Shown here one piece after another: positions 1-64,000 of a DNA stretch of 64,000 bases. Position 1 is the first letter of the stretch. Every line of letters starts with the position of its first letter. The position numbers were made by a program, and so were the translations under genes. The notes under the pieces were generated by a model. That model made no database searches. It was not told the origin of the DNA and worked only from the letters and a program-made list of their open reading frames with translations. This stretch comes from a virus: the IMG/VR virus record IMGVR_UViG_3300020048_000003. One strand, 5' to 3'.

Positions 1-186
1 ACTAAACATAATTATGTAACAAAACAAGAAAGTGCAAAAGTAGGTGATAAATCAGAAGAATTTATTTTTTTAAGAGGTGAGTGGTTTGGATTGCAGAAAG
101 AAAAAGAAAAGAAAATTTTCCCAGCATCACAAGAAGAAATTGAATTTTATGAATTACATGATACTACAAATAAATATAATTTATGA
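1..186 (+). CDS. Fam-A small protein, 5'-truncated by window edge (ends ...TTNKYNL)
   Basis: Open frame from nt 1; C-terminal ...EEIEFYELHDTTNKYNL. Its TGA stop overlaps the next ATG (ATGA). Confidence 0.6.
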   Translation, partial: TKHNYVTKQESAKVGDKSEEFIFLRGEWFGLQKEKEKKIFPASQEEIEFYELHDTTNKYNL

Positions 187-452
187 AATATATAAAGACA
201 TACGAATCATATCCAAACCAAAAGAATAATGGAAGAATCAAAAAAGGTTCTTATGTTATATTAACTGGTTATTATGATATGAGATATTTTACTAAAGATA
301 AGCCATATAAAGTTGTTGATGTTAATAAAGCAGGTGATATAAAAATATATAATGATAAAAGAGAAATAGATATTATATCAAGAAGTCAATATGAAAAAGT
401 AAATAGAAAAGATATAAAACTTAATTTAGCAATAAGTAAATATAATTTATGA
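183..452 (+). CDS. Fam-A small protein (MKYIKTYE...SKYNL)
   Basis: Conserved N- and C-termini; ATGA coupling on both sides. Confidence 0.75.
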   Translation: MKYIKTYESYPNQKNNGRIKKGSYVILTGYYDMRYFTKDKPYKVVDVNKAGDIKIYNDKREIDIISRSQYEKVNRKDIKLNLAISKYNL

Positions 453-745
453 AATATTTGAAAATGTATGAAGATAATTTTGGGACACAGAAATATGAAG
501 TGGATGACTATGTTTTTTTATTAAATAATAGAAGATTCTGGAATTTAAACGTTTGTTGTAAAATTATAGATGTACTGGAAATTAAAAATGGAACAATAAG
601 TTATAAAATTAAAACTTTTTGGATTGATGATCCATCCAAAGAAGAAAAAGTATGGGTACTTCAGAAAGAAATTGAAAGAAAATTAACTCCAGAAGAAGTA
701 GAAGAATTTGAATTTAATCAAACTACAAATAAATATAATTTATGA
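449..745 (+). CDS. Fam-A small protein (MKYLKMYE...TNKYNL)
   Basis: Family termini; ATGA overlaps. Confidence 0.75.
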   Translation: MKYLKMYEDNFGTQKYEVDDYVFLLNNRRFWNLNVCCKIIDVLEIKNGTISYKIKTFWIDDPSKEEKVWVLQKEIERKLTPEEVEEFEFNQTTNKYNL

Positions 746-1101
746 GAACATACGAAAATTTTATAACGGATTTATTTAAGAAAAAGGAACCTATAATCAA
801 TAAATATAAAGTTGGTGATTATGTTGTTTATGATCCATTTTCTTTAAGAAATGATGATACTTTTTATGATTATGTTGGAAAAATTGTAGATATTCATAAT
901 AATACTGAGTTCAAGACTGGTTCATATACCATAGAAGGTGGAATACAATATGGAAGATCAGGAACATCAGGAGGTTTAGGTATGCCAGGAAAGAAGTTTA
1001 CTATATCACAATTAAATGATAGAGATTTTGAACGATTATTAACACCAGAAGAAATTGAAGAATTTGAATATAGAGAAAATATAAAAAAATATAATCTATG
1101 A
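742..1101 (+). CDS. Fam-A small protein (MRTYENF...KKYNL), VGDYV barrel core
   Basis: Variant N-terminus MRTYENF shared with the next gene; C-terminal LTPEEIEEFEY..KKYNL. Confidence 0.7.
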   Translation: MRTYENFITDLFKKKEPIINKYKVGDYVVYDPFSLRNDDTFYDYVGKIVDIHNNTEFKTGSYTIEGGIQYGRSGTSGGLGMPGKKFTISQLNDRDFERLLTPEEIEEFEYRENIKKYNL

Positions 1102-1433
1102 GAACATACGAAAATTTTATTGAAAATAAAAACCGATATTGGATAGTTGCGTCTAAATTTTTAGAGTCGGCATTAGAAGAAATTGGTACACCTAATTCAG
1201 GTGATGATTTATTTATAGAAGTTGATTCTTTCATAAATCATAAATTATCAGAACCAGGTCAATCATATGAATATGTAATAATCACTAATGATGTGAGGTT
1301 AAATCATAATGGTAAACATTGGGATTGGTTGTCTATGTCTGATGAAAACTTGGAATGGTTGAAAAACCATGAATATGAATATATGGGTACATTGCCAGAA
1401 TTTTATTCTGATACAAATAAATATAATTTATGA
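1098..1433 (+). CDS. Fam-A small protein (MRTYENF...TNKYNL)
   Basis: Family termini; ATGA overlaps. Confidence 0.7.
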   Translation: MRTYENFIENKNRYWIVASKFLESALEEIGTPNSGDDLFIEVDSFINHKLSEPGQSYEYVIITNDVRLNHNGKHWDWLSMSDENLEWLKNHEYEYMGTLPEFYSDTNKYNL

Positions 1434-1819
1434 AATATATAAAATTATTTGAATACGCCTTTAGAAAAGGAAAAGGAAATATAAATCTGAATGAGATTTA
1501 TATTTTATTTGATACTAATGAAGGTCATACACTTAATAAAGAAGTGGCAGAACAACAAAAAGTTCAATTGTTAGATATGTTTAAGAAACATTTTGAGATA
1601 GATGAAGACACAGAAGAATATGCTATGACTAACCACGCTTGGGCTTGGATAGTTAGATCATATACTATGAGTAGAGAAAGTTCACTTTCAATAAGTATAG
1701 TAACCACAAATGGTTGGTCAATTAGTGAAAAATCCACTGTAATAGAAGCAGAAGAACTTATAAGAATAGGATTAGAAAATTTAGATACTTATTTAGATGC
1801 AAAAAAGTATAATTTATGA
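1430..1819 (+). CDS. Fam-A small protein (MKYIKLFE...KKYNL)
   Basis: Family termini; ATGA overlaps. Confidence 0.75.
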   Translation: MKYIKLFEYAFRKGKGNINLNEIYILFDTNEGHTLNKEVAEQQKVQLLDMFKKHFEIDEDTEEYAMTNHAWAWIVRSYTMSRESSLSISIVTTNGWSISEKSTVIEAEELIRIGLENLDTYLDAKKYNL

Positions 1820-2157
1820 AATATATAAAATTGTTTGAAATGGAGAAGGATGAAGCAGATTTTTATTATCATGTGCCATATAATAATCTTACATTAATAG
1901 AGATTGTTTTAGAGAAGTTAAAGGTTTATAATGTTGATAAAATGATAACTGAAATTCGTGATAATTATAAAGAATTTAAAAGCTTATATCTTTTCATTTA
2001 TCTTGATAATGAATGGAAAAGAGCACAATTTTGGGTAATTAGAGATAATAAAGATGATTATCTTGCTAATTCGTATGCTGATGAAAATCATATTTATTAT
2101 AAAGGTGAATATGAATTAGAGCCTTATGAAGTATCAGCAGTAAAATATAATATTTAA
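1816..2157 (+). CDS. Fam-A small protein (MKYIKLFE...VKYNI)
   Basis: Family termini. Confidence 0.75.
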   Translation: MKYIKLFEMEKDEADFYYHVPYNNLTLIEIVLEKLKVYNVDKMITEIRDNYKEFKSLYLFIYLDNEWKRAQFWVIRDNKDDYLANSYADENHIYYKGEYELEPYEVSAVKYNI

Positions 2158-2159
2158 AG

Positions 2160-2462
2160 ATGAAATATATAAAAACATTTGAAAATCAAAACCCAAAATT
2201 AGTTGATGCCGCTAGATTTGGTGAATTTAAAAAACTTAAAGATATACTGCGTAATGGTGCGGATGTAAATACAGATTATAACGGAAGAAATGCTATATTT
2301 TGGGCAGTTTATAATGGAAATTTAGAAATGGTTAAGTATTTAATAAATTCTGGTGCTAATGTAGATGACCATATTTTAACAATTGCTAGAGGAAATTGGA
2401 ATAATCCAGAAATTATTAAAGAAATTCAGTTTGCTTTAGATGCAAATAAATATAATTTATAA
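2160..2462 (+). CDS. Fam-A small protein with ankyrin repeats
   Basis: MKYIKTFE...ANKYNL; interior GADVNTDYNGRNAIFWAVYNGNLEMVKYLINSGANVDD is a canonical ANK repeat pattern. Confidence 0.75.
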   Translation: MKYIKTFENQNPKLVDAARFGEFKKLKDILRNGADVNTDYNGRNAIFWAVYNGNLEMVKYLINSGANVDDHILTIARGNWNNPEIIKEIQFALDANKYNL

Positions 2463-2466
2463 AATG

Positions 2467-2826
2467 AAATATATAAAAGCATACGAATATGCAAAAAAAT
2501 CAGAATATTATTGGTTTATATGGGGAGATTATAAAACATTTTGTGATGTAGTAAAAGAATTTCTTTATCCAAAACAATATGAACACTTTTTAAGAAGTTC
2601 TGATACATATAAATTTGATGAAAGTGTAGTGGGTGGATTTATAACACAAAATTCCAAGAAAAAAGATGGGTATCTATTTTGGATATGTCACTCATTAGAA
2701 AATATGAAAGAAGCAGAAGAGTATTTTGAATTTGAGGGTGATATAATAGCAGGAGAACTTAAACTTATTGATAATAAATTAGTTAAAGATACGTTATATC
2801 GTGATATAAGAAAATATAACATTTGA
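2467..2826 (+). CDS. Fam-A small protein (MKYIKAYE...RKYNI)
   Basis: Start moved to the conserved MKYIK Met; the ORF-track start at 2440 is an in-frame upstream extension. Confidence 0.7.
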   Translation, partial: KYIKAYEYAKKSEYYWFIWGDYKTFCDVVKEFLYPKQYEHFLRSSDTYKFDESVVGGFITQNSKKKDGYLFWICHSLENMKEAEEYFEFEGDIIAGELKLIDNKLVKDTLYRDIRKYNI

Positions 2827-3107
2827 TGAAATATATAAAAACATACGAAATAATAGTCAATAAAAATACAGTTTATCCAAGTAAAAGTTTGGATAAATAT
2901 AAGTATAAAATTGGTGATTTGGTTCATGTTATAAATTACAGATTTGCTGGTAAAAGATGGAGTGAGAGTACAATATTTAAGATAGGTGCAATTGATACTG
3001 ACGCATATGATTGTTATTTTTTAGAACCAATATACTCTTATTTTAATGAAGAAAATTTAATACCAGTACCTGATTATGAATTAGATGCAATGAAATATAA
3101 TTTATAA
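2826..3107 (+). CDS. Fam-A small protein (MKYIKTYE...MKYNL), IGDLVHV barrel core
   Basis: Start taken at the second Met (MKYIK). Confidence 0.7.
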   Translation: MKYIKTYEIIVNKNTVYPSKSLDKYKYKIGDLVHVINYRFAGKRWSESTIFKIGAIDTDAYDCYFLEPIYSYFNEENLIPVPDYELDAMKYNL

Positions 3108-3108
3108 A

Positions 3109-3447
3109 ATGAAATATATAAAATTATTTGAACAAAAAGATGAATTAGAAATAGGAGACTATGTAATTTGTGTTGCTATGGATGAAAAAGATGATGAAAC
3201 AACATTAAATGATTTTTTGAAAGTGAACATTGGACGATTTATTGGAATTAAACCTAAGAAAATGAAAAAAAATAGAGATGCTTATATTGTTAAATTTGAT
3301 AAGGTGCCTAGTGATATACAAGCTGAGTTTGGTTCTAGTACAGATGGTATTAATGAAATATTTTTTGATAGATTTGAAATAATAGATTTTTCAAAGCACA
3401 AAGAAGACTTAGAACATTTTATACAAGCAAATAAATACAATTTATGA
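3109..3447 (+). CDS. Fam-A small protein (MKYIKLFE...ANKYNL)
   Basis: Family termini. Confidence 0.75.
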   Translation: MKYIKLFEQKDELEIGDYVICVAMDEKDDETTLNDFLKVNIGRFIGIKPKKMKKNRDAYIVKFDKVPSDIQAEFGSSTDGINEIFFDRFEIIDFSKHKEDLEHFIQANKYNL

Positions 3448-3851
3448 AATATATAAAATTATTTGAACAAAAAAATAAGGATCCTGAAAATGTTTTTTGG
3501 ATAATAAATGGCGATTTTGAGTATATCTTAAGTGTACTTAGAAAATTTTTGAAAAACAAGAGACATAGATTAGATTCTGGCTATGTAGATGCAGAGGAAA
3601 GAATTGCTGGAAATTTTGAAAATAATGTAAAAACTGATATTAGATATAATGAAAGTAATATTTTCGGTTTTTATTTAGCACATAGAGATGATAGATACAC
3701 TTATTGGGTTATAGATGAAAAAAGTGACGTAGAAGAAGGAAAAGAAAACTATATTGAAAACGATTATAAATTTGATGGTGAAATTAAATTAGAAAATAAT
3801 GAAATTGTAATAGATAGATTTATGGTAGATGTAGAAAATTATAATTTATAA
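3444..3851 (+). CDS. Fam-A small protein (MKYIKLFE...ENYNL)
   Basis: Family termini; last member of this array. Confidence 0.75.
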   Translation: MKYIKLFEQKNKDPENVFWIINGDFEYILSVLRKFLKNKRHRLDSGYVDAEERIAGNFENNVKTDIRYNESNIFGFYLAHRDDRYTYWVIDEKSDVEEGKENYIENDYKFDGEIKLENNEIVIDRFMVDVENYNL

Positions 3852-3866
3852 ATAATATATAGATTA

Positions 3867-4667
3867 ATGATAACTAAATTTCAATTATATGAACGTGTTA
3901 AAGCCAGAAGCAATGAAGATTTTATCAAAATTGCAAAATCTATTCATGGTGATAAATACGATTACTCCAAAATTGATTATAAAAATACTAAAGAGCCAAT
4001 AATAATAATATGTCCTGAACATGGTGAATTTTTACAATCACCGGAAAAACACCAATATCAAAAAAGTGGTTGTCCTGTTTGTGCTGGTAATTTACAACAT
4101 ACAAATGAAACTTTTAAAGAGAAAGCACAACAAATACACGGTGATAAATATAATTATGATAAAGTAGATTATAAAAATGTAAAAACAAATGTAATTATAA
4201 CTTGTAGAAAGCACGGTGATTTTTCACAAAGACCAAATAATCATTTATCTGGTGATGGTTGCCCAAGATGTAATAGTTCTAAAGGAGAGGCAAAAGTTAT
4301 TCAATATCTTTTGAAACATAACATAGATTTTGAACCTCAGAAAAAATTTCCTGATTGTAAATTAATTAATCCTTTACCATTTGATTTTTATTTGCCAGCA
4401 CATCATATGTGTATAGAATATGATGGCGAACAACATTTTGGACAATCAAGAAAATTTACATCAGAACAGTATGAGAAAACTATAATGAAAGATGAAATTA
4501 AAAATCAATATTGTAGAGATAACGATATAATCATGTTGAGAATTAAATATACTGATTTTAAGAATGTTGATAAAATTTTAGATGAAAATTTAGAAGATGT
4601 CTTGTCCAATAGATGGAGACTCAGGAAGTTTAGAGCATCTTCTAGATATTACCAATATTACCACTAA
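3867..4667 (+). CDS. Homing-endonuclease-like protein: two tandem Zn-ribbon repeats plus a C-terminal PD-(D/E)xK-like (DUF559/Vsr-like) nuclease
   Basis: Two copies of IHGDKY(D/N)Y.K(I/V)DYKN....II.C..HG.F...P..H....GCP.C; C-terminal FDFYLP...IEYDGEQHF resembles the DUF559/Vsr nuclease core. Confidence 0.5.
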   Translation: MITKFQLYERVKARSNEDFIKIAKSIHGDKYDYSKIDYKNTKEPIIIICPEHGEFLQSPEKHQYQKSGCPVCAGNLQHTNETFKEKAQQIHGDKYNYDKVDYKNVKTNVIITCRKHGDFSQRPNNHLSGDGCPRCNSSKGEAKVIQYLLKHNIDFEPQKKFPDCKLINPLPFDFYLPAHHMCIEYDGEQHFGQSRKFTSEQYEKTIMKDEIKNQYCRDNDIIMLRIKYTDFKNVDKILDENLEDVLSNRWRLRKFRASSRYYQYYH

Positions 4668-4748
4668 ATTTTAGATAAACTTCTATTATATTTTAGAATA
4701 TATATTGTATGAAAAAATTAAACTCTTCTTAGTCCATATCATTACGAT

Positions 4749-4964
4749 ATGGAAACAAATAATTCTATAAGACTTTGGAGAGTCTTATTGGTACACCGTA
4801 ATGGATACCAAGCACCATCACAAATGATAGAGTGTAAAAAGAGTGAAGTACACACTGTAGTACGAAAATTAAATCTAAGATTACTTGATTTTCCTGAAAA
4901 ATGGAGTTATCATTTAATAGACCTAAAAAAAGAATTTAATTCTAGAAAGGGTAAATGGATTTAA
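4749..4964 (+). CDS. Hypothetical 71-aa ORF; may be non-coding (sits in a GC-elevated structured segment)
   Basis: The ORF lies in a locally GC-richer stretch with inverted repeats (ccatatcattacgatatgg) between two endonuclease genes. No family signal. Confidence 0.25.
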   Translation: METNNSIRLWRVLLVHRNGYQAPSQMIECKKSEVHTVVRKLNLRLLDFPEKWSYHLIDLKKEFNSRKGKWI

Positions 4965-4967
4965 CAA

Positions 4968-4996
4968 AAAAGAGGCTTTCGCCTCTTTTTTTATTT
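4968..4996. terminator. Bidirectional intrinsic terminator
   Basis: aaaaaagaggctttcgcctctttttttatttt: a GC stem flanked by an A-run and a T-run, between convergent genes. Confidence 0.65.
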
Positions 4997-5293
4997 TAAA
5001 TTTGCACTCATTTTAATTGCTAACTCTTTTGAACTTTTGATTTTTTTATATAAATCATTAGGATGAAATCCATCAACACTTATACCAGTTTCATGAAACT
5101 TTTCAGCCAATATATGATGTGTAGAACATAAAGATATACCATTTTCTTTTACATATCCACCATTAATAATTTCGGTTCTATCTGTAATATGATGTGCATC
5201 AACTGCTTGCGCATTACAAAAAACACACTTTCCACCATCTCTAGTAAAAACTGCGTTTCTGAATTTTTCTCTTATTTGTTTCTTTGTTGACAT
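4991..5293 (-). CDS. HNH endonuclease
   Basis: GGKCVFCNAQAVDAHHI...NG...LCSTHH is the HNH/zinc-finger nuclease motif. Confidence 0.8.
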   Translation of the reverse strand: MSTKKQIREKFRNAVFTRDGGKCVFCNAQAVDAHHITDRTEIINGGYVKENGISLCSTHHILAEKFHETGISVDGFHPNDLYKKIKSSKELAIKMSANLK

Positions 5294-5664
5294 TAGTAAC
5301 TTTGAGTTCTTTCGTTTTGAATTGCATCTTCTCTTGCATTTGATATCTCTTCTGAAATAGCATCATCTAAATCTATAACTCTATATAGACATTTTATTTT
5401 AGATAGATCATGTTTTTTATCTTCAAATTCTTTAATTTTCTTTTTCTGATAATCTTTATAATCTTTAGATGAAGGTAATCGTTTTAAGTATGCTGTGTGT
5501 TTTTCAATTTCCTTATCAAGTTCTTTATTAAACGCGATTTTTTCAGTAAGACCATTATTGGAATTATTTTTTGCTTCTGCTTCTGCTTTATCAGTAAAAA
5601 TAGTGTCAATACCATAACCATAACGGTATGATACATATAAATTGAATTTGGTATATTTTGCCAT
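5293..5664 (-). CDS. Hypothetical Lys/Glu-rich protein
   Basis: Start taken at the ATG 'MAKYTKF'. The ORF-track start at 5697 is a TTG that overlaps the promoter motif. Confidence 0.5.
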   Translation of the reverse strand: MAKYTKFNLYVSYRYGYGIDTIFTDKAEAEAKNNSNNGLTEKIAFNKELDKEIEKHTAYLKRLPSSKDYKDYQKKKIKEFEDKKHDLSKIKCLYRVIDLDDAISEEISNAREDAIQNERTQSY

Positions 5665-5692
5665 AATTTTTTGTTTTTTAGAACTATAAGAG

Positions 5693-5707
5693 TGCAAAGA
5701 TACGGAA
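5693..5707 (-). promoter_or_regulatory. Conserved promoter element TTCCGTATCTTTGCA (Bacteroidetes-type -7 TAnnTTTG)
   Basis: Reverse complement of tgcaaagatacggaa; the same motif recurs upstream of at least 8 other genes. Confidence 0.55.
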
Positions 5708-5725
5708 GATTTTTTGATTAAAAAA

Positions 5726-6127
5726 TTATAAATTGTAATTTATCATATCAATTTCTAACTCTGTTGCTTTAACAAAATATTCATTTTTAGAAATTAATTT
5801 ACCTCTTTTATATGCTGAACTATCTCTTATCAAAGCAAAATAATACCAGAACGTTTTTAGTTTTTCATATTTATTCTCATAAATAAGAACTCTGATTTTA
5901 TATCCTTGATCACTAGTTATATAACAAGATAGAGAATCAGAGTCAGTATCATTTTGCTCTGGATTTATGTCTTCTATTTTGTATAATTTATCTTTAGTTG
6001 TATCAAAAAATATTTGGTGTATACCCGTAGGTAATTCATCAAACCAATATGCAGGAAAACCAGTACTAGGTTTCCTCCATATTGCAACTTTACATTTGAT
6101 ATAATCACCTACTTTATAATTGTTCAT
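5726..6127 (-). CDS. Fam-A-like small protein (ends ...MINYNL), KVGDYIKCKV barrel core
   Basis: C-terminal YNL junction motif; ATGA overlap with the downstream gene. Confidence 0.65.
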   Translation of the reverse strand: MNNYKVGDYIKCKVAIWRKPSTGFPAYWFDELPTGIHQIFFDTTKDKLYKIEDINPEQNDTDSDSLSCYITSDQGYKIRVLIYENKYEKLKTFWYYFALIRDSSAYKRGKLISKNEYFVKATELEIDMINYNL

Positions 6128-6744
6128 AACGCTAACTTATTAGGAATTACTTTTTTATTCATCCAATGTTCACTTGTTTGAACATGGTTTTCTCTAACCC
6201 ATTTAGCAACAGATGTATCAAAATCTTCAAAATTGAAACTATCTGCTAATCTGATTACATAACCTTCGTGCTTTTCAGTATCAAGTTTATAATTTCTAAG
6301 GAAGTTTTCATCAAATGTCCCACGCCATAAAACAGGTACCAGAGTTAATCCTAAGAGATTACACCACTCTTCAGTTTCATCCCAAGATAAGCATTCATTT
6401 TTTTCGTTCCAGATGGAGAACACTTGAAAATAACTCGTTAAATTGTTGTAACCAAGTGAATGTTCGGCATAAAGATTTTCACCACAAATACGCCAATCTT
6501 CTGGTATATTGTAACATATTGTACTCCAAAAACCTTTTAACCAATGTCTTGATGGATGATCAACACTATCTAATGAACGAGCGTGTGTATAATCTCTTGA
6601 AATTGTGGTATTTTCCCCGTCCATTTTTTCGGTCATTACAATTTCTTTTCCATGAAAGTGTGCAACAGATGATAATTTCTTATCGTCTGATGTAACACCT
6701 TGACTGAAAGGTAAATGATATGTACGAGGATATTTTGTTTTCAT
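6124..6744 (-). CDS. ATP-dependent RNA-ligase-like nucleotidyltransferase (Rnl family)
   Basis: N-terminal KYPRTYHLPFS followed by a KxDGxN motif-I-like sequence (EKMDGEN). Confidence 0.45.
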   Translation of the reverse strand: MKTKYPRTYHLPFSQGVTSDDKKLSSVAHFHGKEIVMTEKMDGENTTISRDYTHARSLDSVDHPSRHWLKGFWSTICYNIPEDWRICGENLYAEHSLGYNNLTSYFQVFSIWNEKNECLSWDETEEWCNLLGLTLVPVLWRGTFDENFLRNYKLDTEKHEGYVIRLADSFNFEDFDTSVAKWVRENHVQTSEHWMNKKVIPNKLAL

Positions 6745-6746
6745 AA

Positions 6747-6760
6747 TGCAAAGGTACGGA
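6747..6760 (-). promoter_or_regulatory. Conserved promoter element (CCGTACCTTTGCA) 2 nt from the ATG
   Basis: tgcaaaggtacgg lies immediately 5' of the 6744 start on the minus strand. Confidence 0.5.
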
Positions 6761-6779
6761 AAACTTTTGCATTAAAAAA

Positions 6780-7466
6780 TTAAATTTCAGTTATAATAGC
6801 AAAAGGTGAAATATTAGAATATGTATAATATGCGCCCCAATCTTCACCAAATTTAGGGTCTTCATACAATTGGATTTTATTAACTAATCTAGTATCAATT
6901 TCTAAAATAAGTATATCATCATTTTTCTTATTATATCTTTCAATTATATCATTTCTATAATAAGATGCAGAATCCATATTATCAAATAAATAGATTCTAT
7001 CAGGGTGATTTTCTATTTTTGAATGTGAAATAGGTATTAAACCTTGTTTTTTTATTTTATTAATATAAAGTTTTTCTGTAACATGATACATTTTTAGTGG
7101 AACACCATTTGAATCAGAATCAAATTTTTTATTTAATTGTAATTTTATTTGATAATACGAATTAAACCATTCTGGTAATGATGGTAATCCTTTTCCCTTA
7201 TTATTATCAATATAATAAATTGAAACGTAATATCCTGCTAAATTTAATATTTGATATAATTTATCAACTACTTCTTTTGTTATATTTGTTCTATCAAAAG
7301 TGATTTCTAAACAAAAATCTTTAAAATTATATTCAAAAATTAATTGATTCTTAAGTGCATTTAATAATTTATCATACTCCCAACTAAGTATTAATCCTTC
7401 GTTGATTAAAGAAACAGGAAATTCTCGTATTTTATCTTCTCTTAAATGTTCTCTGAAATTATTCAT
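6780..7466 (-). CDS. Hypothetical protein
   Basis: 228-aa ORF with ATGA coupling. Confidence 0.55.
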   Translation of the reverse strand: MNNFREHLREDKIREFPVSLINEGLILSWEYDKLLNALKNQLIFEYNFKDFCLEITFDRTNITKEVVDKLYQILNLAGYYVSIYYIDNNKGKGLPSLPEWFNSYYQIKLQLNKKFDSDSNGVPLKMYHVTEKLYINKIKKQGLIPISHSKIENHPDRIYLFDNMDSASYYRNDIIERYNKKNDDILILEIDTRLVNKIQLYEDPKFGEDWGAYYTYSNISPFAIITEI

Positions 7467-7699
7467 GTGTTATATATAAAAGTCTGAATTTTCTTTAATT
7501 TTTCTTTTCTTTTTAAAACACGAATTTTTTGTTTTAATTGTTCTTCGGTTAACATTGGATATGAAAATAAAGGACTTTCACCATTTTTTATGAGTGAAAA
7601 TCTAGGACCTTCATCAGTAAAAAATCCAGTTACATATAAACCAAAATCTGATATTAAAAATGGATCATCAGAATATCCAAACATTCCATTTATTCTCAT
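7463..7699 (-). CDS. Fam-B small protein (tail KRKEKLKKIQ)
   Basis: Conserved basic C-terminal tail. Confidence 0.6.
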   Translation of the reverse strand: MRINGMFGYSDDPFLISDFGLYVTGFFTDEGPRFSLIKNGESPLFSYPMLTEEQLKQKIRVLKRKEKLKKIQTFIYNT

Positions 7700-7700
7700 G

Positions 7701-8543
7701 CTAATAATTCATTATAATCATTTCAATACTTTCTTTATCACCTTTGCGACTAACACCATTGTAATTAAAATCTAATTGTTTTGATTTAAATCCATCTTGA
7801 ATTAATTTATTCATTATCCATGATTGTTTTCCATCGTGTTCTAAAAGACCAGATAGCATAAAAGAATGTCCTTTTAAATTTAAATCTAAAATATAGTTAT
7901 AAAGTTTAATATCATCTTCTTTTTTATAAAACACATTATATCCCGCCTCTGAGATTTGTTTATTTCCCATTTGACCATTCTCTATTACATAACCATAGGG
8001 TGGATCAATATAAACCATTGAAGGTTTAGTTATTTTTATATCTGAAAATGATTTTGAAGAGAATAAGATTTTATCCTTAAAAGGTGTAATATATTCAATA
8101 TATTCAATTAATTTCTTCTCTGTTGAAGGATTAAAAGTTCTTTTACCAAAGGTTTGATTGTATTCAAACTTGAGATTGAACCGCATCATATTGTTGGTGG
8201 AACAAAGCATAAGAGCATACAATTTCTCAGGTGTTTTTTCGCTGTTAAATGATGTTCTTAGTTGATTAAAACCACTTTGATCATCTTTTGATACACTTAG
8301 TTCTTTAACTTTTTTGATGAACTCAGAAGAGTTATTTATAATTTCTCTATGTATACCAACTAATTCAGCAATTACATCATTTGCTAATATCTTTTTATAT
8401 TTATCTGTAACGTTTGACCCTACAACAAAACTACCACAAAACAAATCTACAAAGTATGATTTTGTATAATCCATTTCGGGTAGTATTTGTTCAAGTAATT
8501 TGAATTTACTTCCAGTAAAATTAAGTGCTGTATTTATATACAT
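7701..8543 (-). CDS. DNA N6-adenine methyltransferase (Dam-like, D12 class)
   Basis: LNFTGSKFKLL (AdoMet motif) ... YIDPPYGY (DPPY catalytic motif). Confidence 0.8.
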   Translation of the reverse strand: MYINTALNFTGSKFKLLEQILPEMDYTKSYFVDLFCGSFVVGSNVTDKYKKILANDVIAELVGIHREIINNSSEFIKKVKELSVSKDDQSGFNQLRTSFNSEKTPEKLYALMLCSTNNMMRFNLKFEYNQTFGKRTFNPSTEKKLIEYIEYITPFKDKILFSSKSFSDIKITKPSMVYIDPPYGYVIENGQMGNKQISEAGYNVFYKKEDDIKLYNYILDLNLKGHSFMLSGLLEHDGKQSWIMNKLIQDGFKSKQLDFNYNGVSRKGDKESIEMIIMNY

Positions 8544-8800
8544 TTTAATTTTTCTAATTTCTTTTTACGATATTCTTTATTAGTCATATAAGGTATTTCA
8601 TTTGATACTGATAATTCTTGATCCCCACTAAAATGTCTCAATCCCATTATACCAGAAATATTAGGTTGAATTTGAATTTGATAATTGTTAATCATTTTAT
8701 AAAATCTGTCATCATGTCCTTTTGAAACCCAGAAAGTGTTTCTATTTATATCATATTTAGATATACCATAAAACCTAATATATTTATCTACTATTATCAT
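8534..8800 (-). CDS. Fam-B small protein (tail YRKKKLEKLKCI)
   Basis: Conserved tail. Confidence 0.6.
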   Translation of the reverse strand: MIIVDKYIRFYGISKYDINRNTFWVSKGHDDRFYKMINNYQIQIQPNISGIMGLRHFSGDQELSVSNEIPYMTNKEYRKKKLEKLKCI

Positions 8801-9065
8801 TTAATTTTACTATTTTTTCTTTTCTAACTTCTTTTAATCGTTTGAATGTATAACTTCTTACCAAATAACCAGCCTCTAAACCAATATCACTTTCTATCCA
8901 AATAGAAAAATCTGGATTAGAATCTTTTATTATGGTATAAATTTTACCTACAGTTAAATGAATTGGAAAACTAAAATTTGCTTCTACTAAAACAACTTTT
9001 TCGCCTTTCTTAAGATAAGTAAGGTTACTTTCCTCCTCCTCAAAAGGTTTGAAACTTTTTATCAT
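8784..9065 (-). CDS. Fam-B small protein (tail RLKEVRKEKIVKLN)
   Basis: Conserved tail. Confidence 0.6.
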   Translation of the reverse strand: MIKSFKPFEEEESNLTYLKKGEKVVLVEANFSFPIHLTVGKIYTIIKDSNPDFSIWIESDIGLEAGYLVRSYTFKRLKEVRKEKIVKLNDNSR

Positions 9066-9562
9066 ATTGTATTAAGTTTTTGTAATTTTTCTTTTCTTCC
9101 TTCAGTTTTTAGATAAGAATCAAATCTAAATTGTAAAATAATTCTAGAACCTTGAAATGTTAGATAGTCCACCCAAGGTTTTACATTATTTTTAATATCA
9201 TATAATTCTGCTCTCCATTTTTCAGTTAAAAATAATTTAGCAAATAATTCATAATCAGATGTTTTTATTTTATATCCACCACCGTAAACACCTTCTGAAT
9301 TTGGAAAATTGAAACAGAATTTATAGGTAAAAGATGTATATGACTGACCTTCAAATTTAATAATATCTGGTGTGTTGTTAAACAACATACCATTTTCAAT
9401 GAATTGATTCATCCATTTTTCATACAAATAGCCAACTTTACACTCTTCATAATAAAATTGGCTATAAGAGAAACGACGGTTATCATCAAAACTATTGCAA
9501 TAATCATGTAAATCCGTTCTAGTTGGATGTAATATACTTCTATTCATAGTTTTCTTCTTCAT
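9062..9562 (-). CDS. Fam-B-tailed protein (GRKEKLQKLNTI)
   Basis: 166-aa ORF; ATGA coupling. Confidence 0.55.
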   Translation of the reverse strand: MKKKTMNRSILHPTRTDLHDYCNSFDDNRRFSYSQFYYEECKVGYLYEKWMNQFIENGMLFNNTPDIIKFEGQSYTSFTYKFCFNFPNSEGVYGGGYKIKTSDYELFAKLFLTEKWRAELYDIKNNVKPWVDYLTFQGSRIILQFRFDSYLKTEGRKEKLQKLNTI

Positions 9563-9785
9563 CGTAAAACCATACTGTTGATTTATTCAATTTTTTAGCA
9601 ACATATTCAGCAACAGAATTTATACTATATCCTCCAAAGTGTTCATGAAATTTACTCTTTGGATTCATAATACATGAATTTCCACCATCGGTTAATACAA
9701 TGGTGTCTTTTGAATAATCTACTTGAAAATAATCAAGAAAATCATAACATTCTTCTAAAAATTCTTCTTCTGATATTTTTGCCAT
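9540..9785 (-). CDS. Hypothetical small protein
   Basis: 81-aa ORF. Confidence 0.45.
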   Translation of the reverse strand: MAKISEEEFLEECYDFLDYFQVDYSKDTIVLTDGGNSCIMNPKSKFHEHFGGYSINSVAEYVAKKLNKSTVWFYDEEENYE

Positions 9786-9875
9786 TCATTTATTTTTAAT
9801 AATTTATCCTTACGAAGTTTTATTTTCTTCTTTTTTTCTTGTTCTCTTAGTTTATTTAGAAAAATCTGATATAAA

Positions 9876-10145
9876 TCAATCCCCATTTATCTTATTTATT
9901 TTATATTTTCTATTCTTTTTAAGAAAAAGTTTTTTAATCTCATTAAACATTTTAATATCATTTTCTACTCCCAATTCCGTATATGTTATATTATTATCAT
10001 ATTCTTCATAAAAATAATTACAATCTTCGCAAAGATATTCTTGAAGAACTTTACCCAAAACGACTGGGCAATCTCTATCGCCATATTTACACCCATGTTT
10101 TATACAACAATGTGTTCTATGTACTCCAATTTTATCTACTCTCAT
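9876..10145 (-). CDS. Cys-rich (zinc-binding) small protein
   Basis: HRTHCCIKHGCKYGDRDCP...CEDC. Confidence 0.45.
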   Translation of the reverse strand: MRVDKIGVHRTHCCIKHGCKYGDRDCPVVLGKVLQEYLCEDCNYFYEEYDNNITYTELGVENDIKMFNEIKKLFLKKNRKYKINKINGD

Positions 10146-10160
10146 ATGTGAATTTTTAAA

Positions 10161-10667
10161 TCATAAAATTATCATATCCAAAAGTTCCCACATTGGTTCA
10201 TATTCACCAGGTACATAAAGCATTTTCTTAAAATGTTCATGTTCTTTTCTGTAAAGATCAATCATTCTGTTTCCTTTTTTAAGGCTATATTCAACATTAG
10301 CCAACCTATCACAAAGTTTAACAAATGTTGCGTACTTGGTGTTTCTTATACCTTCATAATATTTATCACTTGCTCTTTCGGCACGATTACGACCTTTTTC
10401 ATTCGTACAAGCGTAAGCCAATTCAGCAATTCTTTCGTTTGTTGCTTTTTTTACATCATTAAAAGTTAAACCACAATCTTCAATTGAGTCATGTTCCCAG
10501 ATTCCACCAATAACATCATTTAAGTCATTTTCAGGAATAAGGTGACTAAACCTTAATCCAAAACTTTCTGCTAAAGACAAATGAACTTCATATGATTCTC
10601 CATCATATAAATGATTTACTGCTTTATGGGCTAAAATTGCGTGTTTTCTTATTTCTGAGATTGTCAT
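10161..10667 (-). CDS. HD-domain phosphohydrolase
   Basis: H..H...HD: YEVHLSLAE...IWEHDSIED. Confidence 0.65.
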   Translation of the reverse strand: MTISEIRKHAILAHKAVNHLYDGESYEVHLSLAESFGLRFSHLIPENDLNDVIGGIWEHDSIEDCGLTFNDVKKATNERIAELAYACTNEKGRNRAERASDKYYEGIRNTKYATFVKLCDRLANVEYSLKKGNRMIDLYRKEHEHFKKMLYVPGEYEPMWELLDMIIL

Positions 10668-10691
10668 ATTATTTTCCTTTAGAACACAAAT

Positions 10692-10961
10692 TTACGGATT
10701 TTTTTCTTCTAAAAAAATTTTCAACTTCTTTAATTTTTTTTTTCTTACATCTTTGATACAATCAAAATAATCCCATAATAGAGCAACACATTCATCCTCA
10801 TTAAGATATGTGTAAAATGATGATGAAGTTTTAAAATCATTTAATATACTCACAGTTCTTTTACCTGATAAATAGTAGACTTTATAAGGTTTACCTACAG
10901 TAAACCCCAGTCCCACTCCTTTTATACAAATTAATTCATCACCAAGTTTAAGAGTTTTCAC
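10692..10961 (-). CDS. Fam-B small protein (tail RKKKLKKLKIF), LGDELICIKG barrel
   Basis: Conserved tail. Confidence 0.6.
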   Translation of the reverse strand: MKTLKLGDELICIKGVGLGFTVGKPYKVYYLSGKRTVSILNDFKTSSSFYTYLNEDECVALLWDYFDCIKDVRKKKLKKLKIFLEEKNP

Positions 10962-11160
10962 TTATCTCTTTTAGTTTTTTTAATCTTTTATTTCTTATAA
11001 ATGCTTTTATTTTTATTTCAGGAATAAATTTAAGATCTTCTGAAAAGCATATATAACACATATTTACACCATCAAGTTCATAACAATTATTCATGAGTTT
11101 GTTACATTCCTTACAATAGTAAATTCCAGGTGTGTGTTGTTTAAATGTCCATTGAAACAT
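10948..11160 (-). CDS. Fam-B small zinc-ribbon protein (tail KRLKKLKEI)
   Basis: CKECN...CYIC plus the conserved tail. Confidence 0.55.
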   Translation of the reverse strand: MFQWTFKQHTPGIYYCKECNKLMNNCYELDGVNMCYICFSEDLKFIPEIKIKAFIRNKRLKKLKEISENS

Positions 11161-11165
11161 TTGTT

Positions 11166-12020
11166 TTATTTTCTTTTTAATTTAATTTTTGTCATTAAGC
11201 AAGAACTATTATGTTGACAATATCTCTTATCAAATTCATAATCAGATTGAAACTTCTGGTTTACTATATCATAAGGACATTGAATGATTTTTCCTCCTAT
11301 AGAATAGTTCGCAAATTTACATTTGTTGCCATTTAAATTAACTGTGCTTTCAAAGACACCTCTTTTACTTATATGTATTTCCATGTCGCCTTCATATTTT
11401 TCTAAAAAATTGTGAACCAATTCTTTATATTCCATAACAGGCATTGTTAATTCTGTATCATCAAAAAATTCTTGATTTTCATTATCTAATTCTCTTAAAC
11501 TAGATATAAAGAAAACTTTACAACCCATTTTTTCAACATGGTCAGCAGTTTCTATTAATTCATCAACTGTAGTTGTACTTGATACCATAAAACAAATATC
11601 ATAAGGTATGTTTGTATCTGGTAAGTGTTTTAGACTTTTTAATTTACCAGTTTTGCAATATAGAGATATTCTAAGTTTAGCACCTTGAAAGTCTTTTTCG
11701 GTGTATTTATCTAAATAATAACCGTTTGTGTAAATTGTTGTTTTGAGACCTATTAGGTTGTTCTCATAAATCATTTCACGAAGAAAAGGATGCATAAGAG
11801 GTTCGCCACCAATAAGTGTGATTCTTTGACATCCTTTTTCTTTTGCATTTTTGATAACTTCTTTATATTCATCAATTTGCATAAATGCTTTTCTATCACC
11901 CATAATGTTACGGGCGAAGCAACCTGTGCATCTTAGATTGCAATCATTTGTAATAAAAATTTGTAATGTGTTGATTCTATCAACTTTTTGTTCTTCGTAT
12001 TTATACCAGGGGAATTTCAT
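11166..12020 (-). CDS. Radical SAM enzyme with a C-terminal Cys-rich (SPASM/twitch-like) region
   Basis: CNLRCTGC (CxxxCxxC) and GGEPLMHP; C-terminal CKF..C..CQHNSSC. Confidence 0.8.
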   Translation of the reverse strand: MKFPWYKYEEQKVDRINTLQIFITNDCNLRCTGCFARNIMGDRKAFMQIDEYKEVIKNAKEKGCQRITLIGGEPLMHPFLREMIYENNLIGLKTTIYTNGYYLDKYTEKDFQGAKLRISLYCKTGKLKSLKHLPDTNIPYDICFMVSSTTTVDELIETADHVEKMGCKVFFISSLRELDNENQEFFDDTELTMPVMEYKELVHNFLEKYEGDMEIHISKRGVFESTVNLNGNKCKFANYSIGGKIIQCPYDIVNQKFQSDYEFDKRYCQHNSSCLMTKIKLKRK

Positions 12021-12255
12021 AGAGTTTTTTTTTAATCAATGGTTTCCATTGATTGTTTCTGTTGTGCTTCCAAGTTTTATACATTCTAACTTGATATGAC
12101 ATTATAGTTTTGTTTGAATTTTTGAATCCTCGTCTATATCTAGGATAGAAGGTAATACATTCATCCCAATAAGGATCATCATTTCTTGTAGCTACATTGT
12201 ATTCTTTTCTATACATTGTAGTTTTTGCTTTTACATTTTTTTTGTAAGGTTTCAT
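12001..12255 (-). CDS. Hypothetical basic protein
   Basis: 84-aa ORF. Confidence 0.45.
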   Translation of the reverse strand: MKPYKKNVKAKTTMYRKEYNVATRNDDPYWDECITFYPRYRRGFKNSNKTIMSYQVRMYKTWKHNRNNQWKPLIKKKLYEIPLV

Positions 12256-12285
12256 ATATTAGGTTATTTTTTAACCTAATATGCA

Positions 12286-12594
12286 TCAAATTGTTTTTTC
12301 ATTTGTAATTTTATTTATCTCCTTTATTTTATTTTTTCGTTCTCTTTTCTTCAAAAACATAGAGAAAATTTCAAAAGATAAAGTATCTAAGCCTTTGAGA
12401 ATCATTCTTTCATAAGGATTTTCAGTATCAACAAATAAAACAACTGGAGTACCAGCACAATATTTAACAATTGCGGTATTTAGTGCTTTTACTGCATCAG
12501 CAGAACCTATACCACCAACAAAATTTTCAACTCTAAGAATTGCCATTTTTGCATTATCACCTAGATTTTGTTCAAAAAGTTTAATATCATTCAT
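12286..12594 (-). CDS. Fam-B-tailed protein (KKRERKNKIKEINKI)
   Basis: Tail motif; the N-terminal region weakly resembles a BMC-type fold (uncertain). Confidence 0.55.
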   Translation of the reverse strand: MNDIKLFEQNLGDNAKMAILRVENFVGGIGSADAVKALNTAIVKYCAGTPVVLFVDTENPYERMILKGLDTLSFEIFSMFLKKRERKNKIKEINKITNEKTI

Positions 12595-12823
12595 GTTCTA
12601 ATTTTTTCAATTTTTGTTTTCTTATAGTTGAAAGAAGTTCAAAATGATAATAGTCAAGATTAAGACCAAGTTTATGATTTGTATCATTATTAATTGTTAT
12701 CCAAGAATTTTTACATGTTACCTCAATTAAAGTGTATTTTTTATCCATACTTAATTCTAAGTTAGGGTCCATTTTTCGTCCGTTTTTTGTACCTAAAAAA
12801 ACTACACTTTCGCCTTTATTCAT
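12587..12823 (-). CDS. Fam-B small protein (tail RKQKLKKLEHE)
   Basis: Tail. Confidence 0.6.
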   Translation of the reverse strand: MNKGESVVFLGTKNGRKMDPNLELSMDKKYTLIEVTCKNSWITINNDTNHKLGLNLDYYHFELLSTIRKQKLKKLEHE

Positions 12824-13161
12824 TATTCTTCTAATTTTTTAATCTTTTCTTTTCTAATATCTTTAATTTCTTTTATTGGTTTATAATCTTGTAATACTTT
12901 CCAATTGTGAAATGTTTTCTTTCTTACTACAAATTCTCTCACAATATTAAAAAGATGTAGATATTCTATATTTGTTTCTCTCCAAGAAAATTCATCATTA
13001 AATAATATTTCAAAACTTTGTTTCTTTGTTAATGATTTATTAAGTACACTAGTTTTATCAGGTTGAAAACTATCTCTGATTGATTCTTTTAATTGTAAAT
13101 ATTCTTCTTTTGTTATTGTTGGTTTGCCATTGTAATTATAATCAACTTTTATTGATCTCAT
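12823..13161 (-). CDS. Fam-B small protein (tail IRKEKIKKLEE)
   Basis: Tail. Confidence 0.6.
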   Translation of the reverse strand: MRSIKVDYNYNGKPTITKEEYLQLKESIRDSFQPDKTSVLNKSLTKKQSFEILFNDEFSWRETNIEYLHLFNIVREFVVRKKTFHNWKVLQDYKPIKEIKDIRKEKIKKLEE

Positions 13162-13234
13162 TAATTTTAATTATTTTTATTATCAAATTCTTGATATTCC
13201 ATTTTAATTTTAGATTTTAAATTTGATTAAGTTT

Positions 13235-13534
13235 TTATTTTTTGTTAACTTCATCTTTCCAATTCAACATAAACCTTTTTATTCTTTCTTCCGCTGAGGT
13301 AAAATTTCTCTTTTTCTTTGGTGTGGTTTGTTTCTTGACTACTGGTTTAACAATTGGTTTAGTGTGAATTTTTGTGTCATTTTTAATGGAATTTCTTATG
13401 GAATTAGCAATAAGTTCTTTGTAATAAATTGTAGTTTTTTTCTCATAATAATATTTATTGAAGTAAACTATATTAGTTATCAATAAAATAAGTATAATAA
13501 AAATAAGAAAACCTGTTAACTTCTTGTTATTCAT
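13235..13534 (-). CDS. N-terminally membrane-anchored basic protein
   Basis: TM helix LTGFLIFIILILLITNIVYF. Confidence 0.5.
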   Translation of the reverse strand: MNNKKLTGFLIFIILILLITNIVYFNKYYYEKKTTIYYKELIANSIRNSIKNDTKIHTKPIVKPVVKKQTTPKKKRNFTSAEERIKRFMLNWKDEVNKK

Positions 13535-13636
13535 GTTATTAAAAAATGTTTAGAAAAAAGTAAATAAAAAAAACAACCATCTCATTTTAATATATATTAC
13601 TTAAGGTATATTGTTGTAAAATAATTAAAAAATAAT

Positions 13637-14827
13637 ATGTTATGTATGTTAGGTATTCTAAAATTAGTTAAAGATTATATTGCTAAGTATAGCGTAATAA
13701 TATTATTTGTAATTATTGCGGCTGTTATTGCCACTCTTTTTATAATGAGAGCAAGAAATATTTCTCTTAAAGAGCAAGTTAAAACTGAGAAAGCAGAAAA
13801 AGACCGTTATATTAATAATATAGAAGCGGCAAATGATACTATTAGAGTCACCAGAGATAGAAATGGTGCACTAGTTAGTGAAATATCAGGATATAAATTA
13901 AAGATAAGTGAATTAAATACAAATTATAAGAAACTATTTACTCTTTATACAGAGGAAAAAAATAAACCACCTATTTATATTGTTGAAACAACTAATACAA
14001 TTGAAGAAAAAATAACTAATGTCTATGCAAATGCAAATGATACAACTATATCATTTCTTGATACAGCAACTTATAGCGTTGGTAACTATAGAAATATAAG
14101 TGGAAGCATACCGTATAAATTAACCTATCATATAAAGAAAAATATGGTCAATAGATTTGGTTTGGAACAGGCTCTATATCAGGCATTTATTTTAAAACAA
14201 AATGGATGTGATGATGCTGCTGTTGTTGCTTATAAGGATAATAAATTAATTCCGATTAAACAAGCATTGAATGAGACTTCTGTTATTACTTATAAAGTTT
14301 TGATATATGAAAGTAAAACTAAACTAGATGTTGCAACAGTTGGTGCTAAATGTAATGTAGATCCTAAGTCTATAACTATGAAATTAGATGATGGAACATT
14401 TAATTATCTTGTTGGAAATATTATAACATATCAGAATGTTGAACCTGTAGTTGAAAATAAAGAATTGAATACTTATGCTAAACTTACTGTTTTTCCTGCT
14501 AAAATTGATTTTTCACAATCAATGATAATTCAAACAGGATTATACAAAGATAAAAAAACTGGTAAAGTTATGATTTTTGCAAAATCAAAATATCCTAATT
14601 TAGTTTTTTCAGATATTGTAGGTGCTGATATAATGCAAGATCCAGAATCAAGAAAAGTGACAAGAGCATTTAGAAAAGAATTTGGTGTTGGTATTCATTT
14701 AGGATATGGCGCAACATTAGTAAGAAGTGATGTATCAAATGAATTTATTATGAAAACTGGACCAACTATTTCTGTTGGAGTGAATTGGTCTCCTAGGTTT
14801 TTACAATTCGGACCCTCTAAAAAGTAA
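13637..14827 (+). CDS. Membrane-anchored coiled-coil / beta-rich protein (396 aa)
   Basis: N-terminal TM followed by a coiled-coil; it has its own upstream AT-rich intergenic region. Confidence 0.6.
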   Translation: MLCMLGILKLVKDYIAKYSVIILFVIIAAVIATLFIMRARNISLKEQVKTEKAEKDRYINNIEAANDTIRVTRDRNGALVSEISGYKLKISELNTNYKKLFTLYTEEKNKPPIYIVETTNTIEEKITNVYANANDTTISFLDTATYSVGNYRNISGSIPYKLTYHIKKNMVNRFGLEQALYQAFILKQNGCDDAAVVAYKDNKLIPIKQALNETSVITYKVLIYESKTKLDVATVGAKCNVDPKSITMKLDDGTFNYLVGNIITYQNVEPVVENKELNTYAKLTVFPAKIDFSQSMIIQTGLYKDKKTGKVMIFAKSKYPNLVFSDIVGADIMQDPESRKVTRAFRKEFGVGIHLGYGATLVRSDVSNEFIMKTGPTISVGVNWSPRFLQFGPSKK

Positions 14828-14830
14828 AAA

Positions 14831-15562
14831 ATGAAAAAAGTATTTTATTTATTATTTGTATTGTTATTTATATCATGTAGCAACACAGTAAATTACCATC
14901 CATCTATAAATTTTATAGGTGGAAATGGTTTAATATCAGAAGATGTAGTATTAAAACCTAATCAACAATTTAGAGTTGGAATAAATTCATTTTCAAAAGG
15001 AAATTCTAACCTTTATAATTTTAAAGTAACGAGAATATTTAATAATACATCAGAGATTATAGTTGATTCTATTATTGATAATAAAAATTTTAACATGATA
15101 ATGACTTGTCCATCAGCAGTTTCAGAGGGAACTGAACGCTGGACTTTTTCTATAACTTGTAAAGATGGATATAGTAGTGAAGTATCATTTCAAATAAAAA
15201 CCTCTCTAAGTGATACAACACAGATTAACTCAACACAAAGTCTTATAAAAGAATATGTTGTGTTAGATTTACCAAACAAAATTTCGCGTGATGATATTCT
15301 TATATATGTAAGTTTATTTGTACTTCTAGTATTTGGTGCTATTGTTTATTTCATTAGAAAATCTAAATTAACAACAAAAGAGTATGTTTTACTTAAGTCT
15401 AATTATTTAGATGATATGAAAAAAGAATTAATAGATAAAATTGAATCTCAGAAAAGTCCGAGAATAGAAGGAAATAAAGGAAATTTTATTGTTTTTGTTG
15501 CAGTATCTATTGTTATAATAGTATTTTTACTATTTTTATTATTAGGTGAAATTTATTTTTAA
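14831..15562 (+). CDS. Putative lipoprotein with a C-terminal TM anchor
   Basis: Signal peptide with a lipobox-like FISC; C-terminal hydrophobic helices. Confidence 0.55.
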   Translation: MKKVFYLLFVLLFISCSNTVNYHPSINFIGGNGLISEDVVLKPNQQFRVGINSFSKGNSNLYNFKVTRIFNNTSEIIVDSIIDNKNFNMIMTCPSAVSEGTERWTFSITCKDGYSSEVSFQIKTSLSDTTQINSTQSLIKEYVVLDLPNKISRDDILIYVSLFVLLVFGAIVYFIRKSKLTTKEYVLLKSNYLDDMKKELIDKIESQKSPRIEGNKGNFIVFVAVSIVIIVFLLFLLLGEIYF

Positions 15563-15882
15563 CAATCAAATATTTTTCTGATATTTTTAATTTTCTCTTT
15601 TCGTTGTTCACCAATATTCACAAAATAGATATTTACATGACTTTCCACCCAAAGAGTACATTCATTTTTTATTCTCTTATTCCTCTCAATTTCACCTAAT
15701 TGATTAATCTCAGTATAATATCTTCTCTGCTTAGGTGTTTCATCATTTGAAATGTAATAAGCACCTTTTTCATTAATATCAATAATTTGATATCTTAAGC
15801 CTAATGTATATATAGGTGTGCTAACATATTGCCGTGGTGGCATTTCCTTAATTAAGGTCAAAAAATCTCCTACTTTATTCAT
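15559..15882 (-). CDS. Fam-B small protein (tail [10 protein letters not shown]), VGDFLTL barrel
   Basis: Tail. Confidence 0.6.
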
Positions 15883-16868
15883 TTTAAATCGTGTAACATC
15901 ATTATTTTTACTAGTTCTTTAAATTTAACTTTTGCTTCCCAACCTAATATGGCTTTGGCTTTTGTAGGATCACCTAATAATAAATCAACTTCGGTTGGTC
16001 TAAAGTATTTTGGATCACTTTCAACAACAATTTTACCTGTTTTTTTATCTACTCCTATATCATTTGAAAGCCAATTAATTTCAACATCAATATATTTACA
16101 TGCTTCTTCTATAAATTCCCTAACAGAATGACATTCTCCTGTTGCTAAAACAAAATCATCTGGCTCATCTTGCTGAAGCATTAAATACATACCATATACA
16201 TAATCTTTTGCATATCCCCAATCTCTTTTAGCATCTAGATTACCAATCTTTATAGTTTCACCAGTTTTTTTCCAATTTGCCAAACCTCTTGTTATTTTTT
16301 TGGTAACAAAAGTTTCTCCTCTTCTTTCACTTTCATGATTAAATAGTATACCATTAGAAATGAATAAGTTATAGCCTTCACGATAATTTCTAGTCATCCA
16401 AAAAGCATATAATTTTGCTACTCCATAAGGTGATCTAGGATAGAATGTTGTTTTTTCATTTTGAGGTACTTCTTGTGCTTTTCCATAGAGTTCACTTGTT
16501 GATGCTTGATAAATTTTGGTATGTGGAGAGTAGTTTCTAACTGTTTCTATTAATCTTAAAACTCCCATTGCATCAACCTGTCCAGTATATTCTGGTAATT
16601 CAAAACTAACCTGTACATGTGATTGAGCAGCAAGGTTATATATTTCATCAGGTTTTACTTTTTGAATTATGTGTTCTATTGATAATGTATCTGTTACATC
16701 TCCATAATGTAAATGGAGTTTTGGATAAATATGATCAATACGACTAGTATTAAATGAACTTGATCTTCTTATAATGCCATGTACTTCATATCCTTTATCA
16801 AGTAATAATTCAGCAAGGTACGAACCATCTTGTCCCGTAATTCCAGTAATTAGTGCAATTTTTTTCAT
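15879..16868 (-). CDS. gmd: GDP-mannose 4,6-dehydratase
   Basis: [48 protein letters not shown] is near-identical to the bacterial Gmd N-terminus. Confidence 0.9.
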
Positions 16869-17647
16869 TGTATATTTAAATATTTTTTTGAATCTTCATA
16901 AAATTCTTTAACTCTTTCACTACCAATGTATTTACAATTTTTATTCAAACAGCCTCTTGCTGTTGTGCCTATTCCCATAAATGGATCGTATATTATGGAT
17001 CCTTCCGGAAAATATATATGAATAAGTTTTTCAACTAATTCACTTGAATATGTAGCTTTTAGTTTACTTTTGAAACCATCATTATTTTTAGCTTCAATTG
17101 TATTTAGGTAATTCTTATAAAATTTTTGATTTGTTTTTTCATTAATTGTGCTAATTTCTTTATTGGCTTTAAAAGTATTTAGAAATTTTTTATTTACAAT
17201 TATATAGATTAGTTCTGATATTCTTGTTAGTTTATTAGGACTTGTTTGAAAAGGACTTGCTGAATTTTTTCTCCAAATTACAATATCCGTTAATGTTAAA
17301 TCAGTTTCTTGATGAATTTTATTTAATAGAAGAGTTGGTAATATAGGATTATCTCCTGAATAAGACATGTTATAGCAAATAACACCATCTGCTTTTAGAA
17401 TCCTTTGAAACTCTTTGAATTCTTTTAATCTTAATTCTAAATATTCATCTGTTGTAAGATTATCAACATCATTTTCATATAAATGAAAATCATCTTGATC
17501 TTTCCTTCTATGATTAGGATTACGACCCATATTATATGGCGGACTGCATATTACACCATCTATAAAATTATTAGGCATCTTACTCATCGTGAGTAAGTTA
17601 TCTTCATTATAAATTTCGTTTAATTTTCTCATAATTTTATTAACCAA
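16865..17647 (-). CDS. DNA methyltransferase (beta-class N6A/N4C)
   Basis: Motif IV SPPY lies N-terminal to motif [11 protein letters not shown]. Confidence 0.75.
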
Positions 17648-18414
17648 CTTATATTGAATGTTTCCAGTTTGTGATTAGGAAAATTTTCTTCTATGGCTTT
17701 TACAACTGTATCAATTTGAATATCATTATAATCATGACCACAAATAAATCCACCACTTTTTATCTTATTTTTCCAATTTATTATATCTGTACTTACTCCT
17801 TTATAGGAGTGATCTCCATCAATATAAATAAAATCAATGCTATTGTCCATAATTATATTAGCAAATTTATCTGAGAACATTTTTATTTTTATAATATTTG
17901 GATATTTTTTTGTTAGTGTATCAAAATTGTTTTCAATATCCATCATGTTGTAATTATTTATAACATCTTCACGTTCATCATAATTATTTATCCAAGGGTC
18001 TATTGCAAATATTTTTGCATCTGGAAAATTCTTTTGAAAAACTGTTGTAGATTCTCCTTGATAAGAACCTATTTCAACTATATTTTCAATTTTTTTACCA
18101 TCTCTTTTTATGAAATTACATAATTCTTCTAGTTCCTGAACATTTGATCTCATAAAATTAACATATGTTAAAGGTGTTTCAGAACAGTATATTAAATCAT
18201 TTTCATCTTTGAGTGTGACATTTATTTTTGAGATGTCCACCATTTTTAAATAAGGTGAAAACCATACAATAGAATTACTTGGTAATTCAACATCATAAGA
18301 ATATACTTCTGTATCAAAATATTTAATTATTATTCTTCCTTTGAATCTATAATCATAAAGATTATTTAGATATACTCTATTATTTGGTATATCAGCTGAT
18401 ATCAGTACCTTCAT
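17629..18414 (-). CDS. Class I SAM-dependent O-methyltransferase (TylF/CmcI-like)
   Basis: VEIGSYQGEST ... IDPW ... YIDGDHSY ... GHDY. Confidence 0.7.
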   Translation of the reverse strand: MKVLISADIPNNRVYLNNLYDYRFKGRIIIKYFDTEVYSYDVELPSNSIVWFSPYLKMVDISKINVTLKDENDLIYCSETPLTYVNFMRSNVQELEELCNFIKRDGKKIENIVEIGSYQGESTTVFQKNFPDAKIFAIDPWINNYDEREDVINNYNMMDIENNFDTLTKKYPNIIKIKMFSDKFANIIMDNSIDFIYIDGDHSYKGVSTDIINWKNKIKSGGFICGHDYNDIQIDTVVKAIEENFPNHKLETFNISWLIKL

Positions 18415-18553
18415 TTCTTTTATTTATTTTTATTAATTTCTTTTTTCTTTTTAAAGAAATTTTATTGTAAAATTTCTTATTTTCAAATAAGAATACTTTA
18501 CCTTTTGCGGTTGGATCTTCCAATTCTATTGAAATTTTCTTATCTTTAAACAT
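18392..18553 (-). CDS. Fam-B mini-protein (about 53 aa, tail LKRKKKLIKINK), absent from the ORF track
   Basis: Hand-translated; its stop overlaps the downstream start. Confidence 0.4.
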   Translation of the reverse strand: MFKDKKISIELEDPTAKGKVFLFENKKFYNKISLKRKKKLIKINKRNEGTDIS

Positions 18554-18788
18554 TTTCTAATTTCATTATTTTTAATTTTCTAATTTCCTTATTAGTATAA
18601 AAATGCTCATAAAAATTTGGATATCTTTCATATAAAGTTTTTTCAAAACCAAATCTTTGAAATGCTGTATTATTTTGAATCCAATATGAATCTTGATAAC
18701 TATATTCAGATACTACATTATAATACTTACCTTTCTTAAAAGTATGAATTTCTGACGATTTATAATCTTTTTTACACAAAACTTTCAT
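18546..18788 (-). CDS. Fam-B small protein (tail RKLKIMKLENV)
   Basis: Tail. Confidence 0.6.
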   Translation of the reverse strand: MKVLCKKDYKSSEIHTFKKGKYYNVVSEYSYQDSYWIQNNTAFQRFGFEKTLYERYPNFYEHFYTNKEIRKLKIMKLENV

Positions 18789-19222
18789 TAGAAATTTTTA
18801 TCATGTTTTGGTGGTCTCATAGAATTAAAAACCATTTTCATCTGAATATATTTTTCTATATCTATATCCATTTTTTCACAAAGTTCTGCTAATCTAATAA
18901 AAGTGTCAGCGAGTTCATCTTCAAAAGTATCTTTAACATGATGTATAAATCTCATTTGAAATAAATTTGGATTGCTTTCTGATTGTTCAACAAGTTCATC
19001 CAATAGTTCTTTTGTTCCATTGTAAGACCTATCTTTTCTAATTGCTTCCATTGATTCAGTTAATTCAGAGACTGCTAACAATAATTTTTGAGAAATAAAT
19101 AAATCCCTATAAATTTTTTGTTCTCTTTCTGATTCTAAGTTGTTTGCGATATCATAATCTTCCCAAAAACCTTTTTCAACTGCAATTTTGTGTGCGTTCT
19201 TTTTTAAATCTTCTATTTTCAT
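18788..19222 (-). CDS. Hypothetical protein
   Basis: 144-aa ORF. Confidence 0.5.
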   Translation of the reverse strand: MKIEDLKKNAHKIAVEKGFWEDYDIANNLESEREQKIYRDLFISQKLLLAVSELTESMEAIRKDRSYNGTKELLDELVEQSESNPNLFQMRFIHHVKDTFEDELADTFIRLAELCEKMDIDIEKYIQMKMVFNSMRPPKHDKNF

Positions 19223-19226
19223 AATT

Positions 19227-19454
19227 TTAGTTTTTATTTTCTATTTCTTTTAATTTTTCATTTCTTATTTTAGTGAGTAAAAATGGGCACCAAAAAGGAG
19301 TTTTTAGATGTGAATATAATTTATTTCCAAATATTTTAGAGTTATGTAAGCACTTTTTACCTGGAATTATACCATAATCAGCACCTAACCACTTACAACC
19401 CTCACAAGAAAATTCTTTTTTTAATGTTGGTCCATTTTTACCATTGATATTCAA
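19227..19454 (-). CDS. Fam-B small Cys-rich protein (tail RNEKLKEIENKN)
   Basis: CEGCKW...C...WCPF plus the tail. Confidence 0.55.
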   Translation of the reverse strand: MNINGKNGPTLKKEFSCEGCKWLGADYGIIPGKKCLHNSKIFGNKLYSHLKTPFWCPFLLTKIRNEKLKEIENKN

Positions 19455-19463
19455 ATCATTATA

Positions 19464-21347
19464 TTATTTTTTAAATGTACTTATAGTATCAATTACAACT
19501 CCCTTAATTTCTTCTTGTGAAATTAGTTTTAATTTTGATATTTCTAACATTCTATTAAATAGTTCTGGATTCATATTTGACCGACCAGCAACATTCTTTT
19601 TTGATTCTATATTTCCATCAAAAAAGAATGAATGATGTATATAGCCTACTCCATTTGGTTTAAGTACTCTATAAATTTCACTCAAATAATTCTGAATAAC
19701 AAATTTATCCATATGAACAAAAGAATCCCAAGAAAAAACAAAATCCAAAGATTCATCTTTAAAATCGCTAAGACTTTTACCATTATTTATTGAATATTTT
19801 TCAATATAGTTACCAAACCTTTCTCTGCATTTTATAATACAATTCTCATTCAAATCAACAACACTAAGGTTATTTGTATATTTAAGCAAATATGTTGTTA
19901 TTCTACCATGTCCTGGCGCAATCTCTAAAACATTTCCTTTTATATAATCTTTAATTTTTGGATAGATAATTTCATTCCAAACTTTTTCTGTACCACCAAA
20001 AACATCTGACCATTCTTCACCATCTCTTTCCCATTCTGAATCATTATTCCAGAATTTTTGTTCTTTTGTATTATCATATACTTCAGTTTTTTCAATTTTA
20101 ACTTCTTTATTATGAGTTGATTTTAGAATTTCATATGCCTTTTTTGCTGAATTTTCCCAAGAAAATTCTTCTCTTATGAGTTCTGAATCTTTGATTGCTT
20201 TTTCTTTATATTGCCAATAGTTTATATAAACATCTCTCATAACTCTTGATAAGTCATGAAAATCTGGTTCTATATAATTACCAACTGAATTTGGAATTGG
20301 TTTTTCATCTAACACATTGACTGGATGACCTTTACCACTTGCAAATTCTAATTGACCACTCCAATTTGAATATATTGATGGTGTACCACAAGCCATAGCC
20401 TCTATAAGAGGTAAATTCCAACCTTCTGATCTTGCACAAGATAGAAATACATGACCATTTCTTAAATAGTTTATATAATCTTCTCTTTCAAGAAAATGAA
20501 GAACTTTTAATCTATCATCTTTAAAGTTGAATTTTTCTAATCTCTCTTCGGTAGTTTTCATTCCATCTACGGCATAATCAGCATTATCCACAGCTAAAAT
20601 TAAGTCAACTGGCTCGTTATTTTGAAATGTTTTAAGAAAGGTCTCAATGATTTCTTTGGTCGCTTTACGATACTCCCAACGACCTATAAGTATAAATTTA
20701 AATCTATTATCTTTATACAAATCTAAATTTTGATTAAAATAATCTGGTGAGAATATTTTACCGTCAACTGCTTCAGGTACTACATAAATTTTATCAGATG
20801 GATATCCTTGTTTTATAGCACATTCTTTCTGCCATTTAGAAGGAACCCATAGTTGATCAAATTTTTTAAGTTTTTCAAAAAAATTATCTTCGTATCTTGT
20901 TGATTCCCAGACATTATATGCTATTTTAGTTCCTTTATATTTTTCAATAGAATTAAAATAGTGATGATTTGTTTCACTTAGAACTATATCTATTATATCT
21001 TCTTGTTTGTATTCATTAAGATAAGTAAGTCCATCATTAACAGGATAATCACATATTCCAGAATCATATCTATTTTTTTCACTTTTACCACAGTAAAGTG
21101 TTTGCTCACATATTAGATTTCTTTGATAATCAGTAAGGTATGTTTCATTTTTATGTGGATCTCCATAAACACCTTTAGAATCAATTGTACCTAAACCATT
21201 CCAAGTTTTTCCAACTGTAAAATTTTTAACTTTTACTGGTGTTAGATGGCTTAGAGCAGTAAAAAAATCTCTTGCATGTGCATTATATCCTGTGTGTCCA
21301 ACGAAACTTGTATTACCTTTTACAAAAAAATTATTATTGATTTCCAT
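19464..21347 (-). CDS. Bifunctional glycosyltransferase (GT4-like) with a C-terminal class I SAM methyltransferase
   Basis: EGWNLPLIEAMACGTP (EX7E) in the N-terminal half; VLEIAPGHGRIT...LKPNGVGYIHHS in the C-terminal half. Confidence 0.7.
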   Translation of the reverse strand: MEINNNFFVKGNTSFVGHTGYNAHARDFFTALSHLTPVKVKNFTVGKTWNGLGTIDSKGVYGDPHKNETYLTDYQRNLICEQTLYCGKSEKNRYDSGICDYPVNDGLTYLNEYKQEDIIDIVLSETNHHYFNSIEKYKGTKIAYNVWESTRYEDNFFEKLKKFDQLWVPSKWQKECAIKQGYPSDKIYVVPEAVDGKIFSPDYFNQNLDLYKDNRFKFILIGRWEYRKATKEIIETFLKTFQNNEPVDLILAVDNADYAVDGMKTTEERLEKFNFKDDRLKVLHFLEREDYINYLRNGHVFLSCARSEGWNLPLIEAMACGTPSIYSNWSGQLEFASGKGHPVNVLDEKPIPNSVGNYIEPDFHDLSRVMRDVYINYWQYKEKAIKDSELIREEFSWENSAKKAYEILKSTHNKEVKIEKTEVYDNTKEQKFWNNDSEWERDGEEWSDVFGGTEKVWNEIIYPKIKDYIKGNVLEIAPGHGRITTYLLKYTNNLSVVDLNENCIIKCRERFGNYIEKYSINNGKSLSDFKDESLDFVFSWDSFVHMDKFVIQNYLSEIYRVLKPNGVGYIHHSFFFDGNIESKKNVAGRSNMNPELFNRMLEISKLKLISQEEIKGVVIDTISTFKK

Positions 21348-22200
21348 AAAGTTCTTTTATTCTTTGTAGTTTTAGATTTCTGTAATATGAGATATCTCTT
21401 GTATTCATAGCATAATATTGATAGTATGGATGTAATCCACAATCTACTATACTATAGTGCATCATAAGATTTTTGTTTTTATTATAATTTCCAACTTCAA
21501 AAAATTCAAATTCATCAAATTTTATAAATCCTTGATTATCAACTTCAATTATACAATGAACACCAGGTTGATCTATAGAATTTTTACGACCAACAAAAAT
21601 ATAATCATCTTCAAGTGAGTTATCAATATGGTATACTATATTACCAATTGTTAATTCGTTTTTATCATTAAATAAGAATGAAATATCATCTAAATATTGA
21701 AGAATATATTGATATGTTTTATTATTTGATATTAAAAATTGTGCTGGACCAATTCTACCTTCAATTGCAATATAATTACTCACATGATTAATTTTTGCGA
21801 TAATTTTTCTTGCTATGATTGAATTATTACGTTCAGTATCAGTATCTAATGCTTTTTTCATTTCTCTGATATTTATATCAAAGTTTTTTATTGCTGTATA
21901 TTCTCTATGATGTTTACCTAATTCTGCAATTTTTTCAAAAATATCTTTTTGTATCTGGTTCATTATATCTTTAACTGTTAGATTTTGAAAGTCTTCAAAA
22001 ACTAATGGCTTTAAGTTAGCGGTTTTTTGATAAATACTTGGACCTATAACAGTTGGATATGTTGTGTTAGAAGATGTTGCCGGTTGAATATTGTTTGAGT
22101 ACTGAAAATCAACAAACATTATATTAACTGTTTGTGATGTTGCTCCTTTTAGTTGGAAAAAATTGTTTTCAAGTTCATCTAATTTAATTTTTGGAATCAT
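21334..22200 (-). CDS. Hypothetical protein
   Basis: 288-aa ORF. Confidence 0.55.
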   Translation of the reverse strand: MIPKIKLDELENNFFQLKGATSQTVNIMFVDFQYSNNIQPATSSNTTYPTVIGPSIYQKTANLKPLVFEDFQNLTVKDIMNQIQKDIFEKIAELGKHHREYTAIKNFDINIREMKKALDTDTERNNSIIARKIIAKINHVSNYIAIEGRIGPAQFLISNNKTYQYILQYLDDISFLFNDKNELTIGNIVYHIDNSLEDDYIFVGRKNSIDQPGVHCIIEVDNQGFIKFDEFEFFEVGNYNKNKNLMMHYSIVDCGLHPYYQYYAMNTRDISYYRNLKLQRIKELYGNQ

Positions 22201-22276
22201 TAATGAATATTATTTTTAAACATATATGTTGAAAATGTAAATTTGTTTTTTAATATATAAAAGAAAAAGTTTTTTC

Positions 22277-22864
22277 ATGGAAAAATTTACAAAAATGAAA
22301 GATAATCCAGTCATACCAGAAGAACAAGTTTTATATAATGGAAAATTCCTTGATGTGATTTCTTATAAAGATACAGAATTATTAAAAATTAGAGATAAAG
22401 TTGCTATTTTACCTTATTTTAGAGATGAAGCAACATTTTTAATGAGATTAGAATATACTCCTGCGTATCAATATAAAAATCGTGATAAATCAAATCTTAA
22501 AAGAATTACAAATTATTTAACAATTATGACAGAGGGAATGGAAGAAGGTGAAACTCCTGAAAAAACAATTAGAAGAGGCTTATACGAAGAAGGTGGACTT
22601 GTTTTGAATAATTTATATCCATTTGAGGTTGAAGGTCCTTTTTTTGTTGATAAATATACTACTGGACAAGTATGGGTTTGTTTTTTGGAACTTCCAGTTA
22701 ATTCATATCGTCAAATTAAACCACCAACAGATGGTTCAACAGCAGAAAAATTATCAAAATGTATAAGAGTTTCAGTTGGTGATATAGACCAGATTGTTAA
22801 TAATGATTTGATTTCTAAGTATATGATTACCAAATTAAAAACTAGGATTGAAAATGGTATATGA
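22277..22864 (+). CDS. Hypothetical protein (weak, degenerate Nudix-box-like ExxxxxxxRGLYEEGGL)
   Basis: 195-aa ORF; an upstream TAAATTTG promoter-like element is present. Confidence 0.5.
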   Translation: MEKFTKMKDNPVIPEEQVLYNGKFLDVISYKDTELLKIRDKVAILPYFRDEATFLMRLEYTPAYQYKNRDKSNLKRITNYLTIMTEGMEEGETPEKTIRRGLYEEGGLVLNNLYPFEVEGPFFVDKYTTGQVWVCFLELPVNSYRQIKPPTDGSTAEKLSKCIRVSVGDIDQIVNNDLISKYMITKLKTRIENGI

Positions 22865-23244
22865 ATCATTTAAAATTATTTGAAGGTTTTCTATCTACAA
22901 AGGCGACATATGAAGAAGAAGGTAGTGTATATTGGAAAATTAGTACTAAATCATTAGCATATATATTATTATCATTGGAAAAAATAGGTTTAGATTCTGA
23001 TGATATGATTTATATTGATGTTTATACTAATTTTCAAAAAGAAGATTTTAATGCAATATATTATGGAAATTTTTATATTGGAAGAGGATTAGATACTTTT
23101 GGAGTATTTTATTGGTACTGGTCCTATGATGTTTATTCATTCAAAGGTAAACGTTCTAATGAAATGGGTGGTGATAAATACAAATATAAAGGTTTAATTA
23201 AAATTGAAGATTGGGAATTAGCCGCAAATAAATATAACTTATAA
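22861..23244 (+). CDS. Fam-A small protein (MNHLKLFEG...ANKYNL)
   Basis: Family termini. Confidence 0.7.
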   Translation: MNHLKLFEGFLSTKATYEEEGSVYWKISTKSLAYILLSLEKIGLDSDDMIYIDVYTNFQKEDFNAIYYGNFYIGRGLDTFGVFYWYWSYDVYSFKGKRSNEMGGDKYKYKGLIKIEDWELAANKYNL

Positions 23245-23246
23245 CT

Positions 23247-23537
23247 ATGGAATATGCTAATGTGAAGACAATCAAAGAGTTTCAAAAATTAAAAGGTGAT
23301 ATTGAAAAGCAACTTGTTGATTTTATGAAAAATTATGATCAATTTATTAAATCTGTCGCACCATCACATTGGAGAACAACAGGAACACATTATCATCATT
23401 TAAGAGATTTGAAAGGTGATTTGAAATATTTTACGCCTGTACAATTAAAAGATTTGGAGCATGAAATGGTTAGAGACCAAGTTTTAACGGATGAAGAAAA
23501 AGATTTTTATAATACAGCAAAAAAATACAATATATGA
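23247..23537 (+). CDS. Fam-A-like protein (C-terminal ...AKKYNI only)
   Basis: C-terminal motif. Confidence 0.55.
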   Translation: MEYANVKTIKEFQKLKGDIEKQLVDFMKNYDQFIKSVAPSHWRTTGTHYHHLRDLKGDLKYFTPVQLKDLEHEMVRDQVLTDEEKDFYNTAKKYNI

Positions 23538-23773
23538 AAATAAGAAAGTTTAACGAATCCTCCTTTATTCCATCTAATGATGAGGAAATGAAAAATTTTA
23601 TTTATGATATTATAAGTAGTTATGTTGATATTAGAACTGTTGAATATCACCCTGATGATTATGAAGCAGATCCTGAATCAGAAGAAAAAGCCGCTGAACA
23701 AATTATAATTGAATTAAAGAAATTAGGAGTAGATTTTGATTTTATCTATAATGTAAAAAAATATAATGTATGA
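23534..23773 (+). CDS. Fam-A-like protein (MKIRKFNE...KKYNV)
   Basis: Termini. Confidence 0.55.
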   Translation: MKIRKFNESSFIPSNDEEMKNFIYDIISSYVDIRTVEYHPDDYEADPESEEKAAEQIIIELKKLGVDFDFIYNVKKYNV

Positions 23774-23958
23774 AATATTTACAAAAATTTGAAGAATATA
23801 CTCCAGTTGAATTTGTTGCACCTTTTCGTGAGCATCCATCATATAAAAATGAAGAAAAAAAGAAGAAGCGAAAAAGAAAAGGTCAATCTGCTGAAGCACC
23901 TGTAATGGTTCCACCAAATCACACAAAAGATGCGATTTCTTTTAAAGGTAGCTCTTAA
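23770..23958 (+). CDS. Fam-A N-terminus (MKYLQKFEEY) with a Lys-rich C-terminus; no KYNL
   Basis: N-terminal motif only. Confidence 0.45.
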   Translation: MKYLQKFEEYTPVEFVAPFREHPSYKNEEKKKKRKRKGQSAEAPVMVPPNHTKDAISFKGSS

Positions 23959-25358
23959 AATCTCTTGAACCTAGTAATAAGTTTTTCTGTTGTTGATATT
24001 TGTTTAAATTTATCCTTAGTTCTATAAGAAGATTTCATTTCACCTCCTAAATCATAAAGTATTAAATTTTCGTGATTTTCATCCCAACCTAAATTACCCT
24101 GGTGAAAATCTGTATCATGTACACCTTTTAATTTAAGTTCTTTAACTATATTTAAGATTTTTGGATAAATATCAATTGCGATTTTCTCTACATCTTTAGG
24201 GTCTCTCTCATTTGCTAATATCCTTTTATTTTCTACTGAATTTGGTCTAAATAACACAAATTGAATATGATCTATCATATTTTTTTTGTCTTTAACGTTT
24301 TCATAATATTCAGGATTATTCTGAATCATACCTTTATAACAATGAATTGCATCTTTCTCATTTTCAGTTAATTCTCCTACATAATCCATTAATATATACC
24401 ATTTATAAACATTAGTATCTAATCCAATATTTTTGTTCAAAATATTGATTTCTCCCACGTTATAATAGTTGACTATATATTTAGACCATTTCTTATTTTT
24501 AGATAATTTATATGCAATATGTACTTCATTTTCATCCGAAGTTATTTTTAAAACTTTACCAGATTTTGTTTTATATGCAAATCCATATCCACCACCACCA
24601 AGATAACTATCAATTTCTTCACCTAAATCATCAGCGATTTCTAGTATTCTCTTTTTTATTGTAGGTGTTGGATAATTATATTCTTCTAATACGGAATATT
24701 TTTTCAATTTAACTTTTGGTTGTTTACCATATGGATCATATCTTTTTGTTATATCAAATAAGATTAACCTTGTATGATCATGATTCCAACCTAAATTACC
24801 ACCATGAAAATCACATTGTTCTATGTTATGTTTTTTTAATTCTTTTGCAATATTTTTAATATGAGGAATAAAACTTATAGCATTTTTTTTCATTTCATAA
24901 ATATCATACATACTTGAAAGTAGTGGTCGGTTTTGTTTAAGTTTAATAGTAGTAAAACTGTGATTGATATTATCTATTAATTCATCATCAAATGCACTTT
25001 TATAAAAAGATTTTGAAAATTGAAAAATAGGTTTAAAGACATAATCAATCATTACTTTTTCTTCTTTTGGTAATGGTTCAACGTAATCCATTAATATAAA
25101 ATACTTAAAGTCATTTGTTGTATTCTCTATTTCACCTACATTGTAATAATTTAGAATATATTTAAATAAATTTTTGTGTCTTGCCAACTTCTTTGCTATA
25201 ATGATTTCATTTGTATCATAAGTAAGTTTCAATACTCTTCCTGACTCAAGTGAAAAAACAACACCAAAATCACCTGAACCTATTTCTTCAATAAGTTTTT
25301 CTCCTAATTCATCGGCAATTTTAATTGCTAATTTTTCTGTTGCACTAAGAAATTTCAT
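23955..25358 (-). CDS. Tandem protein-kinase-like (PKL/APH-like) domain protein
   Basis: Two copies of a Gly loop plus VLK (IGSGDFGVVF...VLKL; LGGGGYGFAY..VLKI) and of DFH(G/Q)GNLGW, which resembles the HGDLHPGN catalytic loop. Confidence 0.5.
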   Translation of the reverse strand: MKFLSATEKLAIKIADELGEKLIEEIGSGDFGVVFSLESGRVLKLTYDTNEIIIAKKLARHKNLFKYILNYYNVGEIENTTNDFKYFILMDYVEPLPKEEKVMIDYVFKPIFQFSKSFYKSAFDDELIDNINHSFTTIKLKQNRPLLSSMYDIYEMKKNAISFIPHIKNIAKELKKHNIEQCDFHGGNLGWNHDHTRLILFDITKRYDPYGKQPKVKLKKYSVLEEYNYPTPTIKKRILEIADDLGEEIDSYLGGGGYGFAYKTKSGKVLKITSDENEVHIAYKLSKNKKWSKYIVNYYNVGEINILNKNIGLDTNVYKWYILMDYVGELTENEKDAIHCYKGMIQNNPEYYENVKDKKNMIDHIQFVLFRPNSVENKRILANERDPKDVEKIAIDIYPKILNIVKELKLKGVHDTDFHQGNLGWDENHENLILYDLGGEMKSSYRTKDKFKQISTTEKLITRFKRF

Positions 25359-25882
25359 AAATTATAATTATTTGCTGTTGATTTTAATTTATCAATTGTT
25401 ATATATTCCTCACAATATCCATCTTCTCTTTTTGGATGACCTTTTAATTTAAATGATATAAAACAACTATTTCCATCAAAAAGGTAACCAATACCTTCAA
25501 TTGTACCTTCAAATGGTTCCTGAGTTAATAAATCTATGAAACCACTAGAAATATATTTACCAGTAAGTTCTTTATTTAAGAAAATTTTGAAATGTTTTGG
25601 TGCGGCATATATTGACATCATGAAATCTTCCCAAAGTTTTTTGATGTTTATAATTATTTCATCTTCATCTTCTTGAAAATTTCTTTCTCTAACTAATGGA
25701 AGAAAATCTTCTTTATATAATTGTTTTTCAGATTTTTCATTATGATCCCAAGGTTCATCATCTTCTGGATCTATTGTACCGTTTTCAAACCCAGGCACAA
25801 CTTCAGGCTCATATTTTTCTGGTTCAAACATTCCAGGAAATTCATCTTTTATACTATCTTCAAAATATTTTAAATATATCAT
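25355..25882 (-). CDS. Fam-A small protein (MIYLKYFE...NNYNL)
   Basis: Termini. Confidence 0.7.
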   Translation of the reverse strand: MIYLKYFEDSIKDEFPGMFEPEKYEPEVVPGFENGTIDPEDDEPWDHNEKSEKQLYKEDFLPLVRERNFQEDEDEIIINIKKLWEDFMMSIYAAPKHFKIFLNKELTGKYISSGFIDLLTQEPFEGTIEGIGYLFDGNSCFISFKLKGHPKREDGYCEEYITIDKLKSTANNYNL

Positions 25883-26289
25883 AGGTTATATCTCTTTATA
25901 TTTTTAGAATATTCAATTTTCTCAACTGCTTGATTAAATTCCTCTTTTGTATTGAATTTTCTCACATAATCTTCACATACCCAACTATCATATTGTTCTT
26001 TTTTAAAAGAATTTGATATTATTGAACTTATAGATGCTTCTTTTATGTTTCTTTTTTGCTCCGGTGTTAATTCACATAAATGATGAATTAGAAACAATTT
26101 ATTATTTTCTTTTTTATCAAAATGACCAATATCTACGACAATTCCATATGTATTGTGCCAACATGCTTTTGTGTTTTTATCATTTCGTCCTGTCCATGTA
26201 TCTTCTATAACTACATAATCTCCTATATTAATATCAGTATTGAAAGATTCAAATCTTTTAATAAAACGCATAGAAAAGAAATCTCTCAT
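25879..26289 (-). CDS. Fam-A small protein (..FIKRFE...KRYNL), IGDYVVIED barrel
   Basis: Termini. Confidence 0.65.
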   Translation of the reverse strand: MRDFFSMRFIKRFESFNTDINIGDYVVIEDTWTGRNDKNTKACWHNTYGIVVDIGHFDKKENNKLFLIHHLCELTPEQKRNIKEASISSIISNSFKKEQYDSWVCEDYVRKFNTKEEFNQAVEKIEYSKNIKRYNL

Positions 26290-26331
26290 TAAAAAGTTTT
26301 CTTTTATATATAAAAATTTGTGTGTGATTTT

Positions 26332-26628
26332 TTACAAAGAAGATATCTTTGCTATTGCTTTTAACTTCTCAAGTCTTGAGAATGTACTAATTCCAAATTG
26401 TTTTTTTATTTCTTCTGCACTATAAAGATGATGATCAACATCACCCCATTCACCCCATTCTAAAACACAAATATACATTTGCGGGTTAGACCAACCAGAT
26501 TTAAATATATGAAGAGCAACTATATTTTGTTCATCATAATATTCAAAAATTCTATTTTTTTGAAGCGGACTATACTTAAATTTTAATGTGTCCTTTGGTG
26601 TGGTTATCATTGTTTTACTTTGCCACAT
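26332..26628 (-). CDS. Hypothetical protein
   Basis: 98-aa ORF. Confidence 0.45.
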   Translation of the reverse strand: MWQSKTMITTPKDTLKFKYSPLQKNRIFEYYDEQNIVALHIFKSGWSNPQMYICVLEWGEWGDVDHHLYSAEEIKKQFGISTFSRLEKLKAIAKISSL

Positions 26629-26815
26629 CTTATTATAAATCGTTTAAATGTTCTAATTTATCTTTTCTTGTTTCTTTTTCAAGTAAAATAATTAATGTAC
26701 TAGTTTCAATAACTGACATATTTACAATTTTCCATCCCTTCTCTAAATATTCTCTATTAAAAGAATCTATATCTTGATTATATGGATTTCTTAATCTAAC
26801 CAATTTTTGCATATT

Positions 26816-27289
26816 TTATTCCTTTATTTTCCATCTTTTGTATGGTTTTTTTATCAAATTTGAATTATAATATTTTGATTCTTCACTTACTTCTTTTATA
26901 GTCCAAGGTGGAATTGCAAAATATTCTTTTTCATCTTTTAACTCAATTTCGGCTATAACCAAGCCTTGATTTGCTCCTGAAAACACATCAACAGTCCAAT
27001 ACTTCTCACTAAAATATATTGTAGTTCTTTTTTTAGTAATTGTTTTCTTGCACATACCAATTAACTGAATACCATCAGCATGAGGAATTTCATACTCAAA
27101 TTCATCCCTTGATATACCTTCTGTTTTTCCTTTTATTGTGATGAATGCTTTATCATCCTCTATTCTTATCCTAATGACTTTTTTACCATCATCAGTAAGA
27201 TATCCTTGTTGAATATCAGTTGTTTTAAAAGGATTTAAGTTGACTCTTGTTAAGTCAACTAAAAATTTTCTTTCTATTTCTTTTCCCAT
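26816..27289 (-). CDS. CYTH-domain protein (triphosphate tunnel metalloenzyme)
   Basis: N-terminal EIERKFLV (ExExK) and a later IEIELKDE. Start set at MGKEIERKF. Confidence 0.7.
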   Translation of the reverse strand: MGKEIERKFLVDLTRVNLNPFKTTDIQQGYLTDDGKKVIRIRIEDDKAFITIKGKTEGISRDEFEYEIPHADGIQLIGMCKKTITKKRTTIYFSEKYWTVDVFSGANQGLVIAEIELKDEKEYFAIPPWTIKEVSEESKYYNSNLIKKPYKRWKIKE

Positions 27290-27296
27290 ATATTTT

Positions 27297-27575
27297 TTAA
27301 TTAAATGATGCAAACATTAAAATAAAACCAGCGAAAAAAACTAAAAACCCAATACTAAAAAAATATTTAGTAAAACTACTTAGTTTATTTTCAAAATTTA
27401 ACCATTTTCCAAATTTTGTATTTGAAAATAAAGTTTTACACATTGCTACAATACCAAGAAAGCCTAAAAATATTAGATTAAACCATTGGCAATCAATATG
27501 GTAGAAAGTTAATAATCCCATGCTGAATATTGATAAGAAGATTGATCCGAAGAAGATGTAGTCTGAATTTCTCAT
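27297..27575 (-). CDS. Small membrane protein (3 TM)
   Basis: Hydrophobic helices. Confidence 0.5.
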   Translation of the reverse strand: MRNSDYIFFGSIFLSIFSMGLLTFYHIDCQWFNLIFLGFLGIVAMCKTLFSNTKFGKWLNFENKLSSFTKYFFSIGFLVFFAGFILMFASFN

Positions 27576-27982
27576 TTTAAGATTTCTTTTAATTTTTCTT
27601 TTCTTTGTTCTTTAACTGGTAGTAAATTATATACTCTTTTTGTGGTCTCATTCATGCTTTTTTTACTGAAAAAATTTAATATTTCTTCTCTTTTACGAGC
27701 AATTTCTATTCTTTTTATCCTACTTTTAATATCCCACCATTTATATGTATCACGACTATAACTATAACTACCAACTTCTATAGATATGACTTTTCCACCT
27801 GTATTGTGATTAGGGTCACGTACATAAATACTAAACAAATAATCTAAAGAACTTATATTTATATGAATATTTCCTTTTATCATTTCTTTATTAGGATTAT
27901 CCCAATCTTCAAATTTAGAATTTAGAATTAGATTATCTATATAGATACTAATTTCTCTTTCCATTTCTTTTTCTGTCTTCAT
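27572..27982 (-). CDS. Fam-B small protein (tail RKEKLKEILK)
   Basis: Tail. Confidence 0.6.
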   Translation of the reverse strand: MKTEKEMEREISIYIDNLILNSKFEDWDNPNKEMIKGNIHINISSLDYLFSIYVRDPNHNTGGKVISIEVGSYSYSRDTYKWWDIKSRIKRIEIARKREEILNFFSKKSMNETTKRVYNLLPVKEQRKEKLKEILK

Positions 27983-28497
27983 ATTGTTTTATCTATATTT
28001 TTTATTTTTTCAAGTTTTTGTTTTCTCATTTCTTTTACCTCATTTTGACTTTCAAGCCATTCTATATCAACTGTGTTTTTTATAGAAACAAATCTTTTTC
28101 GTACTATATTTTTTACATACTCATATTGTTCTGACGCAAAACCAGATTCAATTTCTATTTCCATTATTTGAGTTTTTGATTCTCCATTTGTAAATCTTTC
28201 TATTTCTTTTACATAAACTATACACACATACTTATCTCCAGGAATATTATTTTTTTTATCTTCCTCAGATACAAGAGTTACGTTTTCCTTGTAATATCCC
28301 CATTTTTTCTTAGGTGATAAATCTTCAATAGCAATTGTGAGTTTTCTATTTAAATTTTTAATTTCAAGATTTAAATTTTCAAATTCTTTGTTTTCTTTCC
28401 CTATTATATTTCTTAATTTCATATCAGCCTTTGTGTATAAAACTAAAAATAAAATAGTTAAGCAAAAGAAAACAGCGGATAATATTATGTAAATCAT
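27979..28497 (-). CDS. Fam-B protein with an N-terminal TM (tail RKQKLEKIKNI)
   Basis: Tail. Confidence 0.6.
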   Translation of the reverse strand: MIYIILSAVFFCLTILFLVLYTKADMKLRNIIGKENKEFENLNLEIKNLNRKLTIAIEDLSPKKKWGYYKENVTLVSEEDKKNNIPGDKYVCIVYVKEIERFTNGESKTQIMEIEIESGFASEQYEYVKNIVRKRFVSIKNTVDIEWLESQNEVKEMRKQKLEKIKNIDKTI

Positions 28498-28799
28498 TTT
28501 GTTTTATTTTTTATATGTTTTAATTTAAATTTTCTAATTTCATTTTCATTGCAAAAATAATCATAAAAATAAGGTAGATTATAATTTTCTTCAAGTTTTG
28601 TAATCTTAAAACGAATTCCACCTTTTCTATTATTATTCCAAATATAAATATATTCACTATCAATGATTGTTGGATTAAAGTGAATATCTTCTAATTGAAA
28701 TCTTTTACTAAATTCATTTTTAAAAAACTCACCAAAAAACTCACAACCACCATAATGGTAATATTTTTTACATAGAACTTCTTTTATTGGTTTATTCAT
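28494..28799 (-). CDS. Fam-B small protein (tail IRKFKLKHIKN)
   Basis: Tail. Confidence 0.55.
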   Translation of the reverse strand: MNKPIKEVLCKKYYHYGGCEFFGEFFKNEFSKRFQLEDIHFNPTIIDSEYIYIWNNNRKGGIRFKITKLEENYNLPYFYDYFCNENEIRKFKLKHIKNKTK

Positions 28800-28838
28800 A
28801 AAAACAAATATAGTTTTTTATTTAAAATAAAAAAAATA

Positions 28839-29096
28839 TCAACAAATTTTTGTTGATATTTTAAAATTCTTATCATTTACTTGAACTTGATAAAACCAAT
28901 AATCATCTTCAATATTAATATCAATAGGTTTCAAAATTAATTTGTGATTGAAATATTCTATAACTTTGAAAGTATCATTTAATTTAAGTTTGTAAGTTTT
29001 TTTTATAATACCTTGTGCGCCATATAAATATATGTTATTTTTACCAACTAAAGAAGGTTTACCTTGAAAATTTATAATATCTCCTTTGTTGAACAT
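28839..29096 (-). CDS. Small beta-barrel-like protein (FNKGDIINFQGK)
   Basis: 85-aa ORF. Confidence 0.5.
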   Translation of the reverse strand: MFNKGDIINFQGKPSLVGKNNIYLYGAQGIIKKTYKLKLNDTFKVIEYFNHKLILKPIDINIEDDYWFYQVQVNDKNFKISTKIC

Positions 29097-38498: not shown

Positions 38499-39020
38499 AT
38501 GAAACATTTAAAAACATACGAAGGAAGAGAATTAAATAAATATGAACGTAAGGTTATTTATAAACATTTAAATAAAAATGATTCTCTAAAATTAGAAGAA
38601 CATATTGAAAAATATGTTCTTGATAATAATATTATAGGTAAAATATCCAAATTAAAATTGAAAGATTATACTTCAAATTCTTTGGATTATGATTCTCTTT
38701 GGGAATCTGATATTATTTCATCTGGTATGTATGATGAACCAACAAATATTTATCGTGTTTGTGATGAATTTTGTTTTAATAATTGTGAGGTTGTTGGAAG
38801 AACAAATACACCAGCTGTACGAAATACACTTTCTGATATTTCAAAAAAATTATATAAAAAATATAATGTAAGAGATAAATTAAATAAACAACTTATAAAA
38901 CTATTAGAGAAAAATCCTCCAAATTATAGAGATTTTTATGAAACTTGGGAAGAAGAATTAACAAACGAAGTAAGATTAGCATGTCAATATATGCTGGATT
39001 CAGAAAATTATAATCTATAA
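38499..39020 (+). CDS. Fam-A protein (MKHLKTYEG...SENYNL)
   Basis: Termini. Confidence 0.7.
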   Translation: MKHLKTYEGRELNKYERKVIYKHLNKNDSLKLEEHIEKYVLDNNIIGKISKLKLKDYTSNSLDYDSLWESDIISSGMYDEPTNIYRVCDEFCFNNCEVVGRTNTPAVRNTLSDISKKLYKKYNVRDKLNKQLIKLLEKNPPNYRDFYETWEEELTNEVRLACQYMLDSENYNL

Positions 39021-39114
39021 TGAAATACCTTAAGAAAAAAATAAGTGCAAACAGATTAACGTCAAAAGAAAGAGTAGAGTTTGAATATCAAAGAAATATA
39101 AGGAAATATAATTT

Positions 39115-39579
39115 ATGAAATTTTTAAAAGTTTTTGAAGAATACAGAGTTTATAATCATAAACTATATATTGATCATGTTATGGAAGAAGAATTAAAAGT
39201 AGAAATTCAATATCCAGAAGATTCTATTGTTATACCAGAAAGTAAATATGATATTGATGTTATAGAATATTTCAAAGAAATATTTTTAGATAAATATATT
39301 ACATTTAAGAGTGTAGATACACCCAAAGGACACCCACAAATGCAAGGTTTTGTTTTAGATGTTGATCAACTTGCGTATCAAGATGAATTTTATATTAGAG
39401 TTAAATTAGCACAGGCAGTATATTCAGAATTTCCAGAGTGGCTTGGTCATAATAATTTAGATGATTGGTATTTAATAAATAATACAAAACCAGTACTTGT
39501 ACAACACTATGATGCTGATACTAAACCATTACATAAAGAAGTAGAATTTAAAAAAGAGGCAGGAAGATATAATTTATGA
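39115..39579 (+). CDS. Fam-A protein (MKFLKVFEEY...GRYNL)
   Basis: Termini. Confidence 0.7.
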   Translation: MKFLKVFEEYRVYNHKLYIDHVMEEELKVEIQYPEDSIVIPESKYDIDVIEYFKEIFLDKYITFKSVDTPKGHPQMQGFVLDVDQLAYQDEFYIRVKLAQAVYSEFPEWLGHNNLDDWYLINNTKPVLVQHYDADTKPLHKEVEFKKEAGRYNL

Positions 39580-40079
39580 AATATATTAAAACATTTGAAA
39601 ATAAAGAACTAAATCTTCATTTAATGATGTGTGATTTTTTATCTAAAATAAATGATAAAGAATATTTAGTTACTAGATTTTTTTATTATAGAGGTATGAC
39701 AGAGGGTAATACTTTAGCATTTAAAAGATATGAAAATTATCCCCGTGTTAATACATATCCTATTTTTTCAATTACATTTAAAGATGTAAATGACACAAAA
39801 TTACGAGGTGTTGCAAATAAGCCAAAGATGAAAGTTATTGTAAATTATGAATATGATATGGCTGGTGTTAAGGATGTTCAGTTCGTTACAATGTTGAAAG
39901 ACTTTATTGTTGATGTGTTTACAAAATATTCTTATTTTCATAAAAAGCGTGATAAATATTATAGAAAAGATTTTTGTAGTCATGATTTCTATATTAATAC
40001 ATCTGAAATTTCAAATATTATGAATGATTTTGAGAATGAATTTGATTTTTATGTTAATACAAGAAAATATAACTTATAA
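39576..40079 (+). CDS. Fam-A protein (MKYIKTFE...TRKYNL)
   Basis: Termini. Confidence 0.75.
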   Translation: MKYIKTFENKELNLHLMMCDFLSKINDKEYLVTRFFYYRGMTEGNTLAFKRYENYPRVNTYPIFSITFKDVNDTKLRGVANKPKMKVIVNYEYDMAGVKDVQFVTMLKDFIVDVFTKYSYFHKKRDKYYRKDFCSHDFYINTSEISNIMNDFENEFDFYVNTRKYNL

Positions 40080-40339
40080 TGAAATATATTAAAACATTTG
40101 AATCTGATAAATATACTTTTGGTGAGTATGTTATGTTTTTTAATAAGATGAAACGTTTAGATGAGTTAGATGGACTATTGTGGGACAAACTAGAGTTAGC
40201 AGAAATTCTTGCGTTAGATTCTGATAGAGATGAATATTATATTGAGATAAAAGAAGATGGTGATGAACTTTGGGTAGGTGCTGACCAAATTCGTAAATTG
40301 ACTGATTTTGAAAAAGATACATTAAAATATAATTTATGA
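40079..40339 (+). CDS. Fam-A small protein (MKYIKTFE...TLKYNL)
   Basis: Termini. Confidence 0.75.
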   Translation: MKYIKTFESDKYTFGEYVMFFNKMKRLDELDGLLWDKLELAEILALDSDRDEYYIEIKEDGDELWVGADQIRKLTDFEKDTLKYNL

Positions 40340-40653
40340 AACATATAAAAACATTTGAAAGTAGTTCTGATGATAGAAAAAAAGCCGAAGATGAATTTGT
40401 AGGAAAATTATATAAAATATATCCTACACATAATCCAAGTGAAATGATAGCTATAGCAAAATGTGTAAGTATATTAGGAATGCATAGTAATTGGGGTGAT
40501 TTTGAAGGTTATATTATTCACCCACCAATGTCTAAAGGTAGATTTTATGCAGATTCTGAATTTTTAAATGGAATTGGTAAAGAAAATGAAGTAAGTAAAG
40601 AAGATATTGAAGAATATGAATTATATAATACAATGAATAATTATAACCTATGA
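40336..40653 (+). CDS. Fam-A small protein (MKHIKTFE...MNNYNL)
   Basis: Termini. Confidence 0.75.
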   Translation: MKHIKTFESSSDDRKKAEDEFVGKLYKIYPTHNPSEMIAIAKCVSILGMHSNWGDFEGYIIHPPMSKGRFYADSEFLNGIGKENEVSKEDIEEYELYNTMNNYNL

Positions 40654-41150
40654 TAAAATTATTTGAATCTTATTCGTTAAAAAGTGATATAGAAGAACTT
40701 TCTAGTGCTATACTAGATTTATCTAAAAATGTTTTTAAAGATATTAAACCAAAACCTTTTGGTGTTTGCTCTTGGATAAGTATTCCTGTTTGTCAATTTT
40801 CACTTTATTATAATAGTCAAACAATATTTTATTGTATTATGGAAATATCTAAAGAAATGGATAATGAATTTGCAAGAAATCAATTTAACGGACAGATACC
40901 AGATGAATATTATACACAAGATATTACTATCAAAATAATTAGGCAATATCCTTTTAATACAAAGTTTATTGAACCTTTTTTTAACTATTTAAGATATATA
41001 GTATTATCAGTTAGTGAAGTTACAAATAAGAGGATATCTTCTACTAGTTTTATTAGTTCAATAAAACAGGAGAATGTTAAAGAAATTATATCAAAGTTAA
41101 ATATAGAAGATTATGAACTTTGGTTAGAAGCAAGTAAATACAATTTATAA
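40650..41150 (+). CDS. Fam-A protein (MIKLFESY...ASKYNL)
   Basis: Termini. Confidence 0.7.
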   Translation: MIKLFESYSLKSDIEELSSAILDLSKNVFKDIKPKPFGVCSWISIPVCQFSLYYNSQTIFYCIMEISKEMDNEFARNQFNGQIPDEYYTQDITIKIIRQYPFNTKFIEPFFNYLRYIVLSVSEVTNKRISSTSFISSIKQENVKEIISKLNIEDYELWLEASKYNL

Positions 41151-41318
41151 ATCAATCATCTGATTTTCAACTATCAAATATTGCATTTTTGTACCTTCAA
41201 AGATTATAGAACAATCTTTTTTCTTTGCTTTATCAAGGTTCTGATACATAAAAACTTTAGTAATTTTAAGTTTCTGTAAATCATCCAATTGGCTATATTT
41301 TTTAGTAGTTTTTTCCAT
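41145..41318 (-). CDS. Unlisted 57-aa ORF (MEKTTKKYSQLDDLQK...) with a promoter motif 3 nt upstream
   Basis: Hand translation; its TTA stop abuts the TAA of the convergent Fam-A gene. Confidence 0.35.
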   Translation of the reverse strand: MEKTTKKYSQLDDLQKLKITKVFMYQNLDKAKKKDCSIIFEGTKMQYLIVENQMIDL

Positions 41319-41334
41319 AGCACAAAGATAGACA
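41319..41334 (-). promoter_or_regulatory. Conserved promoter element (GTCTATCTTTGTGC) adjacent to the ATG
   Basis: gcacaaagatagac. Confidence 0.45.
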
Positions 41335-41381
41335 TTTTTTCTGACTTAAAAAATTAATTTTCATTTTTTATATATAATAAT

Positions 41382-42422
41382 ATGAAATATATTAAAGAGT
41401 ATAAAATATTTGAAAGAAAAGGAAATTATCAGTTATTTCATAAAACTAACGAATATGCTCTAAATCTTATTGTTAATAGTGGTTTTATAAAATGTGGTGG
41501 TGATTCAAATGATGATGAAGATGATTACAAATGGTGGAATTATGGATTAAGAAAAAATGTTTTTTCTGATTGGAAGCAAGATGATAAAAAATTCAAAACT
41601 ATCTCAGCGACAAGAAATTTAGATTATCTTTGGTTGCCAGCATTAGAATTAGATGTTGAAAAAATTTCAGATAAATATAGAATTGTACCATTTAGTGAGA
41701 ATCCAGATTATTATTTAGATTTTTATGGTGGTGATGATGGATTTGCTAGTAGTGGTGAAAAATATGGAAAAATGAAATCTAGAAAAAATCCTATATTACC
41801 ATTAAAAAATAAGAAGAAATTAACTAATTTTCAAAATATGATAAGATCAAAATCAAAAGATGCTGGTAAATTATTTTGGAGATTTAAGACAGATAAAGAT
41901 GTTATGGATTATGGTATAGCAGAAGAGTTAATTCTTACTGATAAATTAGATTTCGGAAAATATGTAAAAAGAGTAATTTTGAGAAAAGATTTTGGAAATG
42001 AAAATGAAAAATTAATTAAACTAATTAATAAAAAATATCCTAATGTTGAAGTTGTTGAAATTGATAGAAGAAATAGTGGTGGTTTCAATTATATGGATGT
42101 TAAAAGAGTATCTAAACAGAAAGAAAAAGAAAAAGAATTAGCATTACAAGAAAGCAAAAAACCTATACCAGAATATAAAAAAGGTGATTATGTTCATTTA
42201 GAAGATGATGAAACTTGGACAGTTTATCAAACCGCAAAAGTAATTAGTTTAAATTCAAATGTTGATTTACAAAATAATGATTATTATATAGAAGCATTTT
42301 TGAAACAAAATAATAAACCTGTTGAATTTTGGGTTGATGATTACGATATAGATAGAAAATCTACAAATGAAGAAATTGCAGAGTTAGAAATAATAAAAAA
42401 TGCAATTAAATATAATTTATGA
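41382..42422 (+). CDS. Fam-A large member (346 aa; MKYIKEYK...IKYNL)
   Basis: Termini; C-terminal STNEEIAELEII helix. Confidence 0.7.
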   Translation: MKYIKEYKIFERKGNYQLFHKTNEYALNLIVNSGFIKCGGDSNDDEDDYKWWNYGLRKNVFSDWKQDDKKFKTISATRNLDYLWLPALELDVEKISDKYRIVPFSENPDYYLDFYGGDDGFASSGEKYGKMKSRKNPILPLKNKKKLTNFQNMIRSKSKDAGKLFWRFKTDKDVMDYGIAEELILTDKLDFGKYVKRVILRKDFGNENEKLIKLINKKYPNVEVVEIDRRNSGGFNYMDVKRVSKQKEKEKELALQESKKPIPEYKKGDYVHLEDDETWTVYQTAKVISLNSNVDLQNNDYYIEAFLKQNNKPVEFWVDDYDIDRKSTNEEIAELEIIKNAIKYNL

Positions 42423-42814
42423 AATATATAAAATTATTTGAGAATCAAGATAATATTGATATTTGTAAAATGTTATTGAGTCACTTGACAAATACTTTTG
42501 AAGAAATTGGTTACGATTACAATAATTATCTTGTTTATGGTTTATATGAAACAGAATTTGATAAAAATAAAGAAAATTTATTCAAATTTATATATGATGC
42601 TCATACTAAACAATTTTCAATAAGATTATTTGATATGGCAGATGAAGTATTATTTATACCAGAATATTTTAAAACTATTACAGGATTAAAATTTCAAGAT
42701 ACTAAGTATTTTAATAGATATATTTATGATATTATAGATATTGATAAAGCAATTGAACAAATATCAAAAGAAGATTTTGAATTAAAATTTACATCAAATA
42801 AATACAATATATAA
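42419..42814 (+). CDS. Fam-A protein (MKYIKLFE...SNKYNI)
   Basis: Termini. Confidence 0.75.
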   Translation: MKYIKLFENQDNIDICKMLLSHLTNTFEEIGYDYNNYLVYGLYETEFDKNKENLFKFIYDAHTKQFSIRLFDMADEVLFIPEYFKTITGLKFQDTKYFNRYIYDIIDIDKAIEQISKEDFELKFTSNKYNI

Positions 42815-42845
42815 TGTCAAGTTTTCTGTTCAGAAAACTTGACGC

Positions 42846-43955
42846 TTATTGTCCTCTACCATATAATACTGTAAAGAAAGTCTTAAAGAATATTTTTATA
42901 TCTTGAGTAATAGACCAATTATTAATGTAATCCATATCTAACTGCATCCAATCATCAAACTTTATATCATTTCTATTTTTTTGAATTTGCCATAAACAAG
43001 TTATACCAGGTTTTGTTAACAATCTTAAAAAATATTTCTTTTTATACTTTTTAATTTCTTCTTCTAACGAAGGTCTTGGACCAATTATGGACATATCACC
43101 TTTTAAAACATTAAGAAATTGTGGAAATTCATCAATGCCAGTTTTTCTTAAAAAAGATCCAATATTTGTTATTCTTGGGTCTTTTTTTATTTTAAAAACC
43201 GGACCATCTGCCTCATTTAATTTCATTAAGTCCTTTTTAATATCCTCGGCATCAGAAACCATAGTTCTAAATTTATATAAAGTAAATTCTTTACCATGTA
43301 GACCTATTCTTTTTTGCTTGAATATAATAGGACCTTTTGATGTTAGTTTTATTAATAATGCAATAACAAAAAGAAAAGGTGCTGACAATAAGAGAATAGA
43401 AAAAGATAAAATCATATCGGTTATTTTCTTTTTTCTCAAATCACACATAGGTAACAATTCAATATCTTTGTGATAATTTATTCTTGATATTAATTTTTTA
43501 GCAGTTCCTTCCCTACCACTAATTAGAAAATTTTCAGTCATTGTACTATTTTCAATGATTTCAGGATTTTTAATTTTTTCTTTTGCACAACTACCATCAC
43601 TTAATACATTTTTTACACTTTCTAGTAATTGTTCTGAATGAACAGGTTTTTCTATATAATCACACGCACCTAATTGCATTGACTTGATTATCAATGGTAC
43701 TTCATCATAACCAGTAAACATAATTACTGGTATAACATAATTGCTTTTAATATATTTTAGAATTTCAATTCCTGACATACCACCTGGTATATCATAATCA
43801 GTTATAATTAAATCTATATTAGAATTTTTTAGTCTTTCAATTCCTATTTCACCGGAAATTGCGGTATATACTTTGTACCCGTTATCTTTTAATGTTTTTT
43901 TCACTAACATTAAAATTATTTCATCATCATCTATAAGTAAAATTGATTTTTTCAT
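42846..43955 (-). CDS. Response-regulator receiver (REC) domain fused to a bacterial sugar transferase (WbaP/WcaJ/PglC-type polyprenyl-phosphate hexose-1-phosphate transferase)
   Basis: ILLIDDDE...DLIITDYDIPGGMSG...MFTGY is a REC domain. C-terminal TM plus RIGLHGKEFTLYKFRTM...GPRP is the sugar-transferase signature. Start set at MKKSILL (43955); the longer ORF-track N-terminus is translated terminator hairpin. Confidence 0.8.
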   Translation of the reverse strand: MKKSILLIDDDEIILMLVKKTLKDNGYKVYTAISGEIGIERLKNSNIDLIITDYDIPGGMSGIEILKYIKSNYVIPVIMFTGYDEVPLIIKSMQLGACDYIEKPVHSEQLLESVKNVLSDGSCAKEKIKNPEIIENSTMTENFLISGREGTAKKLISRINYHKDIELLPMCDLRKKKITDMILSFSILLLSAPFLFVIALLIKLTSKGPIIFKQKRIGLHGKEFTLYKFRTMVSDAEDIKKDLMKLNEADGPVFKIKKDPRITNIGSFLRKTGIDEFPQFLNVLKGDMSIIGPRPSLEEEIKKYKKKYFLRLLTKPGITCLWQIQKNRNDIKFDDWMQLDMDYINNWSITQDIKIFFKTFFTVLYGRGQ

Positions 43956-44020
43956 ACTAGCTATATTAGAATTTGTATTGTTGCAATGATAAGGAATAAT
44001 TTTTAAAATAAAAAATAAAA

Positions 44021-44046
44021 AGAGCCAATTTGGCTCTTTTTTTGCT
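44021..44046. terminator. Bidirectional intrinsic terminator
   Basis: aaaaagagccaatttggctctttttttg. Confidence 0.7.
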
Positions 44047-44072
44047 ATCAGGTTCATTTGAATATCGCATTT

Positions 44073-44681
44073 TTATTTTTGAAATAAATTCTCTTTTACA
44101 TCAGTTGAAGCGTAATATGCTGTTGCTTTTGAAATATTTGCATAAGCAACGGTTATACCTTCATTTGTGGCTGCGTAATCAAACGCATTACTCCTGTCCA
44201 TACCCATCATTTCTGCTTCAAAAGCAGAATCTTGATTTGCACCTAAATAAATAAATTCAGAATTAAATTCTTCTCTCATGTGAGTTACTAATAATTTAAT
44301 TGATTGTTTATGATAAACTGTAGAAGCATTTTCACCACCATCTGTTATAATAACAAATAATGATTTATCACTTCTATCTTCTTTTTTTATTGATGCTAAA
44401 TTATCTAAATAATCATCAATCATTTTTCCTATAGCATCATACAAAGCGGTCATACCACAATGGTAATAAGTTTTTTCATTAACTTTTTTTACTTTTTGTA
44501 TATTCACTTGATTATATGGCATATAAAAATTATCATCAAAAAATAACAATGAGAAATTTATTTTATTATCACTATTTTTCTGGTCTTTCAAAAACTGATT
44601 GAAACCTTCTCTTGCCTTTTCTATAATAGAACCCATAGAACCGGACATATCTAATATACAAATTATATCTATCTTTTTCAT
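44073..44681 (-). CDS. von Willebrand factor A (vWA) domain protein
   Basis: ILDMSGSMGS is a MIDAS DxSxS motif; the later ITDGGEN also fits. Confidence 0.75.
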   Translation of the reverse strand: MKKIDIICILDMSGSMGSIIEKAREGFNQFLKDQKNSDNKINFSLLFFDDNFYMPYNQVNIQKVKKVNEKTYYHCGMTALYDAIGKMIDDYLDNLASIKKEDRSDKSLFVIITDGGENASTVYHKQSIKLLVTHMREEFNSEFIYLGANQDSAFEAEMMGMDRSNAFDYAATNEGITVAYANISKATAYYASTDVKENLFQK

Positions 44682-44695
44682 ATTTTTCTATTATT

Positions 44696-45754
44696 TTAGA
44701 TTAAATGACTTCCACATTTTGGACAAAATTCCCAAGTATTCTTTCTGATTCTATAACCACAATGAGTACAATATTCTCTTACTTCTTTTATTGTACGATT
44801 CATTGTTGAGATTGGCATAATCTTATATGTCATTGAATGAAAAGGTAAATCAGCAAATTGTAAATTTACTCCTTTTAATGTTTGTCTTGAAGTGTCGCCT
44901 TTTTCTATTCTACCAGTTTCTAAAGGATCATAAGTTCTGCTATTTTTATTTATAACATCAAATTCAGAAAATGAAGAATTGATATAATCATTATAATCAA
45001 TAGATTTATCTGTATTTTCACAAAGATATTCAGACCAAGCAATACTTGATTCTAAGTTTGAATTTAGATAATTTGAATATGTATTTGTTGTATTTGTTGT
45101 ATAAGTTGATGATGTTGTTGTACCACCACCTGTTGTATTAATAGTTGTATTAATGTTTGTGAAATGTGGTAAACCAGCACCTCCACCTGAACCAGAGAAT
45201 CCTGCAGGTCCAGCACAACCTTGTATACCTGATACTCCTGAACTACCTGATGTTCCTGATGTTCCAGAGGTACCTGAAGATCCAGAATAACCAGAAGTAC
45301 CTGATCCCCAAGCCATACCTTTATTTTTATAAGGTTTAGGAGGTTTAGGTGGAAAACTATACTTAATGTTTACTTCTTCATTATAAGTACGGTATGAGTG
45401 TCTTTCTTTAAAAAAGTTGAAAGAAATTACTCCGTTTTCTTCTATTGCTTTAACAGCCGCTTCATTATTACCATTAACAACATAAGTTTCAAATAACATT
45501 TTACGTTGTTCATCTAAGAAGCGATCTAATATTATATCTTGCCCTGGATTTAGGACTAGATAACCATCTCCTTTATTTATACCATTGAAATTAATTTGTA
45601 CTCCAATTTTTTCAGGTAAAGGATTAAAAAACCTTAGTTCAAAGTTATCACCATCGTTTAGAAAAACGGTGTTGTCTTGATATAACTTTAACTCATTGCG
45701 ATTGCTTGTAATCACGACCGATGGAGCACGGTCTAGCATTTTGTAGTGTGTCAT
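44696..45754 (-). CDS. Protein with a Gly/Ser/Thr-rich collagen-like low-complexity core and a C-terminal zinc ribbon
   Basis: WGSGTSGYSGSSGTSGTSGTSGSSGVSG...; C-terminal CTHCGYRIRKNTWEFCPKCG. Confidence 0.55.
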   Translation of the reverse strand: MTHYKMLDRAPSVVITSNRNELKLYQDNTVFLNDGDNFELRFFNPLPEKIGVQINFNGINKGDGYLVLNPGQDIILDRFLDEQRKMLFETYVVNGNNEAAVKAIEENGVISFNFFKERHSYRTYNEEVNIKYSFPPKPPKPYKNKGMAWGSGTSGYSGSSGTSGTSGTSGSSGVSGIQGCAGPAGFSGSGGGAGLPHFTNINTTINTTGGGTTTSSTYTTNTTNTYSNYLNSNLESSIAWSEYLCENTDKSIDYNDYINSSFSEFDVINKNSRTYDPLETGRIEKGDTSRQTLKGVNLQFADLPFHSMTYKIMPISTMNRTIKEVREYCTHCGYRIRKNTWEFCPKCGSHLI

Positions 45755-45926
45755 AACATTTTTTTATTTTTTATTTCTGACCTGCTAATTTATTTATTGC
45801 TTTTCAACAATTCCAAAGCCAATTGACTCTAAACTAACAAGATCCAAAAAATGAACCTGACCGCAGTTTAAGTGCGATACGATAGTATATATTAATTTTT
45901 TAGGACCCCTTTTTTATTTTTCAAAA

Positions 45927-45941
45927 ATTTTCCGTACTTTT
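45927..45941 (+). promoter_or_regulatory. Promoter element TTCCGTACTTTTGTG 5 nt upstream of the ATG
   Basis: The same TTCCGTAnnTTTG core as the minus-strand copies, here in plus orientation. Confidence 0.45.
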
Positions 45942-45946
45942 GTGCT

Positions 45947-46438
45947 ATGAAATACTATAAACAAGAAAAAAACTATACTTGTGGCGTTGCTTGTCTTCGT
46001 ATGGTTCTTTCTGCTCAAGGTTTACCAGATATAGATGAAGATACATTAGAAGAAATGATTGAATGTGTTCCAGAATCTGGAACTCATTATAAATCAATGG
46101 TTTCATTTGCTGATAAATTTGATTTAGATTGTATATCTCATGAAGGTGGTACAGTTGAAGAAATAGATGAATTAACTAAGCAAGGTTGGAGTGTAGTAGT
46201 TGCATATAGTGTTGATGTTCCTCACTTTGCGTTATATGAAAAATGTAACGACAATCATTTATTTTTATGTGATCCTTTCTTTGGTGAACATGTTGCACAC
46301 TTAAAAAAGAAATTTGCAAGAGTATTATGGCAAATAGATGTTTCAAGATATAAATTTGCAATTGCCGAAATGGATTTGAAATTAGATAAATCATTAGATA
46401 CTAAATGTTGGTATGTTGCTTATAAACAAAAAATATAA
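45947..46438 (+). CDS. C39-like papain-fold cysteine peptidase domain protein
   Basis: YKQEKNYTCGVACLRMVLS (Gln...Cys) with a downstream His (VPHFA) and Asp (CDP). Confidence 0.6.
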   Translation: MKYYKQEKNYTCGVACLRMVLSAQGLPDIDEDTLEEMIECVPESGTHYKSMVSFADKFDLDCISHEGGTVEEIDELTKQGWSVVVAYSVDVPHFALYEKCNDNHLFLCDPFFGEHVAHLKKKFARVLWQIDVSRYKFAIAEMDLKLDKSLDTKCWYVAYKQKI

Positions 46439-46959
46439 TGTCAAAATATGTATCATACTCTGCTGAAGATTTACATTCATTTGATGATATCTCACGATAT
46501 GCTTGTGTGAATAATGCTGATGATATTGAATTTGAATTGAATAAACTGTATATTGATGAAATTCTGGCTGTTAGAAAAATTGCAAGAGAAAGAAAAAATT
46601 GGAAATTATCTGATATTTTAAGGAATTATCTTGATGATGAATTGGTTTTTGTTTTTGATACAAAAGATTTTCAAGATGTTTATTATTATACAGGAAAGTT
46701 TTTTGATAATATTGAAAAAATTGAAAGATTACACAATATTAAATTTGATACTTTAAGAAAATTTGTTGAATGGAAAATTAAAGACGATATAAATAGTCAG
46801 AAATACTTTGACGCTTGGCTTTATACTGAGCAGCAAAAAATTCGTGAGGCTGAAAACAAACGAAATGATGCTGAAATTGAAAAAATTAACAATGATGAAT
46901 TTGGTTACAAAAATTTAAGAATTTACTTATTAAACTGGAGGTGTAATGAAAATACTTAG
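46438..46959 (+). CDS. Hypothetical protein
   Basis: 173-aa ORF. Confidence 0.5.
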   Translation: MSKYVSYSAEDLHSFDDISRYACVNNADDIEFELNKLYIDEILAVRKIARERKNWKLSDILRNYLDDELVFVFDTKDFQDVYYYTGKFFDNIEKIERLHNIKFDTLRKFVEWKIKDDINSQKYFDAWLYTEQQKIREAENKRNDAEIEKINNDEFGYKNLRIYLLNWRCNENT

Positions 46960-47100
46960 CATTCTTTTATTTCATTGGGGTAGTTATGGTTGGGGTATGA
47001 AAAACGGACTTATCCCTGACAAACCAAGTGATTATATCATTATAGGTGCAATCTTTGCACTTATTGTCCTTATTCAATATTATCGGGTTAAACTAAGAAA

Positions 47101-47418
47101 ATGAAAAATCTATATAAAATAGGTGATAGAATCAAAATTAAAGATGAATTTGGTGAATGGGTTGAAGGTCATGTTGTTCTGATTATGAATCCATTTTCTG
47201 ATGAACATAGAGAATATTATTGCTCTATGTATCCAGGTGCAATGAGTAATTATTACTATGTTGAAGTTGTGGATTTGAGTCTTGGTTGTATTGATGATGG
47301 TAAATTTTCTACTACTCAAGCACTTAATAAATTCAAAGAAAAAGATTTATATTATTCTGATGATCAAAGAATTAGATTGGAAAAACTAAAAAAATTAAAT
47401 AGTAATGAAAATCTTTAA
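47101..47418 (+). CDS. Fam-B small protein on the plus strand (tail IRLEKLKKLNSNENL), IGDRIKIKD barrel
   Basis: Tail. Confidence 0.6.
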   Translation: MKNLYKIGDRIKIKDEFGEWVEGHVVLIMNPFSDEHREYYCSMYPGAMSNYYYVEVVDLSLGCIDDGKFSTTQALNKFKEKDLYYSDDQRIRLEKLKKLNSNENL

Positions 47419-47716
47419 AGTTAAAATAGATAATAGACCTGGTGATTGGAAGACAGGTGAAGATCCTTCGGTTCTTGTACCGGCGAATACAGAAGAAGAA
47501 GCGATTGATAAGGTGAAGAATGGTTGGTCAGAAAAATATGATTTTGATAAACATTGTATTATCTATGGAAAAACAGAAGGTAAAGGTTATCCCTATATTA
47601 GTGATAGAGCAATACTAAGTGCAACTGAAATAATTTTTGAAGGTTGTGAAATCATTGTAGGTAAAGCAGAAATTAGAAAAGAAAAACTTAAAAAAATAAA
47701 AACAAATGAACATTGA
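47405..47716 (+). CDS. Fam-B small protein (tail IRKEKLKKIKTNEH)
   Basis: Tail. Confidence 0.6.
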   Translation: MKIFKVKIDNRPGDWKTGEDPSVLVPANTEEEAIDKVKNGWSEKYDFDKHCIIYGKTEGKGYPYISDRAILSATEIIFEGCEIIVGKAEIRKEKLKKIKTNEH

Positions 47717-48194
47717 AAAATTCAAAGGAATTTCATTAGAAGAATATAAAAGAAATATTCAAAATGTTATTTATAAGATTAAAGAATTAGAAAAAAACGA
47801 ATTGTTTATCAGATTAATAAATTATGATAGACAACTTCTTTATGCTAGTTGTGAAAAGGTTATTTATTCATCACATAACAATGGTGAATTAGGATTTTTT
47901 GAAAGTATAACACATTTCATAAGTTATTATATTTTTGATGATGGTGAACTCACTATCAGATATCATAAATATGATATGAAAGAAGGTAAAATGATTACAG
48001 CCGAAGAAGGACATAAAAGGTCAATTCCATATTTAGATTTTGCTAAGGATTATGATAAACTTGCAGGTGAAAAAGAAGTAATGTGGGTACTTGATTGGCA
48101 CGAAAATCATCAGGAGGAATATAAACAGCAATTAATTGATGCTGGTATGTATGATGGTTCATTTGATGAAAAAGAATTTATTGATTATAATTAA
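47706..48194 (+). CDS. Hypothetical protein
   Basis: 162-aa ORF. Confidence 0.5.
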   Translation: MNIEKFKGISLEEYKRNIQNVIYKIKELEKNELFIRLINYDRQLLYASCEKVIYSSHNNGELGFFESITHFISYYIFDDGELTIRYHKYDMKEGKMITAEEGHKRSIPYLDFAKDYDKLAGEKEVMWVLDWHENHQEEYKQQLIDAGMYDGSFDEKEFIDYN

Positions 48195-48513
48195 TAATCT
48201 TTTTCAATTTGTTTCTACGAATTTGTTGTTCAGTATCAAAGTAATCATTAAAGATATATGGTTCATTATCAAGGTATTCAAATTCATATCTTATATCTAT
48301 ATCATTTGATTCGTGAAAACAATTATATGAAAAATCTGTTGCATCAGAGTATGGAATGAAAATATAACCATTTTCAATATAACTAATTCTATAATATGTT
48401 CCTTTTTTATAAACAGTTCCACTCATACCGTAAATTCCTTTACTATATAAGTTTTTTTTACAAAAAACCTTTTCATTTATTTTCATATATAATTTATATA
48501 AATATATCATCAA
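48178..48513 (-). CDS. Fam-B small protein (tail IRRNKLKKIINYNQ)
   Basis: Tail. Confidence 0.55.
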   Translation of the reverse strand: MMIYLYKLYMKINEKVFCKKNLYSKGIYGMSGTVYKKGTYYRISYIENGYIFIPYSDATDFSYNCFHESNDIDIRYEFEYLDNEPYIFNDYFDTEQQIRRNKLKKIINYNQ

Positions 48514-48523
48514 AGTTTAAAAT

Positions 48524-48552
48524 AAAAAAGCCTTGTTTAACAAGGCTTTTTT
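48524..48552. terminator. Bidirectional intrinsic terminator
   Basis: aaaaaagccttgtttaacaaggcttttttttatt. Confidence 0.7.
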
Positions 48553-48576
48553 TTATTGATAGAATTCCAGTTTTAT

Positions 48577-49062
48577 TTATTTATTCTTTTTTTCACTTTT
48601 TTCATTAAATCTTGAATTGATTAATTCAGTTAATGCTTTAAATTGTTTATCAAATCTAGAATCAATACTACGTTCTATATTTGCAATATGTGTAGTAGTT
48701 TGCTCACTATTTTTATCAATTTTATCATAAAGTGAACTTATTGAATTACGATGTAATTCATCTACTTCTGTTCCTATTCTATTATAAACACGCTCAAATT
48801 CTGTTGCAGTTTCAGTTTTGTGTTTATCAATATACTCAATTGTTTTATATCTAGTATCATCAATATTTTGATATATTTCATCTGCCTTTTTATAAAGTGC
48901 GATGTCGGTTTCCTCAATTTTCTTTTCTAAATTACTAAAATTTAGAATAGATTCTCTTTTAAATTTTATTGATTTCCAAGACACCACACTTAACCATACC
49001 AAAAGTACAACTAAACCAGCACCTAACAAAGTCAACAAAATTGTCAACAAAATTATATTCAT
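48577..49062 (-). CDS. N-terminally membrane-anchored coiled-coil protein
   Basis: TM helix followed by a helical Glu/Lys-rich region. Confidence 0.5.
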   Translation of the reverse strand: MNIILLTILLTLLGAGLVVLLVWLSVVSWKSIKFKRESILNFSNLEKKIEETDIALYKKADEIYQNIDDTRYKTIEYIDKHKTETATEFERVYNRIGTEVDELHRNSISSLYDKIDKNSEQTTTHIANIERSIDSRFDKQFKALTELINSRFNEKSEKKNK

Positions 49063-49186
49063 CTTTTATTAATTATTTTTTTATGTTTTCACATAGGAAT
49101 TCTATCTAATTCTAATATAATAAATTAATTGATTAAAGTTTATAAAATCAGTTTGATAATTAAATATATAGATAAAATAAATTTTT

Positions 49187-49534
49187 TTGATGAAAATAAA
49201 AAAGTTCAATCAAATTAACGAAGCATCTGAGGATGATGTTGATAAACATATAATTATAACGGTTAGTATGAAAGACGAATTCCAATGTACTTTAGCTGAT
49301 ATCAAAGAAACAACAGCTTATTGGAATCATTTAAAATATATACAAGATAAAAATTTTAATGAAACTGATGAAGAGATAGAAAGACAAGCTGTTTATTATG
49401 GATTAGAGGAATATTGTTATAATCAAGGTAAGGGTGGATTTTCTTATAATTTTGTAGATAATGCTGGCAATAAAATTGAAAATTTAGATACATATAGAGA
49501 ATTTATAAAAGATACAAAAAAATATAATATATGA
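49187..49534 (+). CDS. Fam-A protein (..KIKKFNQINE...TKKYNI)
   Basis: C-terminal motif; starts an 11-gene array. Confidence 0.65.
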   Translation: MMKIKKFNQINEASEDDVDKHIIITVSMKDEFQCTLADIKETTAYWNHLKYIQDKNFNETDEEIERQAVYYGLEEYCYNQGKGGFSYNFVDNAGNKIENLDTYREFIKDTKKYNI

Positions 49535-49818
49535 AAATTAGAAAATTTTTTGAGCAATATGAGTTAGATGTTGATGGTGATGGTGGTATAGCAGAAGAAT
49601 ATGTCAAATTAATAATATCAACATATATTGATAAACAACATTTGGAGCATGTTACTTTAGAAAAAGTGTATAGAGATGTTGTAAAAGGTGACGACTTAGA
49701 TGAATCTCAATGTGAAATAATAAGAGATGAATTAAAAATATACATTACATTTCTATTAAGATATGCTAAACAAATTAGAAAAATATTTGAAATAGACGCT
49801 GAGGATTATAACTTATGA
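49531..49818 (+). CDS. Fam-A-like protein (MKIRKFFEQYE...AEDYNL)
   Basis: Termini. Confidence 0.65.
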   Translation: MKIRKFFEQYELDVDGDGGIAEEYVKLIISTYIDKQHLEHVTLEKVYRDVVKGDDLDESQCEIIRDELKIYITFLLRYAKQIRKIFEIDAEDYNL

Positions 49819-50150
49819 AACATTTAAAATTATTTGAAAAAAAAGGAAAATTTGAAGTAGAAATTAAAGAATCACTAAAAAAGTTTTGTGGTGAATTTGG
49901 TTTTTTTGATTATGAATATAACTATTATACTTATACGAAGGTGACAAACATTTCATTTAGAATTACAGGTAAAATAAATCAAGAAAATGAAAAAAAATTT
50001 AATGAGGTACTTAATTTTATTAAAAATTATCATAATTGGGAAATAACACCATATATGAATACATTTCGTGTATTTTTTTGTCCGACAGATCCAGAACAGT
50101 TTTTAAATGATTTAGAAACTATTATATCAGCAAAAATTTATAATTTATGA
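49815..50150 (+). CDS. Fam-A protein (MKHLKLFE...AKIYNL)
   Basis: Termini. Confidence 0.7.
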   Translation: MKHLKLFEKKGKFEVEIKESLKKFCGEFGFFDYEYNYYTYTKVTNISFRITGKINQENEKKFNEVLNFIKNYHNWEITPYMNTFRVFFCPTDPEQFLNDLETIISAKIYNL

Positions 50151-50476
50151 GATATATTAAAACATTTGAGAAAAAATATGTAGAACCTTTTAGAAGAAAT
50201 AGAAAAAAAAATGGTCCGAAACCAAAATTTAATGTTGGTGATGAGGTTATTGTTATGTATGATTTAACACAATTTGGTTACCCATATGGGATCGTAAAAG
50301 GTGATATCGTTACAATAGTTGATTATTGGATAAATGCAAATGATGATATATCATATAAAATAGATAGTCCTAAACTTCGTGAGATAAAAAAAGGTAGAGA
50401 CATAGAATATGATATGTTTGATGAATTTCATTTCGCGTATGAATATGAAGAAGATGCAAATAAATATAATTTATGA
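50147..50476 (+). CDS. Fam-A protein (MRYIKTFE...ANKYNL), VGDEVIVMYD barrel
   Basis: Termini. Confidence 0.75.
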   Translation: MRYIKTFEKKYVEPFRRNRKKNGPKPKFNVGDEVIVMYDLTQFGYPYGIVKGDIVTIVDYWINANDDISYKIDSPKLREIKKGRDIEYDMFDEFHFAYEYEEDANKYNL

Positions 50477-50796
50477 AATATATTAAAACATTTGAAAAAA
50501 GATATAAACAAGAGGAGGATTTTGAAATTCCAGATGGAACTAAATTGTTGTGTGTTAGAAGTGATTACCATATGTTTAAGGTTGGTGATATTGTAGAAAT
50601 GAATTATTATAAAGCATATGGTGGTGTTGGATATTATTCTGGTATATCAAAAAATAATACAACTTATAGTGCTACGGTTATTGATGCAAATACAGTTCTA
50701 TTGGATAAATATCAAAGTACAGATGCGACTTTCACAACAGATGCTACAATAGAAGATTATAAATTAAGAAAAGCAACGGAGAAATATAATTTATGA
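50473..50796 (+). CDS. Fam-A protein (MKYIKTFE...TEKYNL), VGDIVEMNY barrel
   Basis: Termini. Confidence 0.75.
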   Translation: MKYIKTFEKRYKQEEDFEIPDGTKLLCVRSDYHMFKVGDIVEMNYYKAYGGVGYYSGISKNNTTYSATVIDANTVLLDKYQSTDATFTTDATIEDYKLRKATEKYNL

Positions 50797-51233
50797 AATA
50801 TATTAAAATGTATGAAATAAAGAGTTTAGAAAAAAGAACTGACATTTTTGCTGATGCTGTCAAAAATGATAAGAAAGCTTTGATTAATAAGATGATTGAT
50901 AATGATATTAATCAAAATGAAGGAGAATTTATATTAATAGCAGTGATTTATAATGATGAGAAGATTTTGAAAAAATTAATAAAAAAAGGCGTTGACTTAA
51001 ATGCATTAACTCAAGCAGGATATTCGCCATTAATTTTTACTGCTATTCAAGGTTTTCATAGTTGTATGAATACACTTATAGAAGCAGGTGCAGATTGGAA
51101 TATTATAGATGATAGTGGACATGATTTTTTAAGATATTTACCATCTTATTTAAGAAATAAAACAATAGAAAAATATCCAGAGCAATATAAAGAATATTTA
51201 TTTAGAAAAGAATCAGAAAAATATAACTTATGA
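50793..51233 (+). CDS. Fam-A protein with ankyrin repeats (MKYIKMYE...SEKYNL)
   Basis: KKGVDLNALTQAGYSPLIFTAIQGFHSCMNTLIEAGADWNIIDDSGHDFL is an ANK repeat pattern. Confidence 0.75.
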   Translation: MKYIKMYEIKSLEKRTDIFADAVKNDKKALINKMIDNDINQNEGEFILIAVIYNDEKILKKLIKKGVDLNALTQAGYSPLIFTAIQGFHSCMNTLIEAGADWNIIDDSGHDFLRYLPSYLRNKTIEKYPEQYKEYLFRKESEKYNL

Positions 51234-51562
51234 AATATATTAAAACATATGAAACTATAAATATTCCTTCATCACGACCGAGTGATGCGTGGCTTAATGT
51301 ATATACTGATTATAGAGTAGGTGACATTGTAAAAATTTGGAACGAATTTTATGCTGGTGAGATAGTTTATTTGTGCCGTTCATATGGCGGAAGATATACT
51401 AGTCATGATGTTAAAGGTATTATGAATTATGATGGTTCATTAAGAAATGGTGATATAAAGACGATAGATGAAGAATATATGAGAAAATTAGATCCTAATG
51501 AGTTGAAAGGATTTAAAGATTTGTTAAGTATGCACGATGATGTAAAAAAATATAATTTATGA
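51230..51562 (+). CDS. Fam-A protein (MKYIKTYE...VKKYNL), VGDIVKIWN barrel
   Basis: Termini. Confidence 0.75.
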   Translation: MKYIKTYETINIPSSRPSDAWLNVYTDYRVGDIVKIWNEFYAGEIVYLCRSYGGRYTSHDVKGIMNYDGSLRNGDIKTIDEEYMRKLDPNELKGFKDLLSMHDDVKKYNL

Positions 51563-51819
51563 AATATATTAAAATATATGAAATGAAAAAACAAAAACCA
51601 AAATTTTCTGTTGGTGAGAAGGTGGAATGTATTTTCTCTAGATGGGGAAATCTAAAGGAGGGTGAAATATATGAAATTGAAAGAATTACTTGGTCTAGAA
51701 GAAAAGGTAAATTTGTGTGTAAATTAAAAGGTGTTGGTGCAGATGATGAGTATTCTTATTTTTCAGAGAATAATTTTATTAGTGAACTTGAACATGATAT
51801 GAAAAATTATAACTTATGA
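51559..51819 (+). CDS. Fam-A protein (MKYIKIYE...MKNYNL)
   Basis: Termini. Confidence 0.75.
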   Translation: MKYIKIYEMKKQKPKFSVGEKVECIFSRWGNLKEGEIYEIERITWSRRKGKFVCKLKGVGADDEYSYFSENNFISELEHDMKNYNL

Positions 51820-52250
51820 AATATATTAAAACATTTGATAATACTAGTCAGAAATTAGAAGATATTAAAAAACTTCAATTGTCTAAACTTGCTATTTTTA
51901 AATTTTCAAAAAAAATAAACGAATTATTTCAAAAACATTATAATGTATCAACAATATTAAGAGAAGAAGATTCAAATCACCACCAAATAAAAAATAGATA
52001 TGATATATCTGATAGTGTTTTAAAAAGAAAAACATATTTTTCAATTTCAATTACACCTAATTATAAAATAGATATTTTTCCTCTTAGTGTAAGCAACGAT
52101 TTAGAAAAATTTTTTATAGAATTTTTTGATTTGGATTCACAAAATTATAGTATAAGAATATTCTGCACTTCAGAAGAATTGAATGATTATTGCGATATAA
52201 TTGTTGATGAATTTGATTTGTATGTTGCCACAAAAAAATATAACTTATGA
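51816..52250 (+). CDS. Fam-A protein (MKYIKTFD...TKKYNL)
   Basis: Termini. Confidence 0.75.
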   Translation: MKYIKTFDNTSQKLEDIKKLQLSKLAIFKFSKKINELFQKHYNVSTILREEDSNHHQIKNRYDISDSVLKRKTYFSISITPNYKIDIFPLSVSNDLEKFFIEFFDLDSQNYSIRIFCTSEELNDYCDIIVDEFDLYVATKKYNL

Positions 52251-52687
52251 AATATTTACATTTATTTGAAAATCAAAATGAATCATACCCTTATGAATGG
52301 GAAAATATTGTTCAAAAAGGTAACAAATTATATATTTATGTCTATGAATTAGCAAACGAAATGGAAAGTGATGTTGCTGGAAAAGGTAAAGAAGAATTAG
52401 TTAAAATGGAACATACTTATTATAAGTTAATTAGAAATTTATTAATTGGTAAAGTTATAACCTTTGACTGTGAAGAATGTTCAATTGAACATACTGGTAT
52501 TTGTGATACCGTAGGTTTTTCTTCTGGACGTTATGAAGAAGGATCCGATGATACATTTCAAGTTCAGTTTGTACATATATCAACAGAAGATATAGATGAC
52601 CAGCATAATATTGAAGATGAAGAAATAATTGTTCACTTAGACATTGATCCTGAAACTTATAGAACAGCAAATAAATACAATTTATAA
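52247..52687 (+). CDS. Fam-A protein (MKYLHLFE...ANKYNL)
   Basis: Termini. Confidence 0.75.
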   Translation: MKYLHLFENQNESYPYEWENIVQKGNKLYIYVYELANEMESDVAGKGKEELVKMEHTYYKLIRNLLIGKVITFDCEECSIEHTGICDTVGFSSGRYEEGSDDTFQVQFVHISTEDIDDQHNIEDEEIIVHLDIDPETYRTANKYNL

Positions 52688-52695
52688 TATAATTT

Positions 52696-53010
52696 ATGAA
52701 ATATATACTGGAAATGAAACATATGAAATCTGCAATTTATTATAGTGATGGATCCGCTTATTATGAGGACTATAATGACATGGATGAATTTGATTTAGAG
52801 ATAGTTAAAAATTATAAATTTAGAATAGGTGATTGTGTTAGAATAAACGACACTATTGTTGTATATAAAATATTAGCAGTTTCTCCTGACTCAAAGTATC
52901 AATATAAAATTGGAAGATACGATCAAGGATTTGGTACAAATAGAATAGAAGAAAAAGATTTAGTTCCAATATCAGACTTTGAAAGAAATATAATGAAGTA
53001 TAATTTGTAA
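52696..53010 (+). CDS. Fam-A protein (MKYILEMKHMK...IMKYNL), IGDCVRIND barrel
   Basis: Termini. Confidence 0.7.
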   Translation: MKYILEMKHMKSAIYYSDGSAYYEDYNDMDEFDLEIVKNYKFRIGDCVRINDTIVVYKILAVSPDSKYQYKIGRYDQGFGTNRIEEKDLVPISDFERNIMKYNL

Positions 53011-53063
53011 TTTATTTTTAAATATATAGATAAGATCTATACTTTTAAAAACTAATTATACTT

Positions 53064-53294
53064 ATGAACACAGAAATTCTAAAATCGGAAGAAATTACTA
53101 AAGAAATGGCAATTAATGAACTATCTTTTGCATCTATTTTAACGGAAGCAGAAGTAAATGAATATCTTGACATATTAAGTGCAATAAATAATGGTGAATC
53201 TGTTTTTAATCTTACCACAAATAAGGGAGAATATCTATTGTTTGTTAAAGGAGAGGCAATTAAAGACACTAAGCCAAAGTATAAAAAAGAATAA
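53064..53294 (+). CDS. Hypothetical small acidic protein
   Basis: Normal amino-acid composition; the antisense ORF 53045..53269 is low-complexity Ser/Phe-rich. Confidence 0.45.
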   Translation: MNTEILKSEEITKEMAINELSFASILTEAEVNEYLDILSAINNGESVFNLTTNKGEYLLFVKGEAIKDTKPKYKKE

Positions 53295-53296
53295 AA

Positions 53297-53608
53297 TTAT
53301 AAATTATATTTATCTGCAATATCTTCCATTTCAATTTTGAATCTTGTTGATTCCCAGCCCTTTGAAATTTCACCCGTTTCAATATTTTCAACATCAACTC
53401 TTAAAAAATCATTTTTAAGAAAAATATCTTCTCCTAATCTGTATATTTTTATGACTTTAAATTTATCTCCGATTTCTAATACATGCTTCACACTACCTTT
53501 TATAGTTGACATATATCCAGTATCTCTTACACAGACTACAGTATCACCAACACCATAATCAATAAGTTGACCTGTTGTATATAATTCAAATAATTTTAAA
53601 TATTTCAT
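53297..53608 (-). CDS. Fam-A protein on the minus strand (MKYLKLFE...ADKYNL), VGDTVVCVRD barrel
   Basis: Termini; first gene of a 6-gene inverted array. Confidence 0.75.
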   Translation of the reverse strand: MKYLKLFELYTTGQLIDYGVGDTVVCVRDTGYMSTIKGSVKHVLEIGDKFKVIKIYRLGEDIFLKNDFLRVDVENIETGEISKGWESTRFKIEMEDIADKYNL

Positions 53609-53611
53609 ATT

Positions 53612-53971
53612 TTATAAGTTATATTTTTGTCCTTCTATTGCAATATCTATTTCATCTTTGTTGGCAAACCTTATATAAGCATCAAACCCATTTGGTGTTT
53701 TACCACATTGAAGAATCCAATAATTATCTAGTACCCAACCAATTTTATTTAATTTTAAAAAACTCTTTTTAAGTTTAATAATTCCTTTTAATACTTCATC
53801 AAAAGTTCCTCTTGTGTTATGTGTCTCATTTTTTATACCATTTACTGTATATGTATATCTACTTAAATAATCTCTTTCACCTGGTGCGAATAAATCATCA
53901 GAATCATATTCTTGAATTTGAAGTCCGTGTTTAATCCATTCAACTTCTTCAAATAATTTTAAATATTTCAT
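53612..53971 (-). CDS. Fam-A protein (MKYLKLFE...GQKYNL)
   Basis: Termini. Confidence 0.75.
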   Translation of the reverse strand: MKYLKLFEEVEWIKHGLQIQEYDSDDLFAPGERDYLSRYTYTVNGIKNETHNTRGTFDEVLKGIIKLKKSFLKLNKIGWVLDNYWILQCGKTPNGFDAYIRFANKDEIDIAIEGQKYNL

Positions 53972-54321
53972 AAGTTATATTTATTTGTTTCTTCAAGAAA
54001 TTTGAATTTTTCAATTTCTTCTTCTGTTGCTGGTCTTAATATTTTTACATCTGACTTTACCTTTATAATTTCTCTCATACCATCTAAATCAAATATTTGC
54101 TCTATAAAACTTATCTTTGTATGTCCTTTTGCTTCTAATAATAATATTTTATAATAAAAACCATCAGCACCGTAATATTTACCAGTTGTAAATTTTTCTA
54201 ATTTCATTATACAATCAAGCATATCATTCTTATATCTCCAATATGTATTGTTTATAAAATCAGATAAAGATATTTCATCTGGCGTTTCTAAAACTATTTC
54301 AAATGTTTTAATATACTTCAT
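53968..54321 (-). CDS. Fam-A protein (MKYIKTFE...TNKYNL)
   Basis: Termini. Confidence 0.75.
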   Translation of the reverse strand: MKYIKTFEIVLETPDEISLSDFINNTYWRYKNDMLDCIMKLEKFTTGKYYGADGFYYKILLLEAKGHTKISFIEQIFDLDGMREIIKVKSDVKILRPATEEEIEKFKFLEETNKYNL

Positions 54322-54659
54322 AAGTTATATCTTTTTGCATCTTGTTTAAATTTGAATTCTTCAATTCTATCTTTAAATTTTTCAATTTCAGCAGGATAAG
54401 CATGTCTTATCCAACTATTTATTTTCCATGGGTCTGCATCATCAACAACAAAACTATATTGCCAACCTTTTAAATATGTCAAAGTATATTTTTTATTATA
54501 TTTTGTATGTTGCTTAATGCTAGTTATTTGTGCTGGTTCATATAGGACTAAATTTTTTAAATGTGTACCAACATTCACATCATCTAAATAAACCCAATCC
54601 CCAACATTGAATTGAGTTGAATTTTCAAAATTTTCAAATATTTTAAAATTAGTTATCAT
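54318..54659 (-). CDS. Fam-A protein (MITNFKIFE...AKRYNL), VGDWVYLDD barrel
   Basis: Termini. Confidence 0.7.
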   Translation of the reverse strand: MITNFKIFENFENSTQFNVGDWVYLDDVNVGTHLKNLVLYEPAQITSIKQHTKYNKKYTLTYLKGWQYSFVVDDADPWKINSWIRHAYPAEIEKFKDRIEEFKFKQDAKRYNL

Positions 54660-54976
54660 AAATTGTATTTATTTGCATGTGTAAATACCTCTATATCTTC
54701 TTTTTCTGATGAATATTTTAATATTTCATCACTATTAAACCAAGTTGGATTTGCAAAAGTATAGCTTCTATCAACACAATCCTCATCAAATTCTACTAAT
54801 ATTCTAAATTGTAATGGGATTTTATTAGTTATTTTAATATCAAGTACTTTTCCTATACTAACACTTAGATAACTATTATATAAAGGATCAAAATAATCCT
54901 CAGCATCAATCAATACATAATCACCAATCTCTAATTGTTTATCTACTTCCGCTTCAAATAATTTAATATATTTCAT
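54656..54976 (-). CDS. Fam-A protein (MKYIKLFE...ANKYNL), IGDYVLID barrel
   Basis: Termini. Confidence 0.75.
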   Translation of the reverse strand: MKYIKLFEAEVDKQLEIGDYVLIDAEDYFDPLYNSYLSVSIGKVLDIKITNKIPLQFRILVEFDEDCVDRSYTFANPTWFNSDEILKYSSEKEDIEVFTHANKYNL

Positions 54977-55437
54977 ATATTATATTTTTTTGCATCTTTT
55001 TTGATTTGAAAATTTTCAATATCTGATTTAATTTCTTCTTTTACTTTTTTTACTTTTTTAATAAATTTTTTTGTCTTGAAATCATAATTCTCATTCTCAT
55101 TAAATTCTATATTTTCAACCTGTTCAACAAATTTAGTAAAATCATCTGTTACAAATATAATATTACATTCGTGAACAAATAGAGTCAAAGGTTCTAAATC
55201 AGGTTCGTGTTCATTATTATGTGCTAATTCCTTTAATTCTTTTTCATTTAGATCTGATAATAGTTTTATCAAAAATACTTTTCTATCATCATAAATGTAA
55301 TCTGTATAATTTTGAACTACAATACCATACAAATGAAACCAAAAAACATTATCTTTACCGGTATTATCGCCTAAGATAACATATTGACCTTCTTTTATAT
55401 TGTATAGTTCAAATTCAAATAATTTTAAATATTTCAT
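54973..55437 (-). CDS. Fam-A protein (MKYLKLFE...AKKYNI)
   Basis: Termini. Confidence 0.75.
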   Translation of the reverse strand: MKYLKLFEFELYNIKEGQYVILGDNTGKDNVFWFHLYGIVVQNYTDYIYDDRKVFLIKLLSDLNEKELKELAHNNEHEPDLEPLTLFVHECNIIFVTDDFTKFVEQVENIEFNENENYDFKTKKFIKKVKKVKEEIKSDIENFQIKKDAKKYNI

Positions 55438-55482
55438 ATAACAATTATATATAAAAATAATTTTTAAATTTATATATAGTGT

Positions 55483-56379
55483 ATGATAATAAGATTTAAT
55501 AAGTATGAATTAGTTGAAGAAAAATTAAACATAAATTTCGGCAATTTAATAAATTGTGTGCTTATTTATTTTGCATTTTTTAATGGATTGGATGATACAA
55601 AGCAGATTAAAATATCGGAGGTTATTAAATATACCAAAAATTTTGATATTAAAAACAATGATAAAATAGTTAAAGACGCTCTTAACGATATGAAAGATAA
55701 AGTGTTAAGTGATGATAAAATTCTTAATAAGAAAGAAGTTGTTGCGTATTTGGATTCTATTGCAATAGTTAGAAAAAAAGATGATAAAATCTCAAAAGCT
55801 ATGTATGGACTTTCTACCTCAAATGGTACAAAAGCATCATCTTTTGCAATATCATTAGATAAAAGTGATTTTGGATATAATTGTGATATGATTTTCTTAG
55901 ATGATGATGCAGATTATAATGAAATTATACATGAATTAACTCATGTTATAAAAAATCACATGAAATTAAATACAAGTTTAGATTTTGAAAAATTATTTAA
56001 TTTTAATAAATCAGTTAGACAGCAAAAAAAAGATATAAAGGTTTTAACAGGTGGACTTTTTGAGTATTCAATAGATACAAAGAAAGAATCTGAATTTATA
56101 GAATATATACAGACACCATCAGAATTATATTCAAGACTAACAAGTTTCAAAATGTTTTTATATAAAAGAGGATATTTGAAAACTCCAAATGAAGACTTCT
56201 CACCACAGTTAATTAGAAGAATAACTAATGGTAGTTTGTATGCAGGTATGTCAGCAAGAGATAGACATTTATTTATAAATTCTGATTTCCTTGATATTTT
56301 ATTGTTTATTGACAGAACAAAAATTCATATGTTGGATCAATTTGTTCAAAATATTTCTAAAAATAATGATTTAGCATGA
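55483..56379 (+). CDS. Hypothetical protein with an HExxH motif (possible Zn-metallopeptidase)
   Basis: IIHELTHVI; no other diagnostic motifs seen. Confidence 0.4.
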   Translation: MIIRFNKYELVEEKLNINFGNLINCVLIYFAFFNGLDDTKQIKISEVIKYTKNFDIKNNDKIVKDALNDMKDKVLSDDKILNKKEVVAYLDSIAIVRKKDDKISKAMYGLSTSNGTKASSFAISLDKSDFGYNCDMIFLDDDADYNEIIHELTHVIKNHMKLNTSLDFEKLFNFNKSVRQQKKDIKVLTGGLFEYSIDTKKESEFIEYIQTPSELYSRLTSFKMFLYKRGYLKTPNEDFSPQLIRRITNGSLYAGMSARDRHLFINSDFLDILLFIDRTKIHMLDQFVQNISKNNDLA

Positions 56380-56843
56380 AGTACTTAAAATTATTTGAAG
56401 ACTATTCAAAAGAAGAAATACGAAATTTTCTGATAAAAGCACAACAAAATTCTCAAATTGATATTAAAACTAATATTGATAATTTAATGGACAATTTATC
56501 AAAAATAAAAAGACCAGAACTTGGAACTTTTGAATATTTCGTAAATAGCGAAGCTAGATTTATATCTGAAGGTGATTATAAACGAATGGGAGAATATATA
56601 GAAGGTTTTAAAAAATTAGGTATAGATGTATCAAAAGTTGAAAAACTCTATCCAAAATTGCTTAGATATAAGACAATTCAATTAAAAGAACTTGATAATT
56701 ACGAACATGGATATTCTCAAAAAGAGAAAGAAAAGAATTTAGATAGATTATATGATGAATTGAATGATTTAGAACCATATAAAGTTCAATTTGACGATGA
56801 AGTAAAAATATTAACAAAAAAAGCAAAACAACTTGATAACTAA
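56376..56843 (+). CDS. Fam-A N-terminal type protein (MKYLKLFEDY...) lacking the KYNL end
   Basis: Ends ..KQLDN* within a degenerate junction. Confidence 0.6.
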   Translation: MKYLKLFEDYSKEEIRNFLIKAQQNSQIDIKTNIDNLMDNLSKIKRPELGTFEYFVNSEARFISEGDYKRMGEYIEGFKKLGIDVSKVEKLYPKLLRYKTIQLKELDNYEHGYSQKEKEKNLDRLYDELNDLEPYKVQFDDEVKILTKKAKQLDN

Positions 56844-57309
56844 ATTATTTGAATTTGTGAGTGGATATATCATATCTTATGAAGATATTAAGAAAAAATT
56901 ATCTAATTATAAGAGTATTACATTTACAGAAGATAAAATTGAATTTATTTTTGATGAACTTTCTAAAGAAACAAATGGTGAATGCTATTATCAATGGAAT
57001 TTAGATAAAATGGTGAACCTCTTTGAGAATTATATAATTAGTTTTTATAAATATAATAGTGATACTGAATATTGGAAAACAGAACCAAAGAAAGAGGATT
57101 TTATCATAACTGATCAAATTATGACAATGACATATAAAAAACTTTTTAGAAAATCTCCCATAAAGTTAGGAACAGGAACTGTTAATATTGAATATTATGA
57201 TAAAAATAGTTATAAAGCATTTAATGTTATAATAGATAAGACTAAACCATTTACAGTTTATATTGACGAAACTACTTTTATAAGAGATGCTGATAAATAT
57301 AATTTATAA
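56833..57309 (+). CDS. Fam-A C-terminal type protein (..ITKLFEF...ADKYNL) with no ATG (TTG start or frameshifted junction)
   Basis: The junction is 'ttgataactaaattatttgaa' instead of 'ttatgaaatatataaaattatttgaa'. The ORF starts at a TTG and overlaps the upstream gene by 11 nt in the +1 frame. Confidence 0.5.
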   Translation: MITKLFEFVSGYIISYEDIKKKLSNYKSITFTEDKIEFIFDELSKETNGECYYQWNLDKMVNLFENYIISFYKYNSDTEYWKTEPKKEDFIITDQIMTMTYKKLFRKSPIKLGTGTVNIEYYDKNSYKAFNVIIDKTKPFTVYIDETTFIRDADKYNL

Positions 57310-57403
57310 TGCCGGATATTGCCGGATATTGCCGGATAAAATCATATTGTTTTGATAATCAAACACTTAATTTTTAGAAAATTGCCGTTAATTGCCGGTT
57401 TCA
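57309..57403. repeat. GC-island tandem repeats: (A)TTGCCGGATA x3, then ATTGCCGTTAATTGCCGGTTTC
   Basis: Five copies of a TTGCCGK core within about 95 bp, in an otherwise AT-rich convergent intergenic region. Confidence 0.7.
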
Positions 57404-57618
57404 TTTTCATCATGTTTTTGCTCAGTAATTTTATGAACGAGTGTCAATATACCCTCAATAGCATGTTCTCTTCTTGATTGACTTAGAGTTTCTTCCATTT
57501 CTAATACTCTATTTATGAGAAACGCAATTTGAACAATGTTTCCTGTTTCAATTAAACTTGAACCAACAAAAATTTCAAGTAGGTTTGTTATTTCTTCCAT
57601 TCTATTACTGACTTTCAT
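57388..57618 (-). CDS. Hypothetical small protein
   Basis: 76-aa ORF; its 3' end overlaps the TTGCCGG repeats. Confidence 0.45.
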   Translation of the reverse strand: MKVSNRMEEITNLLEIFVGSSLIETGNIVQIAFLINRVLEMEETLSQSRREHAIEGILTLVHKITEQKHDENETGN

Positions 57619-57935
57619 ATATTATATTTTCTACATTCATATTCAAATTTCAAATCCATTGTGTACTTATCAAAATCTAAAATAGGTTCCCATTCATCTT
57701 CTGTTTCTTTAAACTTAGTATAAGTTGTTTCCCCTTTATGATGTCTACCAGTTGTAGAATAATGACCATAAGGAATTAAATCTGATGGTTCGCACCATAC
57801 TACCTCAGATTCGTGAATAAAGGTAACTCTATCAACCCAATAGTATGAGCGGTGAGCCGTTATACTCATATCTATTTTTGAATACCAGTATCTACCACCC
57901 CATTTATTTTGCCAATATGTTTTATCTTCTTCCAT
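57615..57935 (-). CDS. Fam-A-like protein (C-terminal ...ECRKYNI)
   Basis: C-terminal junction motif. Confidence 0.55.
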   Translation of the reverse strand: MEEDKTYWQNKWGGRYWYSKIDMSITAHRSYYWVDRVTFIHESEVVWCEPSDLIPYGHYSTTGRHHKGETTYTKFKETEDEWEPILDFDKYTMDLKFEYECRKYNI

Positions 57936-58115
57936 TTACAAAAATAAGGAATAGTTTTAAATAAAAAAACTATTCCTCATTTTCTTTTTTTAGTTGTTCT
58001 AACTTCTTTTTACGTAAGTATTGCTCTATGATTTTTAAATCTACTGTTTCAAGTATAGCATAAGGATCATATTCTTCCTCGACACCAACACCATCATCCC
58101 AAAAGAAACTATCTT

Positions 58116-58790
58116 CTATTCCCATATTACATCATTATTTTCTTTATTCCATTCAATTGTTAATGGTTGATTAGCATAATTATATTGCTCATTCAACACA
58201 GAAGCATTAAAGAAATGTGTGTTACCATTTGTGGTATATCCATAACCACTATGAACATGACCACAAACATGTATTTTTGGCTTAATTAAATCAATTCTTT
58301 CTCTCAATATCTCACAACCTTTATGAGAATTATCACCAATCATTGTGTCAAGATATCCAAATACAGGTCCATGAGTTATAAGTATGTCGGTATCAGCAGG
58401 AATTTGATTCCATTTATCAACCATTTCTTGGCTATTTCTTTCAATATTGAAAGCCCAATTTAAAAATTTTGGTTGATATGGTGAACCATATATTTTGACA
58501 AGATTAGGATGTTCACCAATATAAACAAAATCATCTTCAAGATAGATAACATCATATTCTTTTAGAAGTTCTTGAATTTTTGAAGGATTATCTTGAAAGA
58601 AAAAATCGTGATTACCAGCAACCAATATCTTATAAGTATATGGTAATTTATTATACCACTTTAAGAAGTTTTTTATCTCATGTTCATATCCCATGCTTGA
58701 TATATCACCAGCACATATAACTACATCACCACCAGGTAAATGTAGTTGTTTTTGTTTGTTGTGTGTGTCAGAGATAAAAGTTATTTTCAT
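58116..58790 (-). CDS. Calcineurin-like metallophosphoesterase
   Basis: MKITFISDTH...GDIS...GNHD...GHVH. Start set at the Met adjacent to the promoter motif. Confidence 0.8.
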   Translation of the reverse strand: MKITFISDTHNKQKQLHLPGGDVVICAGDISSMGYEHEIKNFLKWYNKLPYTYKILVAGNHDFFFQDNPSKIQELLKEYDVIYLEDDFVYIGEHPNLVKIYGSPYQPKFLNWAFNIERNSQEMVDKWNQIPADTDILITHGPVFGYLDTMIGDNSHKGCEILRERIDLIKPKIHVCGHVHSGYGYTTNGNTHFFNASVLNEQYNYANQPLTIEWNKENNDVIWE

Positions 58791-58805
58791 AAGGCAAAGA
58801 TAGGG
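58791..58805 (-). promoter_or_regulatory. Conserved promoter element (CCCTATCTTTGCCTT) abutting the ATG (leaderless)
   Basis: aaggcaaagataggg lies immediately 5' of the 58790 start. Confidence 0.5.
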
Positions 58806-58824
58806 AATTAATTTAAAAGAAAAA

Positions 58825-58851
58825 AGCCGCAATTTTACTTGCGGCTTTTTT
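58825..58851. terminator. Bidirectional intrinsic terminator
   Basis: aaaaaagccgcaattttacttgcggctttttt. Confidence 0.7.
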
Positions 58852-59078
58852 AGACAAAAACAGAATAATCAAAAGTACTCAATAAACCAGCATTCAATAG
58901 TATTTATATCTAAAAAAATTTCAATAGTTTAATAAAAGTTACCCTCGTGTCTCCAATAAGTAACGAATAAACTTATTTGATAATCAACATTGCGTTACCC
59001 CCGTGTCTCCAGTAAGTAACTTTATATAGTTTTTGTTTTTAGTTAAAAATTAGTTGTTACTAGTTATTGTTTCAATCA
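58852..59078 (-). ncRNA. Candidate about 230-nt non-coding transcript (promoter to terminator, no ORF) carrying two 27-nt direct repeats GTTACCCYCGTGTCTCCARTAAGTAAC
   Basis: The promoter motif at 59081-59096 points leftward and a terminator sits at 58825-58851. The repeats lie at 58938-58964 and 58994-59020, each with 5-bp inverted ends (GTTAC/GTAAC). The ORF track lists no ORF here. Confidence 0.4.
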
Positions 59079-59080
59079 GA

Positions 59081-59096
59081 GTACAAAGATAGGGAA
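59081..59096 (-). promoter_or_regulatory. Conserved promoter element (GTTCCCTATCTTTGTAC)
   Basis: gtacaaagatagggaac. Confidence 0.5.
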
Positions 59097-59212
59097 CATT
59101 CTTGAATAAAAAAAATTATTTGAAAAAATAATTAAACAATCTGTAAATAGTTAGTAATATGCCTGTTATAAACAATATTATAGCACTATATGCGATTGTG
59201 TTGAATATTCCT

Positions 59213-59407
59213 TTACCTGTTATTTTCTTCATGTGCTTTATCCATTAAATATTTTGCAAACCATAGTCCATATACTACACTTATCGTTAATAGAATAAAC
59301 CAAATCCAAGTGTTATTCTTGATTGCTATGTTACCTAATGATAGACCTAATAATAGTCCCATAAATAAGTGTATTGATTCTAAAAATTTTTCTATTTTCT
59401 TTCTCAT
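59213..59407 (-). CDS. Small membrane protein (2 TM)
   Basis: Hydrophobic helices. Confidence 0.5.
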   Translation of the reverse strand: MRKKIEKFLESIHLFMGLLLGLSLGNIAIKNNTWIWFILLTISVVYGLWFAKYLMDKAHEENNR

Positions 59408-59420
59408 ATTACTTGATTTG

Positions 59421-59579
59421 TTAAGATATTAAACTAACTGCTAACCAAATCAATCCACAAATTACAAGAGCAAGTACAAATGTACCTAATGCAATTAAAA
59501 AACTAGTTTGAACCATCATTCCAACAAATATTACACCGAATACTAAAGCTAGTATAAACCAACCAAAAAATTTTTTCAT
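59421..59579 (-). CDS. Unlisted 52-aa membrane mini-protein (MKKFFGWFILALVFGVIF...)
   Basis: Hand translation; ATGA overlap with the upstream gene. Confidence 0.4.
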   Translation of the reverse strand: MKKFFGWFILALVFGVIFVGMMVQTSFLIALGTFVLALVICGLIWLAVSLIS

Positions 59580-59938
59580 CTTACTGTTATTACGTTTTTA
59601 TTTGTTAATTTATTTATATAATCCTTTACAAGGTAAAATCCATCACTAACATTTGAATGTTGATTATCATATTTACAATAAAGTAATTTTTTAAATTCAC
59701 CTTTTGATATACTATTCCATTCATCACGAATCTTATCAATATCTGATATACGAATAACAATGTCATAATCGTAAATACCATCCACATATTTATCAATAAC
59801 AGCAACCATAGAATCGTTATTTTTAGTGATAAATTTCGTTAATTTATTTTTCATTGTACCTAATCTAATGGTATTGAATAAAACTACACCAAAAGCTACT
59901 GCGGCACCTAAAGCGGCTAAAATTAATAAGATTGTCAT
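59576..59938 (-). CDS. N-terminally TM-anchored protein
   Basis: MTILLILAALGAAVAFGVVLF. Confidence 0.55.
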   Translation of the reverse strand: MTILLILAALGAAVAFGVVLFNTIRLGTMKNKLTKFITKNNDSMVAVIDKYVDGIYDYDIVIRISDIDKIRDEWNSISKGEFKKLLYCKYDNQHSNVSDGFYLVKDYINKLTNKNVITVR

Positions 59939-59939
59939 G

Positions 59940-60170
59940 TTATTTTACTTTTAGTTTCTTTATTACATTTATTGTAAACCAGATTATTCCAATGCCATAT
60001 ACACCGAGAAAAATTGTTGCTACTGTGTTTGGAGCGCCATTAAAAAATCCTAAATTGAATCCCAATTTTAGTATTGCAAAAGAATACATTAAATATGTAA
60101 CAATTGCAATAAGTAGCATACCTTTGTAAAAGATTCTACCTTGTTCATTTAATACCCTTTTCTCTTTCAT
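59940..60170 (-). CDS. Small membrane protein (2-3 TM)
   Basis: Promoter motif 10 nt upstream; the antisense ORF 59932..60129 is rejected. Confidence 0.5.
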   Translation of the reverse strand: MKEKRVLNEQGRIFYKGMLLIAIVTYLMYSFAILKLGFNLGFFNGAPNTVATIFLGVYGIGIIWFTINVIKKLKVK

Positions 60171-60183
60171 AGTTTTGAATTAG

Positions 60184-60199
60184 AATACAAAGATAGGGA
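60184..60199 (-). promoter_or_regulatory. Conserved promoter element (CTTCCCTATCTTTGTAT)
   Basis: atacaaagatagggaag. Confidence 0.5.
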
Positions 60200-60219
60200 A
60201 GTTTTTTGAAATAAAAAAA

Positions 60220-61095
60220 TTATCTACAATTAAATACATCTTGTCTTGGAACACCACCAAATAATAATATTAAAGCATTACCAAAACTTTCTTTATAAGG
60301 AGTACCATTATCTCTGGCTCTTATGTTTAATGTATACCTATCATTAGTTTTCATCCAAGTATTTATTGCTGATACATTATTGATTGTAATATCTCCTGAT
60401 GTACCATTAATTTTAAATGCTGTTGAATAGTTACCAGACATTATATAATAATTCAAGGTTTGAATTGTTGTATTTTTATTATCAGGATCTGTTGCAATCA
60501 TTTTACCTATAAGTTTACCATTAGTCATATTAAGTATTCTAATGGTTCTCATAGTATCTGCTAAAATCACAGTATTACCGTTTACTTTTGTTGAATATCT
60601 CAACCTAACGACTAACATGTATCTCCAGCCATAAGCATCAATAGCTGTTTGATTGTTGATAAAGATTGCACCGACATTAGGATCAATGGTGAATGCTGTT
60701 GATGGATTACCAGACATTATATAAAAGTTGATAGATTGTCCATTTGGTACAGGATTGACCCTTATTTCATTAACTAATTTTGCATATTGTGGTGTAATAT
60801 TAAATGTAACCATTGAATCTCTTATGATTACATTATTTTTAGAATATCTCAATCTTATACTTAATGAATAATTCCAGCCATGTGAATTAATAGCATTCTG
60901 ATTGTTAATGAATAGTTCACCAGTTTTAGCATCTAATTTAAATGCTGTTGATGGATTACCAGACATTATATTAAAATTTAATGATTGTCCAGTAGGAATA
61001 GGATTAATTTTTACTTGCCCCATATATTTACCATTCTGAGAAAATACAGATGTGGTAAATAAAAGGGCAAATAAAAATAATACAAATTTATTCAT
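60220..61095 (-). CDS. Secreted protein with three about 95-aa cadherin-like repeats
   Basis: Signal peptide; internal repeat NPIPTGQSLNFNIMSGNPSTAF..D...G.(I/L)FINNQ.AI...GW.Y.L..RLRYS occurs three times; C-terminal ...NIRARDNGTP is a cadherin-type ARDxGxP motif. Confidence 0.55.
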   Translation of the reverse strand: MNKFVLFLFALLFTTSVFSQNGKYMGQVKINPIPTGQSLNFNIMSGNPSTAFKLDAKTGELFINNQNAINSHGWNYSLSIRLRYSKNNVIIRDSMVTFNITPQYAKLVNEIRVNPVPNGQSINFYIMSGNPSTAFTIDPNVGAIFINNQTAIDAYGWRYMLVVRLRYSTKVNGNTVILADTMRTIRILNMTNGKLIGKMIATDPDNKNTTIQTLNYYIMSGNYSTAFKINGTSGDITINNVSAINTWMKTNDRYTLNIRARDNGTPYKESFGNALILLFGGVPRQDVFNCR

Positions 61096-61097
61096 AA

Positions 61098-61694
61098 TTA
61101 AAATTTTACTTCTGGTGCTTTTTGTGCAGATTCATCAGCTTCAAAGTATGGAAGTTTGTCAAAACCTAACATACTTGCAAATAATACAACAGGGAACTTT
61201 CGCCTTGCATTATTATATTGATTTGCGGCTTCATTAAAATTCCTTCGTTCCACATTAATTCGGTTTTCTGTTCCTTCTAACTGTGCTTGTAATTGTAAGA
61301 AATTTTCATTTGCTTTTAAATTTGGATATTGTTCTACCGAAACTAACAATCTACTAAGAGTTGAACTCATTTCACTCTGAGCCTTTTGAAATTTAGCCAT
61401 TGCGTTAGCATCTAATTTTGAAGGATCTACATTAAGGGTTGTTTTTGTTGCGTTTGCCCTCTGTTCAATAACTCCAATAAGTGTTTTCTGTTCGTGGTCA
61501 GCATATCCCTTTACCACATTCACAAGGTTTGGAATAAGGTCCGCCCTTCGTTGATATGCTCCCTGAACATCTGCCCATTTGTTGTTTGCATTTTCTTGGA
61601 ATTTAACTAGTCCATTATATGAACCAATCACCCCCATAATTGCTAATCCAATTGCTCCTAATACTACAATTAATACAATCCATCCTGTTTTCAT
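61098..61694 (-). CDS. lemA: LemA family protein
   Basis: N-terminal TM then YNGLVKFQENANNKWADVQGAYQRRADLIPNLVNVVKGYADHE is the LemA signature. Confidence 0.8.
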   Translation of the reverse strand: MKTGWIVLIVVLGAIGLAIMGVIGSYNGLVKFQENANNKWADVQGAYQRRADLIPNLVNVVKGYADHEQKTLIGVIEQRANATKTTLNVDPSKLDANAMAKFQKAQSEMSSTLSRLLVSVEQYPNLKANENFLQLQAQLEGTENRINVERRNFNEAANQYNNARRKFPVVLFASMLGFDKLPYFEADESAQKAPEVKF

Positions 61695-61746
61695 AATTTT
61701 TCTGTTTTTAGTTTAAGTTATTTATATTTAATTTTTATTTAATTGT

Positions 61747-62229
61747 TTAAGATTTGATTGAATATGTGTTCAAAAATATTTTTCTTGCAACAATCCAAGT
61801 ATCTGTGCTATCAACCCTATCCTGACAAATAAAATCTCCCTCTTTACAGAATTGTCGCAATCCATCTTCATGTTGTTCACCATACTTTCCAAGTATATAT
61901 TCATTTTCTGAACCTATCATTTCTTTTGTGATTTCTACGCAATTTACAGCGTTGTCTGGTTTAGGATTACAGAGCATCCAACCATCTTTATCAATTTCTA
62001 CTACATCATATTTCTGAAGTAATTTCTTTGGCATTTGTTGCCAAACATCACCAGCCTCACCTAAGCAAATAACGACACCATCTTGTAAAGGTTCTTTACC
62101 TTCAATACAATCAACAAGAAATTTACTTGTTACTGACCTATCAACCATTATAGATATTAATGGTTTTGCTCTTACAGATTTAGTCTTAGATGCTAAATTC
62201 CATTTTTTTATTAGTGTTGTGTTTATCAT
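61747..62229 (-). CDS. Hypothetical protein
   Basis: 160-aa ORF. Confidence 0.5.
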   Translation of the reverse strand: MINTTLIKKWNLASKTKSVRAKPLISIMVDRSVTSKFLVDCIEGKEPLQDGVVICLGEAGDVWQQMPKKLLQKYDVVEIDKDGWMLCNPKPDNAVNCVEITKEMIGSENEYILGKYGEQHEDGLRQFCKEGDFICQDRVDSTDTWIVARKIFLNTYSIKS

Positions 62230-62576
62230 AATGATAATGAATTTATTTTTTGTAATTTTTGTTTCCTATATTCTGATAGAGTTATAAAATAAGTATTATA
62301 ACGTTCTATATTCCAACCATTCCAGAATCCAGTATTATTAAGGAGAAATTTATTACCTACCGTACCACCAAAGTAAGTTCTTACATATTCCGAAGGATAA
62401 TAAATATATATTGCATCAGGTGGATCAAATCTAAATTTATATCTATGTCCCTCTTTATATTTAAGAATAGATTTGATACAAACCAATTCTTCTCTTTCGT
62501 TTAATTTACCATTTAGAGCCACTTCCACCTCCTCCAAATTTACCGCCACCAAAGCCACCACTTTTACCTCCACCAC
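62226..62576 (-). CDS. Fam-B small protein (tail YRKQKLQKINSLSL); true start probably downstream of 62506
   Basis: The N-terminal 23 aa overlap the Gly-rich end of the TPM gene in another frame. Confidence 0.45.
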   Translation of the reverse strand: MVEVKVVALVAVNLEEVEVALNGKLNEREELVCIKSILKYKEGHRYKFRFDPPDAIYIYYPSEYVRTYFGGTVGNKFLLNNTGFWNGWNIERYNTYFITLSEYRKQKLQKINSLSL

Positions 62577-63222
62577 CTCTCATAAGTCCTAAAAACAACA
62601 ATTGAAGTGCCAAATCTGGTGAGAATATAAACAATATAATCCAAAGTACTATAATGATTATCCAAACATACCAAGGTACATTATCAATCATCCAACCAAT
62701 TATACTTTCTTCTTTTCCTTCTTCGTTTTTCTTTATTAATTCTTTATTAGTATCTTGTGAATATTCATAACCAATTTTGTTTTTTACTTTATCAATTACA
62801 TCAAGTGTACCTTCAAAATATTTACCTGGATATGCCTTCGTGACACTATCTTGAATCCCTTTTAGCCAACCATCTGGAAGATAACCCTCTAAACCATAAC
62901 CAGTTGAACACCATATAAGTTTTTTAGTTTTAGATACAACAATTAAAAGACCATTATCTACATCTTTTTTACCAATCCCCCAAGATTCTGCTGTTTTCTG
63001 TGAAAAATCAGCAATATCACTTTCAAAATCCGATACTGTTAACACAGCAATTTCAATTGAAGTTTCAGCCTCATAATCAGTAAGAATTTTTGTGAGTTGA
63101 GCATTTTGCTCTGGAGTGAAAACATTATCATAATCAGATACATAACCTTTACTTTTTGGTAAGGTTTGACTGAATGATAAGAAAGTTAATAAAATAAAGA
63201 AAAGTGTGATTAATTTTTTCAT
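62506..63222 (-). CDS. TPM-domain protein (TLP18.3/Psb32/MOLO-1 family phosphatase-like) with a C-terminal TM and Gly-rich tail
   Basis: Signal peptide MKKLITLFFILLTFLSFSQ; ..YVSDYDNVFTPEQ...IEIAVLTV...GIGKKDVDNGLLIVVSKTKKLIWCSTGYGLEG. It sits next to LemA, the typical LemA-TPM pairing. Confidence 0.75.
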   Translation of the reverse strand: MKKLITLFFILLTFLSFSQTLPKSKGYVSDYDNVFTPEQNAQLTKILTDYEAETSIEIAVLTVSDFESDIADFSQKTAESWGIGKKDVDNGLLIVVSKTKKLIWCSTGYGLEGYLPDGWLKGIQDSVTKAYPGKYFEGTLDVIDKVKNKIGYEYSQDTNKELIKKNEEGKEESIIGWMIDNVPWYVWIIIIVLWIILFIFSPDLALQLLFLGLMRGGGGKSGGFGGGKFGGGGSGSKW

Positions 63223-63241
63223 ATTTGAGAATGGTTTTGGA

Positions 63242-63568
63242 TTATACATTATATTTATCACAAGTAGCTTTATATTTTGCTTCATTTGCCTTAACAAGTG
63301 CAAAAGTTTTTGCCAATTCTTTGTTTACCTGATCATACAAACCAGAAGGAAAATCTGACATATTTCCCTTTTCATCAACTGTGATTTTTTTATCTTTCCA
63401 AAGAAAGTAATATTTATCAGTTACTTCGTTCAAAAGCATCTGATTACGAAATTTATTAAATTCGTGCTCATTGTTGATTAAGCCAACAAATTCACTTGTT
63501 TTTTCACCTGTGATTTTGTATGCCTCAACTTTTGGAGTCTTATATCTTTCAATTACAATTTCTTTCAT
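63242..63568 (-). CDS. Hypothetical protein
   Basis: Promoter motif 13 nt upstream. Confidence 0.55.
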   Translation of the reverse strand: MKEIVIERYKTPKVEAYKITGEKTSEFVGLINNEHEFNKFRNQMLLNEVTDKYYFLWKDKKITVDEKGNMSDFPSGLYDQVNKELAKTFALVKANEAKYKATCDKYNV

Positions 63569-63580
63569 GACTTTTTTATT

Positions 63581-63594
63581 TGATACTGCAAAGA
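63581..63594 (-). promoter_or_regulatory. Conserved promoter element (TTCCCTATCTTTGC)
   Basis: gcaaagatagggaa. Confidence 0.5.
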
Positions 63595-63610
63595 TAGGGA
63601 AAATATCCGA

Positions 63611-63973
63611 TTAAAAAATATTTTTAAGTTTATTTAATTTTTCCTTTCTGAGTAATGTTTCTATTTTTAAAGCTCGTGGTAGCTTATTGTGTATGAAATA
63701 TCTATCTAGATTATAGTAATAATGATTTAATTCTTCTTCCCATGATGTAACATTTAATAATTTTTCTCTTGTAAGTTCACCTGTATTATTTTCAAGTAAT
63801 ATTTTTACTTTATTTATAACATGTTGAACAACTTTTTGGTCTGATATAAAATGTTGATGTTCTGGATCCATGCTATCCAGAATCTTTTCAAATTCGGCAA
63901 TTAAATATTTATTATACTTTTCGTATATATCAGTAGGATATATAACGGAATTATCTTTATATACTGCTATCAT
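63611..63973 (-). CDS. Fam-B small protein (tail LRKEKLNKLKNIF)
   Basis: Tail. Confidence 0.6.
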   Translation of the reverse strand: MIAVYKDNSVIYPTDIYEKYNKYLIAEFEKILDSMDPEHQHFISDQKVVQHVINKVKILLENNTGELTREKLLNVTSWEEELNHYYYNLDRYFIHNKLPRALKIETLLRKEKLNKLKNIF

Positions 63974-64000
63974 TTATCTTATCTAATTTTAATTTTCTAT

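What the first reader, a model, noticed from the sequence alone, without database searches (positions are those of the whole stretch)
1..57935. Hyper-expanded family of about 51 small genes with near-invariant protein termini (MKYIKxFE...KYNL) in translationally coupled tandem arrays
Almost every member of this family starts with M-K-Y-(I/L)-K-(L/T/M)-(F/Y)-E. Almost every member ends with a short acidic helix (LTPEEIEEFEF-like) followed by (N/K/R)-(K/R)-Y-N-(L/I)-stop. The 60-450 residues in between are unrelated from copy to copy: SH3-like xVGDxV barrels, ankyrin repeats, acidic helical domains and others. The copies form uninterrupted arrays at 1-3851 (12 genes), 22861-23958, 34807-37350, 38499-42814, 49187-53010 (11 genes) and, inverted, 53297-55437 (6 genes). 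Singletons lie at 5726, 25355 and 57615. A multigene family of this size, defined by its termini rather than its body, is not a known phage or bacterial family to my knowledge. It resembles a cassette system in which the termini carry a shared function (targeting, processing or assembly) and the body carries a variable payload.
Basis: seen in the sequence. Interest (0 to 1): 0.9.

Follow-up and report, generated by a model that had tools for sequence, protein, structure and literature searches.

The report
Tagged small-protein arsenal of a huge phage
A huge phage of Bacteroidota fills about a third of this 64-kb stretch with some 50 small genes that share only an 8-residue start tag and a short end tag around different, mostly protein-binding, bodies. 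They most likely form a greatly expanded version of phage T4's capsid-packaged, injected "internal proteins".

Summary
Of 140 ORFs of at least 60 aa, 49 end in YN(L/I/V)-stop and about 40 start MKY(I/L)Kx(F/Y)E or a variant. They lie in arrays joined mostly by 4-nt ATGA overlaps and cover 31% of the window.

The conservation acts on the peptide. Synonymous sites vary freely, Y changes to F elsewhere, and the tags persist at array ends. A DNA-level recombination layer is also present.

The family has no Pfam or PHROG model, no name and no paper. It has at least 1,075 cluster representatives (50% identity) in metagenomes, all from low-GC huge phages.

AF2 shows the N-tag as an unstructured leader on a variable linker, with no N–C clamp. 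Recognisable payloads are ankyrin, LRR and SH3/Tudor-like binders.

Four findings point to T4-type capsid targeting:
- A second leader variant (M(K/R)TYENFITD) nearly matches the T4 capsid targeting sequence MKTYQEFIAE.
- A related complete huge phage has portal, S77 prohead protease and gp23 capsid genes in T4 order.
- That phage's leaders contain F-(I/L)-x-E.
- The ATATATAA box in front of its head genes precedes every array here, while the enzyme operons use host-type promoters.

Best reading, at about 0.55 confidence: a hyper-expanded, two-tag variant of T-even internal proteins. Packaging, cleavage and the C-tag's role are untested.

The parts
1..3851 (+). Array 1. It holds one partial member (1-185, ending ...HDTTNKYNL) and 11 complete members: 183-452, 449-745, 742-1101, 1098-1433, 1430-1819, 1816-2157, 2160-2462 (ankyrin), 2464-2826, 2826-3107, 3109-3447 and 3444-3851. 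Members 742 and 1098 carry the T4-CTS-like leader MRTYENFI. The array continues 4 genes further upstream, outside the window.
5726..6127 (-). Singleton with the C-tag only (...MINYNL). It has an SH3-like start (MNNYKVGDY) and is coupled by an ATGA overlap to the upstream RNA ligase gene (6124-6744).
22252..22260 (+). Class-2 (late-type) promoter box TAATATATAA, 25 nt upstream of 22277. It heads the transcription unit that runs into the 22861 array.
22861..23958 (+). Short array: 22861-23244, 23247-23537 and 23534-23773 (C-tags KYNL, KYNI, KYNV), plus 23770-23958, an N-tag-only member (MKYLQKFE...PNHTKDAISFKGSS) that is conserved in related phages.
25355..26289 (-). Pair of members, 25879-26289 and 25355-25882. 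A class-2 box lies at 26304-26312.
34778..34786 (+). Class-2 promoter box (TTATATATAG), 29 nt upstream of the first gene of the 34807 array.
34807..37350 (+). Array of 4: 34807-35136, 35133-35591, 35588-35980 and 35977-37350 (457 aa, acidic helical). Only the last has a homologue (45% identity) in the syntenic array of related phages.
38458..38466 (+). Class-2 promoter box, 41 nt upstream of 38499.
38499..41150 (+). Array of 7: 38499-39020, 39020-39118 (the 32-aa tags-only member MKYLKKKISANRLTSKERVEFEYQRNIRKYNL, also called by an independent gene caller), 39115-39579, 39576-40079, 40079-40339, 40336-40653 and 40650-41150.
41369..41377 (+). Class-2 promoter box (TTATATATAA), 13 nt upstream of 41382.
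41382..42814 (+). Array of 2: 41382-42422 (346 aa, with a C-terminal SH3-like part) and 42419-42814.
42815..42844 (.). Bidirectional terminator-like hairpin (13-bp stem) that closes the array.
49163..49171 (+). Class-2 promoter box (AATATATAG), 27 nt upstream of 49190.
49190..53010 (+). Array of 11: 49190-49534, 49531-49818, 49815-50150, 50147-50476, 50473-50796, 50793-51233 (ankyrin), 51230-51562, 51559-51819, 51816-52250, 52247-52687 and 52696-53010. The Ile4 codon is ATT in 6 of 6 members here, against ATA in 8 of 8 members of array 1.
53297..55437 (-). Inverted array of 6: 54973-55437, 54656-54976, 54318-54659, 53968-54321, 53612-53971 and 53297-53608. The last was modelled with AF2 and has at least 22 orthologues in metagenomes.
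55445..55478 (-). Two class-2 boxes, 16 and 41 nt upstream of 55437(-). Because the motif is palindromic, they also face the divergent gene 55483(+).
56376..56843 (+). N-tag-only member (MKYLKLFEDYSKEE...KKAKQLDN).
57010..57309 (+). Singleton with a degenerate N-tag (MVNLFENY) and a C-tag (DADKYNL).
57615..57935 (-). C-tag-only singleton (CRKYNI), preceded by a host-type (class-1) promoter box. It has a 56%-identical orthologue in L026.
63242..63568 (-). C-tag-only singleton (CDKYNV) behind a class-1 box. Membership is doubtful.

Best explanation
These genes encode a hyper-expanded set of capsid-targeted "internal" (ejection) proteins of a huge T4-related myovirus that infects Bacteroidota.

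Proposed mechanism:
1. The arrays are transcribed from late-type ATATATAA promoters together with the head genes, and are translated as coupled polycistrons.
2. The unstructured N-terminal leader works like the T4 capsid targeting sequence. It comes in two forms, MKY(I/L)Kx(F/Y)E and the rarer M(K/R)TYENFI. It docks the protein onto the prohead scaffolding core and is probably clipped by the S77 prohead protease after a Glu.
3. The small bodies, mostly acidic binding modules (SH3/Tudor-like barrels, ankyrin, LRR), stay in the head and enter the host with the DNA. There they bind and neutralise host factors such as defence proteins.
4. The near-identical coding junctions also serve as recombination sites that duplicate, delete and shuffle cassettes.

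What is shown and what is inferred:
- Shown: the anatomy of the family, peptide-level conservation of the tags, their portability, cassette turnover, the two promoter classes, and the T4-type head module in a relative.
- Inferred: packaging, cleavage, injection and the targets.
- Unassigned: the C-terminal helix plus (K)YN(L/I) tag. It may be a second docking or processing element. It is specific to this lineage.
For: 1. Leader and payload architecture. The N-tag is near-invariant in 257 of 318 members. AF2 gives it pLDDT below 50 with no secondary structure in two models whose bodies are confident. It is joined to the body by a linker of 5-39 residues, with indels among orthologues.
2. Peptide-level selection. 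TAC and AAC at the conserved Tyr and Asn are more frequent than in the bodies (15% vs 8%; 29% vs 12%). Y changes to F and L to I/M/V in other phages. The tag is kept at array ends, and is kept 1-2 codons before the stop in a 501-kb phage.
3. Similarity to the T4 leader. A second leader in the same slot, M(K/R)TYENFITD, has 5-6 of 10 identities and a BLOSUM62 score of 26-36 against T4's MKTYQEFIAE (10.1101/2021.01.19.427310). Both the main and the minor leader place hydrophobic residues at positions 4 and 7, which are the T4 targeting determinants (PMC9026906).
4. T4-type head module in a relative. LR756500 is related (its MVP is 52% identical) and carries the N-tag. It has Portal_T4 (2e-70), then Peptidase_S77 prohead core protease (6e-11, above the Pfam cutoff), then Gp23 MCP (8e-34), in T4 order. 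Its 10 leaders read MK(Y/F)(I/L)KxYE(E/D)F(I/L)xE, which contains T4's F-I-x-E cleavage context. The literature reports T4-type prohead core genes in Lak and related Bacteroidota jumbo phages (PMC8346664, PMC12619734).
5. Timing. An ATATATAA box precedes the MCP, protease and portal genes and 4 N-tag genes in LR756500. The same box lies 13-41 nt upstream of every array start in the window. Enzyme operons instead carry the Bacteroidota -7 box TAnnTTTG. In other loci the box precedes 20 of 39 family-first genes against 39 of 141 others (p=0.007).
6. Payloads. In a census of 150 members the only recognised domains are ankyrin (6) and LRR (4), apart from a single DUF3696 match. None is an enzyme domain. 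The dominant body is an SH3/Tudor-like barrel.
7. Hyperplastic arrays. Backbone genes are collinear at 45-82% identity, but array content differs and orthologues sit in different arrays. This parallels the T-even IP loci (PMC2839356, PMC12373910).
Against: - No virion proteomics or expression data exist for any phage that carries the family, and no isolate has it.
- The head and protease genes of the window's own phage were not seen. The T4-type module is shown only in a relative that has a different C-tag and just 10 dispersed, larger tagged genes.
- The main leader itself scores poorly against the T4 CTS (BLOSUM62 2-9). The close variant was found only in this genome: 5 ORFs, 2 of them among the 318 C-tag proteins classified.
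- P3 before Glu8 is Thr or Lys more often than Leu or Ile, so the T4 (L/I)xE cleavage rule is not generally met.
- T4 IPI-III are highly basic, whereas these proteins are acidic (median pI 5.3).
- Sixty-seven or more species in 84 kb would be an unprecedented number of packaged proteins.
- The model does not explain the conserved C-tag.
- The assignment of the class-2 box to late transcription rests on transferring a motif between phages.
Confidence: 0.55

Rival explanations
1. The proteins are cytoplasmic effectors or adaptors. The tags are docking peptides for a common phage or host hub, such as a protease, chaperone, ribosome or polymerase. The variable binding body brings a target to that hub, by analogy with poxvirus ANK-PRANC/F-box proteins or the SspB-type tether peptide. 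The proteins are never packaged.
For: The payloads are binding modules: ANK, LRR and SH3-like. The C-tag is an exposed segment after an acidic amphipathic helix, in the style of hub-binding tails. There are two tags, and a second basic-tail family lies in the same genome, which suggests a more general tagging logic.
Against: No candidate receptor was identified. The leader resembles the T4 CTS, and the clade has the T4 prohead core protease. The arrays sit behind the same box as the head genes. The C-tag is not strictly at the carboxy-terminus (KYNISL) and is replaced by DDFGFFDN in LR756500.
Confidence: 0.15
2. The tags are a by-product of the array architecture. Termini are kept because the stop/start junction must support translational coupling and efficient initiation (an MKYIK-type ramp). 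Repeated junctions are also homogenised by recombination or gene conversion. On this view the tags have no protein-level signalling role.
For: Thirty of 39 junctions are ATGA overlaps, and the last codon always ends in A. The synonymous codon at Ile4 is array-specific: ATA 8 of 8 against ATT 6 of 6. Identical junction runs reach 32-35 nt, and runs of at least 20 nt occur in 18% of within-array pairs against 4.7% of between-array pairs. Cassette shuffling is observed.
Against: Synonymous sites at the Tyr and Asn codons are less constrained than in the bodies. Substitutions are conservative amino-acid changes (Y to F). The tags persist on the first and last genes of arrays, on singletons, and when shifted 1-2 codons from the stop. 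The N-tag is conserved on dispersed, uncoupled genes in LR756500. Phe7 and Glu8 lie beyond any initiation ramp. Other genes of the same genome lack the tag.
Confidence: 0.12
3. The tags are cargo-loading peptides for a phage-built compartment, for example a vault-like cage made by the MVP homologue encoded at 30777-33206.
For: A full-length MVP homologue lies in the window (MVP_shoulder 1e-27, Vault_3 9e-10). It is present in all 5 close relatives, next to family arrays, and in LR756500, which has the N-tag. Short terminal loading peptides are how encapsulins and microcompartments select cargo (my own knowledge).
Against: The co-occurrence is explained by shared ancestry. The LR756501 region around MVP has almost no family members. 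No interaction evidence exists. The leader resembles a capsid targeting sequence, not any vault INT domain.
Confidence: 0.06
4. The termini are structural. The N-terminal strand and the C-terminal helix form a conserved clasp of one ancestral small fold, and the bodies simply diverged.
For: Many members share an SH3-like barrel followed by a C-terminal helix, which AF2 models with pLDDT 80-89 up to about 8 residues from the end.
Against: The N-tag has pLDDT below 50 in both models and sits at a variable distance from the barrel. Ankyrin and LRR proteins carry the same tags. Tags-only mini-proteins of 32-53 aa exist. The N- and C-tags also occur separately.
Confidence: 0.05

Closest known systems
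[quoted passage not shown]
   Same: - Small, non-essential proteins that are otherwise unrelated share only a leader of about 10 residues (PMC12373910, PMC9026906).
- Hydrophobic residues at leader positions 4 and 7, with a Glu nearby.
- A leader variant here (MKTYENFITD) nearly equals MKTYQEFIAE.
- The clade has a T4-type portal, S77 protease and gp23 module.
- The genes lie in hyperplastic loci with cassette turnover (PMC2839356).
- A promoter box is shared with the head genes.
   Different: - Scale: at least 67 genes in 84 kb, against 3 in T4.
- The main leader sequence is different.
- There is an additional conserved C-terminal helix plus YN(L/I) tag.
- The proteins are acidic, not basic.
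- The genes are fused into arrays by ATGA overlaps with no intergenic signals.
- Payloads include ankyrin and LRR repeats.
- Packaging and cleavage are untested.
PeSL (promoter-early stem-loop) cassettes that mediate modular shuffling in T4-type phages (Arbiol et al. 2010, PMC2839356; Comeau et al. 2014, PMC4122927)
   Same: A conserved sequence, repeated dozens of times, flanks ORFan genes in hyperplastic regions and provides short homology for insertion, deletion and shuffling of whole genes. Here, junction repeats with identical runs of up to 35 nt flank every cassette, and array content differs between related phages.
   Different: PeSLs are non-coding units of about 100 bp that hold a promoter and a terminator. 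Here the repeat is coding: the C-tag codons, the overlapping stop and start, and the N-tag codons. No promoter or terminator lies between the genes.
Ejection/inner-body protein paralogue families of giant phages (phiKZ, SPN3US), processed by the prohead protease
   Same: A giant myovirus has many head-internal proteins with N-terminal propeptides that are removed after Glu (titles and abstracts of PMC5694885 and PMC7411985; other details from my own knowledge).
   Different: Those proteins are large and fewer, form homologous paralogue groups, and lack a short universal leader and a C-terminal tag.
Cargo-loading or encapsulation peptides of encapsulins and bacterial microcompartments
   Same: A short terminal peptide on a flexible linker is the only feature shared by otherwise diverse cargo proteins (my own knowledge).
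   Different: No shell partner has been identified for these tags. The sequences are unrelated. The genetic context is a phage with a T4-type head.

Membership tests
T4-type CTS-bearing internal proteins | A short N-terminal leader is shared by proteins that are otherwise dissimilar | tested here: met
   The N-tag is near-invariant while only 3 body pairs match in BLASTP. Payloads include ANK, LRR and SH3-like bodies.
T4-type CTS-bearing internal proteins | Leader sequence similar to MKTYQEFIAE, with hydrophobic residues at positions 4 and 7 and I8/E10 for processing | tested here: inconclusive
   The minor variant M(K/R)TYENFITD has 5-6 of 10 identities (BLOSUM62 26-36). The main tag scores only 2-9, although it keeps M1, K2, a hydrophobic residue at position 4 and F/Y at 7. 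LR756500 leaders contain F-(I/L)-x-E (PMC9026906).
T4-type CTS-bearing internal proteins | The phage has a T4-type prohead scaffolding core and a gp21 (S77) protease | tested here: inconclusive
   Met in the relative LR756500: Portal_T4 2e-70, Peptidase_S77 6e-11 and Gp23 8e-34, in T4 order. The head genes of the window's own phage lie outside the 84 kb that could be reached.
T4-type CTS-bearing internal proteins | The leader is cleaved by the prohead protease at (L/I)-x-E | not testable with these tools
   Glu8 is conserved in 141 of 145 representatives, but P3 is T in 73, L in 25 and K in 21. N-terminal proteomics is needed.
T4-type CTS-bearing internal proteins | The proteins are present in the mature head and injected with the DNA | not testable with these tools
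   No cultured phage carries the family.
T4-type CTS-bearing internal proteins | Highly basic, DNA-associated proteins (IPI-III) | tested here: not met
   Median pI is 5.3, and 59% of members have pI below 6. This is not universal among T4 packaged proteins (Alt), so I treat it as a difference and not an exclusion.
T4-type CTS-bearing internal proteins | Expressed with the head genes (late) | tested here: inconclusive
   The same ATATATAA box precedes the MCP, protease and portal genes in LR756500 and every array in the window. Host-type -7 boxes precede the enzyme operons. This is an inference from motifs, with no expression data.
PeSL-type shuffling cassettes | An intergenic repeat made of a sigma70-like promoter plus a stem-loop terminator flanks each ORFan | tested here: not met
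   The genes overlap by 4 nt. Promoter-like and terminator-like sites are not enriched inside the arrays.
PeSL-type shuffling cassettes | Recombination between the repeats produces whole-gene indels and shuffling between related phages | tested here: met
   Array content differs between phages whose backbone genes are 45-82% identical, and orthologues sit in other arrays. Identical junction runs reach 35 nt. The recombination events themselves were not observed.
C-terminal carboxylate ligands (PDZ, tail-specific protease or degron type) | The motif must be at the extreme C-terminus | tested here: not met
   In the 501-kb relative the tag reads KKYNISL, KYNIL or KYNII.
Any curated protein family (Pfam-A, PHROGs) | A significant match of the shared parts to a model | tested here: not met
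   Ten members were scanned in Pfam and PHROGs, and 150 members in Pfam. Only payload domains (ANK, LRR) matched. No source gives the proteins a name.

The most novel reading that the evidence does not exclude
Huge Bacteroidota phages run a two-ended address-tag system. A universal N-leader loads 70-100 or more different pre-made binder proteins into the capsid. A lineage-specific C-terminal tag governs a second step, such as the order of ejection, refolding or docking in the host, or loading into another phage-built cage. The coding junction doubles as a built-in recombination site. Together this would be a self-diversifying injected proteome, far beyond anything known for T4.
Probability: 0.2. 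Interest if true: 0.9.

Novelty: new variant of a known kind. Interest (0 to 1): 0.72.

Why it matters
If these proteins are packaged and injected, huge phages carry a pre-made arsenal of dozens to more than a hundred small binders that can act before any phage gene is expressed. That would help explain what a large share of the unannotated small genes in huge phage genomes is for, because tagged genes make up 31% of this window.

It would also provide:
- a sequence rule (leader plus C-tag) for finding candidate anti-defence or host-takeover proteins in metagenomes, where there are already at least 1,075 clusters;
- a natural 8-residue encapsidation tag for engineering Bacteroidota phages;
- an example of coding sequence that also works as a cassette-shuffling site.

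Even if packaging is wrong, a family defined by two portable terminal peptides is an unusual object that deserves a Pfam-type description.

Tried and rejected
- Nucleotide-only junction repeat. Rejected as the sole cause by the synonymous-codon test and by the persistence of the tags away from junctions.
- TATAAT inside KYNL acting as a promoter. Rejected because TAC and AAC variants are common, and sigma70-like sites are not enriched.
- N-C clamp. Not predicted by AF2 in two members.
- PDZ or degron-type free C-terminus. The tag is internal by 1-2 residues in one phage.
- Single-sequence database search. It found almost nothing: 2 hits.
- Tags-only profile searches. A 40-aa profile collected only 34 candidates and returned three mini-members, so it could not give an unbiased payload catalogue. 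I replaced it with a Pfam census of 150 local members.
- PDB sequence search and Foldseek against PDB and BFVD. They returned only generic SH3/Tudor-like or uncharacterised phage proteins.
- GenBank phage collection. No nucleotide match for the backbone and no protein match for a well-populated subfamily.
- Cellular genomes. The junction is absent from 185,579 species genomes. The one protein hit is a phage contig mis-binned in an archaeal MAG.
- Alignment A4 was too diverse for the search for related loci.
- P0004 was not on record, so the contig could not be walked from it.
- The MVP cage-cargo idea. Co-occurrence is uninformative because it follows phylogeny, and phage MVPs have already been described.
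- Repoila et al. 1994 is not held in the paper library.

Full report
**1. What is there**

The window has 26% GC and is densely coded. I extracted every stop-to-stop ORF. Of 140 ORFs of at least 60 aa, 47 end YN(L/I) and 2 end YNV, whereas that tripeptide makes up only 0.29% of internal positions. Thirty ORFs begin MKY.

Adding a partial member at 1-185, a 32-aa member at 39020-39118, and two N-tag-only genes (23770-23958, 56376-56843) gives about 53 genes, which occupy 31% of the window.

Thirty of 39 same-strand junctions are 4-nt ATGA overlaps.

Conservation is concentrated in two places. One is M1-K2-(Y/H)3-(I/L)4-K5-x-(F/Y)7-E8. The other is the last roughly 14 residues, an acidic amphipathic stretch followed by (D/N)(A/T)x(K)YN(L/I). 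The interior carries less than 1 bit per position.

**2. These are real genes and real peptide motifs**

In this composition the chance of 100 open codons is 1.6e-4. One member (53297-53608) has at least 22 orthologues from independent metagenomes, with 62% mean column identity and many invariant body residues.

At the conserved Tyr and Asn codons the minor synonymous codons are more frequent than in the gene bodies (TAC 15% vs 8%; AAC 29% vs 12%). Only the third base of the last codon is fixed, as A, because the ATGA overlap requires it.

Other phages substitute KFNL, KYNM or xYNL. A 501-kb relative places the motif 1-2 residues before the stop, as KKYNISL. The tags are also present on the first and last genes of arrays and on singletons.

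So selection acts on the peptides. There is also a DNA-level layer:
- Ile4 is ATA in 8 of 8 members of array 1 but ATT in 6 of 6 members of the 49190 array.
- Identical junction runs reach 32-35 nt, against a maximum of 13 nt for body controls.
- Runs of at least 20 nt are four times more common within arrays than between them.

**3. Where it comes from and how widespread it is**

The only database relatives of the backbone are the 462-735 kb "uncultured phage" genomes LR756500/1/3. These belong to the Mahaphage clade, whose predicted hosts are Bacteroidetes (PMC7162821). The window lies on a contig of 209-286 kb.

An exact-junction scan of IMG/VR found 22 loci with 21-26% GC, some on contigs of 154-330 kb. 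Twenty of them carry arrays with the same tags and other bodies.

An exhaustive profile search found 1,075 cluster representatives (50% identity) at E of 1e-3 or better. Among the top 145, the tags are almost invariant.

None of these proteins has a name or a Pfam domain in any source. No paper contains the motifs. The junction is absent from 185,579 cellular genomes, apart from one mis-binned phage contig. No GenBank phage has the well-populated subfamily I tested.

In the 84 kb of the source contig that I could reach there are about 67 members.

**4. Structure and payloads**

I ran AF2 on two members with real alignments. In both, the leader (residues 1-13 and 1-10) has pLDDT below 50 and no secondary structure. 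The body is a 5-6-stranded barrel with pLDDT 70-90, and the C-terminus is a helix that ends at ...KY. No N-C clamp is predicted.

Foldseek returns only generic Tudor, SH3, PWWP or FeoA barrels, and uncharacterised small phage proteins.

The distance from Glu8 to the first barrel strand ranges from 5 to 39 residues.

In a census of 150 members, the recognisable Pfam domains are ankyrin in 6 and LRR in 4, plus one DUF3696 match, and none is an enzyme domain. An N-tag-only gene in a relative has a weak methyltransferase-like match.

The proteins are mostly acidic, with a median pI of 5.3. Mini-members of 32-53 aa that consist of little more than the two tags exist here and elsewhere.

**5. The tags are separable, and the N-tag is the older one**

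LR756500 has 10 dispersed genes of 140-491 aa, two of them LRR proteins. They start MK(Y/F)(I/L)KxYE(E/D/N)F(I/L)xE, and half of them end (A/S)DDFG(F/M/L)... in place of KYNL.

**6. The link to T4**

T-even internal proteins are the one documented case of unrelated small phage proteins that share only an N-terminal leader. The leader (MKTYQEFIAE) targets them to the prohead core and is removed by the gp21 protease. Residues 4 and 7 matter for targeting, and 8 and 10 for processing. Ip1-3 are injected and each blocks a different GmrSD enzyme. More than 30 variants lie in plastic loci. (Sources: 10.1101/2021.01.19.427310; PMC9026906; PMC12373910; PMC2839356.)

Four results connect the family to that system:
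- (a) Five members of this genome use a second leader: MRTYENFITD, MRTYENFIEN, (TTG start)KTYENFITD, MRTYESFIFK and MKTYKQFNEA. These have 5-6 of 10 identities to the T4 CTS. Every ORF in my whole dataset that starts this way also ends in YNL.
- (b) LR756500 encodes Portal_T4, then the Peptidase_S77 prohead core protease, then the Gp23 MCP, in T4 order. It also has T4-like TerL and sheath genes. The literature reports T4-type prohead core genes in Lak and other Bacteroidota jumbo phages (PMC8346664, PMC12619734).
- (c) The LR756500 leaders contain F-(I/L)-x-E, which is the T4 F7-I8-A9-E10 context.
- (d) Two promoter-like classes exist, described next.

Class 1, YSBTAnnTTTG, is the Bacteroidota sigma-A -7 box (that assignment is from my own knowledge). 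It precedes the enzyme operons (RNA ligase, HD hydrolase, phosphoesterases). Class 2, WATATATAD, has 33 of its 48 hits in the 13% of the window that is intergenic. It lies 13-41 nt upstream of every array start. In other loci it is enriched before family-first genes, 20 of 39 against 39 of 141 (p=0.007), while class 1 occurs before 0 of 39.

In LR756500 the same ATATATAA box precedes the MCP (-33), the protease (-25), the portal (-58) and four N-tag genes. The arrays are therefore probably transcribed together with the head genes.

**7. Turnover**

Relatives whose MVP is 80-83% identical keep the backbone collinear (45-82% identity), but their arrays at the same position hold different cassettes. 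Several orthologues (31-56% identity) sit in other arrays of the window. This is what recombination at the repeated junctions predicts. It is analogous to PeSL-mediated shuffling (PMC2839356), except that here the repeat is coding.

**8. Interpretation and its limits**

My best explanation, at a confidence of about 0.55, is a hyper-expanded, two-tag variant of the T4 internal-protein system. Proteins made late are loaded into the prohead through the leader. The leader is possibly clipped after Glu. The proteins are then injected and act as binders of host factors.

Not shown: packaging, cleavage, injection, the targets, and the head genes of this particular phage.

Points against:
- The main leader is not similar to the T4 CTS in sequence.
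- P3 before Glu8 is usually Thr or Lys.
- The proteins are acidic.
- The number of species is unprecedented.
- The C-tag has no assigned role.

The rival explanations are hub-docking adaptors, a by-product of the array architecture, MVP cage cargo, and a structural clasp. They are scored separately.

**9. Novelty**

The family is undescribed and large. The principle of a leader plus a variable payload in a T4-type phage is known. I therefore class it as a new variant of a known kind. The open possibility is that the two-ended tag and the self-shuffling coding junction amount to something more.

Noticed in passing
window 7463-7699, 8534-9562, 9876-10145, 12587-13161, 15559-15882, 18546-18788, 27979-28497, 29072-29350, 33275-34298, 37347-38413, 47405-47716, 48178-48510, 63611-63973; also L032 35-1966 and L034 1-1271, 3998-6381: A second family is defined only by its terminus. 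About 20 small genes in the window, and more on both flanks, end in a basic tail (I/Y)RKxKLxK(L/I)xxx. They are mostly basic (median pI 9.1), have no Pfam match, and also form overlapping arrays. Together the two tagged families account for 69 of the 122 genes in the window.
   Followed up: partly
window 30777-33206 (-): A full-length Major Vault Protein homologue of 809 aa (MVP_shoulder 1e-27, Vault_3 9e-10). It is 80-83% identical in five IMG/VR huge-phage contigs and 51-52% identical in LR756500/1/3. Phage MVPs were first reported in a 2023 preprint (10.1101/2023.11.10.566534), so it is not new, but its role here is unknown.
   Followed up: partly
window 5697-5705, 6751-6759, 10689-10697, 29388-29396, 45932-45942, 57941-57949, 58797-58805, 60190-60198, 63591-63599: A host-type Bacteroidota promoter box (e.g. 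TTCCGTAYCTTTGCA, containing TAnnTTTG) sits 14-46 nt upstream of the enzyme operons and of two C-tag-only singletons. It is distinct from the ATATATAA box in front of the arrays. This supports a Bacteroidota host and a two-class transcription programme.
   Followed up: partly
window 39020-39118 (+); P0199-P0201: There are tags-only mini-genes. The 32-aa ORF MKYLKKKISANRLTSKERVEFEYQRNIRKYNL keeps both ATGA-type couplings, and similar proteins of 41-53 aa occur in other metagenomes. They could be empty cassettes left by deletion of the body, or minimal functional units.
   Followed up: partly
L024 28290-29921, 31170-31661; L038-L041 (LR756500): A parallel tagged family in a 462-kb huge phage. It has the same N-leader extended to MKYIKEYEEF(I/L)xE and LRR bodies, and a different C-terminal tag, (A/S)DDFG(F/M)(F/L)DN.
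   Followed up: partly
L040 1833-6325 (-) (LR756500): The T4-like large terminase matches three separate ORFs (E values 1e-32, 5e-19 and 1.5e-15). The gene appears to be split, perhaps by introns, inteins or homing elements.
   Followed up: no
L040 35226-37124 (-) (LR756500): The S77 prohead protease domain (residues 30-165) is fused to a C-terminal extension of about 470 residues. This may be a protease-scaffold fusion, which in T4 would correspond to gp21 plus gp22.
   Followed up: no
L030 (JAFGOA010000025.1, labelled 'Promethearchaeota archaeon' MAG): This 37.7-kb contig has 25% GC and carries the same phage backbone and KYNL-family genes. It is almost certainly a huge-phage contig mis-binned into an Asgard archaeal MAG.
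   Followed up: partly
window 57310-57340: Immediately after the stop codon of 57010-57309 there is a short tandem repeat, TGCCGGATAT x3, which is unusually GC-rich for this genome.
   Followed up: no
window 3867-4667 (+): A DUF723/treble-clef zinc-finger gene, typical of homing-endonuclease-like elements, sits at the end of array 1 behind its own ATATATA box.
   Followed up: no
P0129 (176 aa, metagenome): A natural read-through fusion of two adjacent cassettes (...ILIANKYNI-YENKQENIKIGD...SLKYNL). It shows that junction mutations can merge units.
   Followed up: no
window 42846-44057 (-), 15879-16868 (-), 19464-21347 (-): Cell-envelope and polysaccharide genes in the phage: a response-regulator receiver fused to a bacterial sugar transferase, a GDP-mannose 4,6-dehydratase, and a glycosyltransferase-methyltransferase fusion.
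   Followed up: no

Follow-up and report, generated by a model that had tools for sequence, protein, structure and literature searches.

We find that the repeat separating the small genes in a 64,000-nt stretch of viral DNA (IMG/VR record IMGVR_UViG_3300020048_000003, referred to here as the window), which belongs to a huge, 25%-GC, Mahaphage-like phage, is coding sequence for a pair of terminal peptide tags and not a DNA element. The probable explanation, in our judgment, is that bipartite peptide tags are carried by unrelated cargo and that the tag-coding DNA also serves as homology for recombination. The genes are packed head to tail with the last codon (NNA) and the TGA stop overlapping the next ATG, so that the codons of the C-terminal tag (C-tag), ATGA, and the codons of the N-terminal tag (N-tag) read as a ~40-nt “junction repeat”. 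What the original description missed is the reason for this repeat: each terminus of the proteins is a conserved peptide tag on which selection acts at the protein level, and the homology of the junctions at the DNA level is a by-product.

At the junction for which the repeat was originally described (1412-1452), the ORF at 1098-1433 ends in ...TNKYNL-TGA and the next ORF (1430-1819), which opens with MKYIKLFE, has an ATG that shares TG with this stop, exactly as claimed. A 29-nt consensus has 12 sites in the window with at most 3 mismatches and none in 100 dinucleotide-preserving shuffles, which bears out the view of the junction as non-random and abundant. At the peptide level, 55 open frames end in x-[Y/F]-N-[L/I/V]-stop (~50 of them real), and the ~50 ORFs with a K-Y-N-[L/I]-stop end, which are small (median ~110 aa), fill 31% of the window. 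An N-motif-like start (MK[Y/H][I/L]Kx[F/Y]E) lies no more than 40 nt downstream of 39 tagged ends, so a previous count of more than 45 copies is true of tagged gene ends but not of the full junction. The statement that every boundary reads the consensus was too strong, with the ATGA overlap at 30 of the 39 junctions, a 1-nt overlap at 2, and spacers of 1-32 nt at the remainder. The relaxed junctions with TAA stops that had been pointed out are present, with spacers of 2 nt (2155-2160) and 1 nt (2460-2464). Over 1431 pairs of junctions, the longest unbroken run of identity is 9 bp in the median, 20 bp at the 95th percentile, and 35 bp at most, and the junction matches found by self-BLAST span 43-107 nt at 73-95% identity; “near-identical 30-40-bp repeats” overstates this similarity.

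Table 1. Tagged genes, arrays, and neighboring features of the window.
Feature	Coordinates	Strand	Remarks
Array 1	1..3851	+	3' end of 165-aa member (1-186) and 11 tagged genes (183-3851); extends upstream beyond window
Left copy of 24-bp exact direct repeat ACTACAAATAAATATAATTTATGA	163..186	+	
Two whole cassettes (183-452, 449-745), 559-bp segment	187..745	+	Missing in strain contig L064; present in L063, L068, L069
Right copy of 24-bp exact direct repeat ACTACAAATAAATATAATTTATGA	722..745	+	Strain-level indel crossover within the 163-186/722-745 pair
Named junction	1412..1452	+	C-tag codons of 1098-1433, TGA/ATG overlap, N-tag codons of 1430-1819; 0 mismatches to consensus
Homing-endonuclease-like gene, free-standing	3867..4667	+	Closes array 1; DUF723; phrog_559 E 6e-63; starts MITKFQLYE
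Isolated member	5726..6127	-	Variant C-tag ..NYNL-stop
Short array, 4 genes	22861..23958	+	KYN[L/I/V] end in three; last has N-tag only
Two tagged genes	25355..26289	-	ATGA overlap between them
Vault-protein-like (MVP-like) anchor gene, 809 aa	30777-33206		Conserved; adjoins arrays
Array, 4 tagged genes (109, 152, 130, 457 aa)	34807..37350	+	Adjoins vault-protein-like anchor gene
Array, 7 tagged genes	38499..41150	+	Includes mini-gene 39020..39118
“Tags-only” mini-gene, 32 aa	39020..39118	+	MKYLKK..ERVEFEYQRNIRKYNL-stop; called as gene
Tagged member, 346 aa	41382..42422	+	ADP-ribosyltransferase-fold (DarT/Tpt1-like) plus SH3-like module ending KYNL
Tagged member, 131 aa, last in array	42419..42814	+	KYNI-stop kept without downstream partner gene
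C39 peptidase, stand-alone	45947-46438		
Array, 11 tagged genes	49190..53010	+	Includes ankyrin member 50793-51233
Junction scar	52673..52735	+	12-bp tandem duplication (TACAATTTATAA TATAATTTATGA), then doubled N-tag (MKYILE-MKHMKS)
Array, 6 tagged genes	53297..55437	-	Convergent with 49190..53010
Two members	56376..57309	+	56376-56843 N-tag only; 56833-57309 ends KYNL
ORF with C-tag end	57615..57935	-	..RKYNI-stop
ORF with C-tag end	63242..63568	-	..DKYNV-stop

The N-tag has the logo M1 K2 [Y/H]3 [I/L]4 K5 x6 [F/Y]7 E8, with conservation ending at position 8, and the C-tag is an acidic amphipathic helix followed by [N/K]-K-Y-N-[L/I]-stop. When ORFs are selected by the N-tag alone, 90% end in KYN[L/I]. 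In a set of 278 non-redundant members, the codons used for the conserved K, Y, I, L, F, E, and N residues follow the interior background (tag versus interior: TAC 8% versus 8%; ATT/ATA 56/40 versus 45/50; AAC 25% versus 13%). Two sites depart from this: the overlap dictates NNA at the last codon, and TAC is used at Tyr-7, where it avoids creating an ATG out of frame. Synonymous positions in the tags vary at the background rate while amino acid changes are rare and conservative, and this synonymous-codon usage rules out conservation of the junction at the DNA level. In one orthologous group, pairwise identity is 80% in the N-tag, 36% in the interior, and 85% in the last five residues; dN/dS is 0.22-0.41. 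Both tags are kept at array ends, where there is no partner gene, and across TAA stops with spacers and a 28-nt spacer. We also find low confidence at the tags in AlphaFold2 models of two members, built from shallow alignments of 14 and 39 sequences: pLDDT is below 50 at residues 1-9 and 109-112 of 3109-3447 and at residues 1-7 of 41382-42422, whose C-terminal blocks average 53-55. Such values are as expected of flexible tails. Taken together, the background synonymous variation, the retention of the tags at array ends and over spacers, and the low model confidence indicate selection on the peptides, and from these comparisons we conclude that the tags are maintained by selection on peptides and not on DNA. 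One lineage carries 1-2 extra residues after the C-tag (KKYNI-SL-stop), so a free C-terminal Leu is not essential. A programmed -1 frameshift fusing the cassettes was rejected by inspection, given that T-AAT-TTA is not a canonical slippery heptamer and that AAC/CTA variants are common.

The junction could instead be an RNA or translation signal for UGA termination and reinitiation at the overlapping AUG, with obligate coupling and the peptides incidental. Consistent with such a signal, the ATGA overlap is enriched in the family (28/39 family-family pairs versus 10 of ~60 other same-strand pairs), the last codon is biased to NNA, the genome makes no use of Shine-Dalgarno sites (an SD-like core lies upstream of 5.6% of genes, as at random positions), and unstructured junction RNA would suit an accessible start. 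We nevertheless consider this alternative unlikely, since it is at odds with the synonymous variation and conservative replacements described above, with the retention of both tags where no partner gene follows, and with their persistence over 1-28-nt spacers and TAA stops in both the window and its relatives. Furthermore, conservation at the C-terminus reaches ~14 residues upstream as an amphipathic pattern and not as a nucleotide motif. Coupling was also said to be obligate, which is not supported, given the spacers in the window and the relatives that swap the overlap for 3-nt or 28-nt spacers and keep both peptides. Six junctions fold no better than shuffles (MFE -0.4 to -4.9 kcal/mol; z -1.2 to +0.5) and Rfam has no match in the window, and an RNA element at the junction was rejected on these grounds; by inspection, the Bacteroidota -7 promoter motif (TAnnTTTG) is absent from it. 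Under the peptide-tag explanation, we infer that the ATGA overlaps provide termination-reinitiation coupling in a genome that lacks a Shine-Dalgarno signal.

Between the tags, the members have little in common. Once the first 9 and last 14 residues are masked, BLASTP gives E<1e-3 in only 2 of ~1100 pairs, and the interiors are thus unrelated, leaving only the two ends to define the family. The cargo includes SH3-like barrels, ankyrin repeats, a DarT/Tpt1-like ADP-ribosyltransferase fold, and many proteins without a match; ankyrin, in 2 members, is the only Pfam assignment, and neither Pfam nor PHROGs has a family covering the tags. A Foldseek search of an SH3-like member against the PDB returned no significant match, with generic SH3/chromo-barrel resemblance only. 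The members are mostly mildly acidic (median pI 5.3). It is conceivable that they form one ordinary fold family that arose by tandem duplication, held together by termini that make up the structural core (paired terminal strands, for example) while the interiors diverged. An SH3-like “vGDyV” core is common to many members and sizes are uniform (median 111 aa), as such a family would have it. However, three different folds are identified among the members, the whole-length similarity of a single domain family is absent, and the set extends from a 32-aa tags-only gene to a 457-aa protein and takes in both ankyrin repeats and an ART fold. In addition, the C-tag goes with whichever module comes last, and the N-tags and the KYNL tail of the first model fall below a pLDDT of 50, with the C-terminal blocks of the second at 53-55. 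A single fold is thus very unlikely.

The original prediction held that the junctions mediate cassette turnover, and we find direct evidence of this in one case. Strain contig L064, a single 1.5-kb metagenome contig with ~98% identity, lacks positions 187-745, which are exactly two cassettes, and the crossover falls in an exact 24-bp junction repeat. Whole cassettes have therefore been lost or gained at least once by a crossover inside the junction repeat, and the anticipated copy-number variation with junction breakpoints is seen this once. Three contigs with 99.9-100% identity (L053, L061, and L063) have no indels or structural differences over 12-21 kb. At a greater distance, the arrays beside the conserved vault-protein-like anchor differ in number and content among relatives; for instance, the equivalents of array 34807..37350 consist of 2 to 6 different cassettes. 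Between relatives the arrays are hyperplastic, and junction scars and fused double cassettes are other traces of recombination. Based on these data, we propose that the tag-coding DNA acts as portable homology through which cassettes would be lost, gained, and fused, and the junction-mediated indel shows how such arrays grow and shrink. In a permutation test at synonymous sites, neighboring junctions were not significantly more alike than shuffled ones in 5 of 6 comparisons, the sole signal (p=0.007) being the N-tag Ile codon of the window, which is ATA in array 1 and ATT in the 50-kb array. On this basis we rejected gene conversion or concerted evolution among neighboring junctions, and recombination is too infrequent to homogenize them. 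The arrays at 53297-55437 (minus strand, 6 genes) and 49190-53010 (plus strand, 11 genes) do converge as had been described, with a 76-aa plus-strand ORF (53064-53294) between them. We found no evidence for the inversion suggested between these arrays, where inverted matches are 44-107 nt at 73-93% identity; no exact inverted 30-mer occurs among the 1431 junction pairs.

Another view would make the junction a recombination site dedicated to a cassette system and kept because it promotes shuffling, in the manner of integrons or of the promoter-early stem-loop (PeSL) cassettes that underlie modular shuffling in T4-type hyperplastic regions (PMC2839356, PMC4122927). As with PeSLs, short repeats lie between small non-essential genes, indel breakpoints between close relatives fall within the repeat (one case here, L064, 24-bp repeat), and the outcome is hyperplastic arrays. 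Unlike PeSLs, which are non-coding promoter and terminator elements kept for regulation, the repeat described here encodes a pair of peptide tags, and adjacent genes share 4 nt, with neither intergenic DNA nor a stem-loop present. The likeness to integron arrays lies in the small, co-oriented, tightly packed, individually exchangeable ORFs and their repeated boundary. However, no integrase or recombinase domain was found in the 30 larger non-family ORFs of the window scanned by Pfam (8 also by PHROGs), and six folded junctions contained no attC hairpin. Furthermore, the boundary lies inside coding sequence, and exchange, where seen, resembles plain homologous recombination. The “integron-like” part of the original prediction is thus unsupported, even as its recombination part has the two-cassette indel and the variable arrays in its favor. 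A dedicated site would account for that clean indel, for hyperplasticity, for the scars, and for the homing-endonuclease-like gene that closes array 1 (others lie near arrays elsewhere). Against it stand the missing recombinase in the ORFs scanned, the absence of hairpin or inverted-repeat structure and of a promoter-terminator unit between genes, exact identity between junction pairs of mostly 9-15 bp, the lack of concerted evolution between neighboring junctions, and a synonymous drift that shows the junction DNA itself not to be under selection. We regard a dedicated site as highly improbable.

What, then, might the peptide tags do? We infer that they are flexible linear address signals routing a changeable arsenal of small effectors into one common pathway. 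A close parallel is in T4, a large myovirus in which a short N-terminal peptide is the sole shared part of unrelated small proteins (PMC3012670, PMC9026906). The T4 internal proteins are diverse and have only the capsid targeting sequence (CTS) MKTYQEFIAE in common (PMC3012670, PMC8442874), and the packaged ADP-ribosyltransferase Alt is processed at both termini (PMC9026906). Like the CTS, the N-tag is a short N-terminal peptide on otherwise unrelated proteins of one phage, and its amphipathic pattern (MK, aromatic, hydrophobic, Glu) resembles that of the CTS. MRTYENFI opens members 742-1101 and 1098-1433; 5/8 of its residues are identical and 2 similar to MKTYQEFIAE in a match too short for statistics; the family consensus has only MK and the hydrophobic pattern in common with it. 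The gene set varies among relatives as at T4 internal protein loci, and an ADP-ribosyltransferase is present in both phages, packaged in the case of T4 Alt and a predicted fold only in the case of the 41382-42422 member. The differences are considerable: the tag here is bipartite (N + C) whereas the CTS lacks a counterpart at the C-terminus, a genome holds dozens to hundreds of members as opposed to three in T4, and the members are mostly mildly acidic in contrast to the basic IPII and IPIII. Packaging and cleavage, moreover, are properties of the T4 proteins, whereas the present family is known from its sequences.

Capsid co-packaging and delivery with the DNA, in the manner of the CTS, is the likeliest pathway by this analogy, although we advance it tentatively and as well short of probable; binding of the tags to another shared partner is about equally likely. 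The (L/I)-x-E site of the T4 protease gp21 is not conserved and is lacking in most N-tags, which would count against capsid targeting. Of 185 members, 182 have Glu-8, but residue 6 (P3) is T in 61, K in 34, L in 30, and Q in 15, with others in the rest, and the T4 consensus therefore holds in a minority of members and protease specificity here may differ from that of T4. To our knowledge, a capsid loaded with hundreds of different cargo proteins would also be without precedent.

The tags may instead be address or handling signals for a non-capsid target, that is, a chaperone, an adaptor, a protease (timed degradation), or a compartment such as a shell of the vault-protein-like 30777-33206 product. 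All of the peptide-tag evidence applies equally to such a target, a conserved 809-aa MVP-like gene adjoins the arrays, and a stand-alone C39 peptidase is encoded at 45947-46438. Short terminal signals are known to mark effector repertoires, as in Dot/Icm substrates with their C-terminal acidic “E-block” signal, and encapsulins recruit cargo through short C-terminal loading peptides. As in these systems, diverse domains here bear a short, flexible, conserved terminal peptide, and the C-tag is an acidic helix with a hydrophobic end; these systems, however, use one terminus and the present family both, and no secretion or encapsulation machinery is linked to the family. C39 peptidases cut Gly-Gly leaders, which the tags lack, and we know of no use of such tags by vault cargo. 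A non-capsid target is a possible but doubtful reading.

The family is widespread in huge-phage contigs and is restricted to low-GC examples of them. A profile of the window's members, searched against representative proteins (E<=1e-3), retrieved no fewer than 1032 clusters (50% identity) from public data, and 44 IMG/VR stretches contain the junction pattern. In 185,579 species genomes the pattern has one match, on a 25%-GC contig that is probably mis-binned. When 20 kb of the window was compared with INPHARED phages by megablast, nothing matched, and a metagenome scan for close relatives of gene 1430-1819 found only one, at 41% identity. The literature searched, including that on Mahaphage and Lak megaphage paralogues, yielded no account of the family, which is very large and apparently undescribed so far. 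Expanded multigene families of large DNA viruses include the ASFV MGFs, the poxvirus “accordion” arrays, and the giant-virus ankyrin families. With these the tagged genes have in common tandem arrays, a big share of a giant viral genome, and fast turnover among relatives; unlike these, whose fold is common along the whole length, they have only the termini in common.

Should the tags prove to be address signals, they would mark out an unannotated class of phage effectors (at least 1000 sequence clusters) that is recognizable from ~12 residues, they would offer a handle for finding anti-defense or host-takeover proteins in huge phages, and they may provide a ready-made tag to load foreign cargo into such phages. 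In the most far-reaching form of this proposal, Mahaphage-like huge phages would use an undescribed bipartite (N + C) address code that sends hundreds of effectors into one pathway (capsid/injection or a phage-built compartment), with the tag DNA serving as reshuffling homology and helping to explain genome size; as a whole, this is speculative and somewhat unlikely. A 531-kb contig of a relative has ~50 members within 20 kb, filling almost all of that stretch, and given that the family also takes up ~31% of the window, it is a concrete contributor to phage genome gigantism.

At window positions 1412-1452, the end of ORF 1098-1433 (…EFYSDTNKYNL, TGA) meets the start of ORF 1430-1819 (MKYIKLFE…), whose ATG overlaps the upstream stop codon with TG common to both. 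This repeated junction is real and striking: a 29-nt consensus for the site has 12 matches at ≤3 mismatches and 0 in 100 shuffled sequences, and at the peptide level x-[Y/F]-N-[L/I/V]-stop closes approximately 50 ORFs in the window. An MK[Y/H][I/L]K-type start lies ≤40 nt downstream in 39 of these ~50 tagged ends. Of these 39, 30 have the ATGA overlap. The original description of every boundary as matching was too broad. Its near-identical repeats of 30-40 bp were also overstated, given that the longest exact identity between junction pairs is 9 bp at the median and never exceeds 35 bp. Co-oriented arrays of tagged genes take up 31% of the window (19.9 kb).

Tagged arrays and other features of the window
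Feature	Position	Strand	Details
Tagged array	1-3851	+	
Tagged array	22861-23958	+	
Tagged array	25355-26289	-	
Tagged array	34807-37350	+	
Tagged array	38499-42814	+	
Tagged array	49190-53010	+	
Tagged array	53297-55437	-	
Tagged array	56376-57309	+	
Tags-only gene, 32 aa	39020-39118	+	N-tag, short linker, C-tag helix: MKYLKK…ERVEFEYQRNIRKYNL-stop
Homing-endonuclease-like gene, free-standing, at end of first array	3867-4667	+	phrog_559 E 6e-63; DUF723 and treble-clef zinc finger
Major-vault-protein-like ORF, 809 aa	30777-33206	-	MVP shoulder 1e-27, Vault_3, SPFH-like
Three adjacent genes: receiver domain (response regulator) and Bac_transf (bacterial sugar transferase) fusion; VWA; collagen-repeat and zinc-ribbon	42846-45754	-	
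Peptidase_C39 domain protein (bacteriocin-leader-type cysteine protease)	45947-46438	+	Stand-alone, without attached ABC transporter
Cadherin-domain protein, LemA and TPM-phosphatase genes, neighbours	60220-61095, 61098-61694, 62506-63303	-	

The members carry bipartite peptide tags on diverse cargo domains. Their interiors are unrelated: with 9 residues masked at the N-terminus and 14 at the C-terminus, only 2 protein pairs matched at E<1e-3. Pfam finds ankyrin repeats in two members and nothing else, the tagged family has no model in either Pfam or PHROGs, and for 3109-3447 AlphaFold2 predicts an SH3-like barrel with a C-terminal helix. Logos built from 278 non-redundant members (the window and 45 fetched loci) read M-K-[Y/H]-[I/L]-K-x-[F/Y]-E at the N-terminus, with conservation stopping after position 8, and [E/D][E/D]Φ[E/D]Φxx[D/N][A/T][N/K]-K-Y-N-[L/I]-stop at the C-terminus. 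The two tags co-occur: 90% of ORFs selected on the N-tag only have a KYN[L/I] end. In both AlphaFold2 models the N-tag has pLDDT <50; the KYNL tail is <50 in the first, whose counterpart blocks at the C-terminus of the second model have a mean of 53-55. One lineage (L057, a relative; 8600-9900 and 20000-20800) has a C-tag longer by 1-2 residues (KKYNI-SL, KYNII or KYNIL before the stop), mostly with TTATGA or ATATGA endings that still overlap the next ATG. Two sampled stretches from 636-642-kb phage genomes (LR756502 and LR756504) contain N-tag genes (MKHLKIFE, MKNIKTFE, MKYIKHYE) without the KYNL end.

We conclude that selection targets these two flexible terminal peptides and that the proposed 38-nt DNA repeat simply encodes the tags, in a genome that is AT-biased and tightly packed. 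Across the 278 members, the choices TAT/TAC, AAT/AAC, AAA/AAG, ATA/ATT and GAA/GAG at conserved tag residues are close to interior background, with two explicable exceptions. One is the final sense codon, where the overlapping ATG requires a third-position A: 95% of Leu and 80% of Ile codons there have it. The other is Tyr-7, where TAC is used in 42% of N-tags versus 8% in gene interiors; TAT-GAA would create an out-of-frame ATG 19 nt past the true start, and the bias is suggestive of selection that keeps out a false start codon. Amino acid replacements in the tags are few and conservative. In one orthologous group, members share on average 80% of N-tag residues pairwise, against 36% in the interior and 85% in the last five residues. 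The dN/dS of 0.22-0.41 indicates that these are functional genes. Array ends without a partner gene still keep both tags. The emphasis of the interpretation thus moves from a DNA junction repeat to the terminal tags of a very large huge-phage protein family. Translation-level explanations of the junction are less likely. The ATGA overlaps would plausibly support termination-reinitiation coupling in a genome that lacks a Shine-Dalgarno signal: across the whole window, 5.6% of genes have one upstream, equal to random positions. Obligate coupling, as first supposed, is not supported, since relatives in which ATGA is swapped for TAA with a 3-nt spacer or for a 28-nt spacer keep both peptides. Junction RNA is no better structured than chance, and the whole window has no match in Rfam. 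TAG stop codons are rare in the window (4/125 genes).

Cassette shuffling at the junctions survives with partial support, as a secondary effect of the repeat. Relatives were compared, in part, for copy-number variation with junction breakpoints. One contig at ~98% identity (L064, sample ERZ27262927) tracks the window to 186 and resumes at 746; the gap of 559 bp is exactly cassettes 183-452 and 449-745, and the crossover is inside a 24-bp exact repeat (ACTACAAATAAATATAATTTATGA, copies at 163-186 and 722-745). The long allele, with both cassettes, is present in two further assemblies. This junction-mediated indel is seen in a single short contig; a same-strain chimera is argued against by the 2% SNP divergence. 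Also at the strain level, three contigs at 99.9-100% identity have no indels versus the window. At ~83% identity, a relative has the same gene order with a 29-nt insertion in one junction. The arrays are hyperplastic. At ~80% anchor-protein identity, conservation covers the vault-like gene and the genes directly beside it, and the adjoining array has 4, 6, 2 or 4 genes across four lineages with only one cassette recognisably common. At 52673-52735 (+), a 12-bp tandem junction duplication (TACAATTTATAA then TATAATTTATGA), with a doubled N-tag (MKYILE-MKHMKS) after it, looks like a scar of slippage or unequal recombination. Fused double cassettes are present in the database, and ART-domain homologues are joined to differing terminal modules. 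Comparing two relatives (L056 5500-9000 against L059 8100-9000), a 200-aa gene of L059 seems to join, in frame, the first ~90 aa of one L056 member (438 aa) to the last ~95 aa of another (110 aa), and hence deletion breakpoints fall within genes, not at the junction. Homologues of the homing-endonuclease-like gene (45-48% identity) lie 1-2 genes from family arrays at three further loci (L017, L026, L028), all chosen for having arrays. Neighbouring junctions show no homogenisation and the exact identity of most junction pairs is too short for efficient homologous recombination; therefore, junction recombination occurs only occasionally, and is a consequence of the repeat rather than the reason for it.

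The family, found in huge phages, is very large and apparently undescribed. In IMG/VR, the junction pattern is found in 44 stretches on ~30 contigs with several members apiece; these contigs reach 330 kb and have a GC content of 21-30%. A 531-kb ENA contig has ~50 members within 20 kb. Searched at E≤1e-3 against 1.84 billion proteins clustered at 50% identity, a profile of the window members matches 1032 representatives, nearly all 100-125 aa and aligned end to end. Among 185,579 bacterial and archaeal species genomes there is only 1 match to the junction pattern, in a Muribaculaceae MAG; the contig concerned has 25% GC and probably derives from a phage. Our literature search found no description of the tagged family. 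Judging by the N-tag genes of LR756502 and LR756504 that lack the KYNL end, the N-tag may predate the C-tag or be more widely distributed.

We infer that the tags are linear address signals. Among known systems they most resemble the capsid targeting sequence (CTS) of T4, MKTYQEFIAE (PMC8442874), in which residues 4 and 7 determine targeting and residues 8 and 10 processing (PMC9026906). Like the CTS, the family N-tag is amphipathic; it has a near invariant Glu-8 and two MRTYENFI variants. One tagged member has an ART fold, and T4 packages an ADP-ribosyltransferase, Alt, which is trimmed at both ends (PMC9026906). Unlike in T4, the tagged proteins lack a conserved (L/I)xE site and bear an additional C-terminal tag, and the family is on a far larger scale; the mostly acidic proteins also argue against T4-type membership. 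Capsid targeting would be the likeliest function of the tags, though less probable than not. That they bind another shared partner (a chaperone, a protease, or a compartment such as a vault-like shell) is somewhat less likely.

The vault-like ORF has ~52% identity to ORFs of "uncultured phage" records LR756500, LR756501 and LR756503 (462-735 kb) and 80-83% identity in IMG/VR contigs up to 501 kb; such conservation of a putative vault-shell homologue in huge phages is unusual. The window is 25% GC, has no tRNA genes, and encodes DNA methyltransferases, an RNA ligase, a radical-SAM enzyme, sugar-modifying enzymes and a glucosaminidase, accessory functions that, like the vault-like ORF, characterise phages of very large size. 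It is 99.97% identical, gapless over 21 kb, to ENA contig k141_278361 (209 kb); gene calling on that contig recovers the tags-only mini-gene as well, and one window protein is also found on a 286.6-kb contig. The cadherin-domain protein has an internal ~170-bp repeat (60587-60756 versus 60836-61005, 75% identity).

Follow-up and report, generated by a model that had tools for sequence, protein, structure and literature searches.

The window, a stretch of 64,000 nucleotides of viral DNA, derives from a huge phage of marine type, and contigs bearing exactly the same proteins measure 209 kb and 287 kb. Ten co-directional minus-strand genes run from position 22200 to 15559 with intergenic gaps of –23 to +9 nt and probably constitute one operon. 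The block starts with a gene for a capsid-like protein of HK97 fold, which is followed by a strongly conserved glycosyltransferase (GT) gene and then by sugar-making and methylating enzymes. Four of these genes had been named in the original prediction as a sugar-modification cluster; all four lie on the minus strand exactly where they had been placed, but the block extends beyond the proposed cluster and its capsid-like first gene had been overlooked. The two ATGA overlaps reported for the gmd/DNA methyltransferase and DNA methyltransferase/Methyltransf_24 junctions can be read directly from the sequence, and the start/stop overlaps in the block imply co-translation. Promoter and terminator scans gave counts that did not differ from those in shuffled sequence.

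The first gene (21334..22200, minus strand) encodes a 288-aa protein with a predicted HK97 fold that resembles T4 gp24/gp23 in a short form; the capsid paralogue probably serves as a vertex protein or as an auxiliary component of the shell. The tip of its hairpin (residues ~35–51) is Ser/Thr-rich and predicted to be disordered, with a pLDDT below 50. The tip varies from 12 to 36 residues across relatives, and Ser/Thr account for 17–45% of it in 19 of 20 capsid-like sequences, as compared with 8–15% for the whole proteins. The capsid-like protein is 36–54% identical across related lineages and is thus less conserved than the GT domain (65–76%). Divergent from the block, a 195-aa NUDIX hydrolase (22277..22864, plus strand; PF00293, 25.5 bits) occupies the same place and orientation in all related loci, so that the capsid-like and GT genes always have it as their neighbour on the left.

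The second gene (19464..21347, minus strand), the first 14 nt of which lie within the capsid-like gene, encodes a 627-aa fusion protein composed of a GT4-type retaining GT-B glycosyltransferase (residues 1–414), a disordered linker (residues 415–452) and a class I SAM methyltransferase (residues 453–627). Pfam detects Glycos_transf_1 (48 bits, residues 213–335) and Methyltransf_25 (50 bits, residues 473–566), and the AF2 model has a pLDDT of 77. The GRWEYRK (residue 222) and EX7E (residues 308–316) motifs of the GT are invariant in the alignment, and motif I of the methyltransferase domain reads LEIAPGHG at residue 474. The original prediction, whose enzyme identities are right, had named an absence of catalytic residues as its refuter; the motifs are instead intact. 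Foldseek matches of the GT comprise GlgM, M. hassiacum ManT, MshA, chlorovirus NY-2A B736L and PglA, and GT4 enzymes use acceptors that include lipids, polysaccharides, small molecules and proteins. By comparison, the methyltransferase domain matches NTMT1 and generic class I methyltransferases; its resemblance to protein N-terminal methyltransferases is about as good as that to generic class I enzymes, and a sugar may not be its substrate. Among the 120 best hits, only 3 share the GT–methyltransferase architecture, and some GT copies carry inteins. A search of 185,579 species genomes found the GT signature motifs in only three contigs, each belonging to a MAG, and the GT lineage accordingly looks virus-specific. 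Microcystis phage Mel-JY01 provides the only good match (47.7%) among the compared phage records, and Streptomyces phage glycosyltransferases are distant tblastn matches (22–24% identity).

Two 'Fam-B' genes had been placed between the fusion gene and the next methyltransferase gene, but this interval holds four ORFs on the minus strand. The first encodes a 75-aa protein with cysteines at residues 17, 20, 35 and 56 (19227..19454), homologues of which lie directly downstream of the GT in L004/5, L015, L017/18 and L021. It is followed by a 144-aa MazG-like all-alpha NTP pyrophosphatase (18788..19222), which matches PHROG pyrophosphatase families with E values of 3e-21 and 1.5e-19 and Pfam MazG-like weakly; L178 has a 144-aa ORF at the same position. 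This enzyme probably serves nucleotide metabolism, outside the sugar chemistry, as a bystander. The remaining two are an 80-aa ORF of unassigned function with weak paralogue matches inside the window (18546..18788) and a 53-aa ORF (18392..18553), a doubtful gene that overlaps both neighbours and for which the related loci yielded no homologue.

The 261-aa Methyltransf_24 protein (17629..18414, minus strand; PF13578, 59.4 bits) contains a catalytic domain at residues ~110–230 like that of cation-dependent O-methyltransferases, preceded by an uncharacterised N-terminal domain of about 100 residues. G116, G120, D139, D199, H202 and D228 are conserved. In a search of its homologue profile against the PDB, the best match was 6g7d (E 3.6e-9), followed by O-methyltransferases of the CCoAOMT/YrrM type; the database labels 6g7d only 'Methyltransferase domain protein', and we take it to be MeT1. 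Relatives of the protein are fused to GT8 domains or match the TylF or Methyltransf_3 Pfam families. The protein had been described as TylF/CmcI-like, which holds at the superfamily level but not at that of the family, as Pfam assigns it to neither of the families TylF and CmcI. It is a candidate sugar O-methyltransferase.

The adjoining gene (16865..17632, minus strand) encodes a beta-class DNA amino-methyltransferase of 255 aa, or of 260 aa if TTG 17647 is the start. In the enzyme (PF01555, 107.5 bits), SPPY (residue 30) precedes FMGIGT (residue 218), which is the beta-class motif order, and its PDB matches are DpnA, a DNA cytosine-N4 methyltransferase (8s9m) and CcrM; it is of the exocyclic-amino type, acting on N4 of cytosine or N6 of adenine. 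Orthologues (450–507 bits) reside in the same island of L014, L015, L019 and L021, and L019 lacks gmd. The original prediction correctly located this gene within the cluster, but its residence at the locus even without gmd makes the embedding a matter of locus history rather than evidence of shared function. It is probably an independent anti-restriction gene and a bystander to glycosylation.

The gmd gene (15879..16868, minus strand) encodes a 329-aa GDP-mannose 4,6-dehydratase that scores 527.7 bits against TIGR01472 (cutoff 415), 471.7 bits against Pfam GDP_Man_Dehyd and 434 bits against human GMD, with the motifs GITGQDG at 9, STSE at 123, YGVAK at 148 and NHESERRG at 177. At the DNA level, it is 65–75% identical by blastn to P-SSM2, S-SRM01, S-CAM7 and the 735-kb uncultured phage LR756501. 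Consistent with the earlier observation that no reductase or epimerase accompanies gmd, no 4-reductase, ManB or ManC was found in the window or 3–7 kb beyond, and no enzyme supplying GDP-mannose in the window. The last gene of the block (107 aa; 15559..15882, minus strand) is ATGA-coupled to gmd, and L019/L020 have a homologue of it after their DNA methyltransferase gene.

Our comparison of 11 distinct related lineages (window/L001, L003, L004/5, L014, L015, L016, L017/18, L019/20, L021, L175–177 and L178) reveals the same order throughout, with the NUDIX gene on the opposite strand and the HK97-like gene followed by the GT gene; one to three small ORFs separate the latter two in L015, L017 and L019. 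By comparison, the content downstream of the GT is variable and includes gmd, methyltransferases, a DegT aminotransferase, SAM synthetase and the DNA methyltransferase. Two other lineages, L004 and L017, also have a gmd gene, accompanied by DegT and SAM synthetase and no more than 10 kb downstream of the GT. The Methyltransf_24 gene directly follows the GT in L175–177, and a homologue in L006 lies beside an FkbM methyltransferase, GT_PLOD and GT2; a cytidylyltransferase-like gene is also among the glycan-related genes of the relatives' islands. The GT is thus a core gene paired with the capsid-fold gene, whereas gmd, the methyltransferases and the C-terminal methyltransferase domain are variable accessories. 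As the GT is kept where gmd is missing, its donor need not be the Gmd product.

A second phage group carries a GT of the same family (50–55% identical, GT9-fused) inside the virion module, in 72 IMG/VR loci that were not dereplicated. Here the GT lies between a collagen-like fibre gene, present in 25 of the 30 loci with at least 5 kb upstream, and a tail sheath gene, present in 43 of the 62 loci with at least 3 kb downstream. Its other neighbours are a 2OG oxygenase and a GT4+GT25 protein.

The best reading of these data, to which we assign a probability of roughly 0.45, is a virion-protein glycosylation module with a variable sugar-tailoring island. Its core would be the small capsid paralogue gene coupled to the phage-specific GT4 glycosyltransferase. 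Gmd would convert host GDP-mannose to GDP-4-keto-6-deoxymannose, which would be reduced to a GDP-6-deoxyhexose either by Gmd itself, as in PBCV-1, whose GMD also makes GDP-D-rhamnose (PMC5408694), or by a reductase of the host or encoded elsewhere in the phage. The island, presumably co-expressed, would also supply the Methyltransf_24 O-methyltransferase and the methyltransferase domain fused to the GT. We infer as the product an O-linked glycan with a methylated 6-deoxyhexose, attached to Ser/Thr-rich loops exposed on capsid or fibre proteins; the leading candidate for the site is the disordered, E-loop-like tip of the adjoining capsid-fold protein. A precedent among phages is the reported glycosylation of mycobacteriophage virions by phage glycosyltransferases (Freeman 2023, via PMC12582341, PMC11256854). 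The original prediction had left virion proteins, DNA and the host surface unranked as targets; genomic context now favours virion proteins, the synteny with the capsid-fold gene lending its support through guilt by association. Its observations are thus confirmed in part and its interpretation is supported in part: the pathway is not self-contained, since the GT and its capsid neighbour form a core around which the rest varies, and both the suppliers of GDP-mannose and a 4-reductase are missing from the window. The proposed link to sugar modification does recur, for the GT and Methyltransf_24 in L175–177 and L006 and for gmd in L004 and L017, but is not fixed.

A rather unlikely alternative is that the GT, Gmd and the methyltransferases remodel the host lipopolysaccharide, capsule or S-layer glycan during infection, much like the auxiliary gmd genes carried by cyanophages and seroconverting phages, and that they serve superinfection exclusion, blocked re-adsorption of progeny to lysed cells or redirection of GDP-mannose flux. 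The gmd gene is a known accessory of marine cyanomyophages such as P-SSM2, S-SRM01 and S-CAM7, all recovered by blastn, and the structural neighbours GlgM, ManT, MshA and PglA are enzymes of polysaccharides, glycolipids and small-molecule glycans. In addition, the window encodes a phosphoglycosyl transferase (42846–44057) with a Bac_transf domain fused to a receiver domain (226 bits). The Bac_transf family performs the first membrane-committed step in envelope glycan assembly, and this gene points to lipid-linked, cell-envelope chemistry, against a virion target; however, it lies 21 kb off in a different gene block, and no flippase, polymerase, ligase or transporter gene was found in the window. 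Moreover, the GT lineage is nearly missing from cellular genomes, and two independent phage groups link it to genes for virion structure. It is unlikely, too, that the genes of the block share no pathway and each act alone, assembled only because the locus is an insertion hotspot; gmd would then be a metabolic gene and the DNA methyltransferase an anti-restriction gene. Almost every lineage has its own set of genes after the GT, active gene flux is indicated by homing endonucleases and inteins in the relatives' islands, the DNA methyltransferase adjoins the 107-aa gene where gmd is missing (L019), and neither it nor the MazG-like protein has an obvious role in glycan synthesis. Against such independence, however, glycan-related genes (gmd, DegT, Methyltransf_24, cytidylyltransferase-like and SAM synthetase) recur in the island of several lineages, Methyltransf_24 directly adjoins the GT in one of them, the GT of this phage, like that of three relatives, carries a fused methyltransferase domain, and co-translation is implied by the gene overlaps.

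In a further reading, the GT would glycosylate a modified base of the phage DNA, like the T4 glucosyltransferases and recent phage DNA glycosyltransferases, and the DNA methyltransferase, the MazG-like protein and the NUDIX hydrolase, all encoded within the block or next to it, would belong to a pathway of nucleotide and DNA modification. GT-B fold glycosyltransferases can use DNA (bioRxiv 10.1101/2023.12.21.572611), and ManT (7qsg) is also a structural match of a putative glucosyltransferase from a phage with a putative cytosine-arabinosylation cluster (PMC13326640). However, the known route requires a hydroxylated acceptor base, which is produced either by a hydroxymethylase resembling thymidylate synthase or jointly by a C5-methyltransferase and a 5mYOX/TET dioxygenase. 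Neither the 64-kb window and its flanks nor those loci of relatives that have Pfam calls contain such enzymes. The methyltransferase of the block is an exocyclic-amino (N6/N4) enzyme and not a C5 enzyme, and the conserved partners of the GT are a capsid-fold protein here and tail and fibre genes in the second group. We consider this reading highly improbable.

Among known systems, the virion-glycosylation reading finds a close parallel in chlorovirus PBCV-1, with its GMD (A118R), GMER (A295L), multidomain GT–methyltransferase (A064R) and GT4 enzymes (A546L/B736L). Both systems combine virus-encoded soluble glycosyltransferases with a virus-encoded GDP-mannose 4,6-dehydratase, and a lone Gmd can deliver GDP-D-rhamnose, as the PBCV-1 enzyme does. 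Both also possess a glycosyltransferase with a C-terminal methyltransferase: A064R has a role in the capsid glycan, and its predicted methyltransferase domain would methylate a terminal rhamnose (PMC5408694). With a TM of 0.71 (normalised to target), B736L (3oy2) ranks with the best structural matches to the GT. However, PBCV-1 infects eukaryotes, its capsid has the double-jelly-roll fold and its glycans are N-linked. The glycosyltransferase domain of A064R is GT-A rather than GT4, and a GMER, missing in the phage, is present. Furthermore, the chlorovirus genes are dispersed and uncoupled from a capsid gene. Freeman et al. reportedly described in 2023 the O-glycosylation of mycobacteriophage capsid and tail tube by phage glycosyltransferases. 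Actinobacteriophages are likewise tailed with an HK97-fold capsid, and their glycosyltransferases are inferred or shown to act on virion proteins (PMC12582341, PMC11256854). They differ in GT lineage and in hosts, which here are probably those of Bacteroidota-type huge phages; in addition, the GT is here paired with a short capsid paralogue instead of the major capsid gene and is accompanied by sugar-nucleotide and methylation genes. The gmd records of cyanomyophages and huge phages, in contrast to this locus, do not carry this GT beside a capsid paralogue. The mycobacterial methylmannose polysaccharide cluster is a cellular cytoplasmic pathway with neither a dehydratase nor a virion link, but it similarly unites a GT4 enzyme that uses a GDP-sugar, ManT, with the dedicated sugar O-methyltransferases MeT1/pMeT3 in a compact cluster (PMC9883506). 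Among the structural matches of the GT, ManT (7qsg) ranks third, a remote match at 15–16% identity. For the Methyltransf_24 protein, the best match of known structure is 6g7d, likewise remote (profile E 3.6e-9).

The ten minus-strand ORFs that run from 22200 to 15559 are closely spaced (intergenic distances of -23 to +9 nt) and are headed by a gene that the original prediction had missed, which encodes a 288-aa capsid-like protein with an HK97 fold (21334-22200, minus strand; fold comparison) and overlaps the start of the glycosyltransferase (GT) gene by 14 nt. The four genes that had been named, gmd, a DNA methyltransferase gene, a Methyltransf_24 gene and a GT-methyltransferase fusion gene, are all present where they had been placed, and both ATGA start/stop overlaps can be read in the sequence. 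The Methyltransf_24 gene and the fusion gene are four ORFs apart, not two 'Fam-B' genes as described previously; a MazG-like NTP pyrophosphatase is the product of one of the four. Promoter and terminator scans gave counts equal to those of shuffled sequence; a lone minus-strand terminator-like hairpin, weak as evidence, lies about 100 nt beyond the last gene of the block.

The HK97 fold of the 288-aa protein is identified only by fold comparison of its predicted model. Sequence searches against the PDB and PHROGs returned nothing, and the match to PF07068 (Gp23) reaches 17.5 bits, under the gathering score of 24.4; a homologue, P0140, carries a precomputed PF07068 match. By tblastn, the protein is related to a ~608-aa ORF of LR756501 (E 1e-21) and, at E 4e-2, to a 616-aa protein of Tenacibaculum phage PTm1 that is annotated as the major capsid protein, and the relatives found in this way comprise ~608-aa ORFs of 630-735-kb uncultured huge phages as well as Lak phages. 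An exhaustive profile search collected 405 relatives in two size classes (230-310 aa and 560-675 aa), the long forms of which match the 288-aa protein through their C-terminal halves. The 288-aa protein is thus, as judged from sequence and model, a short HK97-fold paralogue in the family to which the capsid proteins of huge Bacteroidota-type phages belong. None of the best 80 loci from a scan for the long (~600-aa) form lies on a GT-bearing contig, and the short and long forms occur in the same samples. The protein may serve in the shell, at a vertex or in another role.

In the predicted model, two long strands (residues 24-34 and 52-62) lie ahead of a long spine helix, an order of secondary structure from which we infer that they occupy the position of the HK97 E-loop hairpin. 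The tip of this hairpin (residues 35-51) has pLDDT values below 50 and ranges from 12 to 36 residues across homologues, and its Ser/Thr content is 17-45% in 19 of 20 sequences, as compared with 8-15% for the whole proteins. Such a disordered, exposed, variable and Ser/Thr-rich tip is what an O-glycosylation site would resemble, suggesting it as a candidate acceptor.

The 627-aa fusion protein (19464-21347, minus strand) joins, from Pfam and the model, an N-terminal Glycos_transf_1/GT4 domain to a class I SAM methyltransferase domain through a linker (residues 415-452) for which disorder is predicted. The GT domain scores 48.0 bits against PF00534 (gathering score 26.4) and adopts a predicted GT-B fold, with a Foldseek probability of 1.0 to the GT4 structures GlgM, ManT, MshA, BA1558 and PglA; its structural neighbours, retaining enzymes of the GT4 type, include the GDP-mannose-dependent ManT and the chlorovirus GT4 B736L. 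The diphosphate-binding residues R223 and K228 and the EX7E pair E308/E316 are invariant in an alignment of 19 sequences, and the SAM motifs are intact, so that the catalytic residues on which the predicted activities of the GT and methyltransferase domains depended are kept. The fused methyltransferase resembles generic class I and protein N-terminal methyltransferases about equally, so that it may act on a sugar or on a protein.

About 2,300 homologues of the GT domain are detectable as protein clusters in metagenomes, of which the nearest ~70 are 65-76% identical and mainly stand-alone proteins of ~410 aa. Some homologues bear inteins, others are fused to GT9, PIG-L, GT2 or FkbM domains, and only three among the best 120 matches have a C-terminal methyltransferase like that of this fusion. 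In a GT motif scan with one genome per species, just three contigs among 185,579 prokaryotic species were positive, all of them from MAGs, and the GT lineage therefore looks virus-specific. In several lineages of related metagenomic loci the conserved GT is split by inteins, a number of which contain LAGLIDADG or Hom_end homing endonuclease domains, and in L017 an intein splits the DegT aminotransferase; these cases are at L021 7998-10328, L175 1615-3978, L017 11515-14109 and L180 6001-8328.

Comparison with the related loci reveals that the order NUDIX(-), HK97-like(+), GT(+), with the NUDIX gene of the window at 22277-22864, is kept in every close lineage with a readable neighbourhood (n = 11: window/L001, L003, L004/5, L014, L015, L016, L017/18, L019/20, L021, L175-177 and L178), in some of which one to three small ORFs lie between the HK97-like gene and the GT gene. 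The genes downstream of the GT vary from lineage to lineage. A small Cys-rich protein recurs there in five lineages, and an orthologue of the DNA methyltransferase is found in the islands of four, the copy in L019 occurring without gmd. In relatives, gmd is accompanied by a gene for the DegT aminotransferase, to which L004 adds a SAM synthetase gene. The Methyltransf_24 gene directly follows the GT in L175-177 and forms part of an 895-aa fused protein in L021; the island of L015 contains a cytidylyltransferase-like gene, and in L006, another huge-phage contig, a Methyltransf_24 homologue lies between DUF6625 and the genes for an FkbM methyltransferase, GT_PLOD and GT2. The picture suggested by these gene orders is that a conserved capsid-paralogue/GT pair heads a lineage-variable glycan-tailoring island, in which gmd and the methyltransferases would be accessories and the DNA methyltransferase a frequent, functionally separate resident.

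Two further features of the relatives are recorded here. A gene for a protein of ~1,090 aa, not at this position in the window, lies shortly downstream of the GT in five of them (L004 11905-15165, L014 9887-13162, L015 9594-12869, L016 6386-9652 and L021 10770-14036); the L004 protein has CarboxypepD_reg and outer-membrane beta-barrel domains and resembles a TonB-dependent receptor. SAM synthetase (MetK) genes are found in the glycan/methyltransferase islands of L004 (20053-21236) and L008 (5430-6701), which would suit a strong need for methyl groups; an ORF close to these in size lies in L016 (10674-11945, 423 aa), and no SAM synthetase gene was seen in the 64-kb window.

A second group of phages (72 IMG/VR loci, L022-L093, not dereplicated) has, within its virion module, a GT that belongs to the same family, shares 50-55% identity and is fused to GT9. 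The representative L057 (69-12979) encodes, in order, a collagen-like tail fibre with an S74 chaperone, GT4+GT25, a 2OG-Fe(II) oxygenase, two proteins of unknown function, GT4+GT9, the tail sheath and the tail tube, a gene set that looks like one for collagen hydroxylation and glycosylation inside a myophage structural module. The tail sheath and tube genes of this group lie ~300 nt downstream of the GT. Of the 62 loci having at least 3 kb downstream, 43 contain a sheath homologue, and of the 30 having at least 5 kb upstream, 25 contain a collagen-like fibre gene.

The gmd gene (15879-16868, minus strand) encodes a GDP-mannose 4,6-dehydratase that matches the NCBIfam equivalog TIGR01472 over its full length (527.7 bits; cutoff 415), PF16363 with 471.7 bits and human GMD (6gpj) with 434 bits. 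Its cofactor and catalytic motifs, GITGQDG at 9, STSE at 123, YGVAK at 148 and NHESERRG at 177, are intact and align with those of human GMD (SDR GxxGxxG, the catalytic Thr/Glu and YxxxK). As had been predicted, Pfam calls for the window and 3 to 7 kb of flank include no 4-reductase/epimerase (GMER/Fcl or Rmd), and the same region has no sugar-nucleotide enzyme other than Gmd; within the window, phmmer detected no SDR besides Gmd. Gmd on its own need not be a dead end, by analogy, because the GMD of PBCV-1 also reduces its own product to give GDP-D-rhamnose, unlike the enzyme of ATCV-1 (PMC5408694). The reductase step could also be supplied by the host.

The Methyltransf_24 protein (17629-18414, minus strand) had been described as TylF/CmcI-like, which holds at the level of the superfamily but not of the family: PF13578 is the sole Pfam family matched, the profiles of TylF (PF05711) and CmcI (PF04989) are unmatched, and the distant relatives P0188 and P0201 match both PF05711 and PF13578. 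Residues G116, G120, D199, H202 and D228 show no variation, and at least 90% of sequences keep D139; these are SAM-binding and metal-binding residues. Against the PDB, the profile finds 6g7d best (E 3.6e-9), which may be MeT1, followed by SAM-dependent O-methyltransferases, CCoAOMT and YrrM. On this sequence evidence, the protein is assigned to the cation-dependent class I O-methyltransferase superfamily. Its PHROG label, 'DNA methyltransferase', is taken as a loose family name, because its profile matches are O-methyltransferases and its neighbours in relatives are glycosyltransferases.

The gene next upstream of gmd (16865-17632, minus strand) encodes a DNA amino-methyltransferase (PF01555, 107.5 bits) in which SPPY (30) precedes FMGIGT (218), the beta-class order. 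Its PDB matches to DpnA (N6A), a DNA cytosine-N4 methyltransferase (8s9m) and CcrM are comparable in strength, so that its target may be either N6-adenine or N4-cytosine; the SPPY motif is commoner among N4C enzymes. The phage has several DNA-modification genes: a second DNA methyltransferase of the D12/Dam class (94 bits) and a radical SAM protein are encoded at 7701-8543 and 11166-12020 (both minus strand), and an Eco57I-like methyltransferase or restriction-type protein lies just beyond the window (L011 18920-20395).

The window corresponds to positions 102,676-166,675 of the 209,136-bp contig k141_278361 of ENA ERZ27262924, which is a source sample together with SRR7760390, and has a GC content of about 25%, numerous short, closely packed ORFs and, in its 64 kb, no tRNA genes that we could find. 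A DNA-level search found no near-identical DNA in cultured or deposited phages; gmd is the sole match at this level, being 65-75% identical to its counterparts in cyanomyophages and in LR756501, an uncultured phage of 735 kb. Metagenomic contigs 209 kb and 287 kb in length, the latter (286,618 bp) bearing P0125, carry identical proteins, which, together with the restriction of DNA-level similarity to gmd, identifies the source as a huge phage with a genome of at least 287 kb. An origin from a giant eukaryotic virus, suggested by the GC content of 25%, the presence of inteins and genes for vault and collagen proteins, was rejected because the capsid-fold protein is HK97/T4-like, with relatives in Lak, Mahaphage and PTm1 phages, and because tail sheath and tube genes are present on related contigs.

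Glycosylation of virion proteins by the block, to which we give a probability of about 45%, fits best because of the synteny with structural genes in two groups, the phage-specific GT, the exposed loop with its many Ser/Thr residues and the examples known from chloroviruses and mycobacteriophages. In this regard, the GT gene is linked to a capsid-fold gene in 11 lineages and to fibre and tail sheath genes in the second group. Support for remodelling of the host surface, a plausible if less likely function of the block, comes from the structural neighbours of the GT, which act on polysaccharides and lipids, from cyanophage gmd genes, which have been interpreted in this way, and from the phosphoglycosyl transferase with a receiver domain that the window encodes at 42846-44057. 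That the block is a mosaic of unrelated accessory genes is slightly less probable again. Glycosylation of DNA by the GT is unlikely, because Pfam calls for the window, its flanks and the relatives' loci include neither a thymidylate-synthase-like hydroxymethylase nor a C5-methyltransferase with 5mYOX/TET that could provide a hydroxylated acceptor base, and because the chemistry of the methyltransferase is of the wrong kind.

Virion-protein glycosylation could, tentatively, take a more specific form. A dedicated short HK97-fold paralogue would serve as the glycan carrier, the phage-specific GT4, translated together with it, would O-glycosylate the exposed, hypervariable Ser/Thr-rich tip of its E-loop, and the exchanging island would diversify the glycan, through Gmd and two methyltransferases here and through Gmd and an aminotransferase in relatives; in the second group, the collagen-like fibres would be glycosylated by the GT of this family. 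The capsid would thereby gain a programmable coat of glycans, for adhesion or for escape from recognition by hosts or grazers.

Virus-encoded virion glycosylation is established in chloroviruses, mimiviruses and, more recently, mycobacteriophages; we know of no description of it in huge phages of aquatic bacteria. The component families are all known, and virion glycosylation by viruses, phage gmd and GT-methyltransferase fusions each have precedents. As far as we are aware from a limited literature search, the combination, in huge phages, of a short HK97-fold capsid paralogue and an adjacent, highly conserved, intein-prone, phage-specific GT4 heading a variable sugar-tailoring island, together with a related GT in the fibre/tail module of another phage group, appears to be undescribed. 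If virion glycosylation is correct, a phage-specific GT lineage of ~2,300 metagenomic protein clusters would gain a function, the gmd-type sugar-nucleotide genes of these genomes, usually filed as host-metabolism 'auxiliary', would be explained, and a compact pair of substrate and enzyme would become available for engineering glycosylated capsids. If it is not, the region is still a clear case of a variable glycan-gene island anchored at a conserved phage locus.

Several other genes of the window merit description. Three neighbouring genes at 42846-45754 (minus strand) may form a second glycan-related module, which bears on host-surface remodelling; the first encodes a Bac_transf phosphoglycosyl transferase (226 bits) with an N-terminal response-regulator receiver domain, the second a VWA protein (44073-44681) and the third a 352-aa collagen-repeat protein with a terminal zinc ribbon (44696-45754). 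An 809-aa protein (30777-33206, minus strand) combines a Major Vault Protein shoulder (PF11978, 96.6 bits) with Vault_3 repeats and an SPFH/Band 7 signal; this vault-protein-like gene of a huge phage is adjoined by a glucosaminidase gene (30121-30726, plus strand). A 467-aa protein (23955-25358, minus strand) contains an apparent internal tandem duplication of an ABC1/atypical-kinase-like domain, the halves sharing motifs such as 'GGNLGW...LILFD' and 'QGNLGW...LILYD'. Furthermore, eukaryote-like or membrane-associated domains are dispersed among runs of small paralogous ORFs, including TPM_phosphatase (58116-58832), a cadherin repeat (60220-61095) and LemA (61098-61694) on the minus strand, and ankyrin-repeat ORFs at ~2.4-2.7 kb and ~50.8-51.2 kb on the plus strand.

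Follow-up and report, generated by a model that had tools for sequence, protein, structure and literature searches.

A receiver domain fused to a predicted priming phosphoglycosyl transferase on a huge phage contig

Receiver domains fused to small monotopic phosphoglycosyl transferases (PGTs) are reported from bacteria: according to PMC12802240, a sequence-network study by O'Toole, Imperiali and Allen (PNAS 2021) catalogued them. As described there, these bacterial fusions share with the protein analyzed here (REC-PGT) a receiver and a PF02397 domain on one chain. REC-PGT differs from the fusions so described in that it is phage-encoded and an orphan, and in that its catalytic domain is nearest to the large WbaP/EpsZ-type enzymes and not to other fusions. 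Only recently has the first committed step of bacterial surface-glycan synthesis been demonstrated to be under post-translational control: in Myxococcus xanthus, the phosphorylated free receiver EpsW~P was shown in 2025 to activate the priming PGT EpsZ (PMC12802240). The likeness to REC-PGT is that of a receiver-controlled priming PGT, and the EpsZ model gives the phage catalytic domain a score of 255 bits. However, EpsW is a separate receiver with DifE as its kinase, and EpsZ retains its transmembrane and cytoplasmic domains (PMC12802240), whereas the phage protein unites receiver and enzyme and lacks the N-terminal domains, and the 84 kb around its gene revealed no kinase.

Other described systems share some of these features. 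WbaP of Salmonella and PglC of Campylobacter have the same catalytic core, re-entrant helix, Asp-Glu dyad, PRP motif and fold as REC-PGT, but WbaP carries four transmembrane helices and PF13727 at its N-terminus, PglC carries nothing there, and a receiver is found in neither. All4160 of Anabaena combines an N-terminal phospho-regulated module with a small PGT and controls envelope polysaccharide; its module, however, is a STAS domain that is Ser-phosphorylated by partner-switching kinases, and the protein is cellular, not viral (bioRxiv 10.64898/2026.04.08.717354). The same functional pairing as in REC-PGT is found in an exopolysaccharide locus on a plasmid of Chondrinema litorale (Bacteroidota), where a 142-aa receiver gene (response regulator WP_284687757) shares 40 nt with the beginning of a gene for a small PGT (sugar transferase WP_348970684). 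This pair differs in occupying two reading frames, either as separate genes or as a frameshifted fusion, in having only about 35% identity to the phage protein, and in lying, unlike the phage gene, in a full glycan cluster with regulators.

Thus, the concept and the architecture were already known, and the idea is less new than the preliminary description of this locus implied, because bacterial fusions of this kind are reported to be on record and a response regulator has been shown to control a PGT in trans (PMC12802240). What is new is the viral carrier, the orphan status, the catalytic domain derived from a large PGT and the natural series of receiver-less relatives.

The gene and its transcription unit

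The window, that is, the whole 64-kb stretch of DNA that was analyzed, contains the gene as part of a reading frame whose longest form in the ORF list spans 42846..44057 on the minus strand (403 aa from the first ATG). The likely biological start is the ATG at 43955 (MKKSILLIDDDE), which would give a 369-aa product. This start is preferred because the 34 extra codons cross a terminator hairpin and all homologues begin at MKK; the three homologous genes start at the Met that is internal here, with MKK(S)ILLIDDDE. The span of 42846-43955 given in the preliminary description agrees with this start, as inferred from the homologues and the terminator position, and each of the motifs quoted there (LLIDDDE, ITDYDIPGGMSG, MFTGY, KFRTM and GPRP) was found in the translated reading frame. 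We also considered whether the fusion could result from a frameshift or an assembly chimera. This was excluded, since contigs of three data sources (286,618 bp, 209 kb and 7 kb) encode an identical protein and two further 369-aa homologues are 74-76% identical to it.

The terminator scan returned four hairpins where 0.3 were expected. Two of them flank the gene (Table 1), indicating that it is a single-gene cassette with its own transcription unit. A sigma-70-like promoter was looked for in the 60-bp gap upstream of the gene, and none was found.

Table 1. Positions in the window of the REC-PGT gene, its predicted parts and flanking hairpins, and candidate glycan partners
Feature	Coordinates	Strand	Basis
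REC-PGT gene, complete, 369 codons plus stop (42846..42848)	42846..43955	minus	ORF list, two-domain Pfam match, start Met of homologues
Receiver (REC) domain, aa 1-120	43596..43955	minus	Pfam, structure alignments, AF2, Foldseek, dN/dS
Lineage-specific linker, aa 121-154, motif TENFLISGxEGTAK	43494..43595	minus	Conservation among fusion proteins
Pre-helix segment, aa 155-175	43431..43493	minus	Profile-profile alignment (hhalign) to large PGTs
Predicted re-entrant membrane helix, aa 176-205 (ITDMILSFSILLLSAPFLFVIALLIKL)	43341..43430	minus	WbaP alignment, Pro conservation, AF2
PGT catalytic core, aa 206-369	42849..43340	minus	Pfam, WbaP/PglC alignment, Foldseek, dN/dS
Intrinsic-terminator-like hairpin, ends upstream VWA-domain gene	44017..44041	minus	Terminator scan
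Terminator-like hairpin, bidirectional, directly after REC-PGT stop codon	42815..42844	both	Terminator scan
GDP-mannose 4,6-dehydratase, candidate glycan partner	15879..16868	minus	Pfam GDP_Man_Dehyd 2e-141
GT4 glycosyltransferase-methyltransferase fusion, candidate glycan partner	19464..21347	minus	Pfam, PHROG

Receiver, linker and catalytic domain

The two-domain Pfam match of the protein is far beyond chance. Its N-terminal part, which had been described as a canonical receiver of about 120 aa, is borne out as such by Pfam, by alignments and by the fold match. Response_reg was matched with an E-value of 2.7e-27 and 95.6 bits (cut-off 30.2), and solved receivers, including Spo0F (6ifh) and PhoP (1mvo), were matched at 1e-16 to 1e-18. 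Alignment to these two structures assigns D9/D10/D11 to the acidic pocket and D53 (codon 43797..43799) to the phospho-acceptor position, and the structure alignments place T81 at the end of beta4, Y100 at the aromatic switch position and K103-P104 at the end of beta5. The sole departure from a canonical receiver is one additional residue in the beta3-alpha3 loop (PGGMSG). The AF2 model of the domain has the (beta-alpha)5 arrangement of five strand-helix units with a pLDDT of about 90, and Foldseek aligned this model to the receivers of Spo0F, YycF and MicA with TM scores of 0.93-0.95 and an rmsd of 1.0-1.3 A. The closest sequence matches of the domain are assorted response regulators with 32-42% identity, so that no close source was found.

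The three fusion proteins agree in all of the residues named above, even though they differ from each other at about 35% of the receiver positions; the acceptor Asp (D53) and the Lys (K103), for which the preliminary description had proposed a careful alignment, are both present and conserved. The dN/dS value (Nei-Gojobori) is 0.23-0.29 for the receiver and 0.11 for the PGT domain, and both halves of the protein are under purifying selection. By its sequence, the domain is canonical and maintained, unlike a decayed pseudo-receiver.

The absence of a nearby histidine kinase, claimed previously, holds over a larger region: a search for cognate kinases found no HisKA, HATPase_c or Hpt domain among the reading frames of at least 90 aa in the 64-kb window or among the genes called in the 10 kb beyond each of its ends, which together cover 84 kb of the 286-kb contig. 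This orphan status is one of the points that would be expected if the receiver were phosphorylation-independent, acting without signalling input as a constitutive dimerisation or scaffold module in place of the N-terminal domains. The existence of sister proteins without a receiver is another, as is the position of the receiver, which occupies the place of the cytoplasmic domain of large PGTs, the dimeriser in WbaP (PMC12802240). Nevertheless, we regard this explanation as unlikely, given that D9/D10/D11, D53, T81 and K103 have remained invariant despite the divergence of the rest of the receiver and given its dN/dS value. Pseudo-receivers usually lose some of the residues required for phosphoryl chemistry.

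The C-terminal half had been described as a sugar transferase, and the alignments identify it as a PF02397 enzyme with its catalytic residues. Pfam Bac_transf was matched with an E-value of 2.4e-67 and 226.4 bits (cut-off 27); residues 176-365 align to Salmonella WbaP (8t53) at 1.3e-45 and to Campylobacter PglC (8e37) at 5.5e-26, and Foldseek aligned the model of the PGT domain to PglC with a TMt of 0.74. The core contains the basic motif K228-F-R230-T-M, as placed by the WbaP alignment, the catalytic dyad Asp275-Glu276 within IDEFPQ (codons 43128..43133) and the GPRP motif G292-P293-R294-P295. The KFRTM motif, the dyad and PRP fall on invariant columns of 30 large PGTs and are invariant in the three fusions. 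In front of the core, residues 180-204 are hydrophobic, AF2 predicts a helix over residues 170-205, and the helix-breaking Pro193 is aligned to the Pro of the WbaP membrane helix. This Pro is invariant in the three fusions and in the 30 large PGTs (P296 of P0008), and the Ser next to it is shifted by one residue in the present protein (S-A-P) compared with the homologues (S-S-P).

The top NCBIfam models were TIGR03025 EPS_sugtrans (286.5 bits, below its cut-off of 295.55, with model positions 253-443 covered) and NF041877 EpsZ (255 bits), both matched by the catalytic part only. The best models for the domain, namely EPS_sugtrans, EpsZ, WcaJ and WbaP, represent hexose-1-P transferases, which for the specificity of this enzyme is only suggestive. 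The PF13727 cytoplasmic domain was absent from the protein in the Pfam search. The nearest cellular relatives are the large PGTs (PF13727+PF02397) of Bacteroidales and other WbaP-like enzymes; the identity is about 60% and confined to the catalytic half. Judging from these matches, the catalytic domain is derived from the large-PGT family, but by its architecture the protein is not a member of that family.

The two domains are joined by a linker whose motif, TENFLISGxEGTAK, is the most conserved stretch within the N-terminal half of the fusion proteins. No Pfam match at E<=10 was found for residues 121-154. The linker has an AF2 pLDDT below 55 and the whole model a pTM of 0.49, so that the inter-domain arrangement is predicted without confidence. 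Two possible origins of the linker were tried and rejected. The nearest receiver match (P0123) is an NtrC-type sigma-54 activator, and the linker motif FLISGREGTAKKLISRINYH was considered as a remnant of the Walker A motif of such activators; however, BLAST against P0123 aligned the receiver only, and Pfam likewise gave nothing at E<=10. A remnant of PF13727 was also rejected, because the BLAST extensions into residues 121-154 were nearly without identities and the homology to large PGTs in hhalign begins at residue 155. From this residue, about 20 residues ahead of the membrane helix, the segment up to residue 175 is homologous to the stretch that precedes the membrane helix in WbaP/EpsZ-type large PGTs, minus 7 residues. 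In terms of architecture, the receiver and the novel linker thus stand where a large PGT has its four transmembrane helices and its cytoplasmic alpha/beta domain.

Relatives of the fusion and the phage context

Full-length relatives are rare. Among 5.8 billion clustered proteins, only three clusters (P0001-P0003) contain them, and the homologues P0002 and P0003 have 74-76% identity and an identical 369-aa layout of receiver and PF02397. The 150 best matches in a search of 1.84 billion representatives at 50% identity included one fusion and no bacterial fusion; the ranking follows the PGT domain, so that distant fusions may escape it. Matches in two stretches in this search were examined as possible fusions, but Pfam identified them as large PGTs or as proteins with a duplicated PGT domain. 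A query consisting of the receiver and the linker retrieved just 11 proteins, all of them generic response regulators (32-42% identity) and none a fusion. No match covering at least 80% of the protein was found by tblastn in GenBank phages, nor was anything found there by megablast with 25 kb of the stretch, and pattern scans revealed no relative among IMG/VR contigs and neither a full-length relative nor a fusion in the GTDB species genomes that they reached. In a search of plasmids, three matches with at least 80% coverage were large PGTs with weak extensions and were rejected as fusions. Given that no bacterial fusion was retrieved and that the receivers nearest to this one belong to generic regulators (32-42% identity), these results suggest that the phage fusion may have arisen in an event separate from that of the bacterial fusions.

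In a neighbour-joining tree of the catalytic domains, the three fusions are sister to P0004-P0006. P0004 (271 aa) begins with MKKILLIDDDEM, identical to P0002, and the remainder of its receiver is missing; the remnant gave a local score of 78 compared with 30 +/- 5 for shuffled sequences. P0005 and P0006 are without a recognisable receiver. The fusion is therefore probably ancestral to the P0004 lineage, which would later have lost the receiver while keeping the enzyme. That the receiver-less sisters keep the enzyme indicates that the receiver is a modulator and that catalysis is independent of it; the loss could also mean that the regulation is dispensable. The contigs of P0004 have 25-26% GC and PHROG matches to a peptidase (6e-72), a membrane protein (2e-80) and PhoH (5e-62). 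No other gene in common was found between the contigs of the relatives and the 64-kb window.

The contig that carries the REC-PGT gene is 286,618 bp long with 25% GC. The preliminary description had supposed a phage or mobile element, and the PHROG matches in the window (an endolysin at 5e-40, a virion structural protein at 8e-25, an RNA ligase at 4e-78 and HNH endonucleases), together with gene identity to huge phages, decide for a phage: an 809-aa reading frame shares about 50% identity with genes in uncultured huge phages (462 and 735 kb). For the RNA ligase there are matches in many jumbo phages, and for the endolysin there is one in a Flavobacterium phage. On these matches, we take the element to be a huge phage. 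The window is densely filled with short overlapping reading frames, of which 7 out of 103 are preceded by an SD-like motif. It has been predicted that huge phages of more than 634 kb replicate in Bacteroidetes (PMC7162821). The best reading is that the host of this phage is probably a member of Bacteroidota, based on the Bacteroidales affinity of the catalytic domain, the scarcity of SD motifs and the kinship with huge phages.

Could the gene instead belong to ordinary bacterial exopolysaccharide synthesis, either residing on a cellular contig or recently captured as a passenger, so that the phage context is irrelevant? The identity of about 60% between its catalytic domain and Bacteroidales enzymes fits such an origin, and no capsid or terminase gene was found among the window reading frames scanned. 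However, the phage-type PHROG matches and the identity of window genes to those of the 462-735 kb huge phages argue against it. In addition, the window contains no tRNA genes and about 45 tandem small paralogues, and the GC content around the gene (24%) matches the rest of the window, which lies between 23 and 32% throughout. Moreover, no cellular GTDB genome in the pattern scan contained a full-length relative, and the relatives too are on phage-like contigs. We therefore consider a cellular origin of this kind highly unlikely.

Possible mode of action and glycan partners

If REC-PGT acts as its domains suggest, it would be a functional phage-borne response regulator on one polypeptide, with a priming PGT as its output; we consider the chances of this reading to be about evenly balanced. 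The PGT domain would sit in the inner leaflet of the host cytoplasmic membrane by means of the predicted re-entrant helix and would move hexose-1-phosphate from a UDP-sugar to undecaprenyl phosphate (Und-P), giving Und-PP-hexose in the first committed step of surface-glycan synthesis. Either a host histidine kinase or acetyl phosphate would phosphorylate D53, and this would change the output of the enzyme. Two directions of control can be envisaged. In the simplest, which the receiver-less relatives favour, the receiver would inhibit the PGT and phosphorylation would release it. Alternatively, by analogy, the receiver may serve as a phosphorylation-driven dimeriser in place of the WbaP-type cytoplasmic domain, which would be an analogue in cis of the way in which EpsW~P favours the active dimer of EpsZ (PMC12802240).

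With such an enzyme, the probable purpose would be that the phage starts or diverts envelope glycan synthesis according to the physiological state of the host, with masking of receptors, exclusion of other phages or drawdown of Und-P as possible effects. Jumbo phages are known to carry surface-polysaccharide clusters, for which surface remodelling or superinfection exclusion has been proposed (PMC7824862), and by analogy either could be the aim of REC-PGT. A wider scenario, tentative and somewhat doubtful in our view, is that a huge phage plugs an enzymatic response regulator of its own into the two-component or acetyl-phosphate signalling of the host, thereby timing or sabotaging envelope glycan synthesis, and that the fusion arose independently in the phage lineage, with a receiver substituted for the membrane and dimerisation domains of a WbaP-type enzyme captured from Bacteroidota. 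If phosphorylation by a host kinase is true, then a virus would tap host two-component signalling to remodel the envelope, which would be relevant to the masking of phage receptors and to capsule-dependent phage susceptibility in Bacteroidota. To our knowledge, the receiver-PGT fusions in the sequence databases have so far had no biochemical test, and the phage protein, a compact single chain of 369 aa with natural receiver-less controls, is a convenient test object.

The enzyme might also act by trapping Und-P as a dead-end Und-PP-sugar, which would halt the synthesis of host capsule, O-antigen or cell wall, with the receiver as a timer. Such a trap would agree with the gene being a single-gene cassette between terminators, beside which no flippase, polymerase or adjacent glycosyltransferase was seen in the window, and with Und-P being limiting and common to several pathways (PMC12802240). 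We nevertheless judge it quite unlikely, since the GDP-mannose dehydratase and the GT4-methyltransferase encoded in the window (Table 1) could extend the primed lipid. The latter matched Glycos_transf_1 at 1.3e-12, Methyltransf_25 at 4.8e-13 and a PHROG glycosyltransferase at 1.8e-36. The sugar genes nearest to the REC-PGT gene lie 21-27 kb from it, and a sugar-O-methyltransferase-like protein is a third possible glycan partner encoded in the window.

A receiver and a PGT encoded by overlapping plasmid genes

On the Chondrinema litorale plasmid NZ_CP111049.1 (sequence piece L059), a response-regulator gene of 142 aa and a small phosphoglycosyl transferase (PGT) gene share 40 nt in different frames, and the annotated start of the PGT gene is non-ATG. 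The two genes sit within an exopolysaccharide cluster and may represent either a receiver-PGT fusion split by a frameshift or two genes coupled in translation. In the window, the genes at 44073-46438 that neighbour the REC-PGT gene show no evident link to its PGT. We also observed that sugar and methylation genes form a loose cluster at 13637-22864.

Features discussed in this section (window positions, except for L059)
Feature	Position	Strand	Remarks
Tandem paralogue blocks	449-3851, 34807-37350, 38499-42814, 49187-53010	+	Further members scattered
Tandem paralogue block	53297-55437	-	
RNA ligase	6124-6744	-	PF09414; PHROG 4e-78
GDP-mannose 4,6-dehydratase	15879-16868		Loose cluster
N4/N6 DNA methylase	16865-17647		Loose cluster
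Methyltransf_24/sugar-O-methyltransferase-like ORF	17629-18414		Loose cluster
GT4+methyltransferase fusion	19464-21347		Loose cluster
NUDIX ORF	22277-22864		Loose cluster
Protein-kinase-like ORF, 467 aa	23955-25358	-	Repeated motifs
ORF with major-vault-protein domains, 809 aa	30777-33206	-	Pfam MVP_shoulder 1.3e-27, Vault_3 8.8e-10
VWA-domain protein	44073-44681		Adjoins REC-PGT gene
Protein with collagen-like GTS/GSS repeats and C-terminal zinc ribbon	44696-45754		REC-PGT neighbour
C39-like peptidase	45947-46438		REC-PGT neighbour; transcribed divergently
Cadherin-domain protein	60220-61095	-	Domain match
LemA-family match	61098-61694	-	Probably from adjacent 198-aa ORF
TPM-phosphatase-domain protein	62506-63303	-	Domain match
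Response-regulator and small PGT genes	L059 5860-7004		Chondrinema plasmid

RNA repair, kinase-like and vault-protein-like genes

A second receiver-like domain of the window, cREC_REC (cyclic-phosphate-processing receiver domain; PF20274, 4.2e-17), is non-two-component and lies in an ORF separate from the RNA ligase. Together, the ligase and this domain represent the jumbo-phage RNA-repair association described previously (PMC7824862).

The 467-aa ORF carries two copies each of a glycine-rich loop (GSGDFG/GGGGYG) and of DFHxGNLGW, and its sole Pfam match is a weak one to the ABC1 atypical kinases (2.2e-5). These motifs suggest that a protein-kinase-like domain has been duplicated in tandem within the ORF. 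It is not a histidine kinase.

Unannotated genes of the uncultured huge phages LR756500/501/503 (462-735 kb) show approximately 50% identity to the 809-aa vault-like ORF. A vault-protein-like gene that is conserved among huge phages seems to merit a study of its own.

Translation initiation and a tandem paralogous family

An SD-like motif was found at most 20 nt upstream of only seven of the 103 ORFs in the whole window, a scarcity compatible with SD-independent initiation of the kind seen in Bacteroidota. Approximately 45 of these ORFs are members of a single family of tandem paralogues, with no family reported for them from either Pfam or PHROG. Its members share an MKYIKLFE-like N-terminus and end in KYNL or KYNI, and the stop of one paralogue overlaps the start of the following one at a conserved junction, AAATATAATTTATGA, inside which TATAAT is present.
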